This document shows, piece after piece, positions 1 to 64,000 of a stretch of 64,000 nt of DNA; position 1 is the stretch's first letter; each line of letters opens with the position of its first letter. Below the pieces are notes generated by a model that saw nothing but the letters and a program-made list of their open reading frames with translations, made no database searches and was not told the DNA's origin. The translations under genes were made by a program, and so were the position numbers. Source of the DNA: Carcharhinus longimanus (Eukaryota); contig JASCQW010000122.1 of assembly GCA_030264375.1 (NCBI GenBank), positions 33,024,550 through 33,088,549 of the forward strand. The letters are read 5' to 3'.

Positions 1-215
1 GAATAAGCTTGTAGTTCATTTGAAAAGATCAATAACTGCATTTAACTATAAATAAAAAATACAAATAGCATGAAAGCTTTAGACCCAATAGTTGTCATGA
101 TACTGTTTCCATATTGAAGCCAGGAGCCAAAAAAGAACCTATTAAAAAATTTCCTCCTCACACTATCCATTGCAAAGACATTCAGCTTTTTTGCTGCAAT
201 AGTCAATTTTGGAGG

Positions 216-535
216 TCATGGAATCCCGAAGATGCAGAAGGCAGCCATTCAGCCCATCGAGCCTGCACTGACAACATTCCCACCCAGGCCCTTTCCCCGT
301 AACCTCAAGTATTTACCCTGCTAATCCCCCTGACACTAAGGAGCGATTTAGCATGGCCAATCAACCTAACCCATTCATCGTTGGCCTGTGGGAGAAAACT
401 GGGGCACCTGGAGAAAACCCACACAGACACTGGGAGAACATGCAAACTCCACATAGACAGTGACCCGAGACTGAACTGAATTCAGATTTCTGGCACTCCG
501 AGGCAGCAGTGCTAAGCACTATGCCGCTGTGCCGC
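216..535 (-). mobile_element. HE1-like V-domain tRNA-derived SINE, near full length
   Basis: Reverse complement reads GCGGCACAGCGGCATAGTGCTTAGCACTGCTGCCTC (A-box head), V-domain TGTGGAGTTTGCATGTTCTCCC..GGGTTTTCTCCAGGTGC, and a CR1-like 3' tail. Confidence 0.9.
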
Positions 536-696
536 TTTGTAAACTCACATTGTTGATCCTGGTTCTTTATTTCTATGTTTCTACCTATCACAGAACCAGG
601 ACTCAGGAGCAAAGAACATGAGTTGCAAATATAAACAATTGAGTCTATCCTGTACATCTTTAAGATGTTGCTCACATAGTCACGTATTCAAATGAT

Positions 697-869
697 ATCA
701 TAGAATAATAGAATCCCTACAGTGCGGAAGGAGGCCATTTGGCCCATCAAGTTTGCATTGATGACACTCCCACCTAGGCCTTATCTCCATAATGACATAT
801 ATTTACCTTATCAATAGCCCTGATACTCAGGGGAAATTTACCATGGCCAATCAATTTAACCCACACATC
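697..869 (-). mobile_element. 3' half of HE1-like SINE
   Basis: CATAGAATAATAGAATCCCTACAGTGCGGAAGGAGGCCATTTGGCCCATC matches the tail of the other copies. Confidence 0.85.
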
Positions 870-3774
870 GTATTCTCTTTTTTTTGTTACTGATTTCCTC
901 ATCAGGCCTTCCTCCACCACCAACTATTCCCTTGTCTAGACAGGCAGTTGAACTGTTCTGAGGCCTCTGCCAATGCTGCTAGATAACTGGTTTTCAGTAG
1001 GCAAGAAAATGAGAACCAGCTGTTTGCACCTCCTCACCCTTCAATTTTCCTCACTTGTCATGGAAAAGCAGGTTTCTCTCGTGCGCCACCTAATGCCCCA
1101 GAGGAGGTTGGGGAAAGCTGGCTATGTAGGAAACTATATGCAGAACATTCTAGCATCTTATGTTAAAATGTAGCTATATGTTCCTGATAGGACCTAAAAG
1201 GACTGGCTTCATCATGGTTACATCAAGAGGATATTTTAAGCAGGGCATTTTCTTTGATCATATCTATTGGATAAAGTATTTTGACAGAAGAATCTATCAT
1301 TAACGGCACCTAAAAATAAGGCTACCTTTTTTGATCCCCACGGTGGTTACTATTTTATAACTTAATGGAGATGGTGGGCTGTGGTAGCATTATCATTATT
1401 GTATGAGATATGAACCAATAAATGCTGGCTCACCAGAAAATATAGCCCCTCTTTTGTTAAAACCCCTCCTCTGACCATTATTAAATTAAAGGAATAGGAT
1501 ACTCCTAATAGCCCTTCACCTTGTCTTCTTGTTTGTATAGCACAGCATAATTTATGCTAAATGAGTTTAAGATTCCTATGCAAAATACACATTCACAAAT
1601 GCCACAGAATCAGTTCATCAAAAACCACTAATTCATTTACATTCATTATGACATACTAATTTACTAGTATGCCAAATTACAGGATTCAGAATTAGGAAAA
1701 AATTACAAGCAATTACTGGGAAGTGAACAACACCTTAAAGATGAACAAGATAAGCTCAATTAGTTATCATAGCTTTTAACAAACTGCTATTTGTTGTGCA
1801 GACCCTTCCAAAATTCTTAAAGCCCGTAAAGCTACCTGAAGATTGGGAAATAATGCAGCTGCCACATTTGGTCATAATCTTTGCGTAAAAGTATTTGAGA
1901 AATATTATTTTAGTCTAATAAACAAAGTTCATATATTTATGATTTATGTCAGCACCTATGTCATCACATTCTTGCAACCCATGCATTTCGACTTCACGTT
2001 TAGTTTAAATTTGGGAATGTCTGTGGAGCCAGTGTTTGGGGAGCCATAACAGACTTAATCCCTTTCTCTTTTAAAACTTTTAAAAAAACTAAAATATTTG
2101 CCACTGAGTGTTGAATTATAGGCTGGACCTATAACATAAATCCAAATGGTGAGGTCATTTATAATATGATGTGTTGTAAGGGAATTTCATTATGTTTAAA
2201 AGAATGTAAAATGTGTCAATTTGATTCAAATGAGAAGTATATTAAAACCATGCTCGATGTTCCTGTGTAATAAATCTTCAACAGTCTTCTGTAAAGGATT
2301 CTGGAAATCCATAGGGAATCTAGCGTTATAACGACGATGCATACTGAACTGGAAAATTTTTTGTTGTTGAAATTTACCAGATGGGGTAAAAGACAAGTAA
2401 GGACATAGCCCCATACTGTGAGTTGGTGAATGACCTCTGTTGCATATGTAAGGTGAGATTATTGTAGAAATCTTATCATTACTGCAGTTTCATTCAATTT
2501 CTTCCTTCATCCCATTCTTTAGGTTTATCAGAGTTAATAATGCTACATGTGCTGAAGTGCACATTTTGCAAAATCTGATTTTAAATATTTAATTGTAAAA
2601 GGGGAAAAAAATGGTTTGTAGATAGATGATGGCTGAGATACTTATTTTGTCTATTGCATATGCAAATTTTTCAACTAGTTTCAGCAAAATTGGTCATTTA
2701 CCTTTGGAATATTTCACTGTTCTACAATCACATTAAACTTGTGCATGGGGGTACCGAAGCTCTATTCTTACTACCTGCAACTGACCCTGATATGTCAGCA
2801 TTTGAGCCAAGTTGTCTCTGCTGCTGTAGTTGTTGACTTATTTTTTTCCAAAACCGACCAGAGTGTTGTCACTGTCCATCATGGATCCCACTCACAGCCA
2901 TTTTCCCAGAGGCTGGGTGAGGCAAGGAACTGCTATCTGCCCCACAAGCACTTGATAACTTGTTAAGTCAACTAAAAGGCCAATTAAGGCAATTGATCAA
3001 AGTCTAACTCTAAATTTCTAGTCAGCCTGTGAGCCCTCTGAGGTATCAGGAACATGTGGCAAACTGGGGTGGGTGATGTTGCAGGATCACTTTGTTTCCT
3101 CTGGTGGTTTAGCAGCTGTGGCCATTTGTAACTCTATATTTTTTAAAAGGACTGAGAGGGTACCTCAAGTTGGAGGCACCCTCTGTCTCCTTTACCCAAA
3201 ATGGCAGCCTGCAGCTCTTTCATGCCGGACAGCCTCCTGTTGGCCCTCCAGTGCTCTGTGCTGTTTTTAATTGGATGGCCAGCATGCGCTGTGGTCTCTG
3301 ATTAACCAATCCAGCAAAAACAATGACCATTGGGTCCTGACATAGTGTCGGGTCAGGACATTCAATCATGTGGACAATAAGGTGTTACGCCAAATGGATA
3401 ATCATCCCCTAACTGTCCATTCCCTTAAAGCACCAGAGTGTGTGTGGTCTCTGGATAAAGGAAGGAAATAGAAATTGTGTAATTCTATATCATAAAAGTT
3501 GCTTTAATATCCTAGGCACCTGCTGAGCAATAGGACCTTGGTTTTCTATGCATCTTGGTTATATCTATTCTCTGCTGCAGTGTAGATGTTGTGTAGAGGG
3601 CTCTACCGGCAGATTTGCAGCTCATTGACATGTTTCTGAAGAGCTAGCTGATTTATTTTCTTTTGGAGAACAGAGGCACAATCCAAAATGAAAGCATTGT
3701 TCTGTTTCTGCATCGTTGTCAAATCAGTTCCACATGTATGGAATGACTGCTTCGCCGCACAAGGTATTACATTG

Positions 3775-4005
3775 GTTAGTGGGTAAAACTCGAGTCAAAG
3801 GTTTGCGGGCTCAAGTCACATTCTATGAGCATATTGAGGCTATGGCAGTGCTGTACAGCCTAAGGTGCCCACTTTTGGATGAAATCTGAAACAGAGGTCC
3901 CGTTTTCCTGCTAAATTAGACATAAAACCTTCCATGGAATTGTACCTAGAGAGGAGTTCCCTGGACAATATTTATCTCTCACAAACGGGGAAAATCAGAT
4001 TATTT
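3775..4005 (+). mobile_element. Degenerate Deu-domain SINE (SacSINE1/AmnSINE1-like)
   Basis: GGTGCCCACTTTTGGATGAAATCTGAAACAGAGGTCCCGT..CCTGGACAATATTTATCTCTCA resembles the Deu core; homologous to 49015-49455. Confidence 0.65.
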
Positions 4006-4669
4006 TCTGCAAAAAGTATAGTAAATGAATGGAAAACCAGCAGTCAGTGGCATGAGAGAGATGTGATGATCTGAGGCTGTTAAAGTGAAGAGGCTTCCCT
4101 CCATCACACCCCAAAGACTGAATTGGTGAAGATCAGTGTCAGTCAAGTCAGTGGGAGTTTGTGTTCCCAGTTTTAGACACTTGTTCCTTTCAGGTCCTTT
4201 GTCAGAACTTCAGCTGATGCAGTAAGGTTCCAGCAACTCCACCAAGAATCTTCCCCATAACTGTTAAGTTTACTCTCGAAGACAGTGATCTTTCCAGATG
4301 CTCACGGTAGATTTGTGATCAGCCTGACCCAGGAAAATGGGCTGAGGATGGGGTGAACATGGAGGGGCATCTGGAAGCATTGCCTTGCCAGAACCCTATT
4401 CTGAAGAGAAGGATGAATGTAGTACGGACCTAACCAATAATGCCAATTGGTTCGTACTTTTTTAAAGTTTTAAATTTAAATGTTGACTTATATGATGTGT
4501 TACATAAATTGAAAGATAATAAAGATATAAGCATATATCTACATATAGTTCACCACATTCTTGGTGGCACATGGTGATATCACTGGACCAGTAATCCCAA
4601 GGCGCGGGCTAATGCTTAGTTGGTGGAAATTAAAATTCAGTTAACATGGGCACAGACTGCTTCAATAAC

Positions 4670-4985
4670 TGAGAAGTTATGAATGATGCTGAACATGGTG
4701 CAGCCATCAGAAAACATCCCCATGCCTGATCTTTATGATGGAAGGAAGTCACTGATGAAGCAGCTGAAACTGGCTAACTCTGAATACCTCCTGCAGTGAT
4801 GTCTCGAGACTGAGAACACTGACATGTACCAACCACAAGCATCTTCCTTTGCGCCCGCATTGAGTCAACTAACAGAAAGTTTTGCCCCTCATTTCTACTG
4901 ACTCCAGTTTTGCTGCGGCTCCTTGATGATACACTCAGCCAAATGCTGCCTTGATGTCAAAGGCAGTTACTCTCACCTCACCCCT
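4670..4985 (-). mobile_element. Non-LTR retrotransposon reverse-transcriptase fragment (pseudogenised)
   Basis: Minus strand gives GEVRVTAFDIKAAFG.VYHQGAAAKLES ... LPSIIK ... GMFSDGCTMFS (LDxxKAFD and FADD motifs) with stops and frameshifts. Confidence 0.85.
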
Positions 4986-5347
4986 ATTGCTCACTTGAAA
5001 ATAGATTTTTCCAACAGGATGTGGGACAATATTTGTTATTTAATGTGATGTCACACACACAGCTATCTTCTTTATATGTTTCATACAGACATCCAGTTAG
5101 TGGACGTACATTAACACCATCGTATTATTTAATTGATGGATTGGTGACTTATCATCAAGCAGTATTGGCATCAGTGTTGTACATCTATTTGATCCAGTTG
5201 TTCAGATGGTGTTTTACAGGAAATAGCTGGCAACATTACCAAAGACAGAACAAGCATTGCAGTGTATTTCTGACCTCCAATCTATTAGCTAGGCGACTGC
5301 TAAACGTATGAGTTAGAAACTGTCATTGGAAGAAAGTACGTTTCCTA

Positions 5348-5545
5348 GGGCGAGATTGTCAGGATCTTCCTGCTGGCAGGATCTTCCAGTCCTGCCAAAG
5401 TTGACCCCATCCCCACCGACCCGTGCAGTGTGACCCCCAGCAGCAGGGGGCTGAGCCATGCAGAACATCATGGACTTCAGCAGGACTGGAAGATCCCACC
5501 CGCAGCCAATGATTCACCATGTTTGCCGCATGCTGCATTGCCACT
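5348..5545. mobile_element. Harbinger-type MITE (degenerate)
   Basis: Starts GGGCGAGATTGTC; internal GGACTGGAAGATCCCAC..GCCAATG shared with the 36424 and 38772 copies. Confidence 0.55.
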
Positions 5546-6058
5546 GACTCGGAGATTCAGGGACCAGATTTGTGTTGGACTTGAATCCACACAGTGTGTC
5601 ATCTTATCAGGTTGTAATGTGTCTGAAAAGCTGAAGAACTATTTCAATAAACAATAGGCAATAAAAGTACCAATTTATCACCACAACCTTATCTTCAAGA
5701 TTAGTTAAATTTAGGACTACTCACAAATCTTTATTGATCACCGAAAAACAAGTCACTTCTAAACCAAATTCCTTTAACTGATATTTAGATTGGAAGCCAG
5801 AGCAGTAGAACAGTGCTCCGTTTATCCATGCAGAGTCAACTTATTATGATTACATTGACATAGTACCTGGTGAGCAGATTCACATTGAAAAAAATACTTG
5901 TTATTTTTCTCTGAAATAAAATTACATTGCTCAATTTGCTGAATCACCTTCACTTTGGTGCCCAAAGTACACATATGATTACAACCTAAACTGATGCCAT
6001 CTTTACTATTGCATGCATTTATTGTGATTTTACTATTTCTTTGTTACATAAGAAATGA

Positions 6059-6413
6059 ATGACACGGTGGCACAGTGGTTGGTACTGTTGCCTCACAGCA
6101 CCAGGGACCCGGGTTCTATTCTGGCCCTGGGTGACTGTCCATGTAGAGTTTGCACATTCTCCCCCTGTCTGCATGAGTTTCCTCCCAATGCTCCAGTTTC
6201 CTCCCCCCACCAAAGACGTGTGGGTTAGGTTGATTGGTCATGCTAAATTGCCCCTTAATGTCAGGGGGAATTAGCAGGGCAAATACTTGGGGTCATGGGG
6301 ATAGGACCTGGGTGGCATTGTTGTCAATGCAGGCTTGATGGGCTGAATGACCTCCTTCCGCTTTGCACGGATTCTATGATTCCATGATTTCTGCACTCTA
6401 GGGATTCTACGAT
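6059..6413 (+). mobile_element. HE1-like V-SINE, full length, with duplicated tail
   Basis: A-box GGTGGCACAGTGGTT, B-box GGTTCTATTC, V-domain, tail ATTCTATGATTCCATGATTTCTGCACTCTAGGGATTCTAC. Confidence 0.92.
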
Positions 6414-6744
6414 AACCTAAATACGTGATCTTTGAAAAACAAAGAACTGTGTTTTAATGTCCAGATGCGCTGGGAGCCAAGAGGCCCAATAGTACATGGG
6501 AAAGTGGGAAATATGTTGAAAACAGTGAATATGTGGGGGCTAGGAAAATTTTAAGGCAACCACTTTACTGACATCTGATTTCCAGATTTCCCATCCTATT
6601 GGCATCAACGGCTGTGATGACAACACACATGTCACAATCTCCAGAATTTAAAGGAACACTCCAAACAAGCAAGCAGAAGAAGTTTGATTTGGAAAGGAGA
6701 GAGAAAGAGGAAGCATTGCCAAGAAAGGTTGACAGTCAAAGGCT

Positions 6745-6925
6745 GGGTTTAGCTTTGCTAATTCCTCCCTGGATACGTGCTGCTGGGATGCAGATCCCAG
6801 CGGAGATATTGTTCCCTAGCAATGGGAGGTAGAAGCCAAATGGGGAAGACAAGGTTGAATGTGGGACCAAGAGGTCAGCAGCAGGAACATGGTACCATGC
6901 CCCTGTATCCAGTACAGGGGAGGAG
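6745..6925 (+). pseudogene. Fossil Harbinger Myb/SANT-like DNA-binding ORF fragment
   Basis: Frameshifted translation FANSSLD..AEILFPSNGR*KP..EVSSRNMVPCPCIQYR resembles the Myb/SANT-like (trihelix) domain of Harbinger ORF1 proteins. Confidence 0.6.
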
Positions 6926-7721
6926 AGGCAAAAGCAATGTCACATTCATCTACATGAATGTTACCCCCTCACTGCTTTCTCTAATGCATTACTCCTCAGA
7001 GCAACTTCCCTTTTTGGTGCATCTATCTCTGTTTCTGAATAAATTCTTCCTCACATCCCCAACTGTCTATCCATTGCTGACACTCACCCTTATCCTCATA
7101 CAACTATATACTCATCCACTGAATGAATACATTCCATTATTTTCAATCTCTTACTTACTTCTTTACATCAGGGAGATGTAGATGTGGCCCTGATCTGACC
7201 GTTGGAGCTTTGAAGATGATTTCCTAGCCTCCTGGTGACTGCCACATGCCACACAACACTCAGCCATGTTGACCTGATTTTGACAGCAAATGACTTCAAT
7301 TATTCTTACCTTGGCAGTAGAGTGCTTATTTGCATCTTTTATTTTTCCACAGAACCTTCACATGGCCAGCAGGAAATGGTCAAGATTGCCAAAAACAACT
7401 CCACAGCGGTGTTCAGACCCTCTGAAGATGCACTACCACAAGACCTGAGAGAATCATGCACCATAGTTGCAATTCGGTGGGGCTAGTTAGAGATAGATAT
7501 GAAAGGACATTTTTTGTTCTTTTTCCGGCAATTGTTCTGTGCTGCCAAATGACTAAAAAGATTTTCATTCAGCAAAGCAGAGTTTGAGCAATTTACTAAC
7601 AAGTGCTCCAACTGGATTACATATGCATGCAGAGAGGTTGGAGATGTTCCCCTCGAACGTGAATGGATATTGTCATAGGCACTGCAAAAATTACTTTTGT
7701 ACATATAGTGGCCAACTGCAT

Positions 7722-7918
7722 GGAGTAACAGTGCTAACCACTGTACCATCGTGCTGTCCATGTAATATAATGCAACAACAGTGCTAGCCACTGTACCAAT
7801 GTGCCACCCACATAATATAATGCAGCAACAGTGCTAACCAGTGTACCATCACGCTGCCCACATAATATAATGCAGCAACAGTGCTTACCACTGAAAATCG
7901 TGCCGCCCGCATAAAATA
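7722..7918 (-). repeat. 50-bp tandem repeat (4 units) made of a SINE 5' head plus flank
   Basis: Units start at ~7721, 7771, 7821, 7871; consensus TGCAGCAACAGTGCTAACCACTGTACCATCGTGCTGCCCACATAATATAA is the reverse complement of the HE1 A-box head plus TTATATTATG. Confidence 0.9.
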
Positions 7919-8320
7919 ATATACACATATGCAGGTTTTCCACAAGGGTTTACACACTATGGTTCCCACCTTAAATATAATGAACGAACAGTGCTTAACC
8001 TCAGGCTTTCACCTTAGCACTGTTCTCACCAGTACAATAGGAGCTCAGAATTGTAACTGGCTATCAGAAGGATAACAGCGAAACTTCATTCAGATCATCA
8101 CCTTAACCTGCTGTTTCCTGTCCCACTGGCTAAATCTGCAGGTATAGAGAGCTATCTTTGGAAGAGTCCTCATGAGCTCCAAAACCTAAAGGACATCAGC
8201 CAAGATCAAATTAATAGTAAGAGGAGGAATATGAACTGTCAGTCTTCAACTCTGCTGAAGCCACAGAAATTGCACCAAATGGAAGCGCCAGGAAAGGGAA
8301 GAGTAGGAATTTACTCCCGG

Positions 8321-8395
8321 TCTGACAAAGAGTCATCCAGACTAAAAAGGTTAGCTCAGTTCTCTTTCCACAGATGCTGTGAGTCCTGCTAAGAT
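8321..8395 (+). mobile_element. Short Penelope-like terminal fragment with decayed hammerhead motif (copy A)
   Basis: TCTGACAAAGAGTCATCCAGACTAAAAAGGTTAGCTC..TCCACAGATGCTG, homologous to the other five copies. Confidence 0.7.
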
Positions 8396-8808
8396 GGAAT
8401 GTAAGCCCTTGTAGCTGATGAACATTCCTGGGTGATCTATGGCATATTAGTTGTCATGTGTGCAACTGTTGACACCCAGTGCTTTGTAGGAAGCAGGCAG
8501 AGCCACGAATCCTATCACCACTCATTCTGACTGACATTATCACAGGCACAGTTGACATGATTGGCAGTCCTGGTAAACCGGCATCAATCATCTGGTTTAC
8601 TCACTCCTATCCCGTGGATTGTGAGACGCTGCAAATGTTTCTCCACTGGAGCCCTGGAAGGATCCAGAGGCAGAAACACTGAGGGCAGTGATAACTTTCA
8701 CAGCCGCTGGTAAAACATTGCCACCAAGCTCAGATTCAAGTCTTGCTCCAGCAGTTTTAAAATGTCTGGCACCACCTGACAGATTCCCTGAGTCTCCTGT
8801 AACATTCC
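8393..8808 (-). pseudogene. Fossil PIF/Harbinger (HARBI1-like) transposase fragment
   Basis: LPAAVKVITALSVSASGSFQGSSGE (ORF 8597..8962), then frameshifted GVNSCTH (cf. GVIDCTH) and DHPGMFISYKGLHSI (cf. FINRKGFHSI). Confidence 0.85.
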
Positions 8809-8810
8809 TG

Positions 8811-9165
8811 GGGTGGCACGTTGGCACAGGGATTATCGCTGCTGCCTCACAGCTCCAGGGACACGAGTTCAATTCCGGCCAAGGGTGACTGTGTGGAGTT
8901 TGCATGTTCTCCTCATGTTGTGTGATTTTCCTTTGGGTGCTCGATTTCCTCCCACAGTCCAAAATATGTGGGTTAGGTGGATTAGTTATGCTAAAGTGCC
9001 CCTTACTGAATCGAGATGTGTAGATTAAATAGATTAGCCATGGTAAATGTTTGGTATTACAGGGATATGGCAGGGAGAGGGCCTGGTACTCTGCCAGAGT
9101 GTCAGTACAGACTCTATGGTCCGAATGGCCTTGTCTGCACTACAGGAATCCTATGATTCTATGAT
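8811..9165 (+). mobile_element. HE1-like V-SINE, full length
   Basis: GGGTGGCACGTTGGCACAGGG head, B-box GAGTTCAATTCC, V-domain, tail ATCCTATGATTCTATGATT. Confidence 0.9.
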
Positions 9166-11205
9166 TGGGGTTAAGACGCATTGGAGACTGTCTGTTGATA
9201 GGTTTCATGTGCTGTTGAGCTCCTTCAAGCTGTATCTTTCTGCTGTTCCCCTCTGCTTGTGTCATCTTGTATATGAACATCCAGCACAAGCTTTTAATGC
9301 GAGAGCATCTTCAAAATGTTCTCATCAGCCTTGAATTTGTCAGCTTATAGCAGCAGAGTGTTGATACACTGAGAACTGTTGCTGAAGAAGGATAATGTTG
9401 ACGTAACACAAATATACTCACATGCTACAAGAATGAAGTGGCCGTATTGTGTATTTAAGAGAGAAATAGCTCACTTTGCTGTGGTAATGCGTTACTCACA
9501 TCAGACACGGGAGAAACTGCAGTGAGGAATTAGCTGGAGTGATCATTTACAGGAGAGCAGGTTAGATGCTCTTTCCCACTTTCAAGGATTTTTGCCCTGC
9601 AGTAACAGCATTCAATTTTCCGCTTGCTTTGGATTATTTTGGCAGAGGAGGACCAGCAAGAGGAAATGGCTGTCCACGATGCCAATTGGCACACTTTCGA
9701 ATATAAATCCTGCCAATCTGCTACACAGCACGTTTCCCGTGCCAAACACAGCTATTTGTTAATGAGAACAGAAATGTTCCTAAGGAGCCTGAATTCAGAA
9801 AATAGGCATTGCCATAGCTGTGTTTTCACCAAGACCTCCACTCAACAAGTGACATCTATACAGCGCTGATGCTGTACAGGGTCACAGCTCAAATCGATGT
9901 GACCTTCAGCTGGTTTTTTTTTTAGCACTGGTTCATTGTCCAGTGATATGTCAATAGATTTTCAGGTATTATTAAATTCGGCAGATTTCTTCGCAGATTT
10001 TGTCACTGACCACCAAATGCAGCTCAACGGCTGATACAATTCCACACTACTGCTGCCTTTCCCAAAGCTTACATGGCCCCTTACTAAGCCACAATAGTTT
10101 TTAGATCTGCATTTTTATCTGAATATGGAATATGTTTGGTGACCTGAGCACTGCTGGAAGGGAACTTCGACTACTGCCAACACATGTTTGAAAATTACAA
10201 TAATTTTCCAGGCAATGACTGTAATGTCCGAATGCAGCTAGGGGCTGTGGGTTTTACACAAAAAGGAAAAGACAATTTTGAGCCCGCATTCTCCTCTGTG
10301 GAAATGGTGGAACGTATTCAAAATCCAGAAAGTACAATTCATGCTGGCGGCTTTCCGAGCTCCGTTCTTGCAGGCCTCTCGCCAGTGGAGTGGTGTGAAA
10401 CATATGACGGACTGCAGAAAGCTCATCTTAATACAATAGCATTTCATTAGTGAGCACTATCTCTGGGACTTGGCGGCTGGNNNNNNNNNNGACTTCCCCC
10501 CATGTTCCCCTCCCCCCCCACACCAAATATAGAGCGGGTGCCAATGTGACATCACGCCAGCGCCATTTACATTCGGTTCACCGAGGTGTGAACCTGTTAT
10601 TGGGGTCTCCCTGGGGGTGTGAAGGTGTATATAGCTCCCAGGGAGAGGGATATGGCCAGACATTGGCCTGGCAATGTCCCTTGTCTTTGTCCCTTGGCAT
10701 TGCCCCTTGACACAGATTGACACTTCCAGTTTGGCACCATGCCTACACCAACGTGGAATTGCCAACTTGGCAGTGCCAATTTGGCAGTACCAACCTGTGC
10801 CAAGGGGCAGACCCCAGTGGGAGCGTCATCGGAGAGGATTCATTTATATATGATGGTGGCTGGGAGCTGGGGATGCTAGCGGTGTGTGTTTGGGGAGTGG
10901 GGAATGGCTAGGGTTGGAGAGGTTCCAGCTCTGACTCCCATTAGGTAGGGGGTGAATGCTGGCTACTATTTAGGTTTATTTGGGCAGGGGGTGCTGATGG
11001 TGGGGCTGAATCGCAGCTTTGATTAGGAAGGGTGGGTAGTGGGGGCAGCTGGGGCGAGCCCTTTAGATCTCTGTTGTGGGCTGAGGTGGGGGAAGCTATC
11101 TTCATGTTGTAATTGAGGTGCCCTTTGAACATGGCACCCCGATCTCAGTGCTGCTGGGTTTTGCAGGCGTGTGGTGGCCCCGACTCCCTACTTGATGGCG
11201 TGAAA

Positions 11206-13455
11206 CTGGAAACTGGGAGAAGCTGGAATCAGATGACAGTATTACAGTTGAGTAAAGGTAACTAAAGCAGCATGAGGGAGGAGCTGACCAGAGCCGAGGA
11301 GCCTCGCAGGAAAGACGGTGAAGCAGCAAATGGTGGGAATTTCTGGCAAAAGTTGGGGAAACACGGCAAAGTTTCATCCCAAGGAAGAAGAAGCATACCA
11401 AGGGGAGGACAAGGCAACCATGGCTGACGAGGAAAGTCAGGGACAGCGTAAAAGCAAAAGAAAAAGCATACAGCGTAGCAAAGATTAGTGGGAAGCCAGG
11501 AGATTGGGAAGCCTTCAAAAACCAAAAGAGAACAACGAAAAGAGCAATAAAGGATAGATGAAATAAGGGTAAAGTAGCGAGGAATATAAAAGAAGATTAC
11601 AAGAGTTTTTAAGATATGTAAAAGGGTAAGACAGTCATGAGTGGACATTGGATTGCCAGAAAATAACGTTGAAGTAGTAATGGGAACAAAGAAATGGCGG
11701 AGGTATTTTGCATCAGTCTTCACAGTGGAAGACACCAGTAACATACCAAAAATTCAAGAGAGTCAGGGGGCAGAGATGAGTGTAGTTGCTATTAATAAAG
11801 AAAATATGATTGGGAAGCTGAAAGGTCTGAGAATAGATTATCTAGACCAGATGGACTACACCCCAGACTTCTGAAGGAGATAGCTGAAGAGATAATGGAA
11901 AATGATTAGTGATCTTTCAAGAATCCCTGGAAGCAGGGAGGTTCCTAGAGGACTGGAAAATTGCTCATGTGACAACCCTGTTTAAGCAGGGAGGAAAGCA
12001 AAAGACCAGAAATTACAAGCCAATTAGCCCAACCTTGATCACTGGTAAGATTTTAGAATCCATTATTAAGGATGAGATTTCAGAATATGTGGAATTGCAT
12101 GGTAAAATAGGGTGGAGTTAGCATGGTTTCATCAAGCGGAGCTCATGCCTGAAAATATCTGTTAGAATTCTTTGAGGTAACAATGAGCAGGTTAGACAAA
12201 GGAGAGCCAGTGGACATTATCTACTTGGATTTCCAGAAGGCCTTTTGTCAAGGTGCCAAACAGGAGGCTGTTGAGTAAGGTAATAGCCCATGCTGTTAGA
12301 GGCAAGGTACTAGCATGGATAGAAAATTGGCTGACTGGAAGGCAGCTAAAAGTGGGGATAAATGGGTCCTTTTCACGATGGCAACCGGTGACTAGTGGAG
12401 TTCTGCAGGGGTAAGAATTGGGACCACAACCTTTCACTTTACAAATCAATGATCTAGATAAATGAACTGAGGGGATTGTGGCTAAGTTTCCAGATGATAC
12501 AAAGGTAGAACTTAGAACATTACAGCACAGTACAGGCCCTTCAGCCCTCAATGTCATGTCAGCCTATGAAACGAATCTAAAGCCCATCTAACCTAGGTGG
12601 AGGGACAAGTAGTATTGAGGAGGTAGAGAGGCTGCAGATTAGGAGAGTGGGCAAAGAAGATGGAATACAACTTAGGAAAGTGTAAGGTTATGCACGTTGG
12701 TAGGAAGAATATAAGTGTAGACTATTGTCCAAATGGGGAGAGACTTCAGAAATTGGAAGCGCAAAGGGACTTGGGAATCCTAATTCAGGACTCTCTTAAG
12801 GTTAACTTGCAGGTTGAGTTGATAGTTAGAAGGCAAATGCAATTTTAACATGCATTTCAAGAGGACTAGAATACAAATGCAAGGATATAGTGCTGAGGCT
12901 TTATAAGGCTCTGGTCAGACCACATTTGGAATATTGGTGAGCAATTTTGGGCTCCGTATCTAACGAAGGATGTGCTCGCCTTGGAGAGGGTTCAGAGAAG
13001 GTTCGTGAGAATGATCTGCTCGATGTATGAGGACCATTTCAGGAATTTGGGTCTGCATTTGATGAAGTTTAGAAGGTTGAGGCGGATCTCATTGAAACTA
13101 ACAGAATACTGAAAGACCTGAATAGAGTGGATGTGGGGAAGATGCTTCCATTAGTAGGAGAAACGAGGGATCCGAGGACACAGCGTCAGAGTAAAGGGAA
13201 AACATTTTAGAACTGAGATGAGGAGGAATTTTTTCAGCTAGAGGGTGGTGAATCTATGGAATTCATTGCCACAGAAGGCTGTGGAGGCCAGATCATTGAG
13301 TGTATTTAAGACAGTTTAAGAGAGGTTCTTGATTGGTATGGGGATCAAAGGTTACAGGGAAAAGGAAGAATAGGGTTGAAAAACTTAACATTCATGATCG
13401 AATGACAGAGCAGGCTTGATGGGCCAATGACCTAATTCTGCTCCTGTATCTTATG
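11206..13455 (+). mobile_element. 5'-truncated CR1-clade LINE (HER1-like), ORF2 RT pseudogene
   Basis: Fragments EDWKIAHVTTLFKQGGKQKTRNYKPISPT, DIIYLDFQKAF, KFPDDTK, MEYNLGKCKVMHVGRKN, QRDLG, YKALVRPHLEY; 3' tail GGGCCAATGACCTAATTCTGCTCCTGTATCTTATG. Confidence 0.95.
12506..12593 (-). mobile_element. 3' tail of a second CR1 family inserted antisense in the LINE
   Basis: TAGAACTTAGAACATTACAGCACAGTACAGGCCCTTCAGCCC interrupts the DDTK|xGG codons. Confidence 0.85.
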
Positions 13456-13523
13456 GAAACATGCCCTGTTGTTCTTTTTGTGGCAGAGTGTGGTAAGATC
13501 TGGAGAGAAAACTGACCCACACT

Positions 13524-13662
13524 GGGTGGAATTTTCCGGTCACATCCGCCATGGGAATTGTAGCAAGCAGGACAGAAAATTTGTCAGACCCTGCAAAGGT
13601 CTGTTAACCTTGGGGGGGCAGGGGGTGGGAGTTCTTGGACGTGTGGCCGGAAAATCCTGCCC
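13524..13662. mobile_element. 139-bp Harbinger-type MITE
   Basis: TIRs GGGTGGAATTTTCCGGTCACA / TGTGGCCGGAAAATCCTGCCC; perfect 3-bp TSD ACT (13521-23, 13663-65). Confidence 0.88.
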
Positions 13663-13954
13663 ACTGTTTTTCTTACTGGAACCAACACTGCCATTTCTGT
13701 AAGATTTCACCCACTCTTTATTGCAATTATACATCCTTAAATTCCCATCTTGTGCCATTCCATCCATCCCAGGCCATACCCATTGCTCTCCTCTCTCTCA
13801 CTTCATGCCCAGCTCTATCCCACCCCTTCCCCCTATTCAATCCAATCCACTGGGNNNNNNNNNNNNNNNNNNNNNNNNNNNNNNNNNNNNNNNNNNNNNN
13901 NNNNNNNNNNNNNNNNNNNNNNNNNNNNNNNNNNNNNNNNNNNNNNNNNNNNNN

Positions 13955-14436
13955 GGATTCATTCAGACTTGTTTGTGGGCCAGGAGTAGATGCAGGTGCA
14001 GGGGATGTCCACAATGACCATTGGAGGGGGACGGGAGGAAGACTAGGTGGGAGTGGGTGGGTGCTGACTTCAACTGTGGAGGGGAAGAGGCTGATGATCA
14101 GGGGAGGAATGGGGGAAGAGGCCGATGATTGGGTGAAGGGGGGAGAGAATGCTGACTCCAATTGGGGTGGGGAGGGGAGTCCCTTAGATGGTGGGCAAGG
14201 GTGGGGGGGGGGAGATTTATTCTTGTTATGATTGGGACAAGAGGGTGCCCTGATCTCTGTGCAGCCAGGTTTTGCCGGCATGTGGAGGCCCTACCCCTGC
14301 ATGACAGTTTGACCATTAATTTTTATTGGCAGAGTGTCATTGGATCTGGAGGGAAAATCAATGTGTTTCTCTGGAAAGAAACATGCTGATTTCCTTGTGG
14401 GAAATAACACTGCCATATTTTGGTAAGATTGCACAG
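13955..14436. mobile_element. Right part of a Harbinger-like non-autonomous element (left part in gap)
   Basis: G-rich interior, then a terminal region homologous to 11130-11190 plus 13470-13712. Confidence 0.55.
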
Positions 14437-15262
14437 ATTGCACACGTAAATTCAAATTAACAACAGATTATTTGCCCAGAACAGAAACTGAAACTAAAAC
14501 AGCCAGCCAGTGCAACATCCTAATGACAACACCATCAAATCATGTGATTGGTTCTAAAAGCAGTCATGAAACTCTTTAAATATATAACAATGGTCCCTGC
14601 CCCAAGCATGTATGTGAACACCAACACACTGCCAGGAAGCTCAAAAGCTCTTATTCTATCTTCAGTTTGACATTTCTACCACCTCATTTCTCAAAAAGAT
14701 CAAGATACTCTTACCATGTACCATGGAACAAAGCAAATGGATACTTTATTGAAGCTTATGCTACAAAGAAGTGTCAAGCTTACCATGGGTATTGTCCAAA
14801 AACCTCATAAATTGAGGCTGATTTGGAGTCTTACAGCACAAGCCATCAGATTTATAAAGTAATTGTAATCTTGCATGTGCTGAGAACTTCTCCTGGATAA
14901 GATATCTCAGCGTGGGTTTCAATAGTCAAAATGGTGATGCAGAAGAAGAAAGTTAAATTGTCAACACAAAAATAGCAGGGATGCCAGCAATGAAGCAAGG
15001 AACATTAGTTTACAGGATTCTTTCAAATAGTTACACTATTTCCCATAACAGCAAATAGCATCTGCTAAATATGACCTGTGCCACCTACTTATGTTCAGTT
15101 TTCCAAACACGGCTTACTGTCATTTTATCCTGACCTTCCTCTGTAATCAATGGTATAGAAAGATCCAACAACATGCTCAAGTGAAATAAAATGCATTACT
15201 TTTCTATTACATGTCTTGTGAAACATAACAGCTTGTGTTGGCACATATCAGATCTTATTGAA

Positions 15263-15455
15263 AGATGGAGCAGACTTGATAGGCCAAATGGCCTACTTCT
15301 TCTCCTACATAGAACATAGAAGAACTACAGCACAAACAGGCTCTTGGGCCCACAAGTTGCGCCGAACCTGTCCCCACCTACTAGGCTTGCCTATAAACTT
15401 CTATCTTACTAAGTCCCATGTACTTATACAAAAGTCTCTTAAAAGATATCTTACG
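15263..15455. mobile_element. Two CR1 3' ends joined tail-to-tail
   Basis: Plus-strand tail GATGGAGCAGACTTGATAGGCCAAATGGCCTACTTC abuts minus-strand tail ACATAGAACATAGAAGAACTACAGCACAAACAGGC. Confidence 0.7.
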
Positions 15456-15644
15456 TTTTGGACTGGATACTGGGTTTCACTGGAAGCCTGTTGGGATTCT
15501 GATGGTTTGTGACCTCCCTGGGCAGCGTCTTGCATCTATCTCATAGTTAAGACTGCAGTAACTGGTGTTGCATACTTGAGCTATTTCCATATCTAATATG
15601 TCATGTGCTTGAATGGCAGACATCAGAATCTCCTGTTGTGCTAT

Positions 15645-15900
15645 GAAAAAATGAGAAACTGCTGGAAATATTCAGCAGGTTTGGTAGCATCTGTGGAGAG
15701 AAATGGAATTAAGTCTTCAGGATGATGATCTTTCATCAGAACAGGAAAAGTTTAGAGATGTAACAGGTTTTAAGCAAGTATATATGCAAGGTGTATCTTG
15801 GTGGAAACCAAGAGGACGACAGAAAGAAAGGTCTGCTATAGTATGGAAGGAAGGAGAAATTAAAATGACAAAAAGGCTAATGGTGCAAGCAAGAGTGGGG
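15645..15900 (-). mobile_element. Longer Penelope-like 3' fragment with hammerhead-like motif (copy B)
   Basis: Minus strand: pyrimidine-rich UTR, then GTTCTGATGAAAGATCATCATCCTGAAGACTTAATTC..TCTCCACAGATGCT..CCTGCTGAATATTTCCAGCA. Confidence 0.65.
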
Positions 15901-17821
15901 GTGGGGGGGTGGTGGTGGGAGGTATAATGTCTAAATAATTGAGCTTTTGTTCTTCCCAAGTCCTTGTAGAAAGCTTTGCAGTTTCTGACCTAACAAATTG
16001 TTTCACCTCGCTTAATGCTGCACACTTCTGCAGCGATTAAACAGATGTCTTTGCCTTCTCGTTGCTATTTCAGGTGCTTAACTGCTTTCTAATTGCAGCT
16101 CACAGCTGATTTGGAGGATTACTGCTGTTCCCTCATCATTGGTTAGCCCATCACGCAGGCGTTAAAGCCAACATTTTAGTCCACAAAATGAAAACAACAA
16201 AATTGGATATAAACCAGCTGGAGTCAATTCTCCCCAAAACCTTTCGTAACCTACCAAGGAACTCTCAAACAGCACACAGTCATTTCTAGTCTATGGTTAT
16301 TGACTATTTAAAATGTACCTTGATTGGCTAGTTACCATGTTTCCCATGAAAATGGGCTCTGCTGGAAAAGGCTGTTAGGCGATATGATATTATCATAATT
16401 TTTTCGACTCAGGTTCTCAGAGGAATGGAAGATGAAGGCTCTCCTCTAAATTTTGATAGCAAGGGCTGCATTTTTAATTAAAAAGGACTGTACAAATGGA
16501 TTTGATGCCATGCCAAATTAAATTTTACTTCTTCGGATTTAAAACATTTTAAAAATTGATGTTGAATTTGTGAATTTTTTAAAACTTTGCACTCAAAGGC
16601 CTTAACGTGGTTGTTTGTATCACAAAGTCTACGGAGTTCTATGGCTGAATTACTGTATCAAAATTTCATCTGCGTTCAAGGCAGAAACCCAGTCGTTCAA
16701 CATTGTGGGCTCAGCAATATCAAAAAATAAATGCTGATTAGTCAGCCTCCTCAACACGGGTTTACATGATGAGTGAATGATCACTTTTAGTGACATGCCT
16801 TCTTGAGTTTCTCTGATGTTACCCTGATTGAGATATGTATTAAGAGTATCAATTATATATATGTGCTGAAGAATCAATTAAAATCAAAATCCAGTCATTA
16901 ACCTGCCAATCCCATGATATCAAATGCAATGTATTAGAATCAGAATCAAATCTATGTAATTAAAAGTTTGGATCTGGAATACGCACAAAAGACAAAAGTG
17001 TTCATTGCAGAGAAACCAATGAACATGGAGCAAGCAAAATCAACCATTCAAAACTGCAAGCAAGAATTTTCTATGCCCTTTGAAATGGCCATGTTTGTCT
17101 CCTATTACAGCCTAAAAATAACTTTTGAACAGAATCATTACACAAAACTAAAAAACTGTGATGAAAGAAAGATTACCTATATAATCTCGTAGCTTCAAAC
17201 AATACAGTCACCACTTGATATAGTTACAAATAATAAATCACTCACAAAGCCTCCACCCAGTCATTTCTTGCTGCCAAGCTCGGCAGCCCCACGCACACAC
17301 CCAGCTCTTCATTCCTGTAGAGTGTGAGAATGGCTGTGCTATGTCTCTCCCACACCAAGGACAGTGTAGAAAGCAGCCCTGCTTCAGACAATACCGGCCC
17401 CCACCCCCAACCTCCCCACCTTCCCAAGACCCTGTTCGTGGAAGGAGCAGATTGCCACCCTTTCATCAGGACAAGAGCATCTCTTAACCTGAGCCAAGAG
17501 GCTGTTGAGGTGCAGGTTGCCTGCCCACTTCAGGTGTAAGATGAAGGTGAAAGCCAAATATCTAGAGGCATCTGCAGCACCTGAGACTATTATTCCATTT
17601 ATTGGCATGGAACATGCAGCTCCTTATTAGGCAGGAGTCAGACATATCGCTGAGGATGATAGAAGCTTTGTCCTCACTGCAAGTCGTCATCATTCTCCTA
17701 CAGAGTCAGACCAATGTCTTCAGCCCCCTATCATTGAAAATGTGCAACCTAATGGTTAGATCATGTTGGCACAACATCATTGGTTTGAGTTTACACCCAT
17801 TGTGGGAAATCACATCACCTC

Positions 17822-18450
17822 CTACTCCCACTCATTCCTGAAATGAGAGGTGAACAGTGCATCCGTTGCCTGTTGGCCAATTCTGGCCTTGTCCAATGCC
17901 CAGCATTCTTCTTCCTCCTTCTCCTTGGCATCATCAGGCCCACCACCCTCCTCAACCTCCTCCTCCGCCTTGGCATCAACAGGCCCGCTGCCCTCCTCAA
18001 CATCCCCCTCATCTGACAGGTCTGGTATTTGCCCATCTCCTCCAGGTCCCGATTGTCTCCCTTCTGCAGCACTAGGTTGTGGCAAGTGCAGCAGACCATA
18101 ATAATGCAGTCTTTCAGGCTTTGCACCTGGGGCATGCCTGCAAGGCAGGCAAAGGCTGACATCCTGGCTTGCCTGCTCCTAGTCAAAGTTGATAAACATT
18201 TCAGCCTTGGCATAAAGGCCTTCTATCAACTCCCTAATATATTTTTGAGTGTTAGACTGGGAGCTGCCACAGTTGTCACCTGTGCTGCCCTGGAATGAAC
18301 CACTAGCATGAAAGTTCAGAGCAGTTGTAAATTTAAGGGCCACAGACATTGGCTGTCCTCCTGTTTCATGGGGTGCCAGCTCATGCACTATGTGGCAGAG
18401 GTGGTTCACTGTCCCCTGGGACAGACACACTCTTCTCTAGCACTGCAGCA
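17822..18450 (-). pseudogene. Internally deleted PIF/Harbinger (HARBI1-like) transposase
   Basis: ORF 18179..18430 MSVALKFTTALNFHASGSFQGSTGDNCGSSQS, then FACLAGMPQVQ fused to IIMVCCTCHNL and an acidic tail ending DALFTSHF. Confidence 0.9.
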
Positions 18451-19932
18451 TAGCCACAATACCTAAACTTCACTGTGTATATTATGAAACATTAACAATT
18501 ATTCAAAAATTAGGGTGTGTTACCTTAGTCAATAGGTCATATGTCAGGGCAAAGATAGTTGAGGGTGCAGGCAAGAATTTCTTCTGAACTCAACATGTTA
18601 GGGAGTAATTGATTTAATCAGAAGCGGTACATCTGAGGTGATATCCAATTTCCATGGAGGAACTGTAGAGATTCACAGCACAGAAGGAAGCTACTTACCC
18701 TATCAATGTTACTGAATAGCTCTCAAAGAACTATCCACATCATCCTATTTCCCGTACTTCTCTACTTTTTAAATTTCAGATATAAATTTGTTCCTGATAG
18801 GCCCATTCCGTGTCCTAACAACCATTCAATTCATAACATTCATTGTATCATCATATTTCATTGATTGAGAAAACTATTGCTGCAGACAAATTTCTGTACT
18901 CGCTGTGAGAATGGGTTCAATTTTCAGGTATAAAAAAGGGTTCAAAAATAGTGATTGGCTGTGATGGTTGATGGAAATAAGTTATAAAGAAGAAAAATAA
19001 AGTTGTTTATATAAATAATCAGAAAAAATAAATATTTCACGAAGTATAAAATATTTGCAAGATGAGATGTATTGGTATCAGATACAACTGAAGTTAACTA
19101 AAGGCACAACTGAACTCCAAAAATGCATTATATAAAACAACAATTGATCAGACGGCATTCCCGTAGTAAAGATTTATAGTGGCCAGAAAAGCTACATAGT
19201 TCCTTTGAATAATTTAGCATGATGGTGAGGATTGAGGAATAGGATATGGCTGAAATGTAAATATATATATGCTTGTATTCATTCCCACTATTGAAGATGA
19301 TACAGTGGTGGATATCCATGCTTCAAATATTGACTCCTAGAATGTAAATGCATAAACGGCCTTAGCTTGGTTTGAGGCACTGAAGATTGATCACGTTGCT
19401 GGACCGAATAGCATTTAACCCAGAATCCTGGAGAAAATTAGAGAAGTACTATGTAAGCCATTCATTTAGCTGCCCAATGGTTCTTTGAAATTTGGATTAG
19501 TTTGAATTGATTGGGGAAAGAGCTTGAATGTCATCACATATGTGCCAAGCCCCATTCATTGATCCTAAACAGGAATATATGAACAACTNNNAACTGTAGG
19601 CCTTTCAGCCCTTTGAGCTTGTTCTGCCACTATGGCTGATCTGTATCTTAACTGTATTTACCTAGTTTTGTTTAATATTTTGGAAGTAAAGCTCTGTGAT
19701 TTATGTTTTTAATAGGTTTGGATTACATAATTAAATTGTTGCATCATGAATTTCTAGCTGTACTAAAGATTAATGATTCAATGATTCATGGTACAATATA
19801 AAATGCCAACAGGCACTAACATTTTTCACTTAAAATGCATAGTTTTACTGATGTTTGGGGACTCAAATGATGAACACATAGGGAAACAATGTAATAGAAG
19901 ATTAAGAAATTATATGATCAACATAGTTTACA

Positions 19933-20335
19933 GGGGAAGTAGTGGCACAGTGGAATTATCACTGGACTAGCAATCCAGAGACCCAGCGCAAAGCTCTGGG
20001 AACCCAGATTTCAAACTCATCATGACAGTCTAATAAGATTATAAGACCTAGGAGCAGAATTAGGCCATCTGGCCCATTGAGTCTGCTCTACCATTGAATC
20101 ATGGCTGATACTTTTCTTATCCCCATTGATGACCATGAAACCATTGTTGATCGCTGTCAAAAACCCATCTGGTTCACTAATGTCCTTTAGGGAAGGAAAT
20201 CTGTCATCTTTACCTGTATGGGCCAATGTATGACTCCAGGACCATGGCAATATGGTTGATTTAAATGCCCTCTGAAATGGAAGGCAGTTGGGTAATCAGT
20301 GCTGGCCCAGCCAGCAATAGCCACATTCCCTAAAA
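19933..20335 (+). mobile_element. tRNA-derived SINE family 2, interrupted by an antisense CR1 tail (20032-20125)
   Basis: Head GTGGCACAGTGGAATTATCACTGGACTAGCAATCCAGA, body AACCCATCTGGTTCACTAATGTCCTTTAGGGAAGGAAATCTG, same family as 22076, 29543, 31060, 38271. Confidence 0.85.
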
Positions 20336-20529
20336 ATTAATAATTCTTTTTTGAAAAATCCTGTACTTCCAGAGAAAATGAGTGCAAACTGGGGGGAAAA
20401 GACTGTGTGCTAGGGTGGGGAAAGAGTGAGTGGGTGCATGGGGAGGGGGAGGAGAGATTGTGCGTGAGTAGTGAAGGGAAGAGAGAGTGTGTGCGAGGAG
20501 TGGGGGAAGAGAGTGTGTGTGGTTGGAAG

Positions 20530-20790
20530 GCATTGTGTCTTATACACACTTCTACGACTGTATGCTGCTGGTGGAGGGATTGTATAATGTGGTTAATGCT
20601 TTGTCCTGGATGGTGTCCAGCCTCTTGAATGTAGCTGGAGCTGCACTCATTCAGGGAATACAAAGTATTCCATCACACTCCTGACCTGTGCCTGGTCAGC
20701 CTTTGGGAAGTTAGGAGGCGAACTTCCAACTTCTGGCCTGTTTTTGTTGCCAAAGTATTTATATGTCTTGTCTAGTTCTGTTTCTGGTCA
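20530..20790 (-). mobile_element. Non-LTR retrotransposon ORF2 C-terminal fragment
   Basis: Minus strand DQKQN.TRHINTLATKTGQK..AQVRSVMEYFV..SAAPATFKRLDTIQDKA, typical post-RT region; likely same family as 4670-4985. Confidence 0.75.
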
Positions 20791-20989
20791 AGGTATTACA
20801 CGTTGAATTTGAAAGGGTCTCATTGGAATGGAGAGGGTTTCAAAGATTTCAGCTTGCTAGGAAGCTTCAGCACTTCAAATAAAGGCAGGAATGAGGCAAG
20901 AATGCAGATATTAATTACAGAGCTGCCTGAAATCACCACACCAGTTGTGATCTTCAGGTCTGCCAGGATGAAGGGACAGTCCATGACAC

Positions 20990-21609
20990 CCCCACCCCAG
21001 CAAAATGTGGCAAGATCAAATCCTTTCTCCCAGTCTGAGCCCACATAACCCCCAGAGTCCATGAGGGACCCTTCCTCTGCAGCCTGGCAGTGAGTGGGGC
21101 AAATGGCCACTGGACCTACCTCCTTGGGCCCTCTCAGGGGCCAATGCACTGGGCCAGGACGTCTATGTCAGGGTGCCGGGGGCAGTGCACTGTTGGCACT
21201 GCCAGGCATGTAGGAAGGCTGAGTGGGGTGTTCTGAGAGGGAGGGGAGGCTGAGGGGGGAAAGGTTGGGTCATCCTTATGCCTATGTGATGTGAGGGGGT
21301 AACCCATTATCTGTGAATTGGGGTAAGGATGCCCTTCTTTGCGAGTAGGCTGGTGCTGCTCCCCAGGTTAGTGGGGGGAGAAAGTGGCACTGTTTCATTA
21401 TTTTGGAGGAGGGTGATCTGTCTCCGAGTGTGGAGGTTGGGCACCCTTTAAAAACTGTGCCCCAATCTCTGAACAACCGGGCTCTGAGATGAGCTCATCT
21501 GCATGTTTCAGGTGGATGAATCTCACTTGACAGATGCTGCCAGTGCCAATGGGAAACACTAGTGTTTTCCCACTGGAGCACTTGGCTTGAAATTGAGAGA
21601 ATTCCACCC
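20990..21609. mobile_element. Harbinger-like non-autonomous element, right part
   Basis: TTGGCACTGCCA motifs, G-rich interior, subterminal hairpin GGGAAACACTAGTGTTTTCCC, terminus GAGAGAATTCCACCC. Confidence 0.55.
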
Positions 21610-22075
21610 ATTACTTCAACACCGAGGTGCATAACCATCAAGTTGTTACAACCACAGAATCAGGTCCTTAACAAGCTTATACNNNNNNNNNNNNNNNNNN
21701 NNNNNNNNNNNNNNNNNNNNNNNNNNNNNNNNNNNNNNNNNNNNNNNNNNNNNNNNNNNNNNNNNNNNNNNNNNNNNNNNNNTTTGCGTGGGGGGTGGGG
21801 AGGGGAGGAGGAGGAAGAAGACTCTCTTTTCTGAGGGGTTGGTAGTGCTCCCCTAGATGTTTGGGGTCCATCACACCATGCCCCTGCTTGTGGGTAGCAC
21901 ATGTAATGCCCATTCATGCTGTTCCCACTGGTGAGCCGGGTGAATGGCGGGTGGCTAGTGAATGGCCTGTCAAGCATGCTAATGACATTGAAATTAGTGA
22001 GTTTGCATAATTATCAGGTTGCTGCCCCCTATAGATGCAAACCCAATTGGGGCAGATGGGGTGAATCCCAACATG

Positions 22076-22430
22076 GGGGAGGGCATTGGCCCAGTGGTAT
22101 TATTGCCAAACTATTAATCCAGAAACTCAGCTAATATTGGGATTAGGGTTCAAGTCCCACCTCGGCAGTTGGTGGAATTTGAATTCAATAAAAGTCACAT
22201 GGAATTAAGAATCTACTGATGACTATGAAACTATTGTTGATTGTTAGAAAAGCCCATCTGGTCCACTCGAATCCTTTAGGGAACGAAACCTGCCGTCCTT
22301 ACCTGGTCTGGCCTACATATGACTCCAGAGTCACTGCAACGTGATTGGCTCTCAACTTCTCTCGTGCAACTAAGGATGGGCAATAAATGTTGGCCAGCCA
22401 GCAATGCTCATGCCCCACAGAATAAAAAAA
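22076..22430 (+). mobile_element. tRNA-derived SINE family 2, full length
   Basis: A-box TGGCCCAGTGG, B-box GGTTCAAGTCC, tail GGATGGGCAATAAATGTTGGCCAGCC..GAATAAAAAAA. Confidence 0.88.
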
Positions 22431-23744
22431 GTATCCTCACGCTCATCGGGAATCCCCAATTTGGGCTGACGCTCAATTCAACAGGCATTGGGATTCCCGT
22501 CGGCTGTCTGAAGAGGTCGGAGAATCAGACCTGATGTCTTCATGATCAGACAGAACAGCAGCAGAGAAGGAAAAGAAAAGCAGATTCTGCACTCTGGATC
22601 AAACTACCTGACAAACTAACATGTAGCTAGAGATTTGTACGTCAAGCATCAGCTTGTTCAACTCATCGTTCTGAGTTGACGTTACCCTCAATTCGAGGGA
22701 CAGTCAACAAACCTGGCCTAACTGTGTCACTCCTATATTCTGTCAGTCCACTCTGCTACACTCATGTCCTGGACACTTCCTATTATTGCAAGTTCTCTTT
22801 CTATCCTTTTAAGAGTAGAAACCTCCAGCTTCAACAACTCCATTGCTCCCTGACCCCAGACCTTAAATCAACCATCTTTTATCCAAACAGTATTGCACTC
22901 ACAAAATCCACAATGTCTGTCCCAATATCGTAATATTTTACATTTTAATATGGTCACCACAACCCTTTCCTCTTTCATTTCGCAAATAATTATGCACACT
23001 TTTATCTATTTCCTTTTTATGAATCTTTCTTACTCTGGTTCACAAAATCTTTGTATTTCTTCTTTTCTGTTTCCCATGGAGAATTTATTGTAAAGGATTG
23101 GAATGACATTCATCAGAGAACCTTGTGGGAATGCAGCATGAGTTTGATATATATTATGGGTTATAAAATTACATTTCCTACATCTTCAAAATGGCAGGAA
23201 AAAGAGACACCAAACTGAAGAGTAAAATGACAAAAGTGGAAAAGAGTTAACTTTGACTCTGACATTTTTTAAGATATGGCATTGACATTCTGCTTCTAAA
23301 AGTATATTGGAGAAAGTTATGGGCACTTTTATTAATAGCATTCTGTAAATATCTTAAAAAGGTCACCCTCTTATATGCAGTGTCTTAGTATTGCAATTTA
23401 ATGCAGGAAAAAAAAAGACCCTGTCAAATTGAATTTGATTTATATCACAACGCATTGATACTATTATTTTTATTTAAACTTGTGATATGCTCTTTATTTT
23501 AGACCTGGGAAATAGAAGCAGCAATATTAATATCACTATAATTGACAGTGATTAAAATGTAATTTCCAATACCATACTTGCTATTAATGAAAACTTCCTT
23601 TTCTTTTGGATTCACTTTAAAATGTTGCCCACCATTCATTTTTCACAATTGTTTCTGCTGGTCAGATACAAGGACGCACCGACTTCTTGAAAGCTATCCC
23701 CGGCACATCTTCTAATTCTATCTTTTACTTGCATTCTATGTCTT

Positions 23745-23961
23745 TAGAACTGTTCTCTAACTCCTTTAAACTCTACCTTATATTAAGCTGATCTTTCACC
23801 ACACCCTAGCCATGTCTGAAGCACTATATTCTGCACCCTCTCCTTTCCTTCTCCCCATGTACTCTATGAATGGTATGCTTTGTTTGCACAGTGCACAAGA
23901 AACAATACTTTTCACTATATAGCAATATAGTGATACAATAATAAATCAAATCAAATCAAAA
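23745..23961 (+). mobile_element. LINE 3' end with (ATCAA)n tail (Rex1/Babar-like, tentative)
   Basis: CAAGAAACAATACTTTTCACT..ACAATAATAAATCAAATCAAATCAAA; second copy at 25201-25325. Confidence 0.6.
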
Positions 23962-24702
23962 AGTAAGGAGGTTGAAAGTGATTTTTATTTTAATTGCTAC
24001 TTTCATCTGGCTGGCTATACACCTCATCTCATTTAGCCTCGTAATCTCCAGAAGAATGCAAAGTCCCTCATGAGCCAAGGAAGCAGGAATGCTTAGCTGA
24101 GGGTGTTCCTGACTCTGGCCGCATTTCTTGTCGGCATTTGCCATTTTGTAACTAATTCTGCTGCCAATTTACCACAGGAAGTCTTGGTCTTCCAACTAAT
24201 CAAAAAAAAGAATCTTTGATTTTTTAACTTCAACATTTAAAATGCAGAAAATTCACAGAGGTGGAATCTCCTGTGTATTCACTCCCAGAGCGCTGTTAGT
24301 TTCCATATGTACACTGATGACACCTAACTCTGTATACATTGTTGTTGTTGAAAATAATCAAGGCATTAGGCAAATATCTGGCATAAAAGATTTTTTAAAA
24401 TCAGTTGCAAGCCACTAAACCACATCCACCCTGCTCTTCTATGTCCATGTCCAAACATATCTGGGCTCATTATAATGGGTCCATCCCCCAGACTAATTTT
24501 CCTGCAAGTATGCTGATTTAAATTTGATGCAAACTTAACCACTACATTAGGTGCAGCAGTGTGTTTCTTAACCTTTTATTGGGTGATTTTTATTTTAAAC
24601 TATACCCTCACTGAAGCCTATGCTGCGTGTATTATTCCTGTGAATCCATTTTCATGGTATCAGTAGCAAGTTGTATTGAAAATCTTCCATGATTGCACAT
24701 AT

Positions 24703-25100
24703 TGGGGCGATTCTCCCATTGCGACCTGCAAATTTTCTGGCGGATCCGGTCGGGAGAACACTGTGTCGGCCATTTTGCAAAATGCACGCGTGCATTCCGA
24801 CACATGTGTGTCTCCCAGATACAGGGAAGCAGGTGCAGTCGGGACCATGCTGGGAATGGAGGGAAAAGAGGAAAGTGATTTAAATCTATTTTTAATATAT
24901 TTTAAATGTAGTTTAAATGCAATTATCGGGGCCGGCATGGAACTTGCCGGCCTGATAGCATCTCCCATCCTGCCGGAGTGAAGGGGGGTGGGCAATCTGG
25001 GCCTCCCAGGGGGTTAGGCAGCGGGGGATGCCTCCTGGGCATTGGCACACTGGCAGTGCCGGCCTCTGCTCTCTGGCACCGCTCAAGGAGCAAAGTGCCT
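24703..25100. mobile_element. Left end of a Harbinger-like DNA element (runs into gap)
   Basis: TIR-like GGGGCGATTCTCCC, CpG-rich (young), TGGCAGTGCC motifs. Confidence 0.6.
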
Positions 25101-25200
25101 NNNNNNNNNNNNNNNNNNNNNNNNNNNNNNNNNNNNNNNNNNNNNNNNNNNNNNNNNNNNNNNNNNNNNNNNNNNNNNNNNNNNNNNNNNNNNNNNNNNN

Positions 25201-25325
25201 GGAGCACTATATTCTGCACCCTCTCCTTTCCTTCTCCCCATGTACTCTATGAATGGTATGCTTTGTCTGAATAGCGCGCAAGAAACAATTCTTGTCACTG
25301 TATACCAATACCTGTCAAATCAAAA
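25201..25325 (+). mobile_element. Second copy of the (ATCAA)n-tailed LINE 3' end
   Basis: Near-identical to 23819-23961 over about 90 bp. Confidence 0.6.
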
Positions 25326-26379
25326 GTAGTCTTACAATTTTTCAACCCAAATGTGAAGCTCCATAGCTGCTCCTCAACAAGTACGCATTTAATGCAGGTC
25401 CCCTTTCATATTAACTGAGCCAACAACAGTTGGGACAATGAATCCCTGTTGCCCAAGAAAATGCATGGAAATCATGTCACCACATAGTGAATATAATCTT
25501 ATTGATTGGAATGGGTAGAACAAGAATAAGAAAATAATGGTAACCTTTTTTGTTGTCACTTAAAACAAGAGTAACCAACCACTCACTGACTATGACCATG
25601 GGTAAATTTAATAGGACAGAGCCAAAGGAGGAGGGATTATGAGGGATGGGGAAAGGTTTTGTCAATAGTACAGGAAAGAAGTGGTTTTAAAGAGGAACTT
25701 ATACGAACAGAGGAAGCTGGAAACCCAGAGGGAATTAGGACTAATGGTATGTTAATTGTATAAAGGGCATATAAAGAGAGACTCTTCTCTCCCAAGTGAC
25801 CCTGGAGAGGGAGCATGTGGTGTCCATTGATACGCATGAGGCCTTCTACAAGTAGTGGGCACTGCGGGGGCTGTGTGTCATCAGCCCGAGGAACACCATT
25901 GTGATTTAATTTGCTGAGTTTCATTCTAAAGTTTGGTTTTAGTTACAGTGCTCCACCATGGATGTCACCCACTATTTTATTTGTTTATTTTATGGCTCAT
26001 TTGTTTTGTTAAAAGAGCATATAAAAGAGAGACTTTTAGCACCCAGGTATTCCTGGAGCAGGAACATGCAGTATCCACCAGTACGCTTGAAACTGGTTGG
26101 CCTTAGGAAGTGCATCAATGGTCCCATGTACATTATTTTCATTTAATTTGATGAGTTTCCTTTGAAGTTTTGTCTTTTTGTTACAGTACCTCTTTAAGGA
26201 GCTGCTAAATTGTTTATTAATTAATTTGTTAATTGGTTTATTTTTATTGGCACTCAAATGAGTATAAAGAGAGATTTCTGAGATTAGAGGGGAGGCACAC
26301 ATCTGTAGTATTGCATTCGACAAATAAATCTAGTATTAAGTAAAAGACTGATCTGGTTACCAACTGCCTTCAGCATGAA

Positions 26380-26660
26380 TTAACATTAGCGTCTTCTGGA
26401 GAACAGTATCTAAATGTTTGAACTCATGACTGCTAACCACCAATGATAAAATGAAGGGAGAGGAAGCACATACGGCCAGAGTTTGAGGTACAAAGAATGC
26501 AGAGTTTTGTAGATTGGAGATTACAATGATATTGGACAGTGAAGTCACTGAGATATTTGAAAACGAGGGTGAGAATATTAAGTCTGAGGCATGGGACAGG
26601 AAACTGATGTGAACACAGGTGTGATGGGTAAAGGATAAAATATAGGTTCAGTAGAGATTC
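26380..26660 (-). mobile_element. Old L2-clade LINE fragment
   Basis: Minus strand PITPVFT..PVPCLRLNILTLVFKYL resembles the L2 HITPVLxxLHWLPV..FKILxLVFKxL motif. Confidence 0.6.
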
Positions 26661-27092
26661 TGAATTGGAGTACATCCATAAGGTTGTGAAACCATGCTTC
26701 ATACCAGGAATTGGTCCAGAGTTTTATGTTGATTAGGCAGGCACATACCCGCAGGAGAGGACATCCGCTACGCATCTTGATGTCATTGCACTTTCGCACA
26801 ATAATTCGGTTGAATGGTGCATGCAAGAGTTGGAAGCCCATCTGCCAAAAATCAAGCAGGCAATTTAGCCCATTAAGGGGCCAATTGAAATCAATTTTAC
26901 ACGGCCCAATGTGCTTTTACGGTTGGTGAGCAGGCCAATTATCCAGGCAGCCTTTACGCTTTAGCTTCCACCTCTTTTCTTCATTTTTAAAATTCAAGCA
27001 AACCTGTCTATGTGTGTTTTTTATAGCCACAGCAAGTAAACCGCTGAATACTCATTGAATTGGCAAACAGATCACTTAAAAACAAAAACTCT

Positions 27093-27216
27093 GGATGGAA
27101 TGTTCCGCATCCCCTCGGCATGTCTCGCCGCAGCCGACAGCAGCCCACCATTCACCAGTGGTGGGGATTTGCTGTCAGTGGGACCAGAAAATTCCACTGG
27201 CTGGAAAATTCCATCC
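27093..27216. mobile_element. 124-bp Harbinger-type MITE
   Basis: TIRs GGATGGAATGTTCC / GGAAAATTCCATCC; flanks TCT / TTT. Confidence 0.75.
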
Positions 27217-28458
27217 TTTGTCATGGTCAAATGAAGAGTGGGAAAAGAGGCAAAACATTCGACCTTTCCTCACCTGATCATAACAATAAAGATTTGGAGC
27301 AATTGAGGCTGATGGTGACAAATATGTGGGTGGTTTCGCAGCTCTTGGCTGTAACAGAGGTAGAAATAGAAGATCAGGTGGTCATTCTGAAGGAAATAAT
27401 ATGAGGTAAGGAGATCATCTCAGAATGAAACAATCTGGAACAGTAGTTATAAGGAATGGGGTTAGTACTATGAATACACAATGTTGTGGCACCGCAGATG
27501 GTAGGTGCCGAGCTGTCCAAAACCTAAGTGAAACTTGAAACAGCTGTCAAAACAGTTTTGCAATTTGTGTATTATGAGGAGGTTTTCCAAAATCTGAAAA
27601 TGACTTCTCAGACTAATTGTGGCGATTTAACATGAACCATCCATTAATATAAATAATTACAAACTACATTTAAGCAAAAGAATACCTTTGACCCAGTTTA
27701 CAGTACTTTATAAACCTTTCTGAACAGATCTTGGTCAAATTTTTCAGAGCTAAACCATCCCCCTACCCTTGTGATGCCAACAGTCCTTATAGATTTTCTA
27801 AGCTATGAAATTCCAGTGATATTATCACATAATGCCTTGTGGATCTTACGGTATTCTTTGAGGGTGACAGTTAATTATCTTTCCAGGTTAGGCCTTGCCA
27901 CATTCTAAGTAGTATTCTCTGATCTCGTTCACACCACCCCCACTGCCAGCGAGAATGAAGAAGTTGGTGCTCAGCCACTGTAGCAACACCGGAGAATCCT
28001 AACGGCAGACAAAATCAGAGGTTTCTGGCATTTGTCTTTGTTGAGATCTTACCTTCCACCACCACGGACACACCTTCAATGTTTTCTTAAATTTGTTTCT
28101 GTTCTTTGATCTTATCCTCTACCGTTTCCTACAAGCCTTTAGAAGCTCAATCTTCCCAGAATTGATTAACCCTTGTCTTTACTTTTTTTTAATTTTAAAA
28201 GTAAACTTACCCATCTTTCCTCATATATTTACAGTCTTCCATTTATATGTTCCCTTTTCATGTACAATAGCCAACTTTAAACTATCTCTTTCTTTTCCTT
28301 ATATAAATTCTTATGTAATATCTTCTTGCACCCCTAGTTCATCTACATATTAAGCCACTTGCTTCACGCTTTCCTTATTGATGTTTGAGCTTTGAAGCTT
28401 GCTGTTTCTAATTCCATTCAACAAATCACACCCCCATCAGCTTGGTTTCCATATATAT

Positions 28459-28579
28459 GCCAAAATTCTACTGCCCCGCCTATCATGGAATTGGAGCAGC
28501 TGAGGGGCAGACAATGGGAGTGTTGCTGACCTCGGGAGGAATTTCTGGACTCGCTCGAACGAGGTTGTAAAATCCTGCC
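28459..28579. mobile_element. Harbinger-type MITE related to 13524-13662
   Basis: GCCAAAATTCTAC..GTAAAATCCTGCC; interior CATGGAATTGGAGCAG like the 13524 copy. Confidence 0.6.
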
Positions 28580-28680
28580 TATTCAATGTGAAATTCCAAA
28601 AACAAAACAACATTGAAACTCCTTATTCCTGACAAGAATGACAGCTGAGAACGACCCACACGACAAGATGTGCTAAGCAG

Positions 28681-28811
28681 GCTCTGGCGAAAGGTCATCT
28701 AGACTCAAAACGTTGACTCCATTCTCTCTCACAGATGCTGTCAAACCTGCTGAGTTTCTCCAACATTTTCTGTATTTATTTCAGATTCCAGCATTTGCAA
28801 TATTTTACCTT
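28681..28811 (+). mobile_element. Short Penelope-like element with decayed hammerhead motif (copy C)
   Basis: GCTCTGGCGAAAGGTCATCTAGACTCAAAACGTTGACTC..CACAGATGCTGTCAAACCTGCTGAG..CAGATTCCAGCA. Confidence 0.8.
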
Positions 28812-29173
28812 AGTCTATGATTGGATACTGCCTGCCCCTTGCCATGACATGTGTTTTTGGAACTGCATGTTATTGGCTGGGTTTACCAGGGTCCTGCTGA
28901 CTTAGTAATTCTTAATATTTGAACTGACTAATTTGACAGCTCCCCTTTCTATTCAATGTAGTTGATGTTTCCACAGCTCTTAAGTCTTCCATTTTCACCA
29001 TTTGATCAGATGATCAACCAATAGTAACAAAGGAAGCAGCATGCAAACAACAACAAAATAAATATTTACACAACATACTTTTCAATTTCAATTTTCAGGT
29101 GTCTTAAACTGATTTTGGAAGTTCCCTACTTCCTGTGCCAACCACCTTACTTTGTCTCTGAGTTGAACTGTTT

Positions 29174-29470
29174 TAGAACATAGAACATAGAACATAGAAC
29201 ATTACAGCGCAGAACAGGCCCTTCGGCCCACGATGTTGCGCCGNNNNNNNNNNNNNNNNNNNNNNNNNNNNNNNNNNNNNNNNNNNNNNNNNNNNNNNNN
29301 NNNNNNNNNNNNNNNNNNNNNNNNNNNNNNNNNNNNNNNNNNNATACCTATAGAACGCCTTAGGATTCTCCTTAATCCTATCAGCCAAAGTCTTCTCATG
29401 TCCTCTTTTAGCCCTTCTTATCTCACTCTTCAACTCCCTCCTAGCCAATCTAAAGCTTTCTAGTTTTAAG
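29174..29470 (-). mobile_element. Young CR1 LINE collapsed across an assembly gap
   Basis: (TAGAACA)n tail before the gap; RRELKSEIRRAKRGHEKTLADRIKENPKAFYRY ORF2 after it. Confidence 0.85.
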
Positions 29471-29542
29471 CATCAATATGTGTAGAATTAAGAAGTTTTC
29501 TCAATGGATCTCATTTCTAAAGGCTGAGCTAACACTGTTCCA

Positions 29543-29905
29543 TTTTTTTTATTCATTTGTGGGACATGGATGTCACTGGTTGGCCAGCATTTATTGCCCA
29601 TTCCTAGTTGACTTTGGAGGGCAGTTGAGAGCCAACCACATTGCTGAGGCTCTGGAGTCATATTTGACCAGACCAGGTAAGGATGGCAAATTTCCTTCCC
29701 TAAAGGACATTAATGGACCAGATGGGTTTTTCTGACAATTGACAATGGTTTCGTGGTCATCAGTAGATTCTTAGTTCCACACATTTTGATTGAATTCAAA
29801 TTCCACCAGCTGCCATAGCAGGATTCGAATCCACTTCCACAGAACATTAGCTAAGTTTCTGGGTTAATAGTCTAATAGTAATACCATTAAGCCACAGCCT
29901 ACCCC
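29543..29905 (-). mobile_element. tRNA-derived SINE family 2, full length
   Basis: Reverse complement of 22076-22430; B-box GGATTCGAATCC. Confidence 0.88.
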
Positions 29906-30156
29906 ATTTGTCTGCCAACCCTTGCACTACCATCCCACGGATTAGCATTCTCTGCTATCATTCTGAAGTCAAAGTTGCATTCATAATTGTTGGACAAAGG
30001 TCAAGAAGCCTGTAAAAAGACTATGAAGTCTTGCTCTGAATGGTAATGGATATTTGTGAGGTATATATACACCTAATGAAGTTAATTTTCTCAAGTTGCA
30101 TACAAGAAAATTTCTACTAATATCGGTGCATGAATTAAAGGAGTCAGCTTGATTTT

Positions 30157-30410
30157 GAACAAAGAAAGAACAAAGAAAATTACAGCACAGAACAGGCCCT
30201 TTGGCCTTCCAAGCCTGCACCATCTGATTTAAAACTCCCAATCCTTCCAGGGACCATCTACCTCTATTCCCATCCTATTCATGTATTTGTCTAGACGCCC
30301 CTCAAAAGTAACTACCTTTTTTGCTTCCACTTCCCCCTCCGACAGCGAGTTCCAAGCACCCACCACGCTCTGTGCAAAAAAATTGCCTTATACATCTCCT
30401 TTAAAACTTT
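30157..30410 (-). mobile_element. CR1 3' end
   Basis: GAACAAAGAAAATTACAGCACAGAACAGGCCCTT..GAGTTCCAAGCACCCACCACGCTCTG. Confidence 0.8.
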
Positions 30411-31059
30411 ACGAAGAATCCTAAGGCTAACAGTGCTCATCACTATTTAGGTGCAAACCAGATAATAAAGGTCAGCAACCACATGCATAGATGAATGCAG
30501 AAATCCAGATGTTGTTGTCTGAAAGGCTCTGCTCCTCCAGAGAACCAAGATTTGAATAGATCACCCCAGCACTCAATGGCCCCTGTGGCAGTTTTTGGTC
30601 TGCGTTTGGGAATGACAGCTTTGAGCACTCCTCAAAATGAAAATGGGAACTGATGGGGCAACTTCCTCTGAGGCTAGTGTGGTGAGCCAGGAAATTTCCT
30701 GACTGATCCTAACCAAAACACCTTGGGAAAGTTAAAAAAAAAATTTGTCTCTCATAATCATATCTTTCTTTCCTTCAATTTATTTCACTTTCTGTTCCCA
30801 ATATGATGTAAGTAGTCTAATTAGTAAGTAGTCTAATTCCTGTTGTAGACTCTATCCTGTTCATCAGCAATTTGTCATTGTGACTGGTTAAGGAACTATT
30901 CAGTTGATTGCCCTGATTGCACATGCCCTGTAGAGGGTGCAGCTCTGTTTGGACGGATGGCCAAAAGTAACTTGCCACGCAAAAGCCCATAGAGTGTCAG
31001 TGAGCCAGTACAAGTCTAAAAAATGGCTGATCTTCTCAGGGCAAAATCCAGCCTACTTA

Positions 31060-31565
31060 TTTTATTTTTCCATGGGATGCGAGTGTTAAAAGCTAGGACA
31101 GCATTTGTTGCCCAACTCTAATTGCCCTTGAACTGGCTTACTTATCCATTTCAGAGGGCAGTTAAGAATGTGGATTTGGAGTCCCATGTAGGACAGGTCA
31201 GCTAAGGATGGCAGATTTCCTTCCCGAAAGAAGCATTCATGAACTAGAGGGGTTTTTACAACAATCTATGGTGGTATAATGGTCACCATTGCTGAGACTA
31301 TGGCCGGAATTCTCCAATCTCACCCTATGGCTGGGTTTCTCCAGTCTCGCTGCAGCAAATGGAGGTGTGGCTCAGTGCCAAATTATCTGTTCTCACTAGC
31401 AGTGATGGCAGGGTTTGCAACATTAGAAAATTCTGGCCTAGCTTTCAATTCCAGATGTTATTAACTGAATTTAAAATCCATAAGCTGCCCTGGTGAGATT
31501 CGAACTTATGTCCCCAAAGCATTAGCCTGGGTCTCTGTATTACTAATTCAACACCGCCATCTCCC
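31060..31565 (-). mobile_element. SINE family 2 carrying a MITE insertion
   Basis: Family-2 body GGATGGCAGATTTCCTTCCC and B-box GAGATTCGAAC, split at GAGACTAGCTTT. Confidence 0.8.
31302..31438. mobile_element. 137-bp Harbinger-type MITE
   Basis: TIRs GGCCGGAATTCTC / GAAAATTCTGGCC; TSD TAT/TAG (one mismatch). Confidence 0.8.
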
Positions 31566-33202
31566 TAGTTGCCACCGTATCGTATCTATATCCAGTTAGC
31601 GATTGCTATTGGACAAGGCTGAGTTAGACTGCAAACCCGAGAAATCACCATGTGGTCCCAGCTGCACCTTTTTTCTCTGTACGCAGCCCCAGGTTCAATA
31701 GTCCCTCCAGCTTCAAACCTGACCTCGCTCCCCTCTCATCTTCAAATCCATGCTACTAATTCAAAAAGATCCAACTTTTATTTTCCAGATCAATTCTATT
31801 CTGGACACATTCCATTTGATATGTGACCCACGGCTATGTTTCTCCCTTCCTGGGGATTTCGTCAGCCTCAACTTTGAGCCTCTCAAGATTCCTGCCTCAG
31901 CATTGTTCCCCACTGTATCCATGTCCCTGTTGCAATCCTTGACTCTATCATTCACTCTTATGAAAAATTACGAACTCAGATATTTACTGACAACTTATAC
32001 AGCCAAGAGCTAAGCAGGTAATTTAAAAACATGCACAGAGTTTGTAAAGTACAACTAAAATACATGGAAAAAGCAGCAGAAAGAATAATTACATTGAACT
32101 GAAAAATAAACGGAGGCCAAATATATAAACTATTTTCCAAATAAAATAATACGGAAAATAATCAACATTATTAGGGAATAAAACTGCAGGTTTTTTTTAG
32201 TTATTCTGTTTAATATGTTCAATTTTTAAATAATTTTATACGACACAAGGGAGATTAATTACCAATGAAAAATAACTACTAAAAAAGTGCATGTGGCACA
32301 TGAGCAGTCACTATAGAATGTGGAAAATATTCCACAAGGTGACTGGACTACATTACTCACAGTAATGATGATTTAATTATTGAGGAATATTTAATTCTTG
32401 GTCATTTACAAATTCCATTCATAGTATGAAAATCATCATTGTTTTGTACCACTCACTTTCACAGAAATGTAGCCAAATGCATGAAGGAATTAGATATGCT
32501 GTTGCTATAGTACATTACTGTGCTCCTAGAAGTCCTTAACATATGTGCACCATTTGTTCGGGTGCATTGTTTAGACCTAAGCAACGCCCACTGTTGTTCA
32601 GTGGATGTTGTTCAATGGGTACATGAACAATTTTCACCATAAATTCATTTCCTCTACATAAAGTATTTTTTGAGGAGAGAATTATTGACTCTTCAGTGCA
32701 ATATAACAAAGAGACCGTTGAGAGAACTAATGTCCAGTTCAATAAAAAAATGTGTGCTACGGTAGACATCAAACATGCAAAATAGTAAAAAGTGTCAAGT
32801 AGTTGGATGAGCAATTCTTTCCTATGAACTTAGCCCTTCCTGCACTGCACCTTGTTTTCCCATTAATTGTGTGAGTGGTTGGCTTGCTCCCAAACCTCTG
32901 CCTGTGATGTTTTGTAAGATGCTAAAAGATGGCCAAGGGCAGCCTTGCAATGCTGCCTGTCTGATTGTTCATTGCTCTCTGTATGGAAATGGTTCTACGC
33001 TGCTTTGAACACCCGATTCACATCCTGGTTGAGGTCAGGAAATCACCATATTGATTAGACAGAATCTTTTTTGATCCAGATGGTAGAACCATGCCCAAAA
33101 TACTTGGTTCTTAATGAACTTTTCTACACAACAAACACTCTCTGATACTACTGTATTTTGCATCAGAATTAAAGTGCAAAAAAAAGTTCCAAAATGTTAA
33201 AT

Positions 33203-33303
33203 AAAAACAGGAAGTGCTGGGAAAAACTCAGCAGGTCTGGCAGCATCTGTGGAGAGAGAAACTGAGTTAATGTTTTGAGTTCAATATGACTCTTCTTTAG
33301 AAC
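33203..33303 (-). mobile_element. Short Penelope-like element with hammerhead-like motif (copy D)
   Basis: Minus strand GTTCTAAAGAAGAGTCATATTGAACTCAAAACATTAACTC..; 11-bp TSD AAATGTTAAAT at 33192-33202 and 33304-33314. Confidence 0.85.
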
Positions 33304-35356
33304 AAATGTTAAATGTGTAATTTAATTAAAATGAATAAAGAGGATGTAGCACTTAGCCAATAACTACAGAGGTCATTTTTTGAAATAACATTGTCCAAAT
33401 GATATGTTAAACATTGCTTTGTGATCATACTGTGTCTGTGATATAGATTTAGCCACTTAAAAAAAATTGGATAAGTAAAACCATAACAGAGCTTATATTT
33501 ATTGACGGCTGTAACCCTACTGTACACTCATTGCCTCAATTTCAGTGTAATGCATAAACCAGATGTTTGACATGGCTGCACCTTCTCATAGCTTTAGCCT
33601 TCAGTAAATGTTTTACAACTACTCAATAGCAGTGTTTCCCATTCAAGACAGGAAGCTGAGGTAATCGTGAAACATGAGGACCAAGCAGGATCCTTAACTC
33701 ACATGCACGGCAGCTGGTGCTGTCTTCCTCTAGCACCTCTGGCACAGACCTGCTTCTGAGGATGACTGATACCAAAAGAGATGCATGAATTCAGTCAGTG
33801 ATAAGAGCTTTCCCATTCATTTAATCCAATAAGAAGTAATTCATCACACAATGGGAAGCATTTGAAAAACAGAGCCGTGACTAGGGAGATTAACCCCTCA
33901 AAAACAAGGGTTGACAACTGATTTGGTGCAGCACTTTAAAACATAGCTGTGAGCTGATTTGGCACATACTGTCATAGTAATGTGATTTCATTAAGGCTAC
34001 GAAAATTTAAGAAGTGCTAATTTGTTCCAGAAGATAACGTTATTGAATTTGTATGTTGTGGGGCTCTCGGACAATCGACCATGAATTATTTATGAGCATG
34101 CATGGGGTGTTCACACATTCCCCAAACATTGTTCAATTGCTTAGGATGAGTTTCTTGTCGGTGCTAAGTCAGGTCTTCAGAAAGGGGGAAAACAGAATAT
34201 TTATGCAGCATGGTAATAAATGACAGCCCTTATTGTATTTCGCTACATTTCCCGAATCATCGATTCAATAAACAGTTAGACATTGTCTTGTTTGCATGCT
34301 TACAGGATTCAAACATAAAGGCTTTATATCAGAAAAAGGGAGAGAGAATGAAGTAAACATGAAGTAGTAGGGCTCTAATCGTTACCATTTAATAACAGTT
34401 TTATGTATGCTCTCTTTAAGAATGGGCGCAGTGCTGTTTCTGAATTGTAAATTTTGCTGTTAAGAGTGCAGGGCTCAACTGGGAATTAGTGGCCACTCAT
34501 TAACCAGTAAGATGTTATTTATTTATTTTGTTTATTAGGTGACATGTAATACTTATATCCAGAGGGAATCCCTCGGAGGACAGATGTTTCACAAGTTTGA
34601 CCTTGGTTGTTGTAACTATCTATGGTTTGCTTAGAATTCCAATAACATACAATGTTTTCAGATACTGATATTGTGCATGTTGAGTTGGATACCAGCGTCC
34701 TGAATGCCTTTTATTTCCCTCTAGCTTATGGGCTCATTCTGATAAGTGAACAAACGTTTTAGTCACAAAAAGCATTATTTTGTATGACTGCTCATACAAT
34801 CCGACACGGGCATGGTAATAAAATCAGTTGCTGGCAGCCATTTTGTGTTAATTCTGTTAGGCTGCACTATGTTTTTCAACACTAATCATTTCACATCCTT
34901 TCACGTGGATAAAAAAAATAAACTTTATGAAACAAAATATTGTAATTCAAGCTCAATGTATTTCCTAGAGGGCTCCTGCCTCAAGGCAGACTATTTCAAC
35001 TTGCTCGTGTGAGCAGGCGAGCAGTGTTACTTTATGAGACGTAGGTGCCAAATTGCTCTCTCCTCATCTGGCAGGAGGCATGATTATTGCTGGCTGAGCA
35101 AAACTAAAATATTTTCTTCATTTAAAGTGAGCATCACATCTGGTTTTTAAGCAGCAACCAGCTAAGGACTGAGGGACAAGTTAACATGGCCAATAGATTC
35201 TCTCATTAATGCTCTCACCCTACCCCAACACAGATCCTCTGAGCGGAGTTAAACTAGGTGTGTACCATACAACAATCTTTCAACCATTCAGTAATTCTTT
35301 CAAAGTCAAATATTGAATTTAGATCTGAACTCTGACCTCCATGTTGTTTAAAATAT

Positions 35357-35950
35357 GGTTGTACAGTGGTTAGCACAGTTACCTCACAGCGCCAGGAACC
35401 CAGATTTGATTCCTGGCTTGGGTCCTCCAAGCTTTCCGTGGCTTTCCATCAGGTACTCCGGTTTCCTCCCATAGTCTGAAAGATGTGCTGTTTACATGCA
35501 CTGGGGTGGCATAGTGGCACAGTGGTTAGCACTGCTACCTCACAGCGTCAGGGACCTGGGTTCAATTCTGGCCTCGGGTTACTGTCTGTGTAGAGTTTAC
35601 ACATTCTCCCCATATCTGTGTGGGTTTCCTCTGGCTGCTCCAGTTTCCTCCCACAGTCCAAAGATGTGTGGGTTAGGTTGATTGGCCATGCTAAATTGAC
35701 CCTAGTGTCAAGCGGATCAACAGGGTCAATATGTGCGGTTACAGGAATAGGGTCTTAGAGGGATTGTGGTTGGTGCAGACGCAATGGACCAAATGGCCTC
35801 CTTATGCACTGTAGAGAATCTATTGGCCATGCTAAGTTGTTCCTCAGTGTACCTGAACAGGCGCCGGAGTGTGACAACTAGGTGATTTTCACATTGCAAT
35901 GTTAATGTATGCCTACTTGTGGCACTAATAAATAAGCCTTAAAACTTAAA
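35357..35950 (+). mobile_element. V-SINE with alternative 3' tail, interrupted by a full HE1-like SINE (35503-35822)
   Basis: Two A-box heads; the outer element resumes TTGGCCATGCTAAG and ends GAACAGGCGCCGGAGTGTG..GCCTACTTGTGGCACTAATAAATAA. Confidence 0.85.
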
Positions 35951-36423
35951 TCTAACGTGGATTGCATTTATTTCAAATTCGAGCTCCTCTGATGTGATTG
36001 TCAAAATGTAATATTTAAGTACATCTAAATAGTACCAGAATTACAAACATTGATATGTTTAATTGTACATTAGACATCCCCTGTTTAAGGTGAGGAGTTT
36101 GTGTCACGCTGATAACATTATCCTACTGGAAGGAAACCTAAACAAAGAACTATATGTCTGTGTGTACATTAAACATGAAGTATACTTAGATGGTTTACAG
36201 TCCCTAAAGTACTATAAGAGCAGTAAAGGGCTGTACTATCCATAATGTTGAACTGTTGCTCGAGAGGACAGGGATATTCTTCAAATTAATATAAACTGAC
36301 CCTCAACTGAACGCTTGAAGGTTAGCATATCTGATATTGAATTACATCAAAACTCATCAATAATGCTTAGCTGTCATCTTCTCAGATTTTGGAGTGGGGG
36401 ATATCACACTAAACTGGCAAAAT

Positions 36424-36789
36424 GGGTGAGATTTTCTGGCCCTGTCCACTGGCAGGATCATCCAGACCCGCTGAAGGCAAGGCCCCAAGGCTGGGGTTCC
36501 CTGGGGGCTGGACAGGCAAGCCATGCAAAATGCCATAGACATCGGCAGAACTGAAAGATCTTGCCGGCAGCCAATGGTGAGCTGCCTCGACCGCTGGAAA
36601 ACACACTGTGGGAGGGCGGGGTGGGGGAATTTGGCAGAACATCTTTCCCTTTATTTATGATCAGTTTGGAGGGAATTTTCCATCCATTGGCGAACAATGG
36701 GTGGGACTAGAAAATCCCACACCGGCCAATGGCAAGCCGCCTCTGCCACTGCAAAACAAGCCATAGGTTAGGACGGGAAATTCCACCCC
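36424..36789. mobile_element. Two adjacent Harbinger-type MITEs (~36424-36640 and ~36668-36789)
   Basis: GGGTGAGATTTTCTGGCC; GGAGGGAATTTTCC / GGGAAATTCCACCC; shared GAAAATCCCAC..GCCAATGG core. Confidence 0.6.
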
Positions 36790-36849
36790 ATTCCTTTTAT
36801 ATATCCCCCCTCTTTTTAAACCCAATCTCTGCTGCCTTCTGCTATAAAG

Positions 36850-37140
36850 TCATGGAATTTTACAGCACAGAATGAGGCCATTATGTCCATTGTGCTCTTT
36901 GAAATATTTGCCCAAATTTAGTTGCACATCTTTGCTTTATCCCCATTTTTCTGCAAGGCACTCTTCAGGTACATGACAAATTGCCTTTTGAAAATTCCTC
37001 TGGTATCTGATTCCATCATTCTTCCAGTTAGTCTGTTCCACAGTAACCCTTGGTCTGAAAACATTTTCTTGATTTTCTGTCTCGTTATTTTTCCAATTAC
37101 TTTAAATCTACTTCATGTTAATAATCCACTTTCCAGAAGA
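36850..37140 (-). mobile_element. Old CR1 3' fragment
   Basis: CATGGAATTTTACAGCACAGAATGAGGCCATT tail signature. Confidence 0.55.
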
Positions 37141-37410
37141 AACTCTGGTGCTGGAATTTTTCGGGTTGCAAATGTGGAAGCGATTGATGAAGTTCCTCCC
37201 ACTTGACCTCTGTTTAGTCAATGCGATCTTACACCAGCCATTCAGGCAGCAATGCTGAATATTCAGCTTCCAAAGATGGAAGTTGTGACAGTGACTATAA
37301 ACTCACCTGATGAGGAAGGAAGTGTTGGTGGGCTATTGACAAGGCCATCAGCAACTGAGTCCTGATTTAAAGGGAGGCCTGCAAGAATCTGACAGCTGGC
37401 GATCTCATCC

Positions 37411-37705
37411 CCAATGTCCATTAACCTGCGACTCCCAAACATCCAGTAACCTGCGAATCCCCCCAAAACATCCAGTAACCTCCAACTCCCCAAAATATCC
37501 TATAACTTCTCACTCCCTAAACATCCAGTAACCCGCGACTCCCCCAAACATCCATTAATCTTCAACCCCAAACATCCAGTAACATGCGACCCCCATAACA
37601 TCCAATAATCGGTGACCCACCCCAAACGTCCAGTAACCTCTGTGACCCCCCAACATCCAGTAACCAGTGACTCGGCCGAACATCCAGCAATCTGCAACAC
37701 CCCCA
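37411..37705. repeat. Degenerate ~27-bp minisatellite (about 11 units)
   Basis: Repeated AAACATCCAGTAACCTGCGACTCCCCC variants. Confidence 0.85.
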
Positions 37706-38059
37706 CAATCACCACCAGTCCTGACCCTTTCATCCATGGGCACCTGCTGACTGCAGTGTGCAAATGACAGGCACAAATGCCCATACTGGAGCCACACAAG
37801 CCATTCTTGGACTGCAGGATGGCCGTCTATACCCAGTGGAAACTTTCATAAAGCAAATCAGGCATTTATTACATGAATCAGAACACACAAGCAGAGAAAT
37901 ACTATCTGCTTAATCATCCTTGAGGCTCTAACTAGTCTTTTGACTTCCCCCATCATTCCAATCAAAGTCGTGTTCAAAGTGGTCACAAAGTCCTCCAGCT
38001 AATGGCTGGTTGTGAACAGACAAAACTCCAGTGGAACCTATAATTGTAAATATCAGTAA

Positions 38060-39015
38060 AGAAATAAAGACTTACATTTATATTGCACCTTTCACAACCT
38101 TGGGATATACAAAGCACATTACAGCCAATTAATTCTTTGTCTGAAATGTCATTACTGTCGTTTAGGAAACACGGCAGCCAATCTGCAACAGCAAGGTGAC
38201 ATTAACAGCAGTATGATAATGAGCAGATGATCTGTTTTTGTGGTGTTGATTGATAAATATTGGATAGGACTTTTTTTGTTCATTTATCAGACAGGGGCAT
38301 CGCTGTCTGGCCAGCATTTATCGCCCATCCCTTGTTACCCTTGGAGAGCAATGAGAGTCAACAACATTGCTGTGTCTCTAGAATCAGATGTCGGCCAGAC
38401 CAGCTAAGGATGGCAGATTTCCTTCCCTCAAGGACATGAGTGAACTAGACAGCTTTTTTCGACAATCAACAATGGTTTCATGGTCGTCAGTAGATTCTTA
38501 ATTCCAGATATTTTTTACTGAGTTCAAGTTCCATCAGCTGCTGTGGTGGGATTTGAACCCGGGTTCCCAGACCATTAGCTGAGTTTCTGGATTAATAGTC
38601 TAGTGATAATACTACCATGGTATTATCATGCCATGTGATCTTTTATGCCTACTTAAGAGAGGCAGACAGGCCTCAGTTTAACATTGTATCTGGAAATCAG
38701 CTCTTCCAACAGTGAGCACTCCCTCAGTACTGCACTGGTGTGTCAGCCTAGGTTTTGGTGCTCAAATCTCTGGGATTTCTGGCCTCCCTGTGTGCATTTC
38801 CCAGGTGCAGAAGCAGCGTGCCATTGGTTGACAGTGGGATCTTCCAGTCCCTCCGATATATATTGCATTTTGATTGGCTCATTCATCCTAACGTCAGAAA
38901 ACCCACCGCAAGGGTTTGATATCGGCCACACCAATGGATAGGGCTGGAAAATCTCTGTGATGGGGCTTGAACCTATAACCACCTGACACAAAAGTAAGAT
39001 TTCTGCCAACTTGAG
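38060..39015 (-). mobile_element. Deu-domain SINE containing a family-2 SINE (~38271-38625) and a MITE (~38772-38957)
   Basis: Deu tail AAAGACTTACATTTATATTGCACCTTTCAC, core ACAGTGAGCACTCCCTCAGTACTGCACTGG, B-box GGGCTTGAACC, with two intervening elements. Confidence 0.85.
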
Positions 39016-39216
39016 ACATGAACGAACAACTGGATTATTTTCATAACTTCAATTTATCAATTTGTGGTTGACAATAAATGCACTAGTACATTTAAGATGA
39101 TATTTTACATTTTCTACAATCCCACCAACTTAAATGCAGGGATTTCACAAAACCCTTTATACGCAGAAAATATTCATGTTATTTCTGGAAGCCACTGACA
39201 CGTGGGAGAAATGTTA

Positions 39217-39343
39217 AAAGCAAAATACTGTGGATGCTGGAAACATAAACAGAAAATGCTGGAAGATCTCAGCAGGTCTGACAGCATCTGTGGGGAGAGA
39301 ATAGACCCAACGTTTCGAGTCGAGATGACCCTTTGTCAGAAGT
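39217..39343 (-). mobile_element. Short Penelope-like element with hammerhead motif (copy E)
   Basis: Minus strand TTCTGACAAAGGGTCATCTCGACTCGAAACGTTGGGTCT; 10-bp TSD AGAAATGTTA at 39207-39216 and 39344-39353. Confidence 0.88.
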
Positions 39344-42300
39344 AGAAATGTTAGCCTTTTCCAAACAAACCTGATGTGCCTTTGTGTAATTTGCGCTCAC
39401 TGATCCAAAAGTAGAATTATAACTGACAAAAGTGTTTTTCATTTCTAAAGCTGGAGATTACAAACTTCAGGATTTTAAGCCAGTAACCATTGCCAACTGT
39501 TTCTCTAATACTTGTTTCACGTTATTTTTGAAATGGAAAATACACAATAAATAAACACGATCAGAATCTTGTGAAATCTATAAGGCAATGACGATCAGTT
39601 TGATGTTTTTTCTAACTATTGTCCTCCAAATTGAAAGTTTTTGCTGGTCTGTTTCCAAATCTTTTCTCTTAGACACTTGACCCCACTGATATGTGGAATC
39701 AATGAACCATATCACTATCATGAGAGTGCCAAGTACTGCATGGAAAATGACAGCAGGACATTATTTTATTCTGGCCAGATGCAGCCAAAAGTGAAAAAGG
39801 AAATGCATGAAAGAGAATGATTTGGAACGGACGGAATGGCTGTGTGAACTGGAACTCAATCTCTTAATAAGAGGCAACTTCTGAATACACTCATAAGGAA
39901 GTAACCCGAGGGCAGCTTCGAGGCTTAGCTTGACTTTATTGCCAAAAGCCATTTTTATTTGAACATAATGCTTGTTTCACAACCCTACTATGTCAGTGGT
40001 GCACTGAAGAATTAGCAACATGTCTTTTCATTTGGAACAGTTTTTCTTCTTTCAAAATACGTTCAGGCTGTAAGGATATTGCTGCTCAGAATTGAAAGGG
40101 TTAAGCAACTATGTGCTGTGAGTTGTGCTATTGAGAATCCCTGGAGAGCTGTGCATGTTTGGTTGGTGTTACTATAACTGACAAAGTTCTACAGACTGTG
40201 TCTGGTGGTACATTCCAATGTAATACAGGAGATGGCCAAGCAGGGGGTCCAGGAAAAGGCTAGACAGGGTCACTTCCCTGCTGCAAACAGGAACATTTGA
40301 TGGTACCAAACAAATTTAACTGCTATAATTTCTGAGTTCATAATTTTCCCATAAATGTCAGGTAAATGTTGCATGACGAAACAATTTGAGCCAATTTTAA
40401 AGTTATTAGAGAAATCAGTTATTAAGATAACGTTATCAAGATTCAAGCCCCTCCCTCAAACAAATTTAAACTCTAAACATTGCAAAGTTACCGAAGGGAA
40501 AATGTAGTTGCTTTAGTTGAATACAGCTCATTCATAAGCATACACAGCAACGACTACTTGTACAAAGGTATAGATATAAAGTACAAATACTATTCAAGCA
40601 CGTACATTTTATACAGCACTACTTGGGATTCAGCCAAATCTTATGTTATAATGAGGGGAACAGCATCAGAGAAGTTTTATTTAGTTCAGTGACATGCACT
40701 GAGGGCAACTTCGGGAGTATTTAGTTTTATCAGCATTGTTTTGCCAATACTTTAAATAGTAATTATTATTAAATAGAAAGCTGATTAAGCTAATCGGGCT
40801 CAAGCTAACTCACTACAGAGTCGTTCTTGTCTTTTTTATTTTTCCTTATAATCTTGTGTACAAATGTTCCATTTTGGGTGGTCTTTTCCAAGTAAAAATC
40901 ATTGTTCCTCCCAAATCCTGTACTCGTCCCAGTCTTAAAGACTGTTTGAGTTCTTTATCTACATTGCATCTGCTCAGAATACCAGACTGAGTTAGTTCCT
41001 TTCCCTATCCAATGTTGCTCCTACTCTCTCCATATTTTGTTGTACCATTACAAAAACCCAGGGTAACTACCATGGCATTTATTGCATTTATGATCTGTCA
41101 GTGAGCAGCTGCAATCCTTTCAATATAAAAGATGGCAGCAAAACGCCATGAAGCCAATAGCTCTGAGAAGTGGGATTCATTCAATACTGCTATAAATTCC
41201 AATAATATTATTTATAGCATTACATTTGGGTACATTGTCAGTATCATATGAGAAATTGACATTTTGCTCACTTTTGTGTTCAGAGAACAGGCTGGATGTT
41301 TTTTTGGGGAGAGGGGAGAGGGGGAGAACTTTTGATAATTCTGTCCTTAAACAACACTTAGCAAAAAAGAATTTTACTTTTGGGGAAAGCCATTTAGGAA
41401 TCCCTTTGAGGGCCATTTGGGTAGACCTCTCAACACTGAAAGAAAGTGTGCATGTTACACTTATTTCTTCTAGTAAGTTGTGATGAGAATTCTACAATGG
41501 GAGCTTGATTTATATATTTAAACTCACCCTTCTGTTTTGGGTGGGAATTTCTCACCGCCCCTTAAAGGTCTGATGGAAAGATGTTCCTAGTTACATGAGG
41601 TCCTCACCAGATTTTAACAACTGGTTGCTTGTTTTCAGGCAAGTAACAGGCGGACAGCAGTTGAAAGTCTCCCCTCACTTGTCTGCTAACACATACTGGG
41701 TCGTCCCTGTTCACCCACAACCGCTTTGTAATTAACTGGTAGTAATGTAGAACACTCATCTTTCTCAGGAACAGTGGCAAGAAAAATGACATAGATTAAT
41801 GAATATTTGAAATGAATTGCAAATACAAGCTATCACTTTTTTTGGACAAAATGAGTGCCACTGACCGGGAATGAACTCTGGAGTGCCTCCTCGAGTACAC
41901 TCTCTATTAATTAAAACATATGAAAAGTATGATTCTGTCTCTATTTATCCACTTAAGCACCATTTCAAGATACTTTAAACATAAGGTGAGAATCAGAGGT
42001 GACTTATTTATTACAATATACTCTTCAGATTCACTGGTTTAAAGTCACTGTGTTTCCACAAATATAAAATTGAAAAAAAACAAGGAATCCAGCTAAGTTT
42101 CTAAGCTTTGATCTTGCCTCAGACGGCAAAGCTTATCTTAATTATATTCTATACTGTAAAAGCAGTTTACAATTCATATTGTTACACAGCCAGACAGTAG
42201 TAGCTGTGCATGTACTACAGCGGAAATGTCCTCTTATTATTTCCACTTGATGGGGAGAAATCTACCGGCACATCATTTAAGATAAAGATCAGTCTCCTAA

Positions 42301-43685
42301 TTTGAATTCCAGACCTCTAGGCTCTACTCCACTGACATCTCTTCAGCATATGTGACATTTACCAGTGATACCATTATATCATTTCAAACTCAAGAGACCT
42401 GAAGGGAAGATGCAAAGACATATTAGAATACTGATTACATCAAAGGAAAAACTTTCAGGTTTTGAAAATATCTTAGAACAAAAAAAATTACCCTTTGGAT
42501 AATCTCTTTGCTGCAAATTAATTTTGCTTCAAATTAAGCCCGATTTTGTTTAACCTTTTGAGAGTGATCTAATGCTATAAAAACAACTTATCACCTGCTT
42601 GTCAGTAATAGCAAATTGAACTATTTATGGGGCATCAAGATAGGTCAATAGGCACAATTTTTACCTTCACCCTCTTTGAAAAGCTTAAGAAAGAGGGCAA
42701 CTGTCAATCTAACAGTGTGGCAATCATTACAGGTTTGCAGTGAAGCAGAAAAATGCTGTAATGAACAGGTCCTGCAGCCTTCTATCAGTCCATTCATCCT
42801 ACACTTTCAGTGCTCGAGCCTTCTGGCCTTGCTGAGCCACAAATCCCAATCCAGCTGTTTAACCCTATTACTAGTACATGATGGGCACTCCTGTCACTAG
42901 AATGGTTGCAACAGTCGGATGCGCAGAATCTATCTTTCAGACAGGTAAACCTGCAGATAATTTATTTTTATGTGTTAGTGAGCCTGTTGACAGGAGTCAG
43001 GTGGCATCTATAACACAAAATGTGTTTATGAAGTGCTTACATGTACCCGAACAGAGTCTGCACCAGTCTCCATCTGAGGCTGCGAGGAATAGAAATATGC
43101 TATTTAATTTCAGCTTCTGCTCATCTGTCCAGATAAAAGAGTGTGAATATTACTTCAGATTTAGTAGAAGTCCAATATGGCCATACATATCGCTGAAGCT
43201 ATTAGTGACACCTGGAATCATTCACATTAACTTAAAATCTTGCACCATAAATTTCTGGCATGAAATTTTGCCATTAAAGATTATTCTGAATTCTCATAAT
43301 GAATGGCTCAATGTTTTTGATAATGAAAATATACACTCTTCAGAAGGACTTGCATAATGTCTGGCTAATGAATGAAAAGAGATATGACATTTTCAAGATT
43401 TTTTTCAGGAGTTCCCTGCAAAAAGCAAAACTGTATTTATTTTGTGTTCCCACAGTACAACAAAAATACAACATCTCATTTAGCATTCAAAGTTATTATG
43501 ACCTAAAATACTTGTCATCATTCGAATCGATTGAGATGACAGGGATTTTTTGTAAATGATTTCACTTTTGTTGTTAATCTATTTGTACCACTCTTCATTT
43601 TTATCTATATTTTATTTCTGAATGCACTGTTTTAAATCTAGGTGGAGTATATATCAAGAATAATTTCCATGGTAAAGATTCTGAT

Positions 43686-43687
43686 AC

Positions 43688-43722
<35 letters not shown>

Positions 43723-43723
43723 C
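43686..43723. repeat. (CA)n microsatellite
   Basis: About 19 AC units with one interruption. Confidence 0.97.
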
Positions 43724-45211
43724 CAGTAATTTTCTTTACTGTAAAACGAAAGCTATTTTTCCCACATCTATTTGTTACAGCTATGGCAGTCAGCACAATC
43801 TGTTCAAAGTACATTTCACTGTCCTTCACCAAGTAGAACTGTTAGAGGAGACATTTTGCCTCTAACTCCTAATTCTCTCACCAGTTAACAAGAAGCTGCT
43901 CTTGATATTAAACCCTGCGAAATGAAAGTCGAGGATCAAATATTTTTCATAGTTTTATGTGGATGGTTTTATGAAAATTGCTCAAGTCTAAAAAGTCATA
44001 GCCTCAATGTAGCCAAGGTTAAGGATAATTTATCCATGATATTTCTAATTTTATTCAGAGCCCTTTTATTACTTTGCAGGCCTTTATGACTTTAAAGAAA
44101 ATGTCAGTGGAGGTAAATGACATGGTACTCAATAATCTACTCACAAGTTTGAAGGTATTCAAAAATATCTCGCATTACTTCAGCTATTTTCTACCAGAGC
44201 TTGCTCCCAAACAACAGTTTTGCACAGAATTTTGTTTATATTGTTTCCACTCTTCTTGCTTTTTCTTTCCTCGCCCCTTTACCACTTCTTCTCTCTAAAT
44301 GCTAATTTTTTTTTTAGCTGTGTAGCAGTGTGTTAATCTATTACAACTAATTAAAGTGTTGTAGCTAATACAATTTTACCTCTGAATTTTTTTTGCTTCT
44401 TGTATACAATTATTGTAGCCGGGGTAAATAAATCAATATTCCCAATCCAACTGTAAAAAACAATCAAGGAATGTACTGCTTCTCAGGGACAACACCAAAT
44501 AATATTTATTAACTCAGCTGCAATTCACTGAAGAGACTAATACCACTGAAGCATTCTCTGCAAGCGTAATAATAAACAAACGATGGAAGTGGCACATGCC
44601 AATAATTTCACCACTTTACATCCCACAGTAATTGTAGCGTTTAATGAGGAACAAAAAATATGCACTCTGTCAAATAATAAAGAACAAGCTGTATTCTGGA
44701 TAAATTAGCTTCTACACATCTATTACTTTGATGTCTTGAACAAACCCGATGTTGTTGGAAAATACACACCATGCAATAGAAATCTAACGCCTTGGTCTCT
44801 GAGCAAATATAGATTTTCTTCCCTTCGAGGAAGTCAACTTTTTAAAATTCTCCTTTTGCCGCAGATCTGATTTCAGCACACATTGTAGTGTGTGAGGGAA
44901 AAGCATTTCTGTAGCATAACATGCATTTGGTGTTGAGGATGCAACCATTTGAAATAGACGAATGCGTTTAGAACCACACTATTTTTTAAATGAGCTCTTT
45001 TCCGCACTTGTAATGAAGAAGTTATAATGTGAGTACTGAAAGTAAAAAGAACAAAATGATAAATCATAATAATTAGCTGATAACAAATCTGAACTCATGT
45101 TTAATTGGGATTAACCTCACCACAGAGCGTGTAGCATGAGGCGATCCCAAGTGCTAAAGCAATCTGCACCAATTTGATTCTATAAAAAGTTGGGCTGTGA
45201 TAATCATAGAA

Positions 45212-45525
45212 TCCCTACAGTGCAGAAGGAGCCCATTCAGCCCATTGATTCTGCACTGACCACAATCCCACCCAGGGCCTATCCCTGTAACCCTGCATAT
45301 TTACCCTTGCAAGTCCCCCCGACATTAAGTGGCAATTTAGCATGGCCAAGCAACCAAACCTGCACTTCTTTGGACTATGGAAGGAAACTGGAGCACCCAG
45401 GGGATGCCTACACACATGTGGGGAGAACATGCAAACTCTACAGAGACAGTCACCCAAGGTCGGAATTGAACCCAAGTCCCTGGAGCTGTGAGGCAGCAGT
45501 GCTAACAACTGTGCCAATGTGCCAC
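45212..45525 (-). mobile_element. HE1-like V-SINE, full length
   Basis: AATCATAGAATCCCTACAGTGCAGAAGG tail to GCAGCAGTGCTAACAACTGTGCCA head. Confidence 0.92.
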
Positions 45526-45589
45526 ATATATTATGTATGAATATTAGCATTGTTGTCAATGTGCATCAAATGTTTGCTTCATTTTCTGT

Positions 45590-45922
45590 CAGTATGGTAG
45601 CACAGTGGTTAGCATTAGGAACCTGAATTCAATTCCGGCCTCAGGTGACTGTGTGGAGGTTGCACGTTCTCCCTGTGTCTATGTTTCCCCTGGGTGCTCT
45701 GGTTTCCTCCCATTGTCCAAAGATGTGCAGGATAGGTGGGTTGATCATGCTAAATTGCCCTTTAGTTTACCAAAATATGTAGGTGGATTAGCCATGGTAA
45801 ATGCATGGGGTTACGGAGATAGGGCAGGTGTGGATCTGGATAAGGTGCTCTCTCAGAGAGTTAGTGGAGACTCAGTGGACCCACCAGCCTTCCTCCTGCA
45901 CTGTAGGGAATCCAAGACTCTG
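45590..45922 (+). mobile_element. HE1-like V-SINE
   Basis: GGTAGCACAGTGGTTAGCA head, V-domain, CTGCACTGTAGGGAATCC tail. Confidence 0.88.
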
Positions 45923-46627
45923 AGTGACTGTTAACAATATGGATTCCCTATTGAATGGAGGTCACTGAGAAGAATAAGCAAGTCCAGTGTGCATTCTCAG
46001 TGAATATGTGACTGCTGTAGTTTTGTAAGACACTTGGCCCCTCAAAGGCTTTCAATTCAGCATGTCATGATTTTATGGCATATTTACATATTCAAAAGAG
46101 GATTCATTCAAATAGTTTATACAAAATCTTTCAATGTGTTAACAACGCTATTCTTCATCATTCCATTTGACGAGTCCAGCATTGCAGATATTCTCTTCTT
46201 CAAAAATAAAAACGTGGTAATGTAGGAGTTGAAATAGGCATAAACCTTCATCAAAACATAGATACAGGAGATGAAAGTTTCCAGTTCTGCCGGCAGCAGG
46301 AAGCCTGGTGAGCAGGAGAGCTCAATTTGGGGTGAGCCATTGAGATGCCATCCGACTCCTGTCGACACTTCTGTGCTGGGCTCCTTTGGCTCTAACATCT
46401 GCTGCAACCTTTATAGTCAAACGTGAGGGTCTGCTGTTGCCATCCTGGGAAATAGCAGCTCCTGTCCTTCCTGGATGGGCTGGGGGAAGAGTCTCCACGG
46501 AATCTTTGCTGAATCATGGGGGCCACTCATTGTTGATTTCTCTCGGACATTCCTCCCCCAGTGCCAAAGGACTGCCACAATGAAGCTCCTCCCCTACAGT
46601 GAATGGAAGGCTGGCCTTTAAATATAG

Positions 46628-46795
46628 TAAAGGCAAAATACTGTGGATGCTGGAATCTGAAACAGAAACAGAAAATGCTGGAGAAACTCAGCAGGTCTGA
46701 AAGCATCTGTGGAGAGAGAATAGAGTCAACATTTGGAGTCTGGATGACCCTTCATCAGAGCTCTGATGAACAGTCATCCAGACTCGAAACGTTGT
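46628..46795 (-). mobile_element. Short Penelope-like element with inverted (head-to-head) hammerhead pair (copy F)
   Basis: 12-bp TSD CTTTAAATATAG at 46616-27 and 46796-807; palindrome centred at 46760/46761. Confidence 0.9.
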
Positions 46796-46799
46796 CTTT
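46757..46799 (+). ncRNA. Putative minimal type I hammerhead ribozyme motif
   Basis: AGAGCT-CTGATGA-A-CAGTC ATCCA GACTC-GAAAC-GTT-GTCTTT: intact catalytic core, 4-bp stem II, palindromic ACGT stem III, imperfect stem I. Confidence 0.65.
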
Positions 46800-47548
46800 A
46801 AATATAGCACTCAGACTTCTGACCCCATGAGGTAAGAGCAGAGTACCAACTTCCTGCCCACTGCCCCTGCCATGTGCTCCACGTGGATTCATGTTTAATG
46901 AACTGACCAGATCGCGGATGGTCAACAGTTGCCCCTACCCCGCCAAAAAAAAAAGAATCACTCCCACTGCCATGCCCACCACCAAACCTAGACTTCAGAG
47001 TAGATGATTCCACATCTGATAGCTCACACAGGATATGTTACTCAGAACTTTACAAACGTCTGTGGAATATTTTGAAAGACTTACTGCAAAAAACTGAGGT
47101 AGAAGAAGTAAAGGAGCTGTGCTACTAATAAATTAAAAAGAATCCCTTGCATGCCATGAGACAGAAACCAAATGGTTTTGAAGGTTTCTTTTAAGTCTGC
47201 TATTAGGTAATATAATTCCTTTGACATAAACCTTCAAACAAGACTCTCCAGAGCCTGGGATTTCAACAAAAGGATCCCTGGGATCTGGAAAACTACAGAT
47301 TTTTTTTATTTTTATATATTTGTTGACTTAATACCTTATGTATTTTGCAAATGTAACACTGCGTTCCTTTGGTTACCTGATAATATGTATTGGATGTTAA
47401 AACTAAGGTCAACAAATGTGGTAATTTTATAAGCTGATTCCTATTTGTAATAATTGAAAAGTTTCATCTCAAACAAGTTGCTAAGAGGCAAGTTTAACAA
47501 CATAATGATCATGTGATTCATTCTCCTTTCCCATCATTCTCCAAACTA

Positions 47549-48157
47549 TGGGTTGAATTTTACCAGTCGTCTGGAGACAGGCTGGGCGGCAGGGCGATTA
47601 GTAAAATGGAAGCAGGAAATATCCAAAGGGAAGCTGACACATTCCCACTGCCATGGGATATGATCAAAGGCAGGCATGGCAGTGGTTCGTATGCCTGCTA
47701 ATGGAGGTGAGTTGTCAATTAATGTCATTAATTCATCTACTGACTGCTATTTTCTAACTTTGCTGGGATTTAATGAGCCCCAGAATGGCCCTTGATACAC
47801 AGTGAGTCCACTAGCTTCCTTTGTGAAGAACCAGTGTTGCCACTGGAGGGGGTCATTCCTCCGGCCATTAGTGCTGCCTGCCTGGCCCCAGTATATACCA
47901 AGCATTTCATATGTAGCTGCCTCAATGTAGAGGTGCCTTGTTCTTCCCCCTGCAGCCTCAACAGCACCCACCTCTGAGTGAGCCAACGGCTCAAAGAAGC
48001 GGTGCTGTCATTAATTGGATGGTGGTTCCAGTAACAATTTCCTCATTGGCCATCACTGACAAAATTGATACCATCCTTTGGTCATTCATCCTCAAGGACT
48101 AGCAGCTGCTTTTAGCCCTGAGAGCAGGATGCCTTGATGTGCCAGTAAAATCCCAGA
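47549..48157. mobile_element. Old non-autonomous DNA element (Harbinger-like termini)
   Basis: GGGTTGAATTTTACCAG ... CCAGTAAAATCCCAGAC; interior similar in style to 2860-3410 and 50030-50720. Confidence 0.45.
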
Positions 48158-49014
48158 CTATGTATATATAAGGTACACTGACACGTAGTAAGGAGGTAGA
48201 AGGAACTGAACAAGAAATCTTGATGACCACTATAAATGAGTAGAAAGGGCATAAAGGTATTTAAGGACTAACTTTGCATTACAAGCAATTCAGATTATTG
48301 ATGACCCAAGTGGTTTTAGACACCGATTTTCCAGATTCTTCTCAATAGAAGAAAATCAGCAGGAACTGGGAAATGCTAGTACAGATCTGGACTGCTCTTG
48401 TAAAATGGAAAATTTTCACCCCCGTGTTTCTTAAACCTGGTTTTTTGCCTCTCCTAGGAAAGCACGCGTCTTTGGGATGGGATGGTGTCTGTATATGGTG
48501 GTGCAGAAGACATTGCAGATACGTGGGACAAGCTGATGGACAGGAAAACACTCTAGTCTATCATTGTGCATCATTACCACACAGCACAATCTTTCAAACA
48601 GTAACTGACACTTTAGTCAGCACAACCCCAATGAAGAAAAAGATATCTTACCTACGAAAACATTCTCTGACAGGTCAACCTAAAAACCTAAAATAAAAAA
48701 TCACATATTTTCTTGCAGCCACCAGTAATCAGTGGCCTGTTTACAATACACAGTTGTCCCTTGCAGTGTTACGATGTCACGTCAAGCTCAGTATTACAGC
48801 ACTAGCTCTTCATATCTGGGGATACTTGCAAAGTATTTGCCATTTTACAACTGCTGCAAACCAATTATCCCAACACTTTGGTTAATTTTGCTGATACTTC
48901 CTTAAGTAGTTCTGAGCTTGATCAGGGCATATCAGGTCCTAATCAAATGGGTACTTAATGTTCTGAGAGTAATCTTGATTTTTTTTCTCTTTAATGAGAA
49001 ACCAAGATGTCAGC

Positions 49015-49455
49015 ATTGAAAGAAAGAATGCATATTTAAATACCATCGTTCATGACCTCAGGACATCCTAAAGCACTTCATACTCAATGAAGTACCTTTG
49101 AAGTGTCCTAACTGTTGTAACATTGGGAAATGCAGCAGCCAATTTGCACACCACAAGATTTGACAATGAAATCAATTTAATCTGATCTTTCCTGAAGTTG
49201 GTTGAGTGAGAAATATTGACCGGAACACTGAAAGAATTTACTTTACCTTGTATAGTGCGATGGGATCTTTGACAACAGCCTGAGGAGGTAGAAGTGATCT
49301 CTGTTTAAAGTCTATTCCAAAAGACAACACCTCTGACAGTGCAGCATTCCCTTAGTAGTGAACTGGATTGCTAGCCTAGATTATTGCTCAAGTCAAGGGG
49401 ATTTGAACCAACAAAACTTTGACTCAGAAGCGAAAATGCTACAAACTTAACCACA
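49015..49455 (-). mobile_element. Deu-domain SINE, near full length
   Basis: AAAGAATGCATATTTAAATACC tail, CTCTGACAGTGCAGCATTCCCTTAGTA core, GGATTTGAACC B-box. Confidence 0.85.
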
Positions 49456-51659
49456 CTGATACTGATGATGGAAAGCGTAAAGAGAAAAATAAATGAGGGA
49501 GTTGTGATTAAATGCTGACGAGTTTGACTTTTAAAAGCTTGACTGTAGTACAAGAAAAAAAAGATTGAGTGATGGAAAGCATTCCAGAGTTTGATACCTT
49601 GAGAAAGGATGTTTGAATAGGAGATGATGCTAATTTTTTTCCTCAATATACTGGGAATTTGCAGAGTGGGAAGAATATGTAAATTGGCATCCTCAGAGCT
49701 TGGGAGAAACAAAAATATAAAAAGCTTAAGAGGAGCACTTAAAACAGAGATAGATAAGAAGGACTGTGATGGACCAGGAGAGAGAAAGAGGAGAGTAGAA
49801 GTGAGAGAAGGTCTGTCTATCAAACAACATTTTCCTTTTTTGTTGTTGAGGCATCTGAGAAAAATGTTGGAACAACCAGCAGCGGCTTTTGTGCTTTGGA
49901 AGGATTTGAGATTTATAGAATATTTCTGAGGGAGGAGTGTTTGGCACAGATGAGGAAATGTAAGTTTCTTCAAAAAACTTACTTTAAATATACAGGAGAT
50001 TAGTGAGATCTATTAGAGATCAAAGGATTTGGCCACAAATTTTACCACAGATGAAGAGGAGGGGAAGGGCTGGCAGCTGTTGGTCGGGTTTAAGAGAGAC
50101 AGGAAGATATACACGGTTGAAGTTTCCGACTTGCTCCCTGATGCTGTCCCATCTCCAGCTGACTTTCCTAGGTGCAGCTGACAAGGGGCATTGGCTCCAT
50201 GGAGGTAAGCAACCCATAATGTTAATTAAGGCCCCATTCAAAAAGCATTGTCCCATACTCCACCTCCCTACTGTATAGATCAGCCTCTCAGCAACAGGTC
50301 AGAAAGTCATCAGACCCTCCTTTCAATTACACCCAATATCACAGCTGCTGAAACAGCCACAACCACAGTTATTCCTCTGATGGAGAATCCCCTTCACACT
50401 GAGAGCCAAGACACCCAGGCTTTTCTTCGTCAAAACATATTCAGCAGACATCTGAGAACCTCTTCATTTTGAGGTGCCCTCATGTTTGTCTACTTCCCTC
50501 AACAGCTCCGCCAGATGGGACTGCCAGCTATCAAATGCTGCAGGCCTTCTCACTGAGCCTTCTGCCTTGATCATCAACTTGCCTTGCTATCCTGAGAGTG
50601 AACATGGAGGTAGCCAGTTAGGAGGCCACTTCATGTGAAGTTGCTGTAACGGGCATGCTGAGGTAAAGTAGGGGCTTGAGATGCACATATATCCCTGTTG
50701 CCAAGGTCTCGATGTGCCTGCTTTTCATTGCCTGCTTGGAGGGGGAGGAAGAGACCTAAAGCAATTTAGTTATTGCACCATGAGAGGAGATATGCAGGAA
50801 GGAGATAAATGTAAAATAGAATCATCAGAGAAAAGCTGCTTACAATTGAATGATTGAACAAGATCAATCGGACAGGATGGTTTTACAATCAATGTAAATA
50901 TGCATGATGAGAGAATATATAGGAAACCAGAGGTGTGAAATGCCAAACCTGGCAAACAATTTGGAGGTTCAAGGCAAAGTCACATTCTCTTTGAATTTGT
51001 TTAACAGCAGAGTTTTAGTTTGCTCAACATGGGCTACATGACCATTTGTTGGATGAACGTGGCGGGAAACATGCTGAAAGGCAAGAACTTTCCCACCTTT
51101 AAACCAATGCATAATTTCAGGATTGCTCACAGTTCATCCAGTTTTCGAAATGATTGACATATGGACAATCAGAATGAATCACTTTGTTAAAGATGGGATT
51201 AATCGGACTTCAAATTATCAAGCAAAGTCAAGTTTACTGAGAATGGGAGATTAAAGAGGCAGAATAGGGCAGGTGCAAATATAGAAACACACATTTTAAG
51301 GATTTTGGAACTGATTCAAATAGGTCCAGAGGTCTTATCGGAGTAAACCAAGGAAAGAGTGGAAACATTTGACAAATGGCTGCTAATTAAAGAGTAACAT
51401 GAGACAATATAGGAAAGGTTCTTTGCCAAAATGTGAGAGAGCTTTGAAATGATAGTTGAGAGATAAAAATAAAGATAACATTGTTTTCAATAAAGTTGCA
51501 CAAACAACTCTAATATTGTATTTACTAGAGTCATGAAGAACATTAAAGTTGGTACAAGTTGTTTCAGACTGATCAAGACAGGCAAAACTTTTACAAACTT
51601 TTTTGCATCAGATCAGGAAGGAAAAGACGAAGGTGTTAAATATTCCATGTTTACATTCC

Positions 51660-51816
51660 AGGGTGGCATGGTGGTACAGTGGTTAGCACTGTTACTGCCT
51701 CACAGCACCAAGGACCCAGGTACAATTCTGGTCTCAGGTGACTGCCTGTGTGGTGTTTGCACGTTCTCTCCGTGTCTGTGTGGGTTTCTCCTGGCTGTTC
51801 TGTTTCCCTCCCACAC
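51660..51816 (+). mobile_element. HE1-like SINE 5' half, broken at an inversion junction
   Basis: GGGTGGCATGGTGGTACAGTGGTTAGCACTG..TTTCCCTCCCACAC, then an abrupt switch of sequence. Confidence 0.85.
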
Positions 51817-52786
51817 TCAGGCACCTTTGGGGATTGTTTGAACTGAACATGATTATCTGCTTTTTTATGCACAAACTCATTGGAACAGTCCAGCTGTCAA
51901 GAGGCTGTCCATCTGCCTAGGAGCTGTCAAACCATCATGGAACTTTCAAGGAACTGCCCAGCTGTCCTGGAAGTGTCAAATCTGTCAAGGATGTGTCCAA
52001 AGATACTAAGTGAGTTGGCATGGAGAGGGTCAGAGAAACGGGTATTATGTGGGAGGCCATGAGTTTGCAATGAATTGACACTAAGTTGTCACAGATATGA
52101 TGGGTATTAAGGTGGGAAGAGGGGCATGAGTTGGCATAAGTTGGCATGACTGGTACATAGGGAGAGTTTGGGGTGGTGAGAGATAAGAGCTAGAGGGATG
52201 TTTTTTGTCTTTTTTAGATTTCGATAAAAACAAACTTATTTCAGTTGACCCCGGACCTTCCGCACCTGGACCAAAAATTCCAAGCTATAGGTATACATTT
52301 TTAAAGGTCTGGTGTGCTTAGCTGGGAAATCTCTTGACTCTGTGCACCTAAGAGACAAAATTCTAGGCTCAAAATTTAGCCTTAAAGATTGCTTAATTGA
52401 CATTTTCTGTATGAACACAGATATGGACTATTGACTAGCCATACAACATCTTACCTGCTGTAAACTTTTGACCCATGTGTGTCAGTCCTTTTTAGCTTAC
52501 CATCTCACTTTAAACATGAGCAGGATTCTCTTCTTTCTCTCATAACCAGCAGGCTAAAGCTAGAAAGCTTGCATGGATTATTTAAATTATTCAACCTTGA
52601 TAAATAGCTCTTGAAGGACAGATGTGCGCGTCACTTACTTTGAGCTGGTCCCAGCCTTTCTGCAGTGGTGCAAGCTGATTAGATGGTTTTCATAATTGTG
52701 AATCATATTTCATTATTCCAAATATTGGCTTCAGTCTTCTGGATTTTCCATCTGCACCAGCAATTAAACTGAAGTTAGTCTAGCTC

Positions 52787-52853
52787 ATATAGAATCATAC
52801 AATCCCTACAGTGCAGAAGGAGGCCATTCGGCCTATTGAGACTGCACTGACAA
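52787..52853 (-). mobile_element. HE1-like SINE 3' tail running into gap
   Basis: TAGAATCATACAATCCCTACAGTGCAGAAGGAGGCCATTCGGCC. Confidence 0.85.
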
Positions 52854-53778
52854 NNNNNNNNNNNNNNNNNNNNNNNNNNNNNNNNNNNNNNNNNNNNNNN
52901 NNNNNNNNNNNNNNNNNNNNNNNNNNNNNNNNNNNNNNNNNNNNNNNNNNNNNTGATGGTTTGACAGCTCCTAGGCAGATGGACAGCCTCTTGACAGCTG
53001 GACTGTTCCAATGAGTTTGTGCATAAAAAAAGCAGATAATCATGTTCAGTTCAAACAATCCCCAAAGGTGCCTGATGCGTCCCAAATGTGCTGCAGGACC
53101 CTATCCCAAGGGGTGCCTTGTTTCTCCAAAGGGATACTCTGGCTATTCAACTTCAGGCCTCCTCTTATCTGGTCTGCTCTATACACTCTATGATTCACGC
53201 AGCTAAGATTCAAAATTCTGAACTCAGTGAAGGCTCCTGGTGATTTAAATGACCAGCTGCCCTCACGACTCATGCTTGTGCAAAACCCCAGCCTGATCCC
53301 AGTCCCACCTCCATGAAGATGGGAAATATCAGGTTTTTTTGGGAAGGTGAGGGTCTTAAAAAATTCTACCATGTTTGGGATTTTCACTAGAGATGCTCTC
53401 TGTTGGAATGAAAATCTGAACCTACATAACTCCAGTTGTAACTATTAATGGTTCCACATATATTCTGTAATGATCATTGTCATTATGTGGCTGCCATTCT
53501 TGAAAAAGAGCATTGTCACTTTCTGAAAGAGTTTATCGTCGTCACGTTTGCTGTTGGGCTGATTCCAACCTATCATTTTTTTGCCAATTACATTGCAAGT
53601 ATCCTTCAAAATATGTGCAATCTACAGAAACTATAAATAAACCCTCAAATAATTGATGTATCTCCAAAATATATACTTTTGACTTCCATCGGAGATTTAT
53701 TTATGCAAGTAGGTTTTACATCTGCCAAAATAATGTCATAAAACCTTGGATTAACGATCCGACAGGAAAGATTCATAT

Positions 53779-54340
53779 AATCATAGAACAATACAATACA
53801 GGAGGTCAGCTGGCTCATTGTACCCTTGCTAGCTCTTTTGAAGAGCTTTCACTTTGTCCAATCTCCTAATTCTTTCCCTATAGCCCTGCATATCTTTCCT
53901 ATTCAAGCTTTCATCTAATTTCCTTGTGAAAGTTGTGATAAAAATGGCTTCCATCACTTTCGGGCACTACATTCTAGATCGCAGCAACCTGCTGCCTAAA
54001 AAACACTTCCATCTCCACGCTACTTCTTTTGGATACTTAATTCTGTTTCCTTTGGTTACTGATCCCTTCTATGACTAGAAACAGTTTCTCCTTATTTACT
54101 TTATCCAAATCCTTCATGACTTTGAACAGCTCTATCAAATCTTCCCTAAATTTTCCATGCGGAATTATTCCAATTCCTTGAGTCTCTCCATATAACTGAA
54201 TTACCTGGTAGCATTCTCAGATCCGCGCTCCATCCTCTCAAAGGCTTTGACATCCTCTCTAATGTATAATGCCTGGGATTAAACATTGTTGGGGCCTTAA
54301 GTTATAACGATTTAGCATAGCTTCCTTGTTTTCATATTTT
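53779..54340 (-). mobile_element. Old CR1 3' fragment
   Basis: AATCATAGAACAATACAATACAGG tail and decayed ORF2 end. Confidence 0.6.
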
Positions 54341-55019
54341 ATAGTCCCAATATTTACTGGGAGGTATGGCAAGGAGAGAGCAGAAGTATCCATTATCCAG
54401 GGAAAAACCATGAACTGCAGGAACATTGTGGGCCTGACTGATCCTCATCAGTCCTTTATTAACTCCATTTCTGGGTCAGAACGTATAGTTGGCTGATTGC
54501 TGGGTAGGAAAGCCTCTGGTAGAAAGCCGTGTTCAGACACTGCTGGAACAGTTCCTTCTGCAATTAGAGAAGATTATGGCATGGGTGAGGGCAGAATTTT
54601 TGTTCTGGATGGGTCAGCCAGTCGCGGGAAGGGTGCTATTGCAGGAATGGAGAAACAATATGTGCAGGGGGCAGAGAGATTAAGAATGGAAATACCCTGG
54701 CAGAAGCAATGATGAGAAAGCATTACAGGCTAGATCTGCCAACTTCAGGCTCCCTGTAGCTGTTTAGTTTGCTGAACTGCACACAGCTTTAAATTTCCAA
54801 GTCCAAGGAATTGAACCTCAATTAAATATTACAGTGCACCAGTCTCTCCAGCTGCCTCCACATCTACCACAGCTAAACTGGAAGTAGGTGTGTTCTGGTG
54901 AGTTTCCATCTTTACTGAGTTAACTCATCCATCCTATTGTCTCAGATCTACTGTCACTCCAGACTCTGAATTTGTACTCTTCGGAATAGGGGTAAGTTTG
55001 TAAATGACCGCACCATCAT

Positions 55020-55410
55020 GCGGGCAGAGCTACTGCCTCACAGTGCCAGGGACTCGGGTTCAATTCCTGGTTTGGGTCACCATCTGTGTGGAGTTTGCAC
55101 ATCCTCCCCGTGTCTGCTTGGGTTTCCTCTGGGTGTTCCGGTTTCTTCCCACATTTCAAAGATGTGCAGATTANNNNNNNNNNNNNNNNNNNNNNNNNNN
55201 NNNNNNNNNNNNNNNNNNNNNNNNNNNNNNNNNNNNNNNNNNNNNNNNNNNNNNNNNNNNNNNNNNNNNNNNNGTTAGGTGGATTGGCCGTGCTAAATTG
55301 TTCCTTAGTGCCAGGGGTCTAGCTCGGTTAAATACATGGAGTTATGGGGATAGGGCCTGGATGGGATTTGATGGGCCGAATGGCCTTCTTCTGCACTGTA
55401 CGATTCTATG
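55020..55410 (+). mobile_element. HE1-like V-SINE spanning a gap
   Basis: CTGCCTCACAGTGCCAGGGACTCGGGTTCAATTCC, V-domain, tail GATTCTATG. Confidence 0.88.
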
Positions 55411-55744
55411 GAAGGGAATCTGATGAAGGGATACTGGCCACTGAGGAATTTGTCTGGAGTTGTTGTATCTAAATGTTTCCCCACAGTGGATGTTTGGCTG
55501 ATTGACTTCCAGAGTGCACCATTGCAATCCTCTTCTGGCACCACTCCCATCCCACCCAGATCAGGTGAGTTTTCCACTTTGAAAGCTGCTAACTTTTAAG
55601 GATCCCCTCTTCATTTTTATTTCATTCCTCAATCGTCAATGCCTTCACTGTGCCATCAGCAGCAATCCTTCTAGTGAGTACAGGTGGAAGATACTCATTT
55701 AGCTATGTCTCCACAAGACACGTGGCTAGATAAGTTGATTGTAA

Positions 55745-56150
55745 TGAAGTTAGTTGAAAAATAAACATCAGCCAGGTCAAAGATCTTCTTCAAATAATAG
55801 AATACTTTAAATCCACTTAAGAGGACAGGTGGGACCTTCTAACTCAGTGGAGGCATTCTTCAGGACTGAGCTGTCAACCTGCATGTGTTGTGTATTCAAA
55901 ACTCATAGGTTTAAAGACTTGAACATTGAATCCATCCATATAATCCATCCGTAGAATCCCTATGGTGCAGAAGGAGTCCTTTCGGCCCATCGAGTCTGCA
56001 CCTACCCTCCGAAAGAGCACTCTACCTAGGCCTATTCCTCTGCCCTATCCCTGTACGTCCACGCATTGATCATGGCCAATCCACCTAACCTACACATCTT
56101 CGGGTTAGTGACCTTCTGATTTAGATGCACTAGCGCTACCACTCATTGCA
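55745..56150 (-). mobile_element. Decayed Deu-SINE interrupted by an HE1-like 3' fragment (~55945-56101)
   Basis: AATCCACTTAAGAGGACAGG..GACTTGAAC | TAGAATCCCTATGGTGCAGAAGG.. | GACCTTCTGATTTAGA. Confidence 0.6.
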
Positions 56151-57185
56151 CTGATCAGAGGCTATTACCGTTAATCACGTCAGGTGAACGATTTCTTCAT
56201 TTGATTTTTCCTCCTCTTGACTTGCACAATATTGTGAATGTGCAGTGTTGGCTCTGATTAAATAGCCATGGCATGTCGTTATTCACGATTTCAGCTTCCA
56301 GGTAATAGAAGCTCAGCATTGAAGTAAAGTTATGATGGCTTCCATAGGTTCACTCGACACCTGATGACCAAGAAGCTCAGAGTTGTTTGCAATTTGTCTC
56401 ACGAAAGGTTGTCATATGCTCCTTAATGTTCTTCTCCTGCACAATTTAAATTATGTCCATATGGCATCTGTCTAATTCGATATCTTTGTGGTTTTATGTT
56501 AAAGTATTTAAACAAGTGCACTCTGGCAAGTGTGGAAAAGCAGTCGTGCTGCTGTTCAGCTTGCTCTATTTTTATTAAAGACTCCTTAAGCTCTCTCTTC
56601 CTTTATTCTCCATCATTTATTGCATGAAATTATTTGTATGACCTTTAAGGAGACGGAAAATACATCGATGAACTGGTGCTTCCTTTTGTATAAGTGCGTA
56701 TGGGTAGTTATAGCCCGGGAGCATGCAGATGCTCACCATCTGCTTAGGGCACTCTACCATTAGAGTGGGTTTGTATACTAGTTACCCAGCCAACAGGACC
56801 CTTGGTGATTGCAAATACTTATACTTGATGTTTGAGCTGAGTACTCCTACTGGAAGGATTTTCTGAGTCAGTTCTGCTCTTATAGATAGAAATTTCATTC
56901 CCCAAGTGTTCAAGAGGCCTGAGGGAGTCTAGTTACCAAACTACTTACTGCCTAGAAATAGTCACTGGGCTGCGTGTTGCTGTGAAATCTGTCCCACTTG
57001 GAAATAAAGCCATTGGGTGAAAACACTTGTCCAGAACTGGCTAATTGAATGAGAGCTGCCAGGAACAAATCTTGCTGATAATTTTGATCAGCTGCAAACA
57101 AGACATCGGACTATTTTGCATTATGAGATGCCCTGTAACTGTGCCACACTAAGCGGGCTAAATTCACCTTGGACGGAAAAGCAAA

Positions 57186-57878
57186 ATCATAGAATCATCT
57201 AGAAACATCAAGTGCAGAAGAGGCCCTTCGGCCCATTGAATCTGCACAAACATGCATGAAATAACTGACCTCCCACCTAATCCCACTTACCACCACTTGG
57301 TCCATATCCTTGAATGTTATGGCATGTCAAATGCTCATCCAGGTGCTTTTTAGAGGATGTGAGGCAACTTGCCTTTACCACCCTCCCAGGCAGCGCATTC
57401 CAGACCAGCACTACTCTCTGAGTAAAATAGTTTTTCCTCACATCCCCCTAAAACTCCTGCTTCTTCCCTTGAACCTATGTCTCCTTGTGACTGACCCTTC
57501 AACTAAAGGGATCAGCTGCTCCTTATCAACTCTGTCAGCGCCCCTCGTAATCACCCCTCAGTCTGCACTGCTCCAACACAAACAACCCAAGCCTCTCCAA
57601 CCTGTTTTTATAACTTAAATGTTCCACCCTGGGCAGCATCCCAGTGATTTCCTTTGCACCCTCCCCAGTGCAATCAAATCCTTCTTATAATGTAGCAACC
57701 AGAACTGCACACAGTACTCTAGCTGTGGCCTCACCAAAGTTTGATACAACTCCAATATGACTTCCCTGCTTTGTAATCTATGCCTCGATTGATAAAGGCC
57801 AGTGCACTATATGACTTTTTCACCACCCCACTGACATGCCCTTCCTTCTGCAGAAATCTATGGACAAACATGCCAAAA
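57186..57878 (-). mobile_element. CR1 LINE 3' ~0.7 kb
   Basis: ATCATAGAATC tail; CCAGAACTGCACACAGTACTCTAGCTGTGGCCTCACCAAAGT is LVRPQLEYCVQFW on the minus strand. Confidence 0.9.
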
Positions 57879-60800
57879 TATGTAATAGCACACTGGCAGC
57901 CCATTCTGCACTCTGTCCAATTTTCTTTTCCCGCAGAATGTGAAAAAGGACTGCCAATTAATTATTGCCTGATTCTGACTGGCTGCCCAAGTTATCCGTA
58001 TAGGGTTATTCAAGGTTTCGTGTAGTGCAACTAGCAACCGAGCCTTCGCATTGGAACTACATGGTGCCTCCTCCCAATCTGCCACATAATTGATACATAC
58101 CATTTCCAGTATACTCAAGAATATGACTGAAAGTTGAGATCGGCTTCGCTAACGTGGGAACTCCTCAGGATGTATTTTTGAAGAGCAGGGAGGGAGAACG
58201 GTTAGTATGCTTGGTTGGTTTTTGATATTAACAAGGTCAATATTCTGTTGATAAGCCATCAGAAATTGTGGAAAGCCGACTAATTAGGAAAGAAGAAACA
58301 TGAATTGTACAATCTACAATCAGTGTTCGAACAATTATGACCTTAATTTGCATTTCTTATCCTTTGTTTTCTTCTTCAGTCTCCCATTTGGCTGCTGATC
58401 ATACTGCACAGCTTGTTCCCACTTTCTTTCAGCCTTACTGATAGTTGCCATGGATGCACCGAACCCTGTTGTCTTTATTATGTACTCTTTTCTGGTTTCT
58501 CCATTGCTTGTTGATAGACTAACTTTGGTATAGTCAGAATGGACATCATTTTGTATGTGAAAAACGTACAGAAGAAAATGATAGATTGTAAGCTTGCTGG
58601 GAGAGCATTCAGGGAAAATACTTCTAACCTACATATAAATACTAGATGTATAGATTGCAAAACCAAACCATCAGCGTCCTATCCAATGCAAGCCTGCCTC
58701 CAGCCATGTTTTGGTCTACCAACCCATAATGCTCAATTTTAATGTAACTCCTCCTCTCAGAATATTCATTCAGATCAAAGGGATAATAACAATTAACTGC
58801 TGCCTACCATCAATCTGCATCTTAATGAAGGCTCCAGGATGGAAGAAGGACACCCCATTATCCTATTTAGTGTGGTAAATGAACATTGGATGTGCATGCT
58901 AATTCATTTGAATTTAACATCTGTCTGGAATACTAAATACTTCAAACTGCCACTGAACTCGCCAACTTTGCAAGAACTCTACGTTTTTTGAACCAACTCA
59001 AGGGACCCAAGCGCGTTCAGGATTGATGCCAGTATATTGCATGCAGTGAGCAAAATGACCATCCGTTCTGCTGAAGCAGCCCCTGCAGACAGAATAGAGT
59101 GGTCGTCTTAGGAAGCAGAAAAACAAGTATCAGAGTTTCATGTACTCATTCGCATGAGATTCAGAGAAAGGTAGTGTTCTCATGCTAGGAGTAACATGTT
59201 AGTCACCAAGTTTTAGAATATTTATCAAACAAGAAAATCTTAAGAAAATAAAGTAGATAGTAATTCACATAACTATCAACCAAAACAGGAATATTTTATA
59301 CTGTTAGGCACGTTAATCATTAGCAGAATATTAAATACTTACACATTAATGTCCTGTTAAATTGTGGAAACATTTTAAAATTGTGAAAGTACTTGGAAAT
59401 TGTTTTTGAAGGTGACACAATTGTAACATATCCCACCTTCGACATGTCAGCTTTAAGCACACTTGTGTTGTAAATCAAATCCAATGCAGCGCACTCCCTA
59501 CATGAAAATGTTGGCCCACCCTGTCCTCAGAAGAGCACCCCCTACTGCACCAATGACATTTTCTCTTCCTATAGTCCTCATCCTTGTGGCATCTGAGGTT
59601 ATCAAATTTGTGCTAATTAGTGTCAAATTTAATGGCACTTTATGATGTGGACTCATGTCCACTGGGAACTGGATTGAAATTGCCTGAAATTCATTTTCAC
59701 TCAGCATTCTTAACAGCTGTCACACAAAGATGGTGTTCAAACCCCCCCTGCTAGAGCTCGAATGAAAACTCGGTTCCAAAGGTGAAAGGACAGTGCTATA
59801 AAGGCACCACCCAGTGACCATAAATTAAATATCTTGACAACAAGAACAAAACTAACATTATTACTGAGAATAAAAATATGATTCGTGAAGCACAAACCTC
59901 TTTTTAACCTTTAAGTGGAGGCTTTAACACATTTACATAGTATTAAGAAAGTTTTCCCTTTTGTCCTCAGATTCACGTCCAGAGGACATCAATTCAAAAA
60001 TGATTTTGAAGCCAATTGTCACCATAGCCTTCTGACAGCTACAATTACTTCATATTCATATGTTAGCATTAATTGCTAGCTGTATTACATCATTATAATT
60101 CTGATAGTCTTTGCCTTCTGGCAATTATAAAACTGTTAGTCGCTCATACCCATGCAACTTAGATCTGGATTCCATTGCCCTCGATAGCAGTCACTATTTG
60201 TATATCATGCCACTTAATGCTACTGGGTGAAAGGGATAAGGAGAACTGTTGGATAAGTAGTCACTCAATTTTTAACAAGTATGTCAATCCGATCTCTGTT
60301 TTGATTTATTTCTATGACCTTGCCCACACATATTTCCCCCATCAACAGCCCAAAATCCCCAATTTTGCAGAGACTGTTAAATCCCCTCAGTGGGAAATTT
60401 AGGCCCATAGCAATTCTGGTTTGTGTTAGCAGATATCTGCATTATTTCAAGACACACAAGCCTGCTGCTAAGTAAGAAACCACAGATGGTCCTTGCATTT
60501 TTAAAGATCATTTATTGGGACTTTTCTTAACTCTTTAATGCCCAGTGAATTCTAAAGAGGATGTTTTGTAATGGATGGAGCATTCGTCATGGGTATGAAT
60601 TTTTGCTACATTTTAAATGATAACTGACCAACTCCTTATTTTCCTCCCTTAATGAGGGGAGATAAAGCATTTAGGCTGTCAGCTCATTTCCACGGTTAGA
60701 GTCATTGACCCTCTTTGGGTGACCTATTGAATAATGGAAAAAATGAGGGTGATGTGGATGGGGTGACTCCCATTCTTTTTCCAGGCAGTCTTTCAAATCC

Positions 60801-61213
60801 AATCCCAGGAAAAAGTCTAGGTATGAATCTGTCTGACAGTGGGGGCAGAAATTCTGGATTCCTGAATTGTGAACATTTCAGATTTTTCACTGATGTTATG
60901 AGTGAATTCATTCCTCACACAAAATATATTGAAAATGAAATCAATAAATAGTAATGTTGACAGGGGCTATTTAAAATCAAATGCCCTCTCAGTTATCCCG
61001 ATTGTTTTGGCTGTCACCATACTTCCTCCTTTAGCCAGCAACGCCAAACAAACTGGACCGTAGATTCACAAATCAATCCCAATAAAGTATTGGCCAAATG
61101 GATGTCTGAAAGGTTTACACCAATTTGGCTGTTCCTTAAGTGAGAGTACCTGATATTTGCATGGTTCTCCACTCAACTTGACAAAAACTCACTCATCTGA
61201 AGCAAATGTTGTG

Positions 61214-61296
61214 GAGTGACAGGCTGTCTGCGATTCGAACTCACATCATCTGGTTGAAAGTGTTGAAGTCCTAACACTCGAGCTGGTAGGTCACTC
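61214..61296 (-). other. tRNA(Glu)-like relic (pseudo-tRNA or ancient SINE head)
   Basis: 7-bp closing stem GAGTGAC/GTCACTC, A-box-like AGCTCGAGTGTTAGG, CTTTCA loop, B-box GAGTTCGAATC; anticodon and T stems pair poorly. Confidence 0.4.
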
Positions 61297-64000
61297 ATCC
61301 CAGGGGAAAGGGACTTAGCATTCAGACAGCTCTAGTAACCGGCTAATTTTGATTAAAAAAAAACACATTGATATAGTACAAAAACTAAACAGTAAAAAAC
61401 AGATCCATTATTCCTCCTTGAAGCTGAAAAGATTCTGAGTCAAACTGAAGTATGTAAACAAGCATTTAATATTTCTATGCTAATATGTAAAGCAGGTATG
61501 GTAGAATAATGGCAGAGTGATTTGCAATATTTCTATACAGCAGGATTCAGGCACTGGAATAATTATTAATAAAGAACACCAGTTTCATGATAATGATTTT
61601 GTCAAATTACTATAGATTTAGGAGTGGTTATGTCTGACCAATTTTCAACCATCTTATGCTAATGATTTGATCATAAACTTTTCATGGAGATGAAATTCTA
61701 CAGGAAGAGGGGATGGAATATGAAAAGTAGCTAGCAGCAGTAAATGCACTGTCATTTTTTCATAAAGACAAAGGTTGTTCTTTTATTTATTTTGTTATTA
61801 ANNNNNNNNNNNNNNNNNNNNNNNNNNNNNNACTTTGCACATGGAAGGTATTGTGAGATATTTGATGAGAAAGGTGCGTAAAGTATCAAACAGGTTCCTT
61901 TTTAAACGTCAAAAAAGTAAAGCACCTCAGCTAATGAAATAAATGACAAGTGTAACCTAGAGCAACTAGGTTTGAACACAAAATCCAACAAGTAAATTGC
62001 TATATTGATTATCAAAGATAGTGGACCTGTAATTCATAAGTAAACACAGTTGCGTGATTATTCTCAATTGGATCCATTTATGCATATCTTTGCTGTATTT
62101 AAATTAAGGACAGTTTGAGGGATAGCAAATCCACTGCCCTGTTTTCATTATTTTCTGACCTGCACCGTACTCATATGCACCCTGCGTTTGATCAAACATA
62201 CCAAAGAAATATGCAACACAACAATTACAATTGAGATAAGAGTGGATTGTGGAAATATGACCCAATAGATGGAATAATTTGTGTAACCTGGGCCAGCAAA
62301 GGGCTCTGGTAAAAGAGTTGGCTATAATAGCAAGGCTGTTACCTTACCTTGGTACTGGCTTCAGGCTACATATCCAAGGCCAAGTTAACAGCATTACTCT
62401 TTTTTCCAGGAAACCAGACTTGTCAATAAGTTCTTTTCAAATGTCTGGAGACCTGATCCAGTGGGAAAGGGTTAAAGGCGAAACATCCAAGATAAGTTCC
62501 CACAATCTGAGTCACCGGATACTCAAGAACAACTGCTTCGCCAGTTTCCATTTTGCACCTCTGCATCAGAATATTTCATTTAAATGCACAATTAGCTGGT
62601 GCCAACATAGAATTGACTTAAATATAATTCAGACTGAAAATTAATATTTAGCTCCAGTACCTGATCCTATGGTCATTTATTAAACTTAAATTGCATTACA
62701 TGGTGATAAAGTGGTGGGAGAACCCAACATATTTCCAACTCTGCACCATGAAATAATGTCATGCTTTTAACGTATATATTATATACGTGAATAGCCTATA
62801 AATCACTGTCAGTAATGTCATTTCAAATGGTTTGACATCTCTGTTAAAACAACAGAAAACGCGAGGTGACAATTGTTTGCCTGTTGATATTGTTAGCTGT
62901 AGTTTCTAGGTTTATTGTAAACATTTATAATGCAAGCTATTCCTGTCATTCTTAAATGACACGTATTTGATTAAAATTCCCATTGTCCTTGAAGGAGAAA
63001 GCAAAATTACAACTAGTTAAGCTCACTGTATAAAACATTCCAGCGGCAGAGTGGTGTTTTCAACCCACATCATTGGCAGCACCGTTGATAGAATGACGTG
63101 ATGCACACACTCAACAAAATTGCATTACTTCTACTAAGATTGTACTCGACTTTTGAGTGCATTTTCAAGACAGTATTGAAGCAGTAATGTTGAGTATGTT
63201 TTACATTTTGAGAATCAAGTCTACAATTTTTCATCATTCTGGTTGCAGTAATAGCTCAGCTATCAGAAGCTCTGGCAACTGCACTGCAGCAGCAGGTTTG
63301 GCATTTCCTCCGGTCACTGGCAATAATATATCTGTTTGTTCTCAGGAACAATGATGCATTTAAGTGTTTTTTTTTCCATAGCAGCAGGACACCCTTCCAA
63401 CAATGTAGTCTAATAGTAACCTGACAAAAATCCCTCTGGCATAATGTTAGCATCTAGTTATTTTAATTTGTGTATATAGTGCATATTTATAACATTATTA
63501 ATAGTAAATTTCTCCCAATGTCAGCTATATTTCACATAGTTGTATAATTATTCTATCATTTGAAGCAAATGATCCTTGACTAAATATCATCATATCTTTT
63601 ATATTATACTTTGTACAGGAGTATTTGTTCCTCCTTATAACATTATTAGCATTAAAAATTGAGAGGACAGAACAGGAATATCTTTGCATGGATAAGTAGG
63701 ATTTAACTGTTTAATTGATTATCAATCTTACCTGTCATGAAAATCATCAGTTATCAATTGCCTATTTGTTAAAATAACACAAGTAAAGGTTCAAACTGAA
63801 TGTAACTACAATGTGATAAACTGTTGGCACAGCAATGTACAACAAGGGGGTCCACAGAAAGTTTGTGGGAGTCCTGGAGTCACCATTGCACTGTGTAAAG
63901 GAAAATAATAACTTGTTAGCTTACTATCAGGGGAGTAGAGGCAGTTTTAATGCTTATACCTGGGGAAAACAAATTTTCAAATAGATTTAAATCCTTTTGT

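Follow-up and report, generated by a model that had tools for sequence, protein, structure and literature searches.

Decayed hammerhead-motif repeats of Carcharhinus longimanus as candidate pseudo-LTR insertions of Penelope-like retroelements

Are short genomic repeats that resemble a hammerhead ribozyme (HHR) self-processed units, or the ends of longer retroelements? The question is raised by a contig of Carcharhinus longimanus (JASCQW010000122.1, positions 33,024,550 to 33,088,549), whose 64,000 nucleotides, here called the window, hold six such repeats. We propose that they are probably old, dead solo pseudo-LTR (pLTR) insertions of elasmobranch Penelope-like retroelements (PLEs), made via uncleaved RNA.

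The repeat family and its hammerhead motif

Self-blastn confirmed the six homologous loci of the initial annotation with their places and strands (8321+, 15645-, 28681+, 33203-, 39217- and 46628-; copies 1 to 6 in Table 1), at local identities of 75-87% and E values down to 1e-38. An nhmmer profile built from these copies recovered all of them and, as the one additional above-threshold match in the window, an inverted arm at 46760-46797 (E 7e-6). In the profile alignment the copies are 59-86% identical, belong to at least two stem II types with the same limits and measure 76-135 nt. Copy 2 is the most divergent (59-72% to the others), with a shorter loop II and two double-sided stem II changes. 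The annotation had called five copies short, implying a longer one at 15645. The units are short, but the longer 15645 is not borne out, as its upstream 200 nt have neither a second copy in the window by the nhmmer profile nor a protein-level match; tblastn matched two proteins weakly (P0014, E 0.006; P0012, E 0.015), and the extension is no more than a putative part of the element. If the window is representative, six loci per 64 kb suggest that the family exists in very many copies.

Table 1. Coordinates of the repeat copies and associated features in the window
Feature	Position	Strand	Description
Copy 1	8318..8395	+	Decayed minimal HHR and downstream segment, 3'-short, ~76 nt; ends by homology only; C3 at 8322, predicted cut after 8352
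Copy 2	15645..15743	-	C3 at 15739; short 3' end, no tail
Candidate upstream pLTR extension of copy 2	15744..15934	-	Pyrimidine-rich; putative, homology unsupported
Copy 3	28680..28812	+	Minimal HHR, downstream segment and tail, ~133 nt; C3 at 28684, predicted cut after 28714
Copy 4	33203..33303	-	101 nt; start -3 relative to C3 (33300); short 3' end, tailless
Copy 4 5' TSD	33304..33314	-	11 bp exact; partner 33192-33202
Copy 5	39217..39343	-	127 nt; start -4 relative to C3 (39339); tailed
Copy 5 5' TSD	39344..39353	-	10 bp exact; partner 39207-39216
Copy 6 direct arm	46628..46760	-	Minimal HHR, downstream segment and tail; C3 at 46758, predicted cut after 46728; G12>C
Copy 6 optional 3' tail	46628..46659	-	32 nt
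Copy 6 inverted arm	46761..46795	+	Seventh HHR motif, head-to-head
Copy 6 5' TSD	46796..46807	-	12 bp exact; partner 46616-46627; both arms enclosed (168 nt)

Judged from sequence, the six copies jointly describe a minimal type I hammerhead with a 5 bp stem II, a bulged base that follows A9 and a palindrome lacking a loop, while each copy on its own is imperfect. The consensus proposed initially thus stands as a motif, but not as an intact core in any copy. Against 13 conserved positions the six copies carry 3, 3, 3, 2, 1 and 1 mismatches, the single one in copy 5 being G8>A, and the inverted arm carries one (G10.1>C). The boxes CUGAnGA and GAAA together with U16.1 and H17 are present in the family reconstruction and all intact in the inverted arm, but in 0/6 direct copies. 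A strict descriptor found no perfect core in the window and two sites with one mismatch (39339-, 46758-), and no match in each of 8 Markov-resampled windows. The leader AGAGCT, initially described as shared, is confined to copy 6, where its first two letters possibly belong to the fold-back; the common leader is about 4 nt.

The GAAA box, annotated as seen, holds as a reconstruction, since G12 is G in just two of the six copies (3/7 with the inverted arm). The reconstruction is supported by CpG decay and by outside proteins, 7 of the 9 scorable ones carrying a residue (R/W/G) whose codon has G at G12. The CpG-type core decay in the annotation is upheld: 13/36 CpG-site cells differ compared with 21/186 other cells (Fisher p=6e-4), and 9 of these 13 are transitions. 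Six of the 13 conserved positions are invariant in all seven motifs, the others showing mostly CpG-type or single changes.

In register, 77.9% of 77 stem cells pair, compared with 19.5-48.1% in slid registers, although the structure was drawn from the same sequences, which favours register 0. Double-sided change is seen in three stem pairs, a number that 159 of 500 shuffles also attain, and the covariation score is reached by 45/500. RNAalifold chose a different hairpin, the cofold minimum is not the domain-swapped dimer, and as monomers the seven motifs do not fold better than shuffled sequences (z -1.2 to +0.6). For the head-to-head transcript a hairpin of ~30 bp is predicted (-64.4 kcal/mol, z -7.4), with both cores buried in it. 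Rfam, named as a check in the annotation, returned no hammerhead match at E<=10 for the whole window or for two copies scanned alone; sub-threshold miRNA-hairpin matches to the fold-back of copy 6 and some chance matches were dismissed. The sole shared ATG lies 22 nt past the predicted cut and opens ~16 codons to the short 3' end or 26 with the tail, akin to the 12 and 22 codons of the rotifer pLTR (PMC3846280).

Insertion anatomy

Exact TSDs adjoin copies 4, 5 and 6 (11, 10 and 12 bp), a result reached in 0.2-0.5% of 3000 null draws; all three are AT-rich and each holds ATTT. Copies 1, 2 and 3 have no significant TSD. Their best imperfect candidates (10/13 for copy 1; 12/14 for copy 2 with its extension) were rejected, the scores being reached by 75, 25 and 145 of 150 null draws, respectively. 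Two 3' ends occur. An optional tail of 32-36 nt, the range arising from TSD microhomology, is present in copies 3, 5 and 6 and missing in 1, 2 and 4, and the sense 3' ends are T-rich. The 5' junctions cluster at the first stem I bases, at -2 to -4 (n=3, one of them the inversion axis of copy 6 at -2/-3). Under uniform truncation the chance of three junctions within 3 nt is 0.004 or 0.0002, by assumed range. Random truncation would therefore be expected to give a less discrete unit.

The sharply defined start point is a noteworthy feature of the shark family, and it bears on whether the copies are ordinary 3' ends of PLEs that lost their 5' parts at random, without a favoured boundary. Heavy 5' truncation is usual in PLEs, the majority of minimal HHRs in genomes are single and truncation-related (PMC4209133), arm lengths in the outside proteins vary, and copy 2 may reach further upstream. 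However, the three TSD-defined junctions cluster, and no copy in the window begins inside or after the core, though the profile search would have revealed such copies. We consider this explanation improbable.

The predicted cut site is uncut in 6/6 copies, with the core upstream and ~43-100 nt downstream, which argues that they were derived from uncleaved RNA and against the 'ribozyme-processed' origin in the initial annotation. Of the discrete unit suggested there, some discreteness is seen in the junctions at -2 to -4, but its retrozyme or SINE-like nature is not supported: the window has no tandem array of the unit, no unit has an A-box plus B-box pair, and the sense 3' end is T-rich. A tRNA-SINE would carry these Pol III boxes near its 5' end, A before B, and end in an A-rich or simple-repeat 3' end; no unit has both on the sense strand even with one mismatch allowed, the copies have no A-tail, and ARAGORN found no tRNA gene. 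Monomers of non-LTR retrozymes, generated through a tandem transcript, double self-cleavage, circular RNA and re-insertion, are very unlikely. A type I HHR would fit them, a circle-templated copy could span the cut site, and retrozymes, which derive from pLTRs, are reported from one chondrichthyan genome (bioRxiv 10.64898/2026.07.22.740005). But none of the 15 TRF rows of the window is an array of the unit, the units measure 76-135 nt as against 150-450 bp, their HHR is minimal where that of retrozymes is canonical (PMC7229834), the ends are fixed and not permuted, and the inverted partners would hide both cores in the transcript hairpin.

Copy 6, alone among the six loci, consists of two arms, whose inversion axis lies in the palindrome AGCT (46759-46762). 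The inverted arm extends 2 nt beyond the point at which it is predicted to be cut (after 46793). Palindromic copies with TSDs are also expected of a MITE or fold-back DNA element, in which the arms would be terminal inverted repeats and the hammerhead likeness incidental, as the Rfam result and the monomer folds would allow. Nevertheless, copies 4 and 5 are single-armed with exact TSDs of their own, the TSD length varies, the arms are unequal, and the invariant HHR positions and the in-register stem pairing (78% compared with 20-48% slid) speak for a hammerhead, making this the least probable of the explanations considered.

A proposed Penelope-like origin and mechanism

Head-to-head inverted pLTRs with a palindromic junction and TSDs of 8-10 bp are the typical PLE structure (PMC3846280). 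The optional PLE tail measures 30-40 bp (PMC8557442), or 31 bp in PMC3846280, and has been mapped to two internal RT start sites (Frangieh et al., PMC11167929). TSDs, optional tail and palindromic inverted junction are therefore published PLE pLTR signatures, and the Penelope-like origin proposed in the annotation agrees with this anatomy (PMC3846280, PMC8557442). The shark host named there is likewise supported. In addition, Poseidon_Ac (PAc) cuts ATT in AT-rich DNA, so the AT-rich, ATTT-containing TSDs count for a PLE, and the 6/6 uncut copies agree with its main template being unprocessed RNA (PMC11167929). We infer the PLE parent and internal priming accordingly, the membership being assigned from structure alone.

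Copies joined to RT plus GIY-YIG ORFs, which the annotation had proposed to look for, were found neither in the window nor in 20 outside proteins, by scans that are insensitive to decayed ORFs. Pfam matched none of the 150 longest of the 222 window ORFs (>=66 aa) and nothing in six frames of 12-18 kb, a weak scan that also overlooked a visible LINE-type RT remnant. A six-frame motif scan gave no credible PLE motif, and a partial tandem pLTR-ORF-pLTR is absent from the window. The segment 13955-14290(-) looked RT-like by eye, had no Pfam match and was dropped. Against the PLE reading we count this missing link, the three TSD-less copies, covariation not above shuffles, the lack of an Rfam match, and a 5' clustering that comes from three junctions, one an inversion axis.

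We propose the following mechanism. AT-rich DNA would be nicked by the RT plus GIY-YIG protein of a PLE, working either in cis or in trans. The protein would then prime reverse transcription inside the PLE RNA, at either of two set positions: the short end or the tail end 32-36 nt on. With uncleaved RNA as template, synthesis would run across the hammerhead as far as a constant 5' limit, located at the first stem I bases; this limit may be the RNA start or, indistinguishably from it, an RT stop or a template switch. Repair would leave a TSD of 10-12 bp, and a second, inverted cDNA would often be joined head-to-head through the AGCT palindrome at the 5' limit. The copies would subsequently decay, mostly at CpG. 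In the copies the hammerhead would be a passenger; any function of it would belong to the tandem transcript of the parent, where it would work as a dimer or assisted by protein.

Alternatively, the copies could form a non-autonomous family that is discrete and stems from master loci of its own, and whose non-coding RNA of 100/133 nt starts at stem I and is mobilised uncleaved by a PLE in trans, SINE-like in behaviour and not in origin. This is possible but doubtful. The junctions at -3, -4 and -2/-3 with their low chance probabilities fit such a family, as does the loss of homology at about the same place in the remaining two short copies; copies linked to an ORF were not found, and mobilisation in trans is possible for pLTR sequence by itself (PMC3846280). 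But the limits are the same although the copies (59-86% identity) fall into two or more stem II types, which a shared mechanism explains more easily than a single master, many arms in the outside proteins are cut off at varied inner positions, no promoter was identified, and internal priming of an autonomous PLE at the upstream pLTR would lead to an identical product. An unlikely extension of this idea is a discrete elasmobranch PLE-dependent retroelement, 100/133 nt and non-coding, with RNA from the first stem I base, inserted by two-ended target-primed reverse transcription, in which a PLE protein dimer would act on both nicked strands and the cDNAs would meet through the AGCT palindrome. 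On this view, short inverted arms ending at the cut site, such as that of copy 46628 (+2 nt), would have been copied from the 5' cleavage product and would record in the genome that the PLE hammerhead cuts in vivo. The copy junctions offer a natural experiment on the formation of inverted PLE ends and on hammerhead cutting in vivo, both open questions (PMC3846280, PMC11167929).

Known systems and other sharks

The class is not new, since hammerheads at the ends of PLEs, tails and TSDs are all in the literature, as are pLTRs that are solo or inverted. Metazoan PLE minimal HHRs were described from Xena, Poseidon and Neptune of fishes, coelacanth and Xenopus (Cervera and De la Pena 2014, PMC4209133). 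The minimal type I motif with its A9 bulge and loop-less palindrome fits the consensus of Fig S3 of that source: both have CUGAnGA, one bulged base, stem II, GAAA, UH, a short stem I and a palindromic 15.2/16.2 without loop 3. Both are mostly single and dispersed, with some opposite-strand pairs. In contrast, the shark stem II has 5 bp, no ORF-linked copy of the shark family was found, and chondrichthyans are absent among the Fig S3 rows and the supplement text searched.

The Penelope pLTR of Adineta vaga (PMC3846280) and the general PLE scheme (PMC8557442) share with the shark copies the head-to-head inverted pLTR with palindromic junction, TSDs of ~8-12 bp, an optional tail of ~31 nt, solo pLTRs and a pLTR end a few codons into a putative ORF; they differ in a unit of ~200 bp as against ~100 nt, and the shark repeats have no intervening ORF. 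Similar to the shark family, PAc of Anolis (PMC11167929) has two 3' ends defining the tail, AT-rich ATT targets, an uncleaved RNA template and an HHR closely upstream of the RT start. However, the PAc ORF runs from stem II, whereas the shark ATG lies past the cut. Metazoan non-LTR retrozymes (PMC7229834; bioRxiv 10.64898/2026.07.22.740005) are likewise non-coding and PLE-related with a type I HHR and possible dispersed monomers, but the shark unit is non-tandem in the window and shorter, and has a minimal HHR, fixed ends and inverted partners. No paper describing this particular shark family was found in the literature searched.

The repeat of the window also occurs inside white shark and bamboo shark proteins. 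The outside set comprised 22 proteins, from which P0011, a repetitive bacterial-type false positive, was removed before counting. In 11 of the 21 true matches a reverse arm precedes the forward one, forming head-to-head pairs, and in none does it follow; 0/210 shuffled proteins matched a reverse arm. Many of these arms end at varied inner positions. Pattern scans of GTDB gave 0 matches and then one chance match in a bacterial coding region (L001). As the repeat lies inside annotated shark protein isoforms, it affects gene annotation. The insert in GLE1 is a candidate alternative exon.

Anatomy and condition of the hammerhead

All six loci lie on the strands assigned in the initial annotation, and self-blastn gave local identities of 75-87%. 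A six-copy profile recovered all six together with one extra inverted arm (46760-46797), and no further match above threshold in the window. The seven aligned motifs consist of a short stem I leader, CUGAnGA, one bulged A, a 5-bp stem II and GAAA, followed by a loop-less CG palindrome, UU and the stem I partner. This order is that of the minimal hammerhead consensus of metazoan Penelope-like elements (PLEs) in Fig S3 of PMC4209133. The leader AGAGCT, previously ascribed to the whole family, derives from a single junction, that of copy 46628.

None of the six direct copies is intact: of 13 conserved positions, 3, 3, 3, 2, 1 and 1 are mismatched in the respective copies. The inverted arm keeps both boxes with G10.1 changed. 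Present copies are almost certainly dead as ribozymes. A strict descriptor yielded no perfect and two one-mismatch matches in the window, and none at all in any of 8 resampled windows. G is the minority base at G12 (2 of 6 copies), and is implied there by 7 of 9 scorable codons in outside proteins matched by the translated repeat. The CpG decay argued earlier was borne out, as three reconstructed CpG sites differ in 13/36 cells against 21/186 cells at other sites (p=6e-4, from six motifs, without copy 15645). Stem cells are paired in 78%, compared with 20-48% in slid registers, and three double-sided stem changes were found, a number reached by 159/500 shuffles. The proposed Rfam scan gave no matching model, and single copies folded no more stably than shuffles. 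The family is thus descended from a minimal hammerhead of putative activity. Dimer cleavage has reportedly been described (Lunse et al. 2017, as cited in PMC6765202).

Insertion anatomy and proposed copying

Exact direct repeats, treated as target-site duplications (TSDs), adjoin three copies (see table); among 3000 random pairs of windows, 0.2-0.5% show such repeats. No significant TSD was found at copies 8321, 15645 and 28681. The TSD-bounded inserts of copies 33203, 39217 and 46628 measure 101, 127 and 168 nt, respectively. There are two main 3' ends, separated by 32-36 nt, the tail being present in copies 28681, 39217 and 46628 and absent from 15645 and 33203, while copy 8321 ends short of both. 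Copy 46628 carries a 35-nt inverted arm, head-to-head, with an AGCT palindrome as junction, and its transcript is predicted to form a long hairpin burying both hammerhead cores (z -7.4).

TSDs, an optional tail, head-to-head inverted pseudo-LTRs with a palindromic junction and solo pseudo-LTRs are each known from PLEs (PMC3846280 and PMC8557442). Insensitive scans detected neither a reverse transcriptase (RT) nor a GIY-YIG domain in 20 unnamed outside proteins or in the window; PLE membership is therefore based on non-coding anatomy. In its probable mode of action the repeat is comparable to a PLE pseudo-LTR that bears a minimal hammerhead; four structural PLE features are present, and the defining ORF was not found.

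Assignments as a tRNA-SINE or a MITE were not adopted, nor was one as a retrozyme, no tandem array being present in the window (compared with the retrozymes in PMC7229834). Single dispersed minimal hammerheads from truncated PLEs and opposite-strand pairs have been known since 2014 (PMC4209133), and a preprint of 2026 describes both retrozymes and PLEs from a single chondrichthyan (bioRxiv 10.64898/2026.07.22.740005). The papers searched, as distinct from repeat databases, held no description of this family.

Each of the six copies runs across the predicted cut site, so the templates were uncleaved. By analogy with the Anolis element PAc (PMC11167929), priming would occur at the short end or the tail end, after which RT would copy back through the hammerhead and halt at a fixed 5' limit. 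The TSD-defined 5' junctions (n=3) lie at -3, -4 and on an axis at -2/-3 relative to hammerhead C3, and the probability of three junctions within 3 nt under uniform truncation is <=0.004. This limit could be the RNA start, or the palindrome could be where RT stops or switches template. We lean towards an autonomous PLE, with its transcript leader as the template, and consider RNA of an independent non-autonomous family a rather unlikely source.

The inverted arm at 46761-46795 (+) ends 2 nt beyond the predicted cut site, or up to ~7 nt with TSD microhomology, and in this single case could be cDNA of the 5' cleavage product. Two independent TSDs (33192-33202 and 39207-39216) have the 8-mer TAACATTT in common, hinting at a target preference. 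The fold-back at 46725-46796 matches a pre-miRNA hairpin in size and shape, with many sub-threshold Rfam miRNA matches, and such loci could feed small-RNA pathways.

Direct repeats adjoining the copies and other features of the window
Feature	Position	Strand	Remark
Exact direct repeat, 11 bp			adjoins copy 33203
Exact direct repeat, 10 bp			adjoins copy 39217
Exact direct repeat, 12 bp			adjoins copy 46628
Inverted duplicate, ~130 bp, near-100% identical	51817-51937 and 52954-53075		adjoins 100-N gap; probably an assembly artefact
Decayed LINE-type reverse-transcriptase remnant	about 12000-13400	+	no Pfam match; CR1/L2-like by its motifs
Multi-copy SINE-like family, tRNA-like head	6060, 8810, 35355, 35507, 45380-45525(-), 51667, 55005		resembles the elasmobranch HE1 SINE
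Minisatellites, 27-bp and 50-bp periods	37417-37671 and 7720-7920		no relation to hammerhead unit

Matches in outside proteins

The translation profile of the repeat matched 22 distinct proteins, 21 of them true and one (P0011) a false positive; a single GTDB match was rejected as chance. Matches in GFOD1 isoform X2 (Carcharodon carcharias) and GLE1 isoform X2 (Chiloscyllium plagiosum) confirm that the repeat is elasmobranch and common to at least two shark genera. Of the 21 true matches, 11 have the reverse-strand arm ahead of the forward arm and none has the opposite order; a reverse match was seen in 0/210 shuffled proteins. In these proteins the arms vary in length, as far as the coarse resolution of a protein alignment shows.

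A pyrimidine tract with CAG, CCACAG/ATG, is near-invariant in all six copies (e.g. 46712-46704 (-), and the outside proteins P0007 and P0009) and looks like a 3' splice acceptor. Homology starts at the methionine of this motif both in GLE1 isoform X2 of the bamboo shark and in P0009 (second copy; PIP5K domain), which suggests exonisation of the repeat. A branch-point-like, pyrimidine-rich stretch (15755-15740 (-)) is found directly upstream of the core of copy 15645; the intron of Drosophila virilis Penelope has its end at helix I (PMC4209133). The start of the optional tail carries a second acceptor-like sequence.

Follow-up and report, generated by a model that had tools for sequence, protein, structure and literature searches.

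Two mirror-image end modules of a probable Penelope-like element within one target-site duplication in Carcharhinus longimanus

The insert and its hammerhead motifs

The locus described here lies in a 64-kb stretch of the Carcharhinus longimanus genome, which was analysed as a whole and is referred to as the window. It holds an old and likely dead insertion of 168 bases, in which the short end piece of what is very probably a Penelope-like element (PLE) is present twice, as mirror images. The insert is bounded by the 12-bp sequence CTTTAAATATAG, at 46616-46627 and 46796-46807 (plus strand), which is found only at these two places when both strands of the window are searched and which is read as a target-site duplication; in the family, such duplications measure 8-16 bp. 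Between the two, element nucleotides (nt) 1-135 on the minus strand (long arm, 46628-46762) adjoin nt 1-37 in plus-strand orientation (short arm, 46759-46795), head to head. The long arm comprises a hammerhead motif, about 65 nt of downstream sequence and a tail, and it matches its best counterparts in the genome with 85-94% identity along its full length. The tail (approximately nt 101-135; 46628-46662, minus strand, with an approximate inner border) is present only in this arm; the 3′ ends of the family cluster at nt ~135 and ~100. The short arm ends two bases beyond the predicted hammerhead cut site, and the first five bases of the right duplication match nt 38-42 at four of five positions, a possible priming microhomology. 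The insert itself contains no ORF. In the window no frame is longer than 212 aa from stop to stop, and the 11 frames of at least 130 aa are all more than 2.5 kb away from the insert.

The arms have in common the tetranucleotide AGCT (46759-46762, assigned to neither strand), which corresponds to nt 1-4 and to the 5′ strand of helix I, and which is the putative 5′ end of the element RNA; the axis falls between 46760 and 46761. Since longer copies of the family read TTGYYYTY-AGCTCTGA, with pyrimidines and not AG before AGCT, self-complementarity is confined to AGCT, and the outer AG of the junction comes from the opposite arm. AGAG is therefore not a motif of the element. The inverted repeats that the sequence-only reading had placed at 46721-46760 and 46761-46800 were recomputed and do match at 34 of 40 positions (mismatches at 46771, 46772, 46786, 46790, 46795, and 46798), and its perfect 12-bp duplication is equally real. 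As for the 40-bp hairpin that it proposed, the fold holds (-69.8 kcal/mol, z -6.6) but the arm length does not: at its end the right arm takes in five bases of the right duplication, so that the true short arm has 35 bases, matching at 30 of them. These five differences in 35 fit the age of two arms decaying separately. The complete 192-base stretch, duplications included, has a folding energy of -69.8 kcal/mol for one strand and -65.7 kcal/mol for the other, in each case below 200 of 200 shuffled sequences.

Hand reading places a minimal hammerhead motif in each arm. On the plus strand (46763-46793), CTGATGA (46763-46769), GAAAC (46786-46790), and GTT (46791-46793) lie where they had been reported, and the core letters C3-A9, G12-A14, and U16.1-H17 are complete. 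The core had been called intact, which is correct for its letters but not for its pairing: the conserved G10.1-C11.1 pair is replaced by C-C (C at 46771), helix I contains a C-U mismatch (at 46795), and the motif is buried in the hairpin, from which forcing the hammerhead helices costs 33.6 kcal/mol according to the folding. The minus-strand motif (46728-46758) is decayed, with G12 changed to C at 46735, C15.2 changed to T at 46731 and a C-A in helix I. Neither hammerhead is predicted to cleave, and from these models a hammerhead function at the locus appears unlikely. An Rfam search at E up to 10 returned no hammerhead and only sub-threshold hairpin matches of microRNA type; a microRNA precursor was rejected as well, given a best score of 25.5 bits against a gathering score of 58 and the generic nature of these hairpin matches. 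The family motif has a 4-bp helix I, an extra A, a 5-bp helix II and a palindromic ACGU. It resembles the minimal type I hammerheads of metazoan PLEs, which have a 4-bp helix I, an extra base between A9 and G10.1 and a palindromic ACGU in place of helix III, dimers being predicted as necessary (PMC4209133). The same report mentions hammerhead pairs on opposite strands 100-700 bp apart; unlike the hammerheads described there, helix II is here of 5 bp, and the focal motifs abut without a spacer and are both damaged.

Other datasets speak to the reality of the junction. Eight runs were checked, of which six from separate studies cover the site (X18, X5, X19, X20, X9, and X15) while X7 and X8 lack coverage of the flanks. 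The contig of the unique left flank continues into the long arm in all six covering runs, and the listed contig of the unique right flank bears the short arm in five of them; the flanks differ by up to ~6% between runs. In four runs, the commonest loose ends on the left-hand side fall at 46628 and 46666. The best listed contig (X18) bridges the axis by 25 letters, and none does so by 31 letters on both sides. As far as the contigs show, the palindrome is not an assembly artefact. No empty site was found among the six covering datasets, all of which have it filled; the insertion predates the splits between them.

The family and its parent element

The long arm belongs to a large repeat family. 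Five further copies lie in the window (8321-8393, 15654-15740, 28681-28811, 33193-33301, and 39215-39340); none is inverted and all start at nt 2-4, and by eye the copy at 39215-39340 has a 10-bp duplication and that at 33193-33301 one of about 8 bp. In 100 evenly spaced 10-kb stretches (~862 kb excluding N), 38 sites were counted, that is ~44 per Mb, which extrapolates to a genome total of the order of 10^5 with all related subfamilies included. Upstream-extended copies (279 matches) have up to ~900 bases in common, and this stretch translates to a GIY-YIG-like end (L276, L288, and L292; PF01541, E 0.051). At one locus, L313, a 433-aa frame carries RVT_1 (E 1.5e-4) followed by GIY-YIG (E 0.0078), both below curated cut-offs, and a related hammerhead-plus-tail module stands ~580 bases downstream of it. 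Other long open frames were discarded as parent ORFs, being mostly runs of N; reverse transcriptase (RT) plus endonuclease was found in L313 only.

Because of the GIY-YIG-like translation upstream and of the L313 frame with its related module, the insert is, with high confidence as judged from sequence, the end module, twice, of an endonuclease-bearing PLE; the Penelope-like origin put forward earlier gains support from these same frames. The features of such elements were found as follows: a single ORF with RT and then GIY-YIG in the parent L313 (with E values under the curated cut-offs), a pLTR hammerhead by hand reading of the minimal motif, an optional tail of 30-40 bp, usually at one end (here between the ends at nt ~100 and ~135), and an adjoining inverted 5′-truncated copy inside one target-site duplication. 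The order RT then GIY-YIG rules out only the clades with an N-terminal endonuclease.

The likeness to the inverted pseudo-LTR junctions of Penelope elements, also noticed in the sequence-only reading, agrees with published cases (PMC3846280; PMC8557442). Adineta vaga Pen2a and Pen3a have pLTRs in inverted orientation, palindromes at the junction, a tail on one side only, duplications of 8-10 bp, and a TATA plus Inr-like motif (PMC3846280), and an inverted 5′ copy is called frequent in PLEs (PMC8557442). The shark insert shares with these and with the Drosophila virilis Penelope units a head-to-head 5′ copy, a junction palindrome, a tail on one arm, and one enclosing duplication (PMC3846280; PMC8557442; PMC2377424). 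Unlike them, it has no ORF between its arms and consists of 168 bases of end module only; the duplications of the family span 8-16 bp versus 8-10 bp in the inverted-pLTR cases cited, and its copy number permits junction statistics beyond those given for the A. vaga and D. virilis units in the accessible parts of these reports. The Poseidon element PAc of Anolis carolinensis is similar in having RT followed by a C-terminal GIY-YIG, an AT-rich target, and a minimal hammerhead followed after ~100 nt by two 3′ termini that delimit a tail (PMC11167929). The family is likened to it by domain order; head-to-head products and a strand-specific start are not described in the accessible part of that report. 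Non-LTR retrozymes are likewise short, non-coding, hammerhead-bearing, and PLE-derived, but they are head-to-tail tandems, whereas the insert is a single head-to-head unit with unequal arms and was not classed among them (bioRxiv 10.64898/2026.07.22.740005). In the literature covered, nothing was found on inverted or palindromic hammerhead units of Penelope type in sharks or elasmobranchs, a weak absence since most subscription papers and Repbase fell outside the coverage, nor, with partial coverage, anything from 2020 onwards on head-to-head, both-strand reverse transcription of PLEs.

Several arrangements around related modules were observed in passing. L298 carries modules at 1220 (minus) and 1962 (plus), on opposite strands and ~740 bases apart, flanking an ORF fragment; both have longer upstream sequence, so that they form a long version of the inverted layout, and a similar pair is found at C72:104322382 and 104322734. 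At L131, L148, and L236 the module is joined to one common other repeat ending ...GACTTCTTA, which suggests preferred insertion into, or by, that repeat. Apparent tandem copies with 100 N between them (L146/L147, L151/L152, and L006) are probably assembly overlaps at gaps.

Junctions, ends, and source letters across the family

A first search favoured inverted copies and was replaced by a mid-element pattern that ignores the junction, from which 90 of 770 matches were taken; seven had a gap on the 5′ side and were excluded. A head-to-head second arm is present in 39 of the 83 copies scored and absent from 44. The inverted pair is thus nothing unusual but common in this genome, and the layout has already been published (PMC3846280; PMC8557442). 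None of these 39 inverted copies has the exact AG|CT axis, although in three of them both arms reach nt 0-4 with a few bases between; nor does any exact-axis junction occur in 190 junction-blind loci. The sequence-only reading had centred the pair on AGAG|CTCT and proposed a genome-wide count of copies inverted there. Among 1,657 cores from AGCT onward, TCAG stands directly before in 112 (the focal site included, and some sites counted on both strands), which is ~17 times the chance rate of 1 in 256. The exact axis thus exists as a genuine class, though a small one, and is not a fixed feature of the family; its count may be lowered by short-read gaps and by palindrome instability. A separate palindrome pattern search gave 32 sites, and the snap-back-type junction TCAG-AG-CTGA occurs at L140 and L218.

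The ends of the arms were analysed in 69 gap-free sites out of 77 distinct exact-axis sites. Long arms (38-136 nt) end at nt 121-140 in 51 of the 69, and short arms (8-110 nt) end at nt 93-108 in 35, at or below nt 20 in 18, and never beyond nt 120. Non-inverted copies use the same two ends, nt ~100 and ~135. The hammerhead cut site at nt 35 was considered as the origin of the short arms and rejected: no peak of ends is seen there among the 69 sites (four at nt 31-42 versus five at nt 43-60), and the copies of the family start ahead of the motif, not at the cut. In 149 head-to-head pairs, a set enriched for the exact axis, the tail is found on one arm in 119, on neither in 28, and on both in two, where ~25 would be expected if the arms were independent; none of the 39 junction-blind and none of the 69 exact-axis pairs has it on both (expected 6.2 and 9.1). 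In 12 of 31 one-tail pairs, sampled with a pattern that favours such cases, the tail-less arm extends at least eight bases further 5′ than the tail arm, so that each arm has sequence absent from the other. A duplication accompanies seven of these 12 non-nested pairs, and at L159 the arm without a tail includes 15 bases of upstream sequence that are missing from the tail arm.

A single integration event, which had been proposed for the focal insert, is supported at the level of the family. Target duplications of 8-16 bp flank 24 of the 69 gap-free exact-axis sites but none of 69 shifted controls. In the 149 pairs, the two arms tend to carry the minor letters together at nt 77 (p 1e-7), 80 (3e-5), 50 (5e-5), and 21 (0.001); no co-occurrence is seen at nt 15, 37, and 68 or in the CpG columns 9, 28, and 32. 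Altogether, non-majority letters are shared in 77 of 8,313 columns, compared with 0.41% in shuffles, a level that none of 1,000 shuffles reaches. The sharing is weaker in the 50-pair exact-axis set (23 versus 14.7 expected; reached in 21 of 1,000 shuffles), in which the arms diverge by 17.7% within sites and 17.8% between sites. Since source letters are shared while CpG columns are discordant, both arms stem from one source and decayed independently afterwards. Gene conversion between arms was looked for in the 50-pair set and left no sign, and in the 149 pairs the CpG columns are discordant. Many exact-axis palindromes read TG in one arm and CA in the other at nt 9-10, two decay outcomes of one ancestral CpG, and this difference offers a handy internal clock.

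How the head-to-head pairs may form

The reading preferred here is that the two hammerhead end modules were placed head to head between the 12-bp duplications in one event, in which both nicked strands primed on the same RNA and the products were joined at their AGCT ends; a probability of roughly 0.6 is given to it. Taken apart from the identity of the element, the two-ended priming mechanism is held to be slightly better than an even bet, and the order of its steps is one that we infer from the anatomy and the family statistics. The endonuclease would cut the target strands 12 bases apart, and both nicked strands would prime reverse transcription on the same element RNA. The left end would prime at the outer RT start, nt ~135, yielding the tail; the other end would usually prime at the inner RT start, nt ~100, and here the right end would have done so with the four-of-five microhomology at nt 38-42. 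Both cDNAs would stop near nt 1, where the RNA likely begins, 30 bases after a TATA box, and the stubs would be run-off products of the module copy at the 5′ end of the RNA and not random truncations. In a minority of cases the cDNA ends would anneal at AGCT and be filled in; otherwise they would be trimmed and joined. The hammerheads would be carried along as passengers. Twin priming of L1 is comparable, since there priming from the second target end occurs at an internal RNA site and produces an inversion inside one duplication; its two pieces come from different parts of the RNA, whereas here the same part appears twice.

The insertion mechanism of PLEs has been called undefined (PMC8557442). 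In the anole, the Poseidon protein makes nicks in both strands and extends them, and its two internal start sites mark the limits of the tail; the protein is predicted to be dimeric and does not require hammerhead cleavage; its start site in vitro is alike on both strands, from which one-sided tails are not predicted (PMC11167929). A more specific version of two-ended priming is put forward tentatively, at somewhat less than even odds: the product would be strong-stop-like, with an RNA that starts at the first base of helix I, a TATA box at -30, and a protein dimer that primes two cDNAs from two nicks at two internal starts, followed by run-off and joining at AGCT. If true, it would explain head-to-head pLTRs, junction palindromes, and the one-sided tail together, without an antisense template. 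Against the preferred reading stands the focal copy itself, whose short arm covers only positions that the long arm covers too and stops at nt 37 instead of the usual ~100; for this reason it cannot separate two-ended priming from a fold-back of the cDNA. The variety of the junctions also counts against this reading, none of the 39 junction-blind pairs being exact, as do the snap-back-type junction at L140 and L218 and the equal divergence within and between sites in the 50-pair set. Inverted arms of at most 20 bases, seen at 18 of the 69 exact-axis sites (L241, L244, L246, L253, L320, L322, L327, L335, L336, L339, L346, and others), do not extend far enough to have been primed at either start site and fall outside the explanation by this reading.

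The step that concerns the start of the RNA relies on the 5′ border. The 44 non-inverted copies start at nt -4 to 6 in 20 cases and at nt 7-38 in 13, and the other 11 reach -8 or beyond. Among 52 cores with pyrimidine-rich upstream sequence, an exact YATAAA stands at -30 in 27, at -31 in two, and elsewhere within -120 to -6 in four; copies with the TATA box stem from few masters, so that the 27 are not 27 independent cases. The 24-base spacer that follows differs by eye in sequence between subfamilies and is constant in length. Since RNA polymerase II usually has its TATA box at -30, the putative start is placed at the A of AGCT. Position 1 holds this A in 1,657 of 2,179 cores, G in 216, and C or T in 306; position 0 holds G in 396 and A in 147. 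Thirty copies with G were examined for a G derived from the cap: 17 were inverted or mirrored, and among the 13 plain copies a duplication was recognised in three, in no case with a lone G. In junction-blind inverted pairs only 26 of 78 arms reach nt -5 to 6. Upstream extensions at L272, L275, L278, L280, and L287 go only to about -33, just taking in TATAAA; this is a second stopping point, for which the start-site model does not account.

It is conceivable, though on balance unlikely, that the AG|CT border reflects RNA processing or structure and not a transcription start, namely a 3′ splice site, a poly(A)-type cut after TATAAA, or stalling of RT at helix I; this would affect the RNA-start step only. 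Acceptor-like sequence is present upstream (CTGAT, a pyrimidine tract, and YAG), many arms stop within the hammerhead (nt 7-38), and for D. virilis an intron that terminates at the 5′ side of helix I (PMC4209133) and a promoter lacking a TATA box (PMC2377424) are described. A processed border is, however, at odds with the 58 plain copies, which have no common, exon-like sequence upstream, with the retention of A1 recorded above, and with the TATAAA spacing, constant also in spacer types without CTGAT (L305, L313, and L020).

A fair but less probable alternative to two-ended priming as a whole is fold-back or self-priming, in which the 3′ end of a cDNA begun at the tail end folds back and is copied, the resulting second arm ends at the tail border by cutting or stopping, and later deletions at the centre vary the junctions. 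A version of self-priming on an antisense template has been proposed (PMC3846280), and the tail has been ascribed to resolution by the endonuclease (PMC8557442). Fold-back accounts for the shared source letters and for nested cases such as the focal one; longer copies with C at position 0 read TCAG-CT-CTGA, a short natural inverted repeat, and the junctions at L140 and L218 are of the type expected from it. However, a zero-loop AG|CT junction would on geometric grounds be unattainable by simple snap-back of a strand ending in AGCT, the second arm ends where non-inverted tail-less copies end, and the 12 non-nested pairs and the arms at L159 also count against it, even though lopsided deletions at palindrome centres could have produced them later.

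That the insert is a self-contained palindromic element, MITE-like or retrozyme-like, which spreads as a unit with a functional hammerhead pair, is largely refuted and very improbable: at least 112 exact-axis matches and a stable hairpin are in its favour, but short arms and duplications vary between sites, CpG decay is independent between arms, both motifs are damaged, and the hairpin would have to open at the cost given above. A MITE in the strict sense was rejected because fixed length, matching terminal repeats, and a fixed short duplication were not found (arms of 8-110 versus 38-136 nt). Two independent insertions at one spot, or an assembly artefact, have hardly any probability left, since, common as neighbours are at ~44 copies per Mb and hard as palindromes are for short-read assemblies, a single duplication encloses both arms, tails are nearly exclusive, source letters are shared, and both junctions appear in other datasets.

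Taken singly, the locus is minor, being one decayed copy with a published layout among ~10^5 relatives. The family, in turn, is a record of the insertion process of Penelope-like elements. New here are the source-diagnostic letters common to both arms, the near-exclusive tails (two double among 149 pairs), and TATAAA exactly 30 bases ahead of AGCT; the one-sided tails, the shared source letters, and the TATA box at -30 give three concrete predictions for the in vitro system of the anole (PMC11167929).
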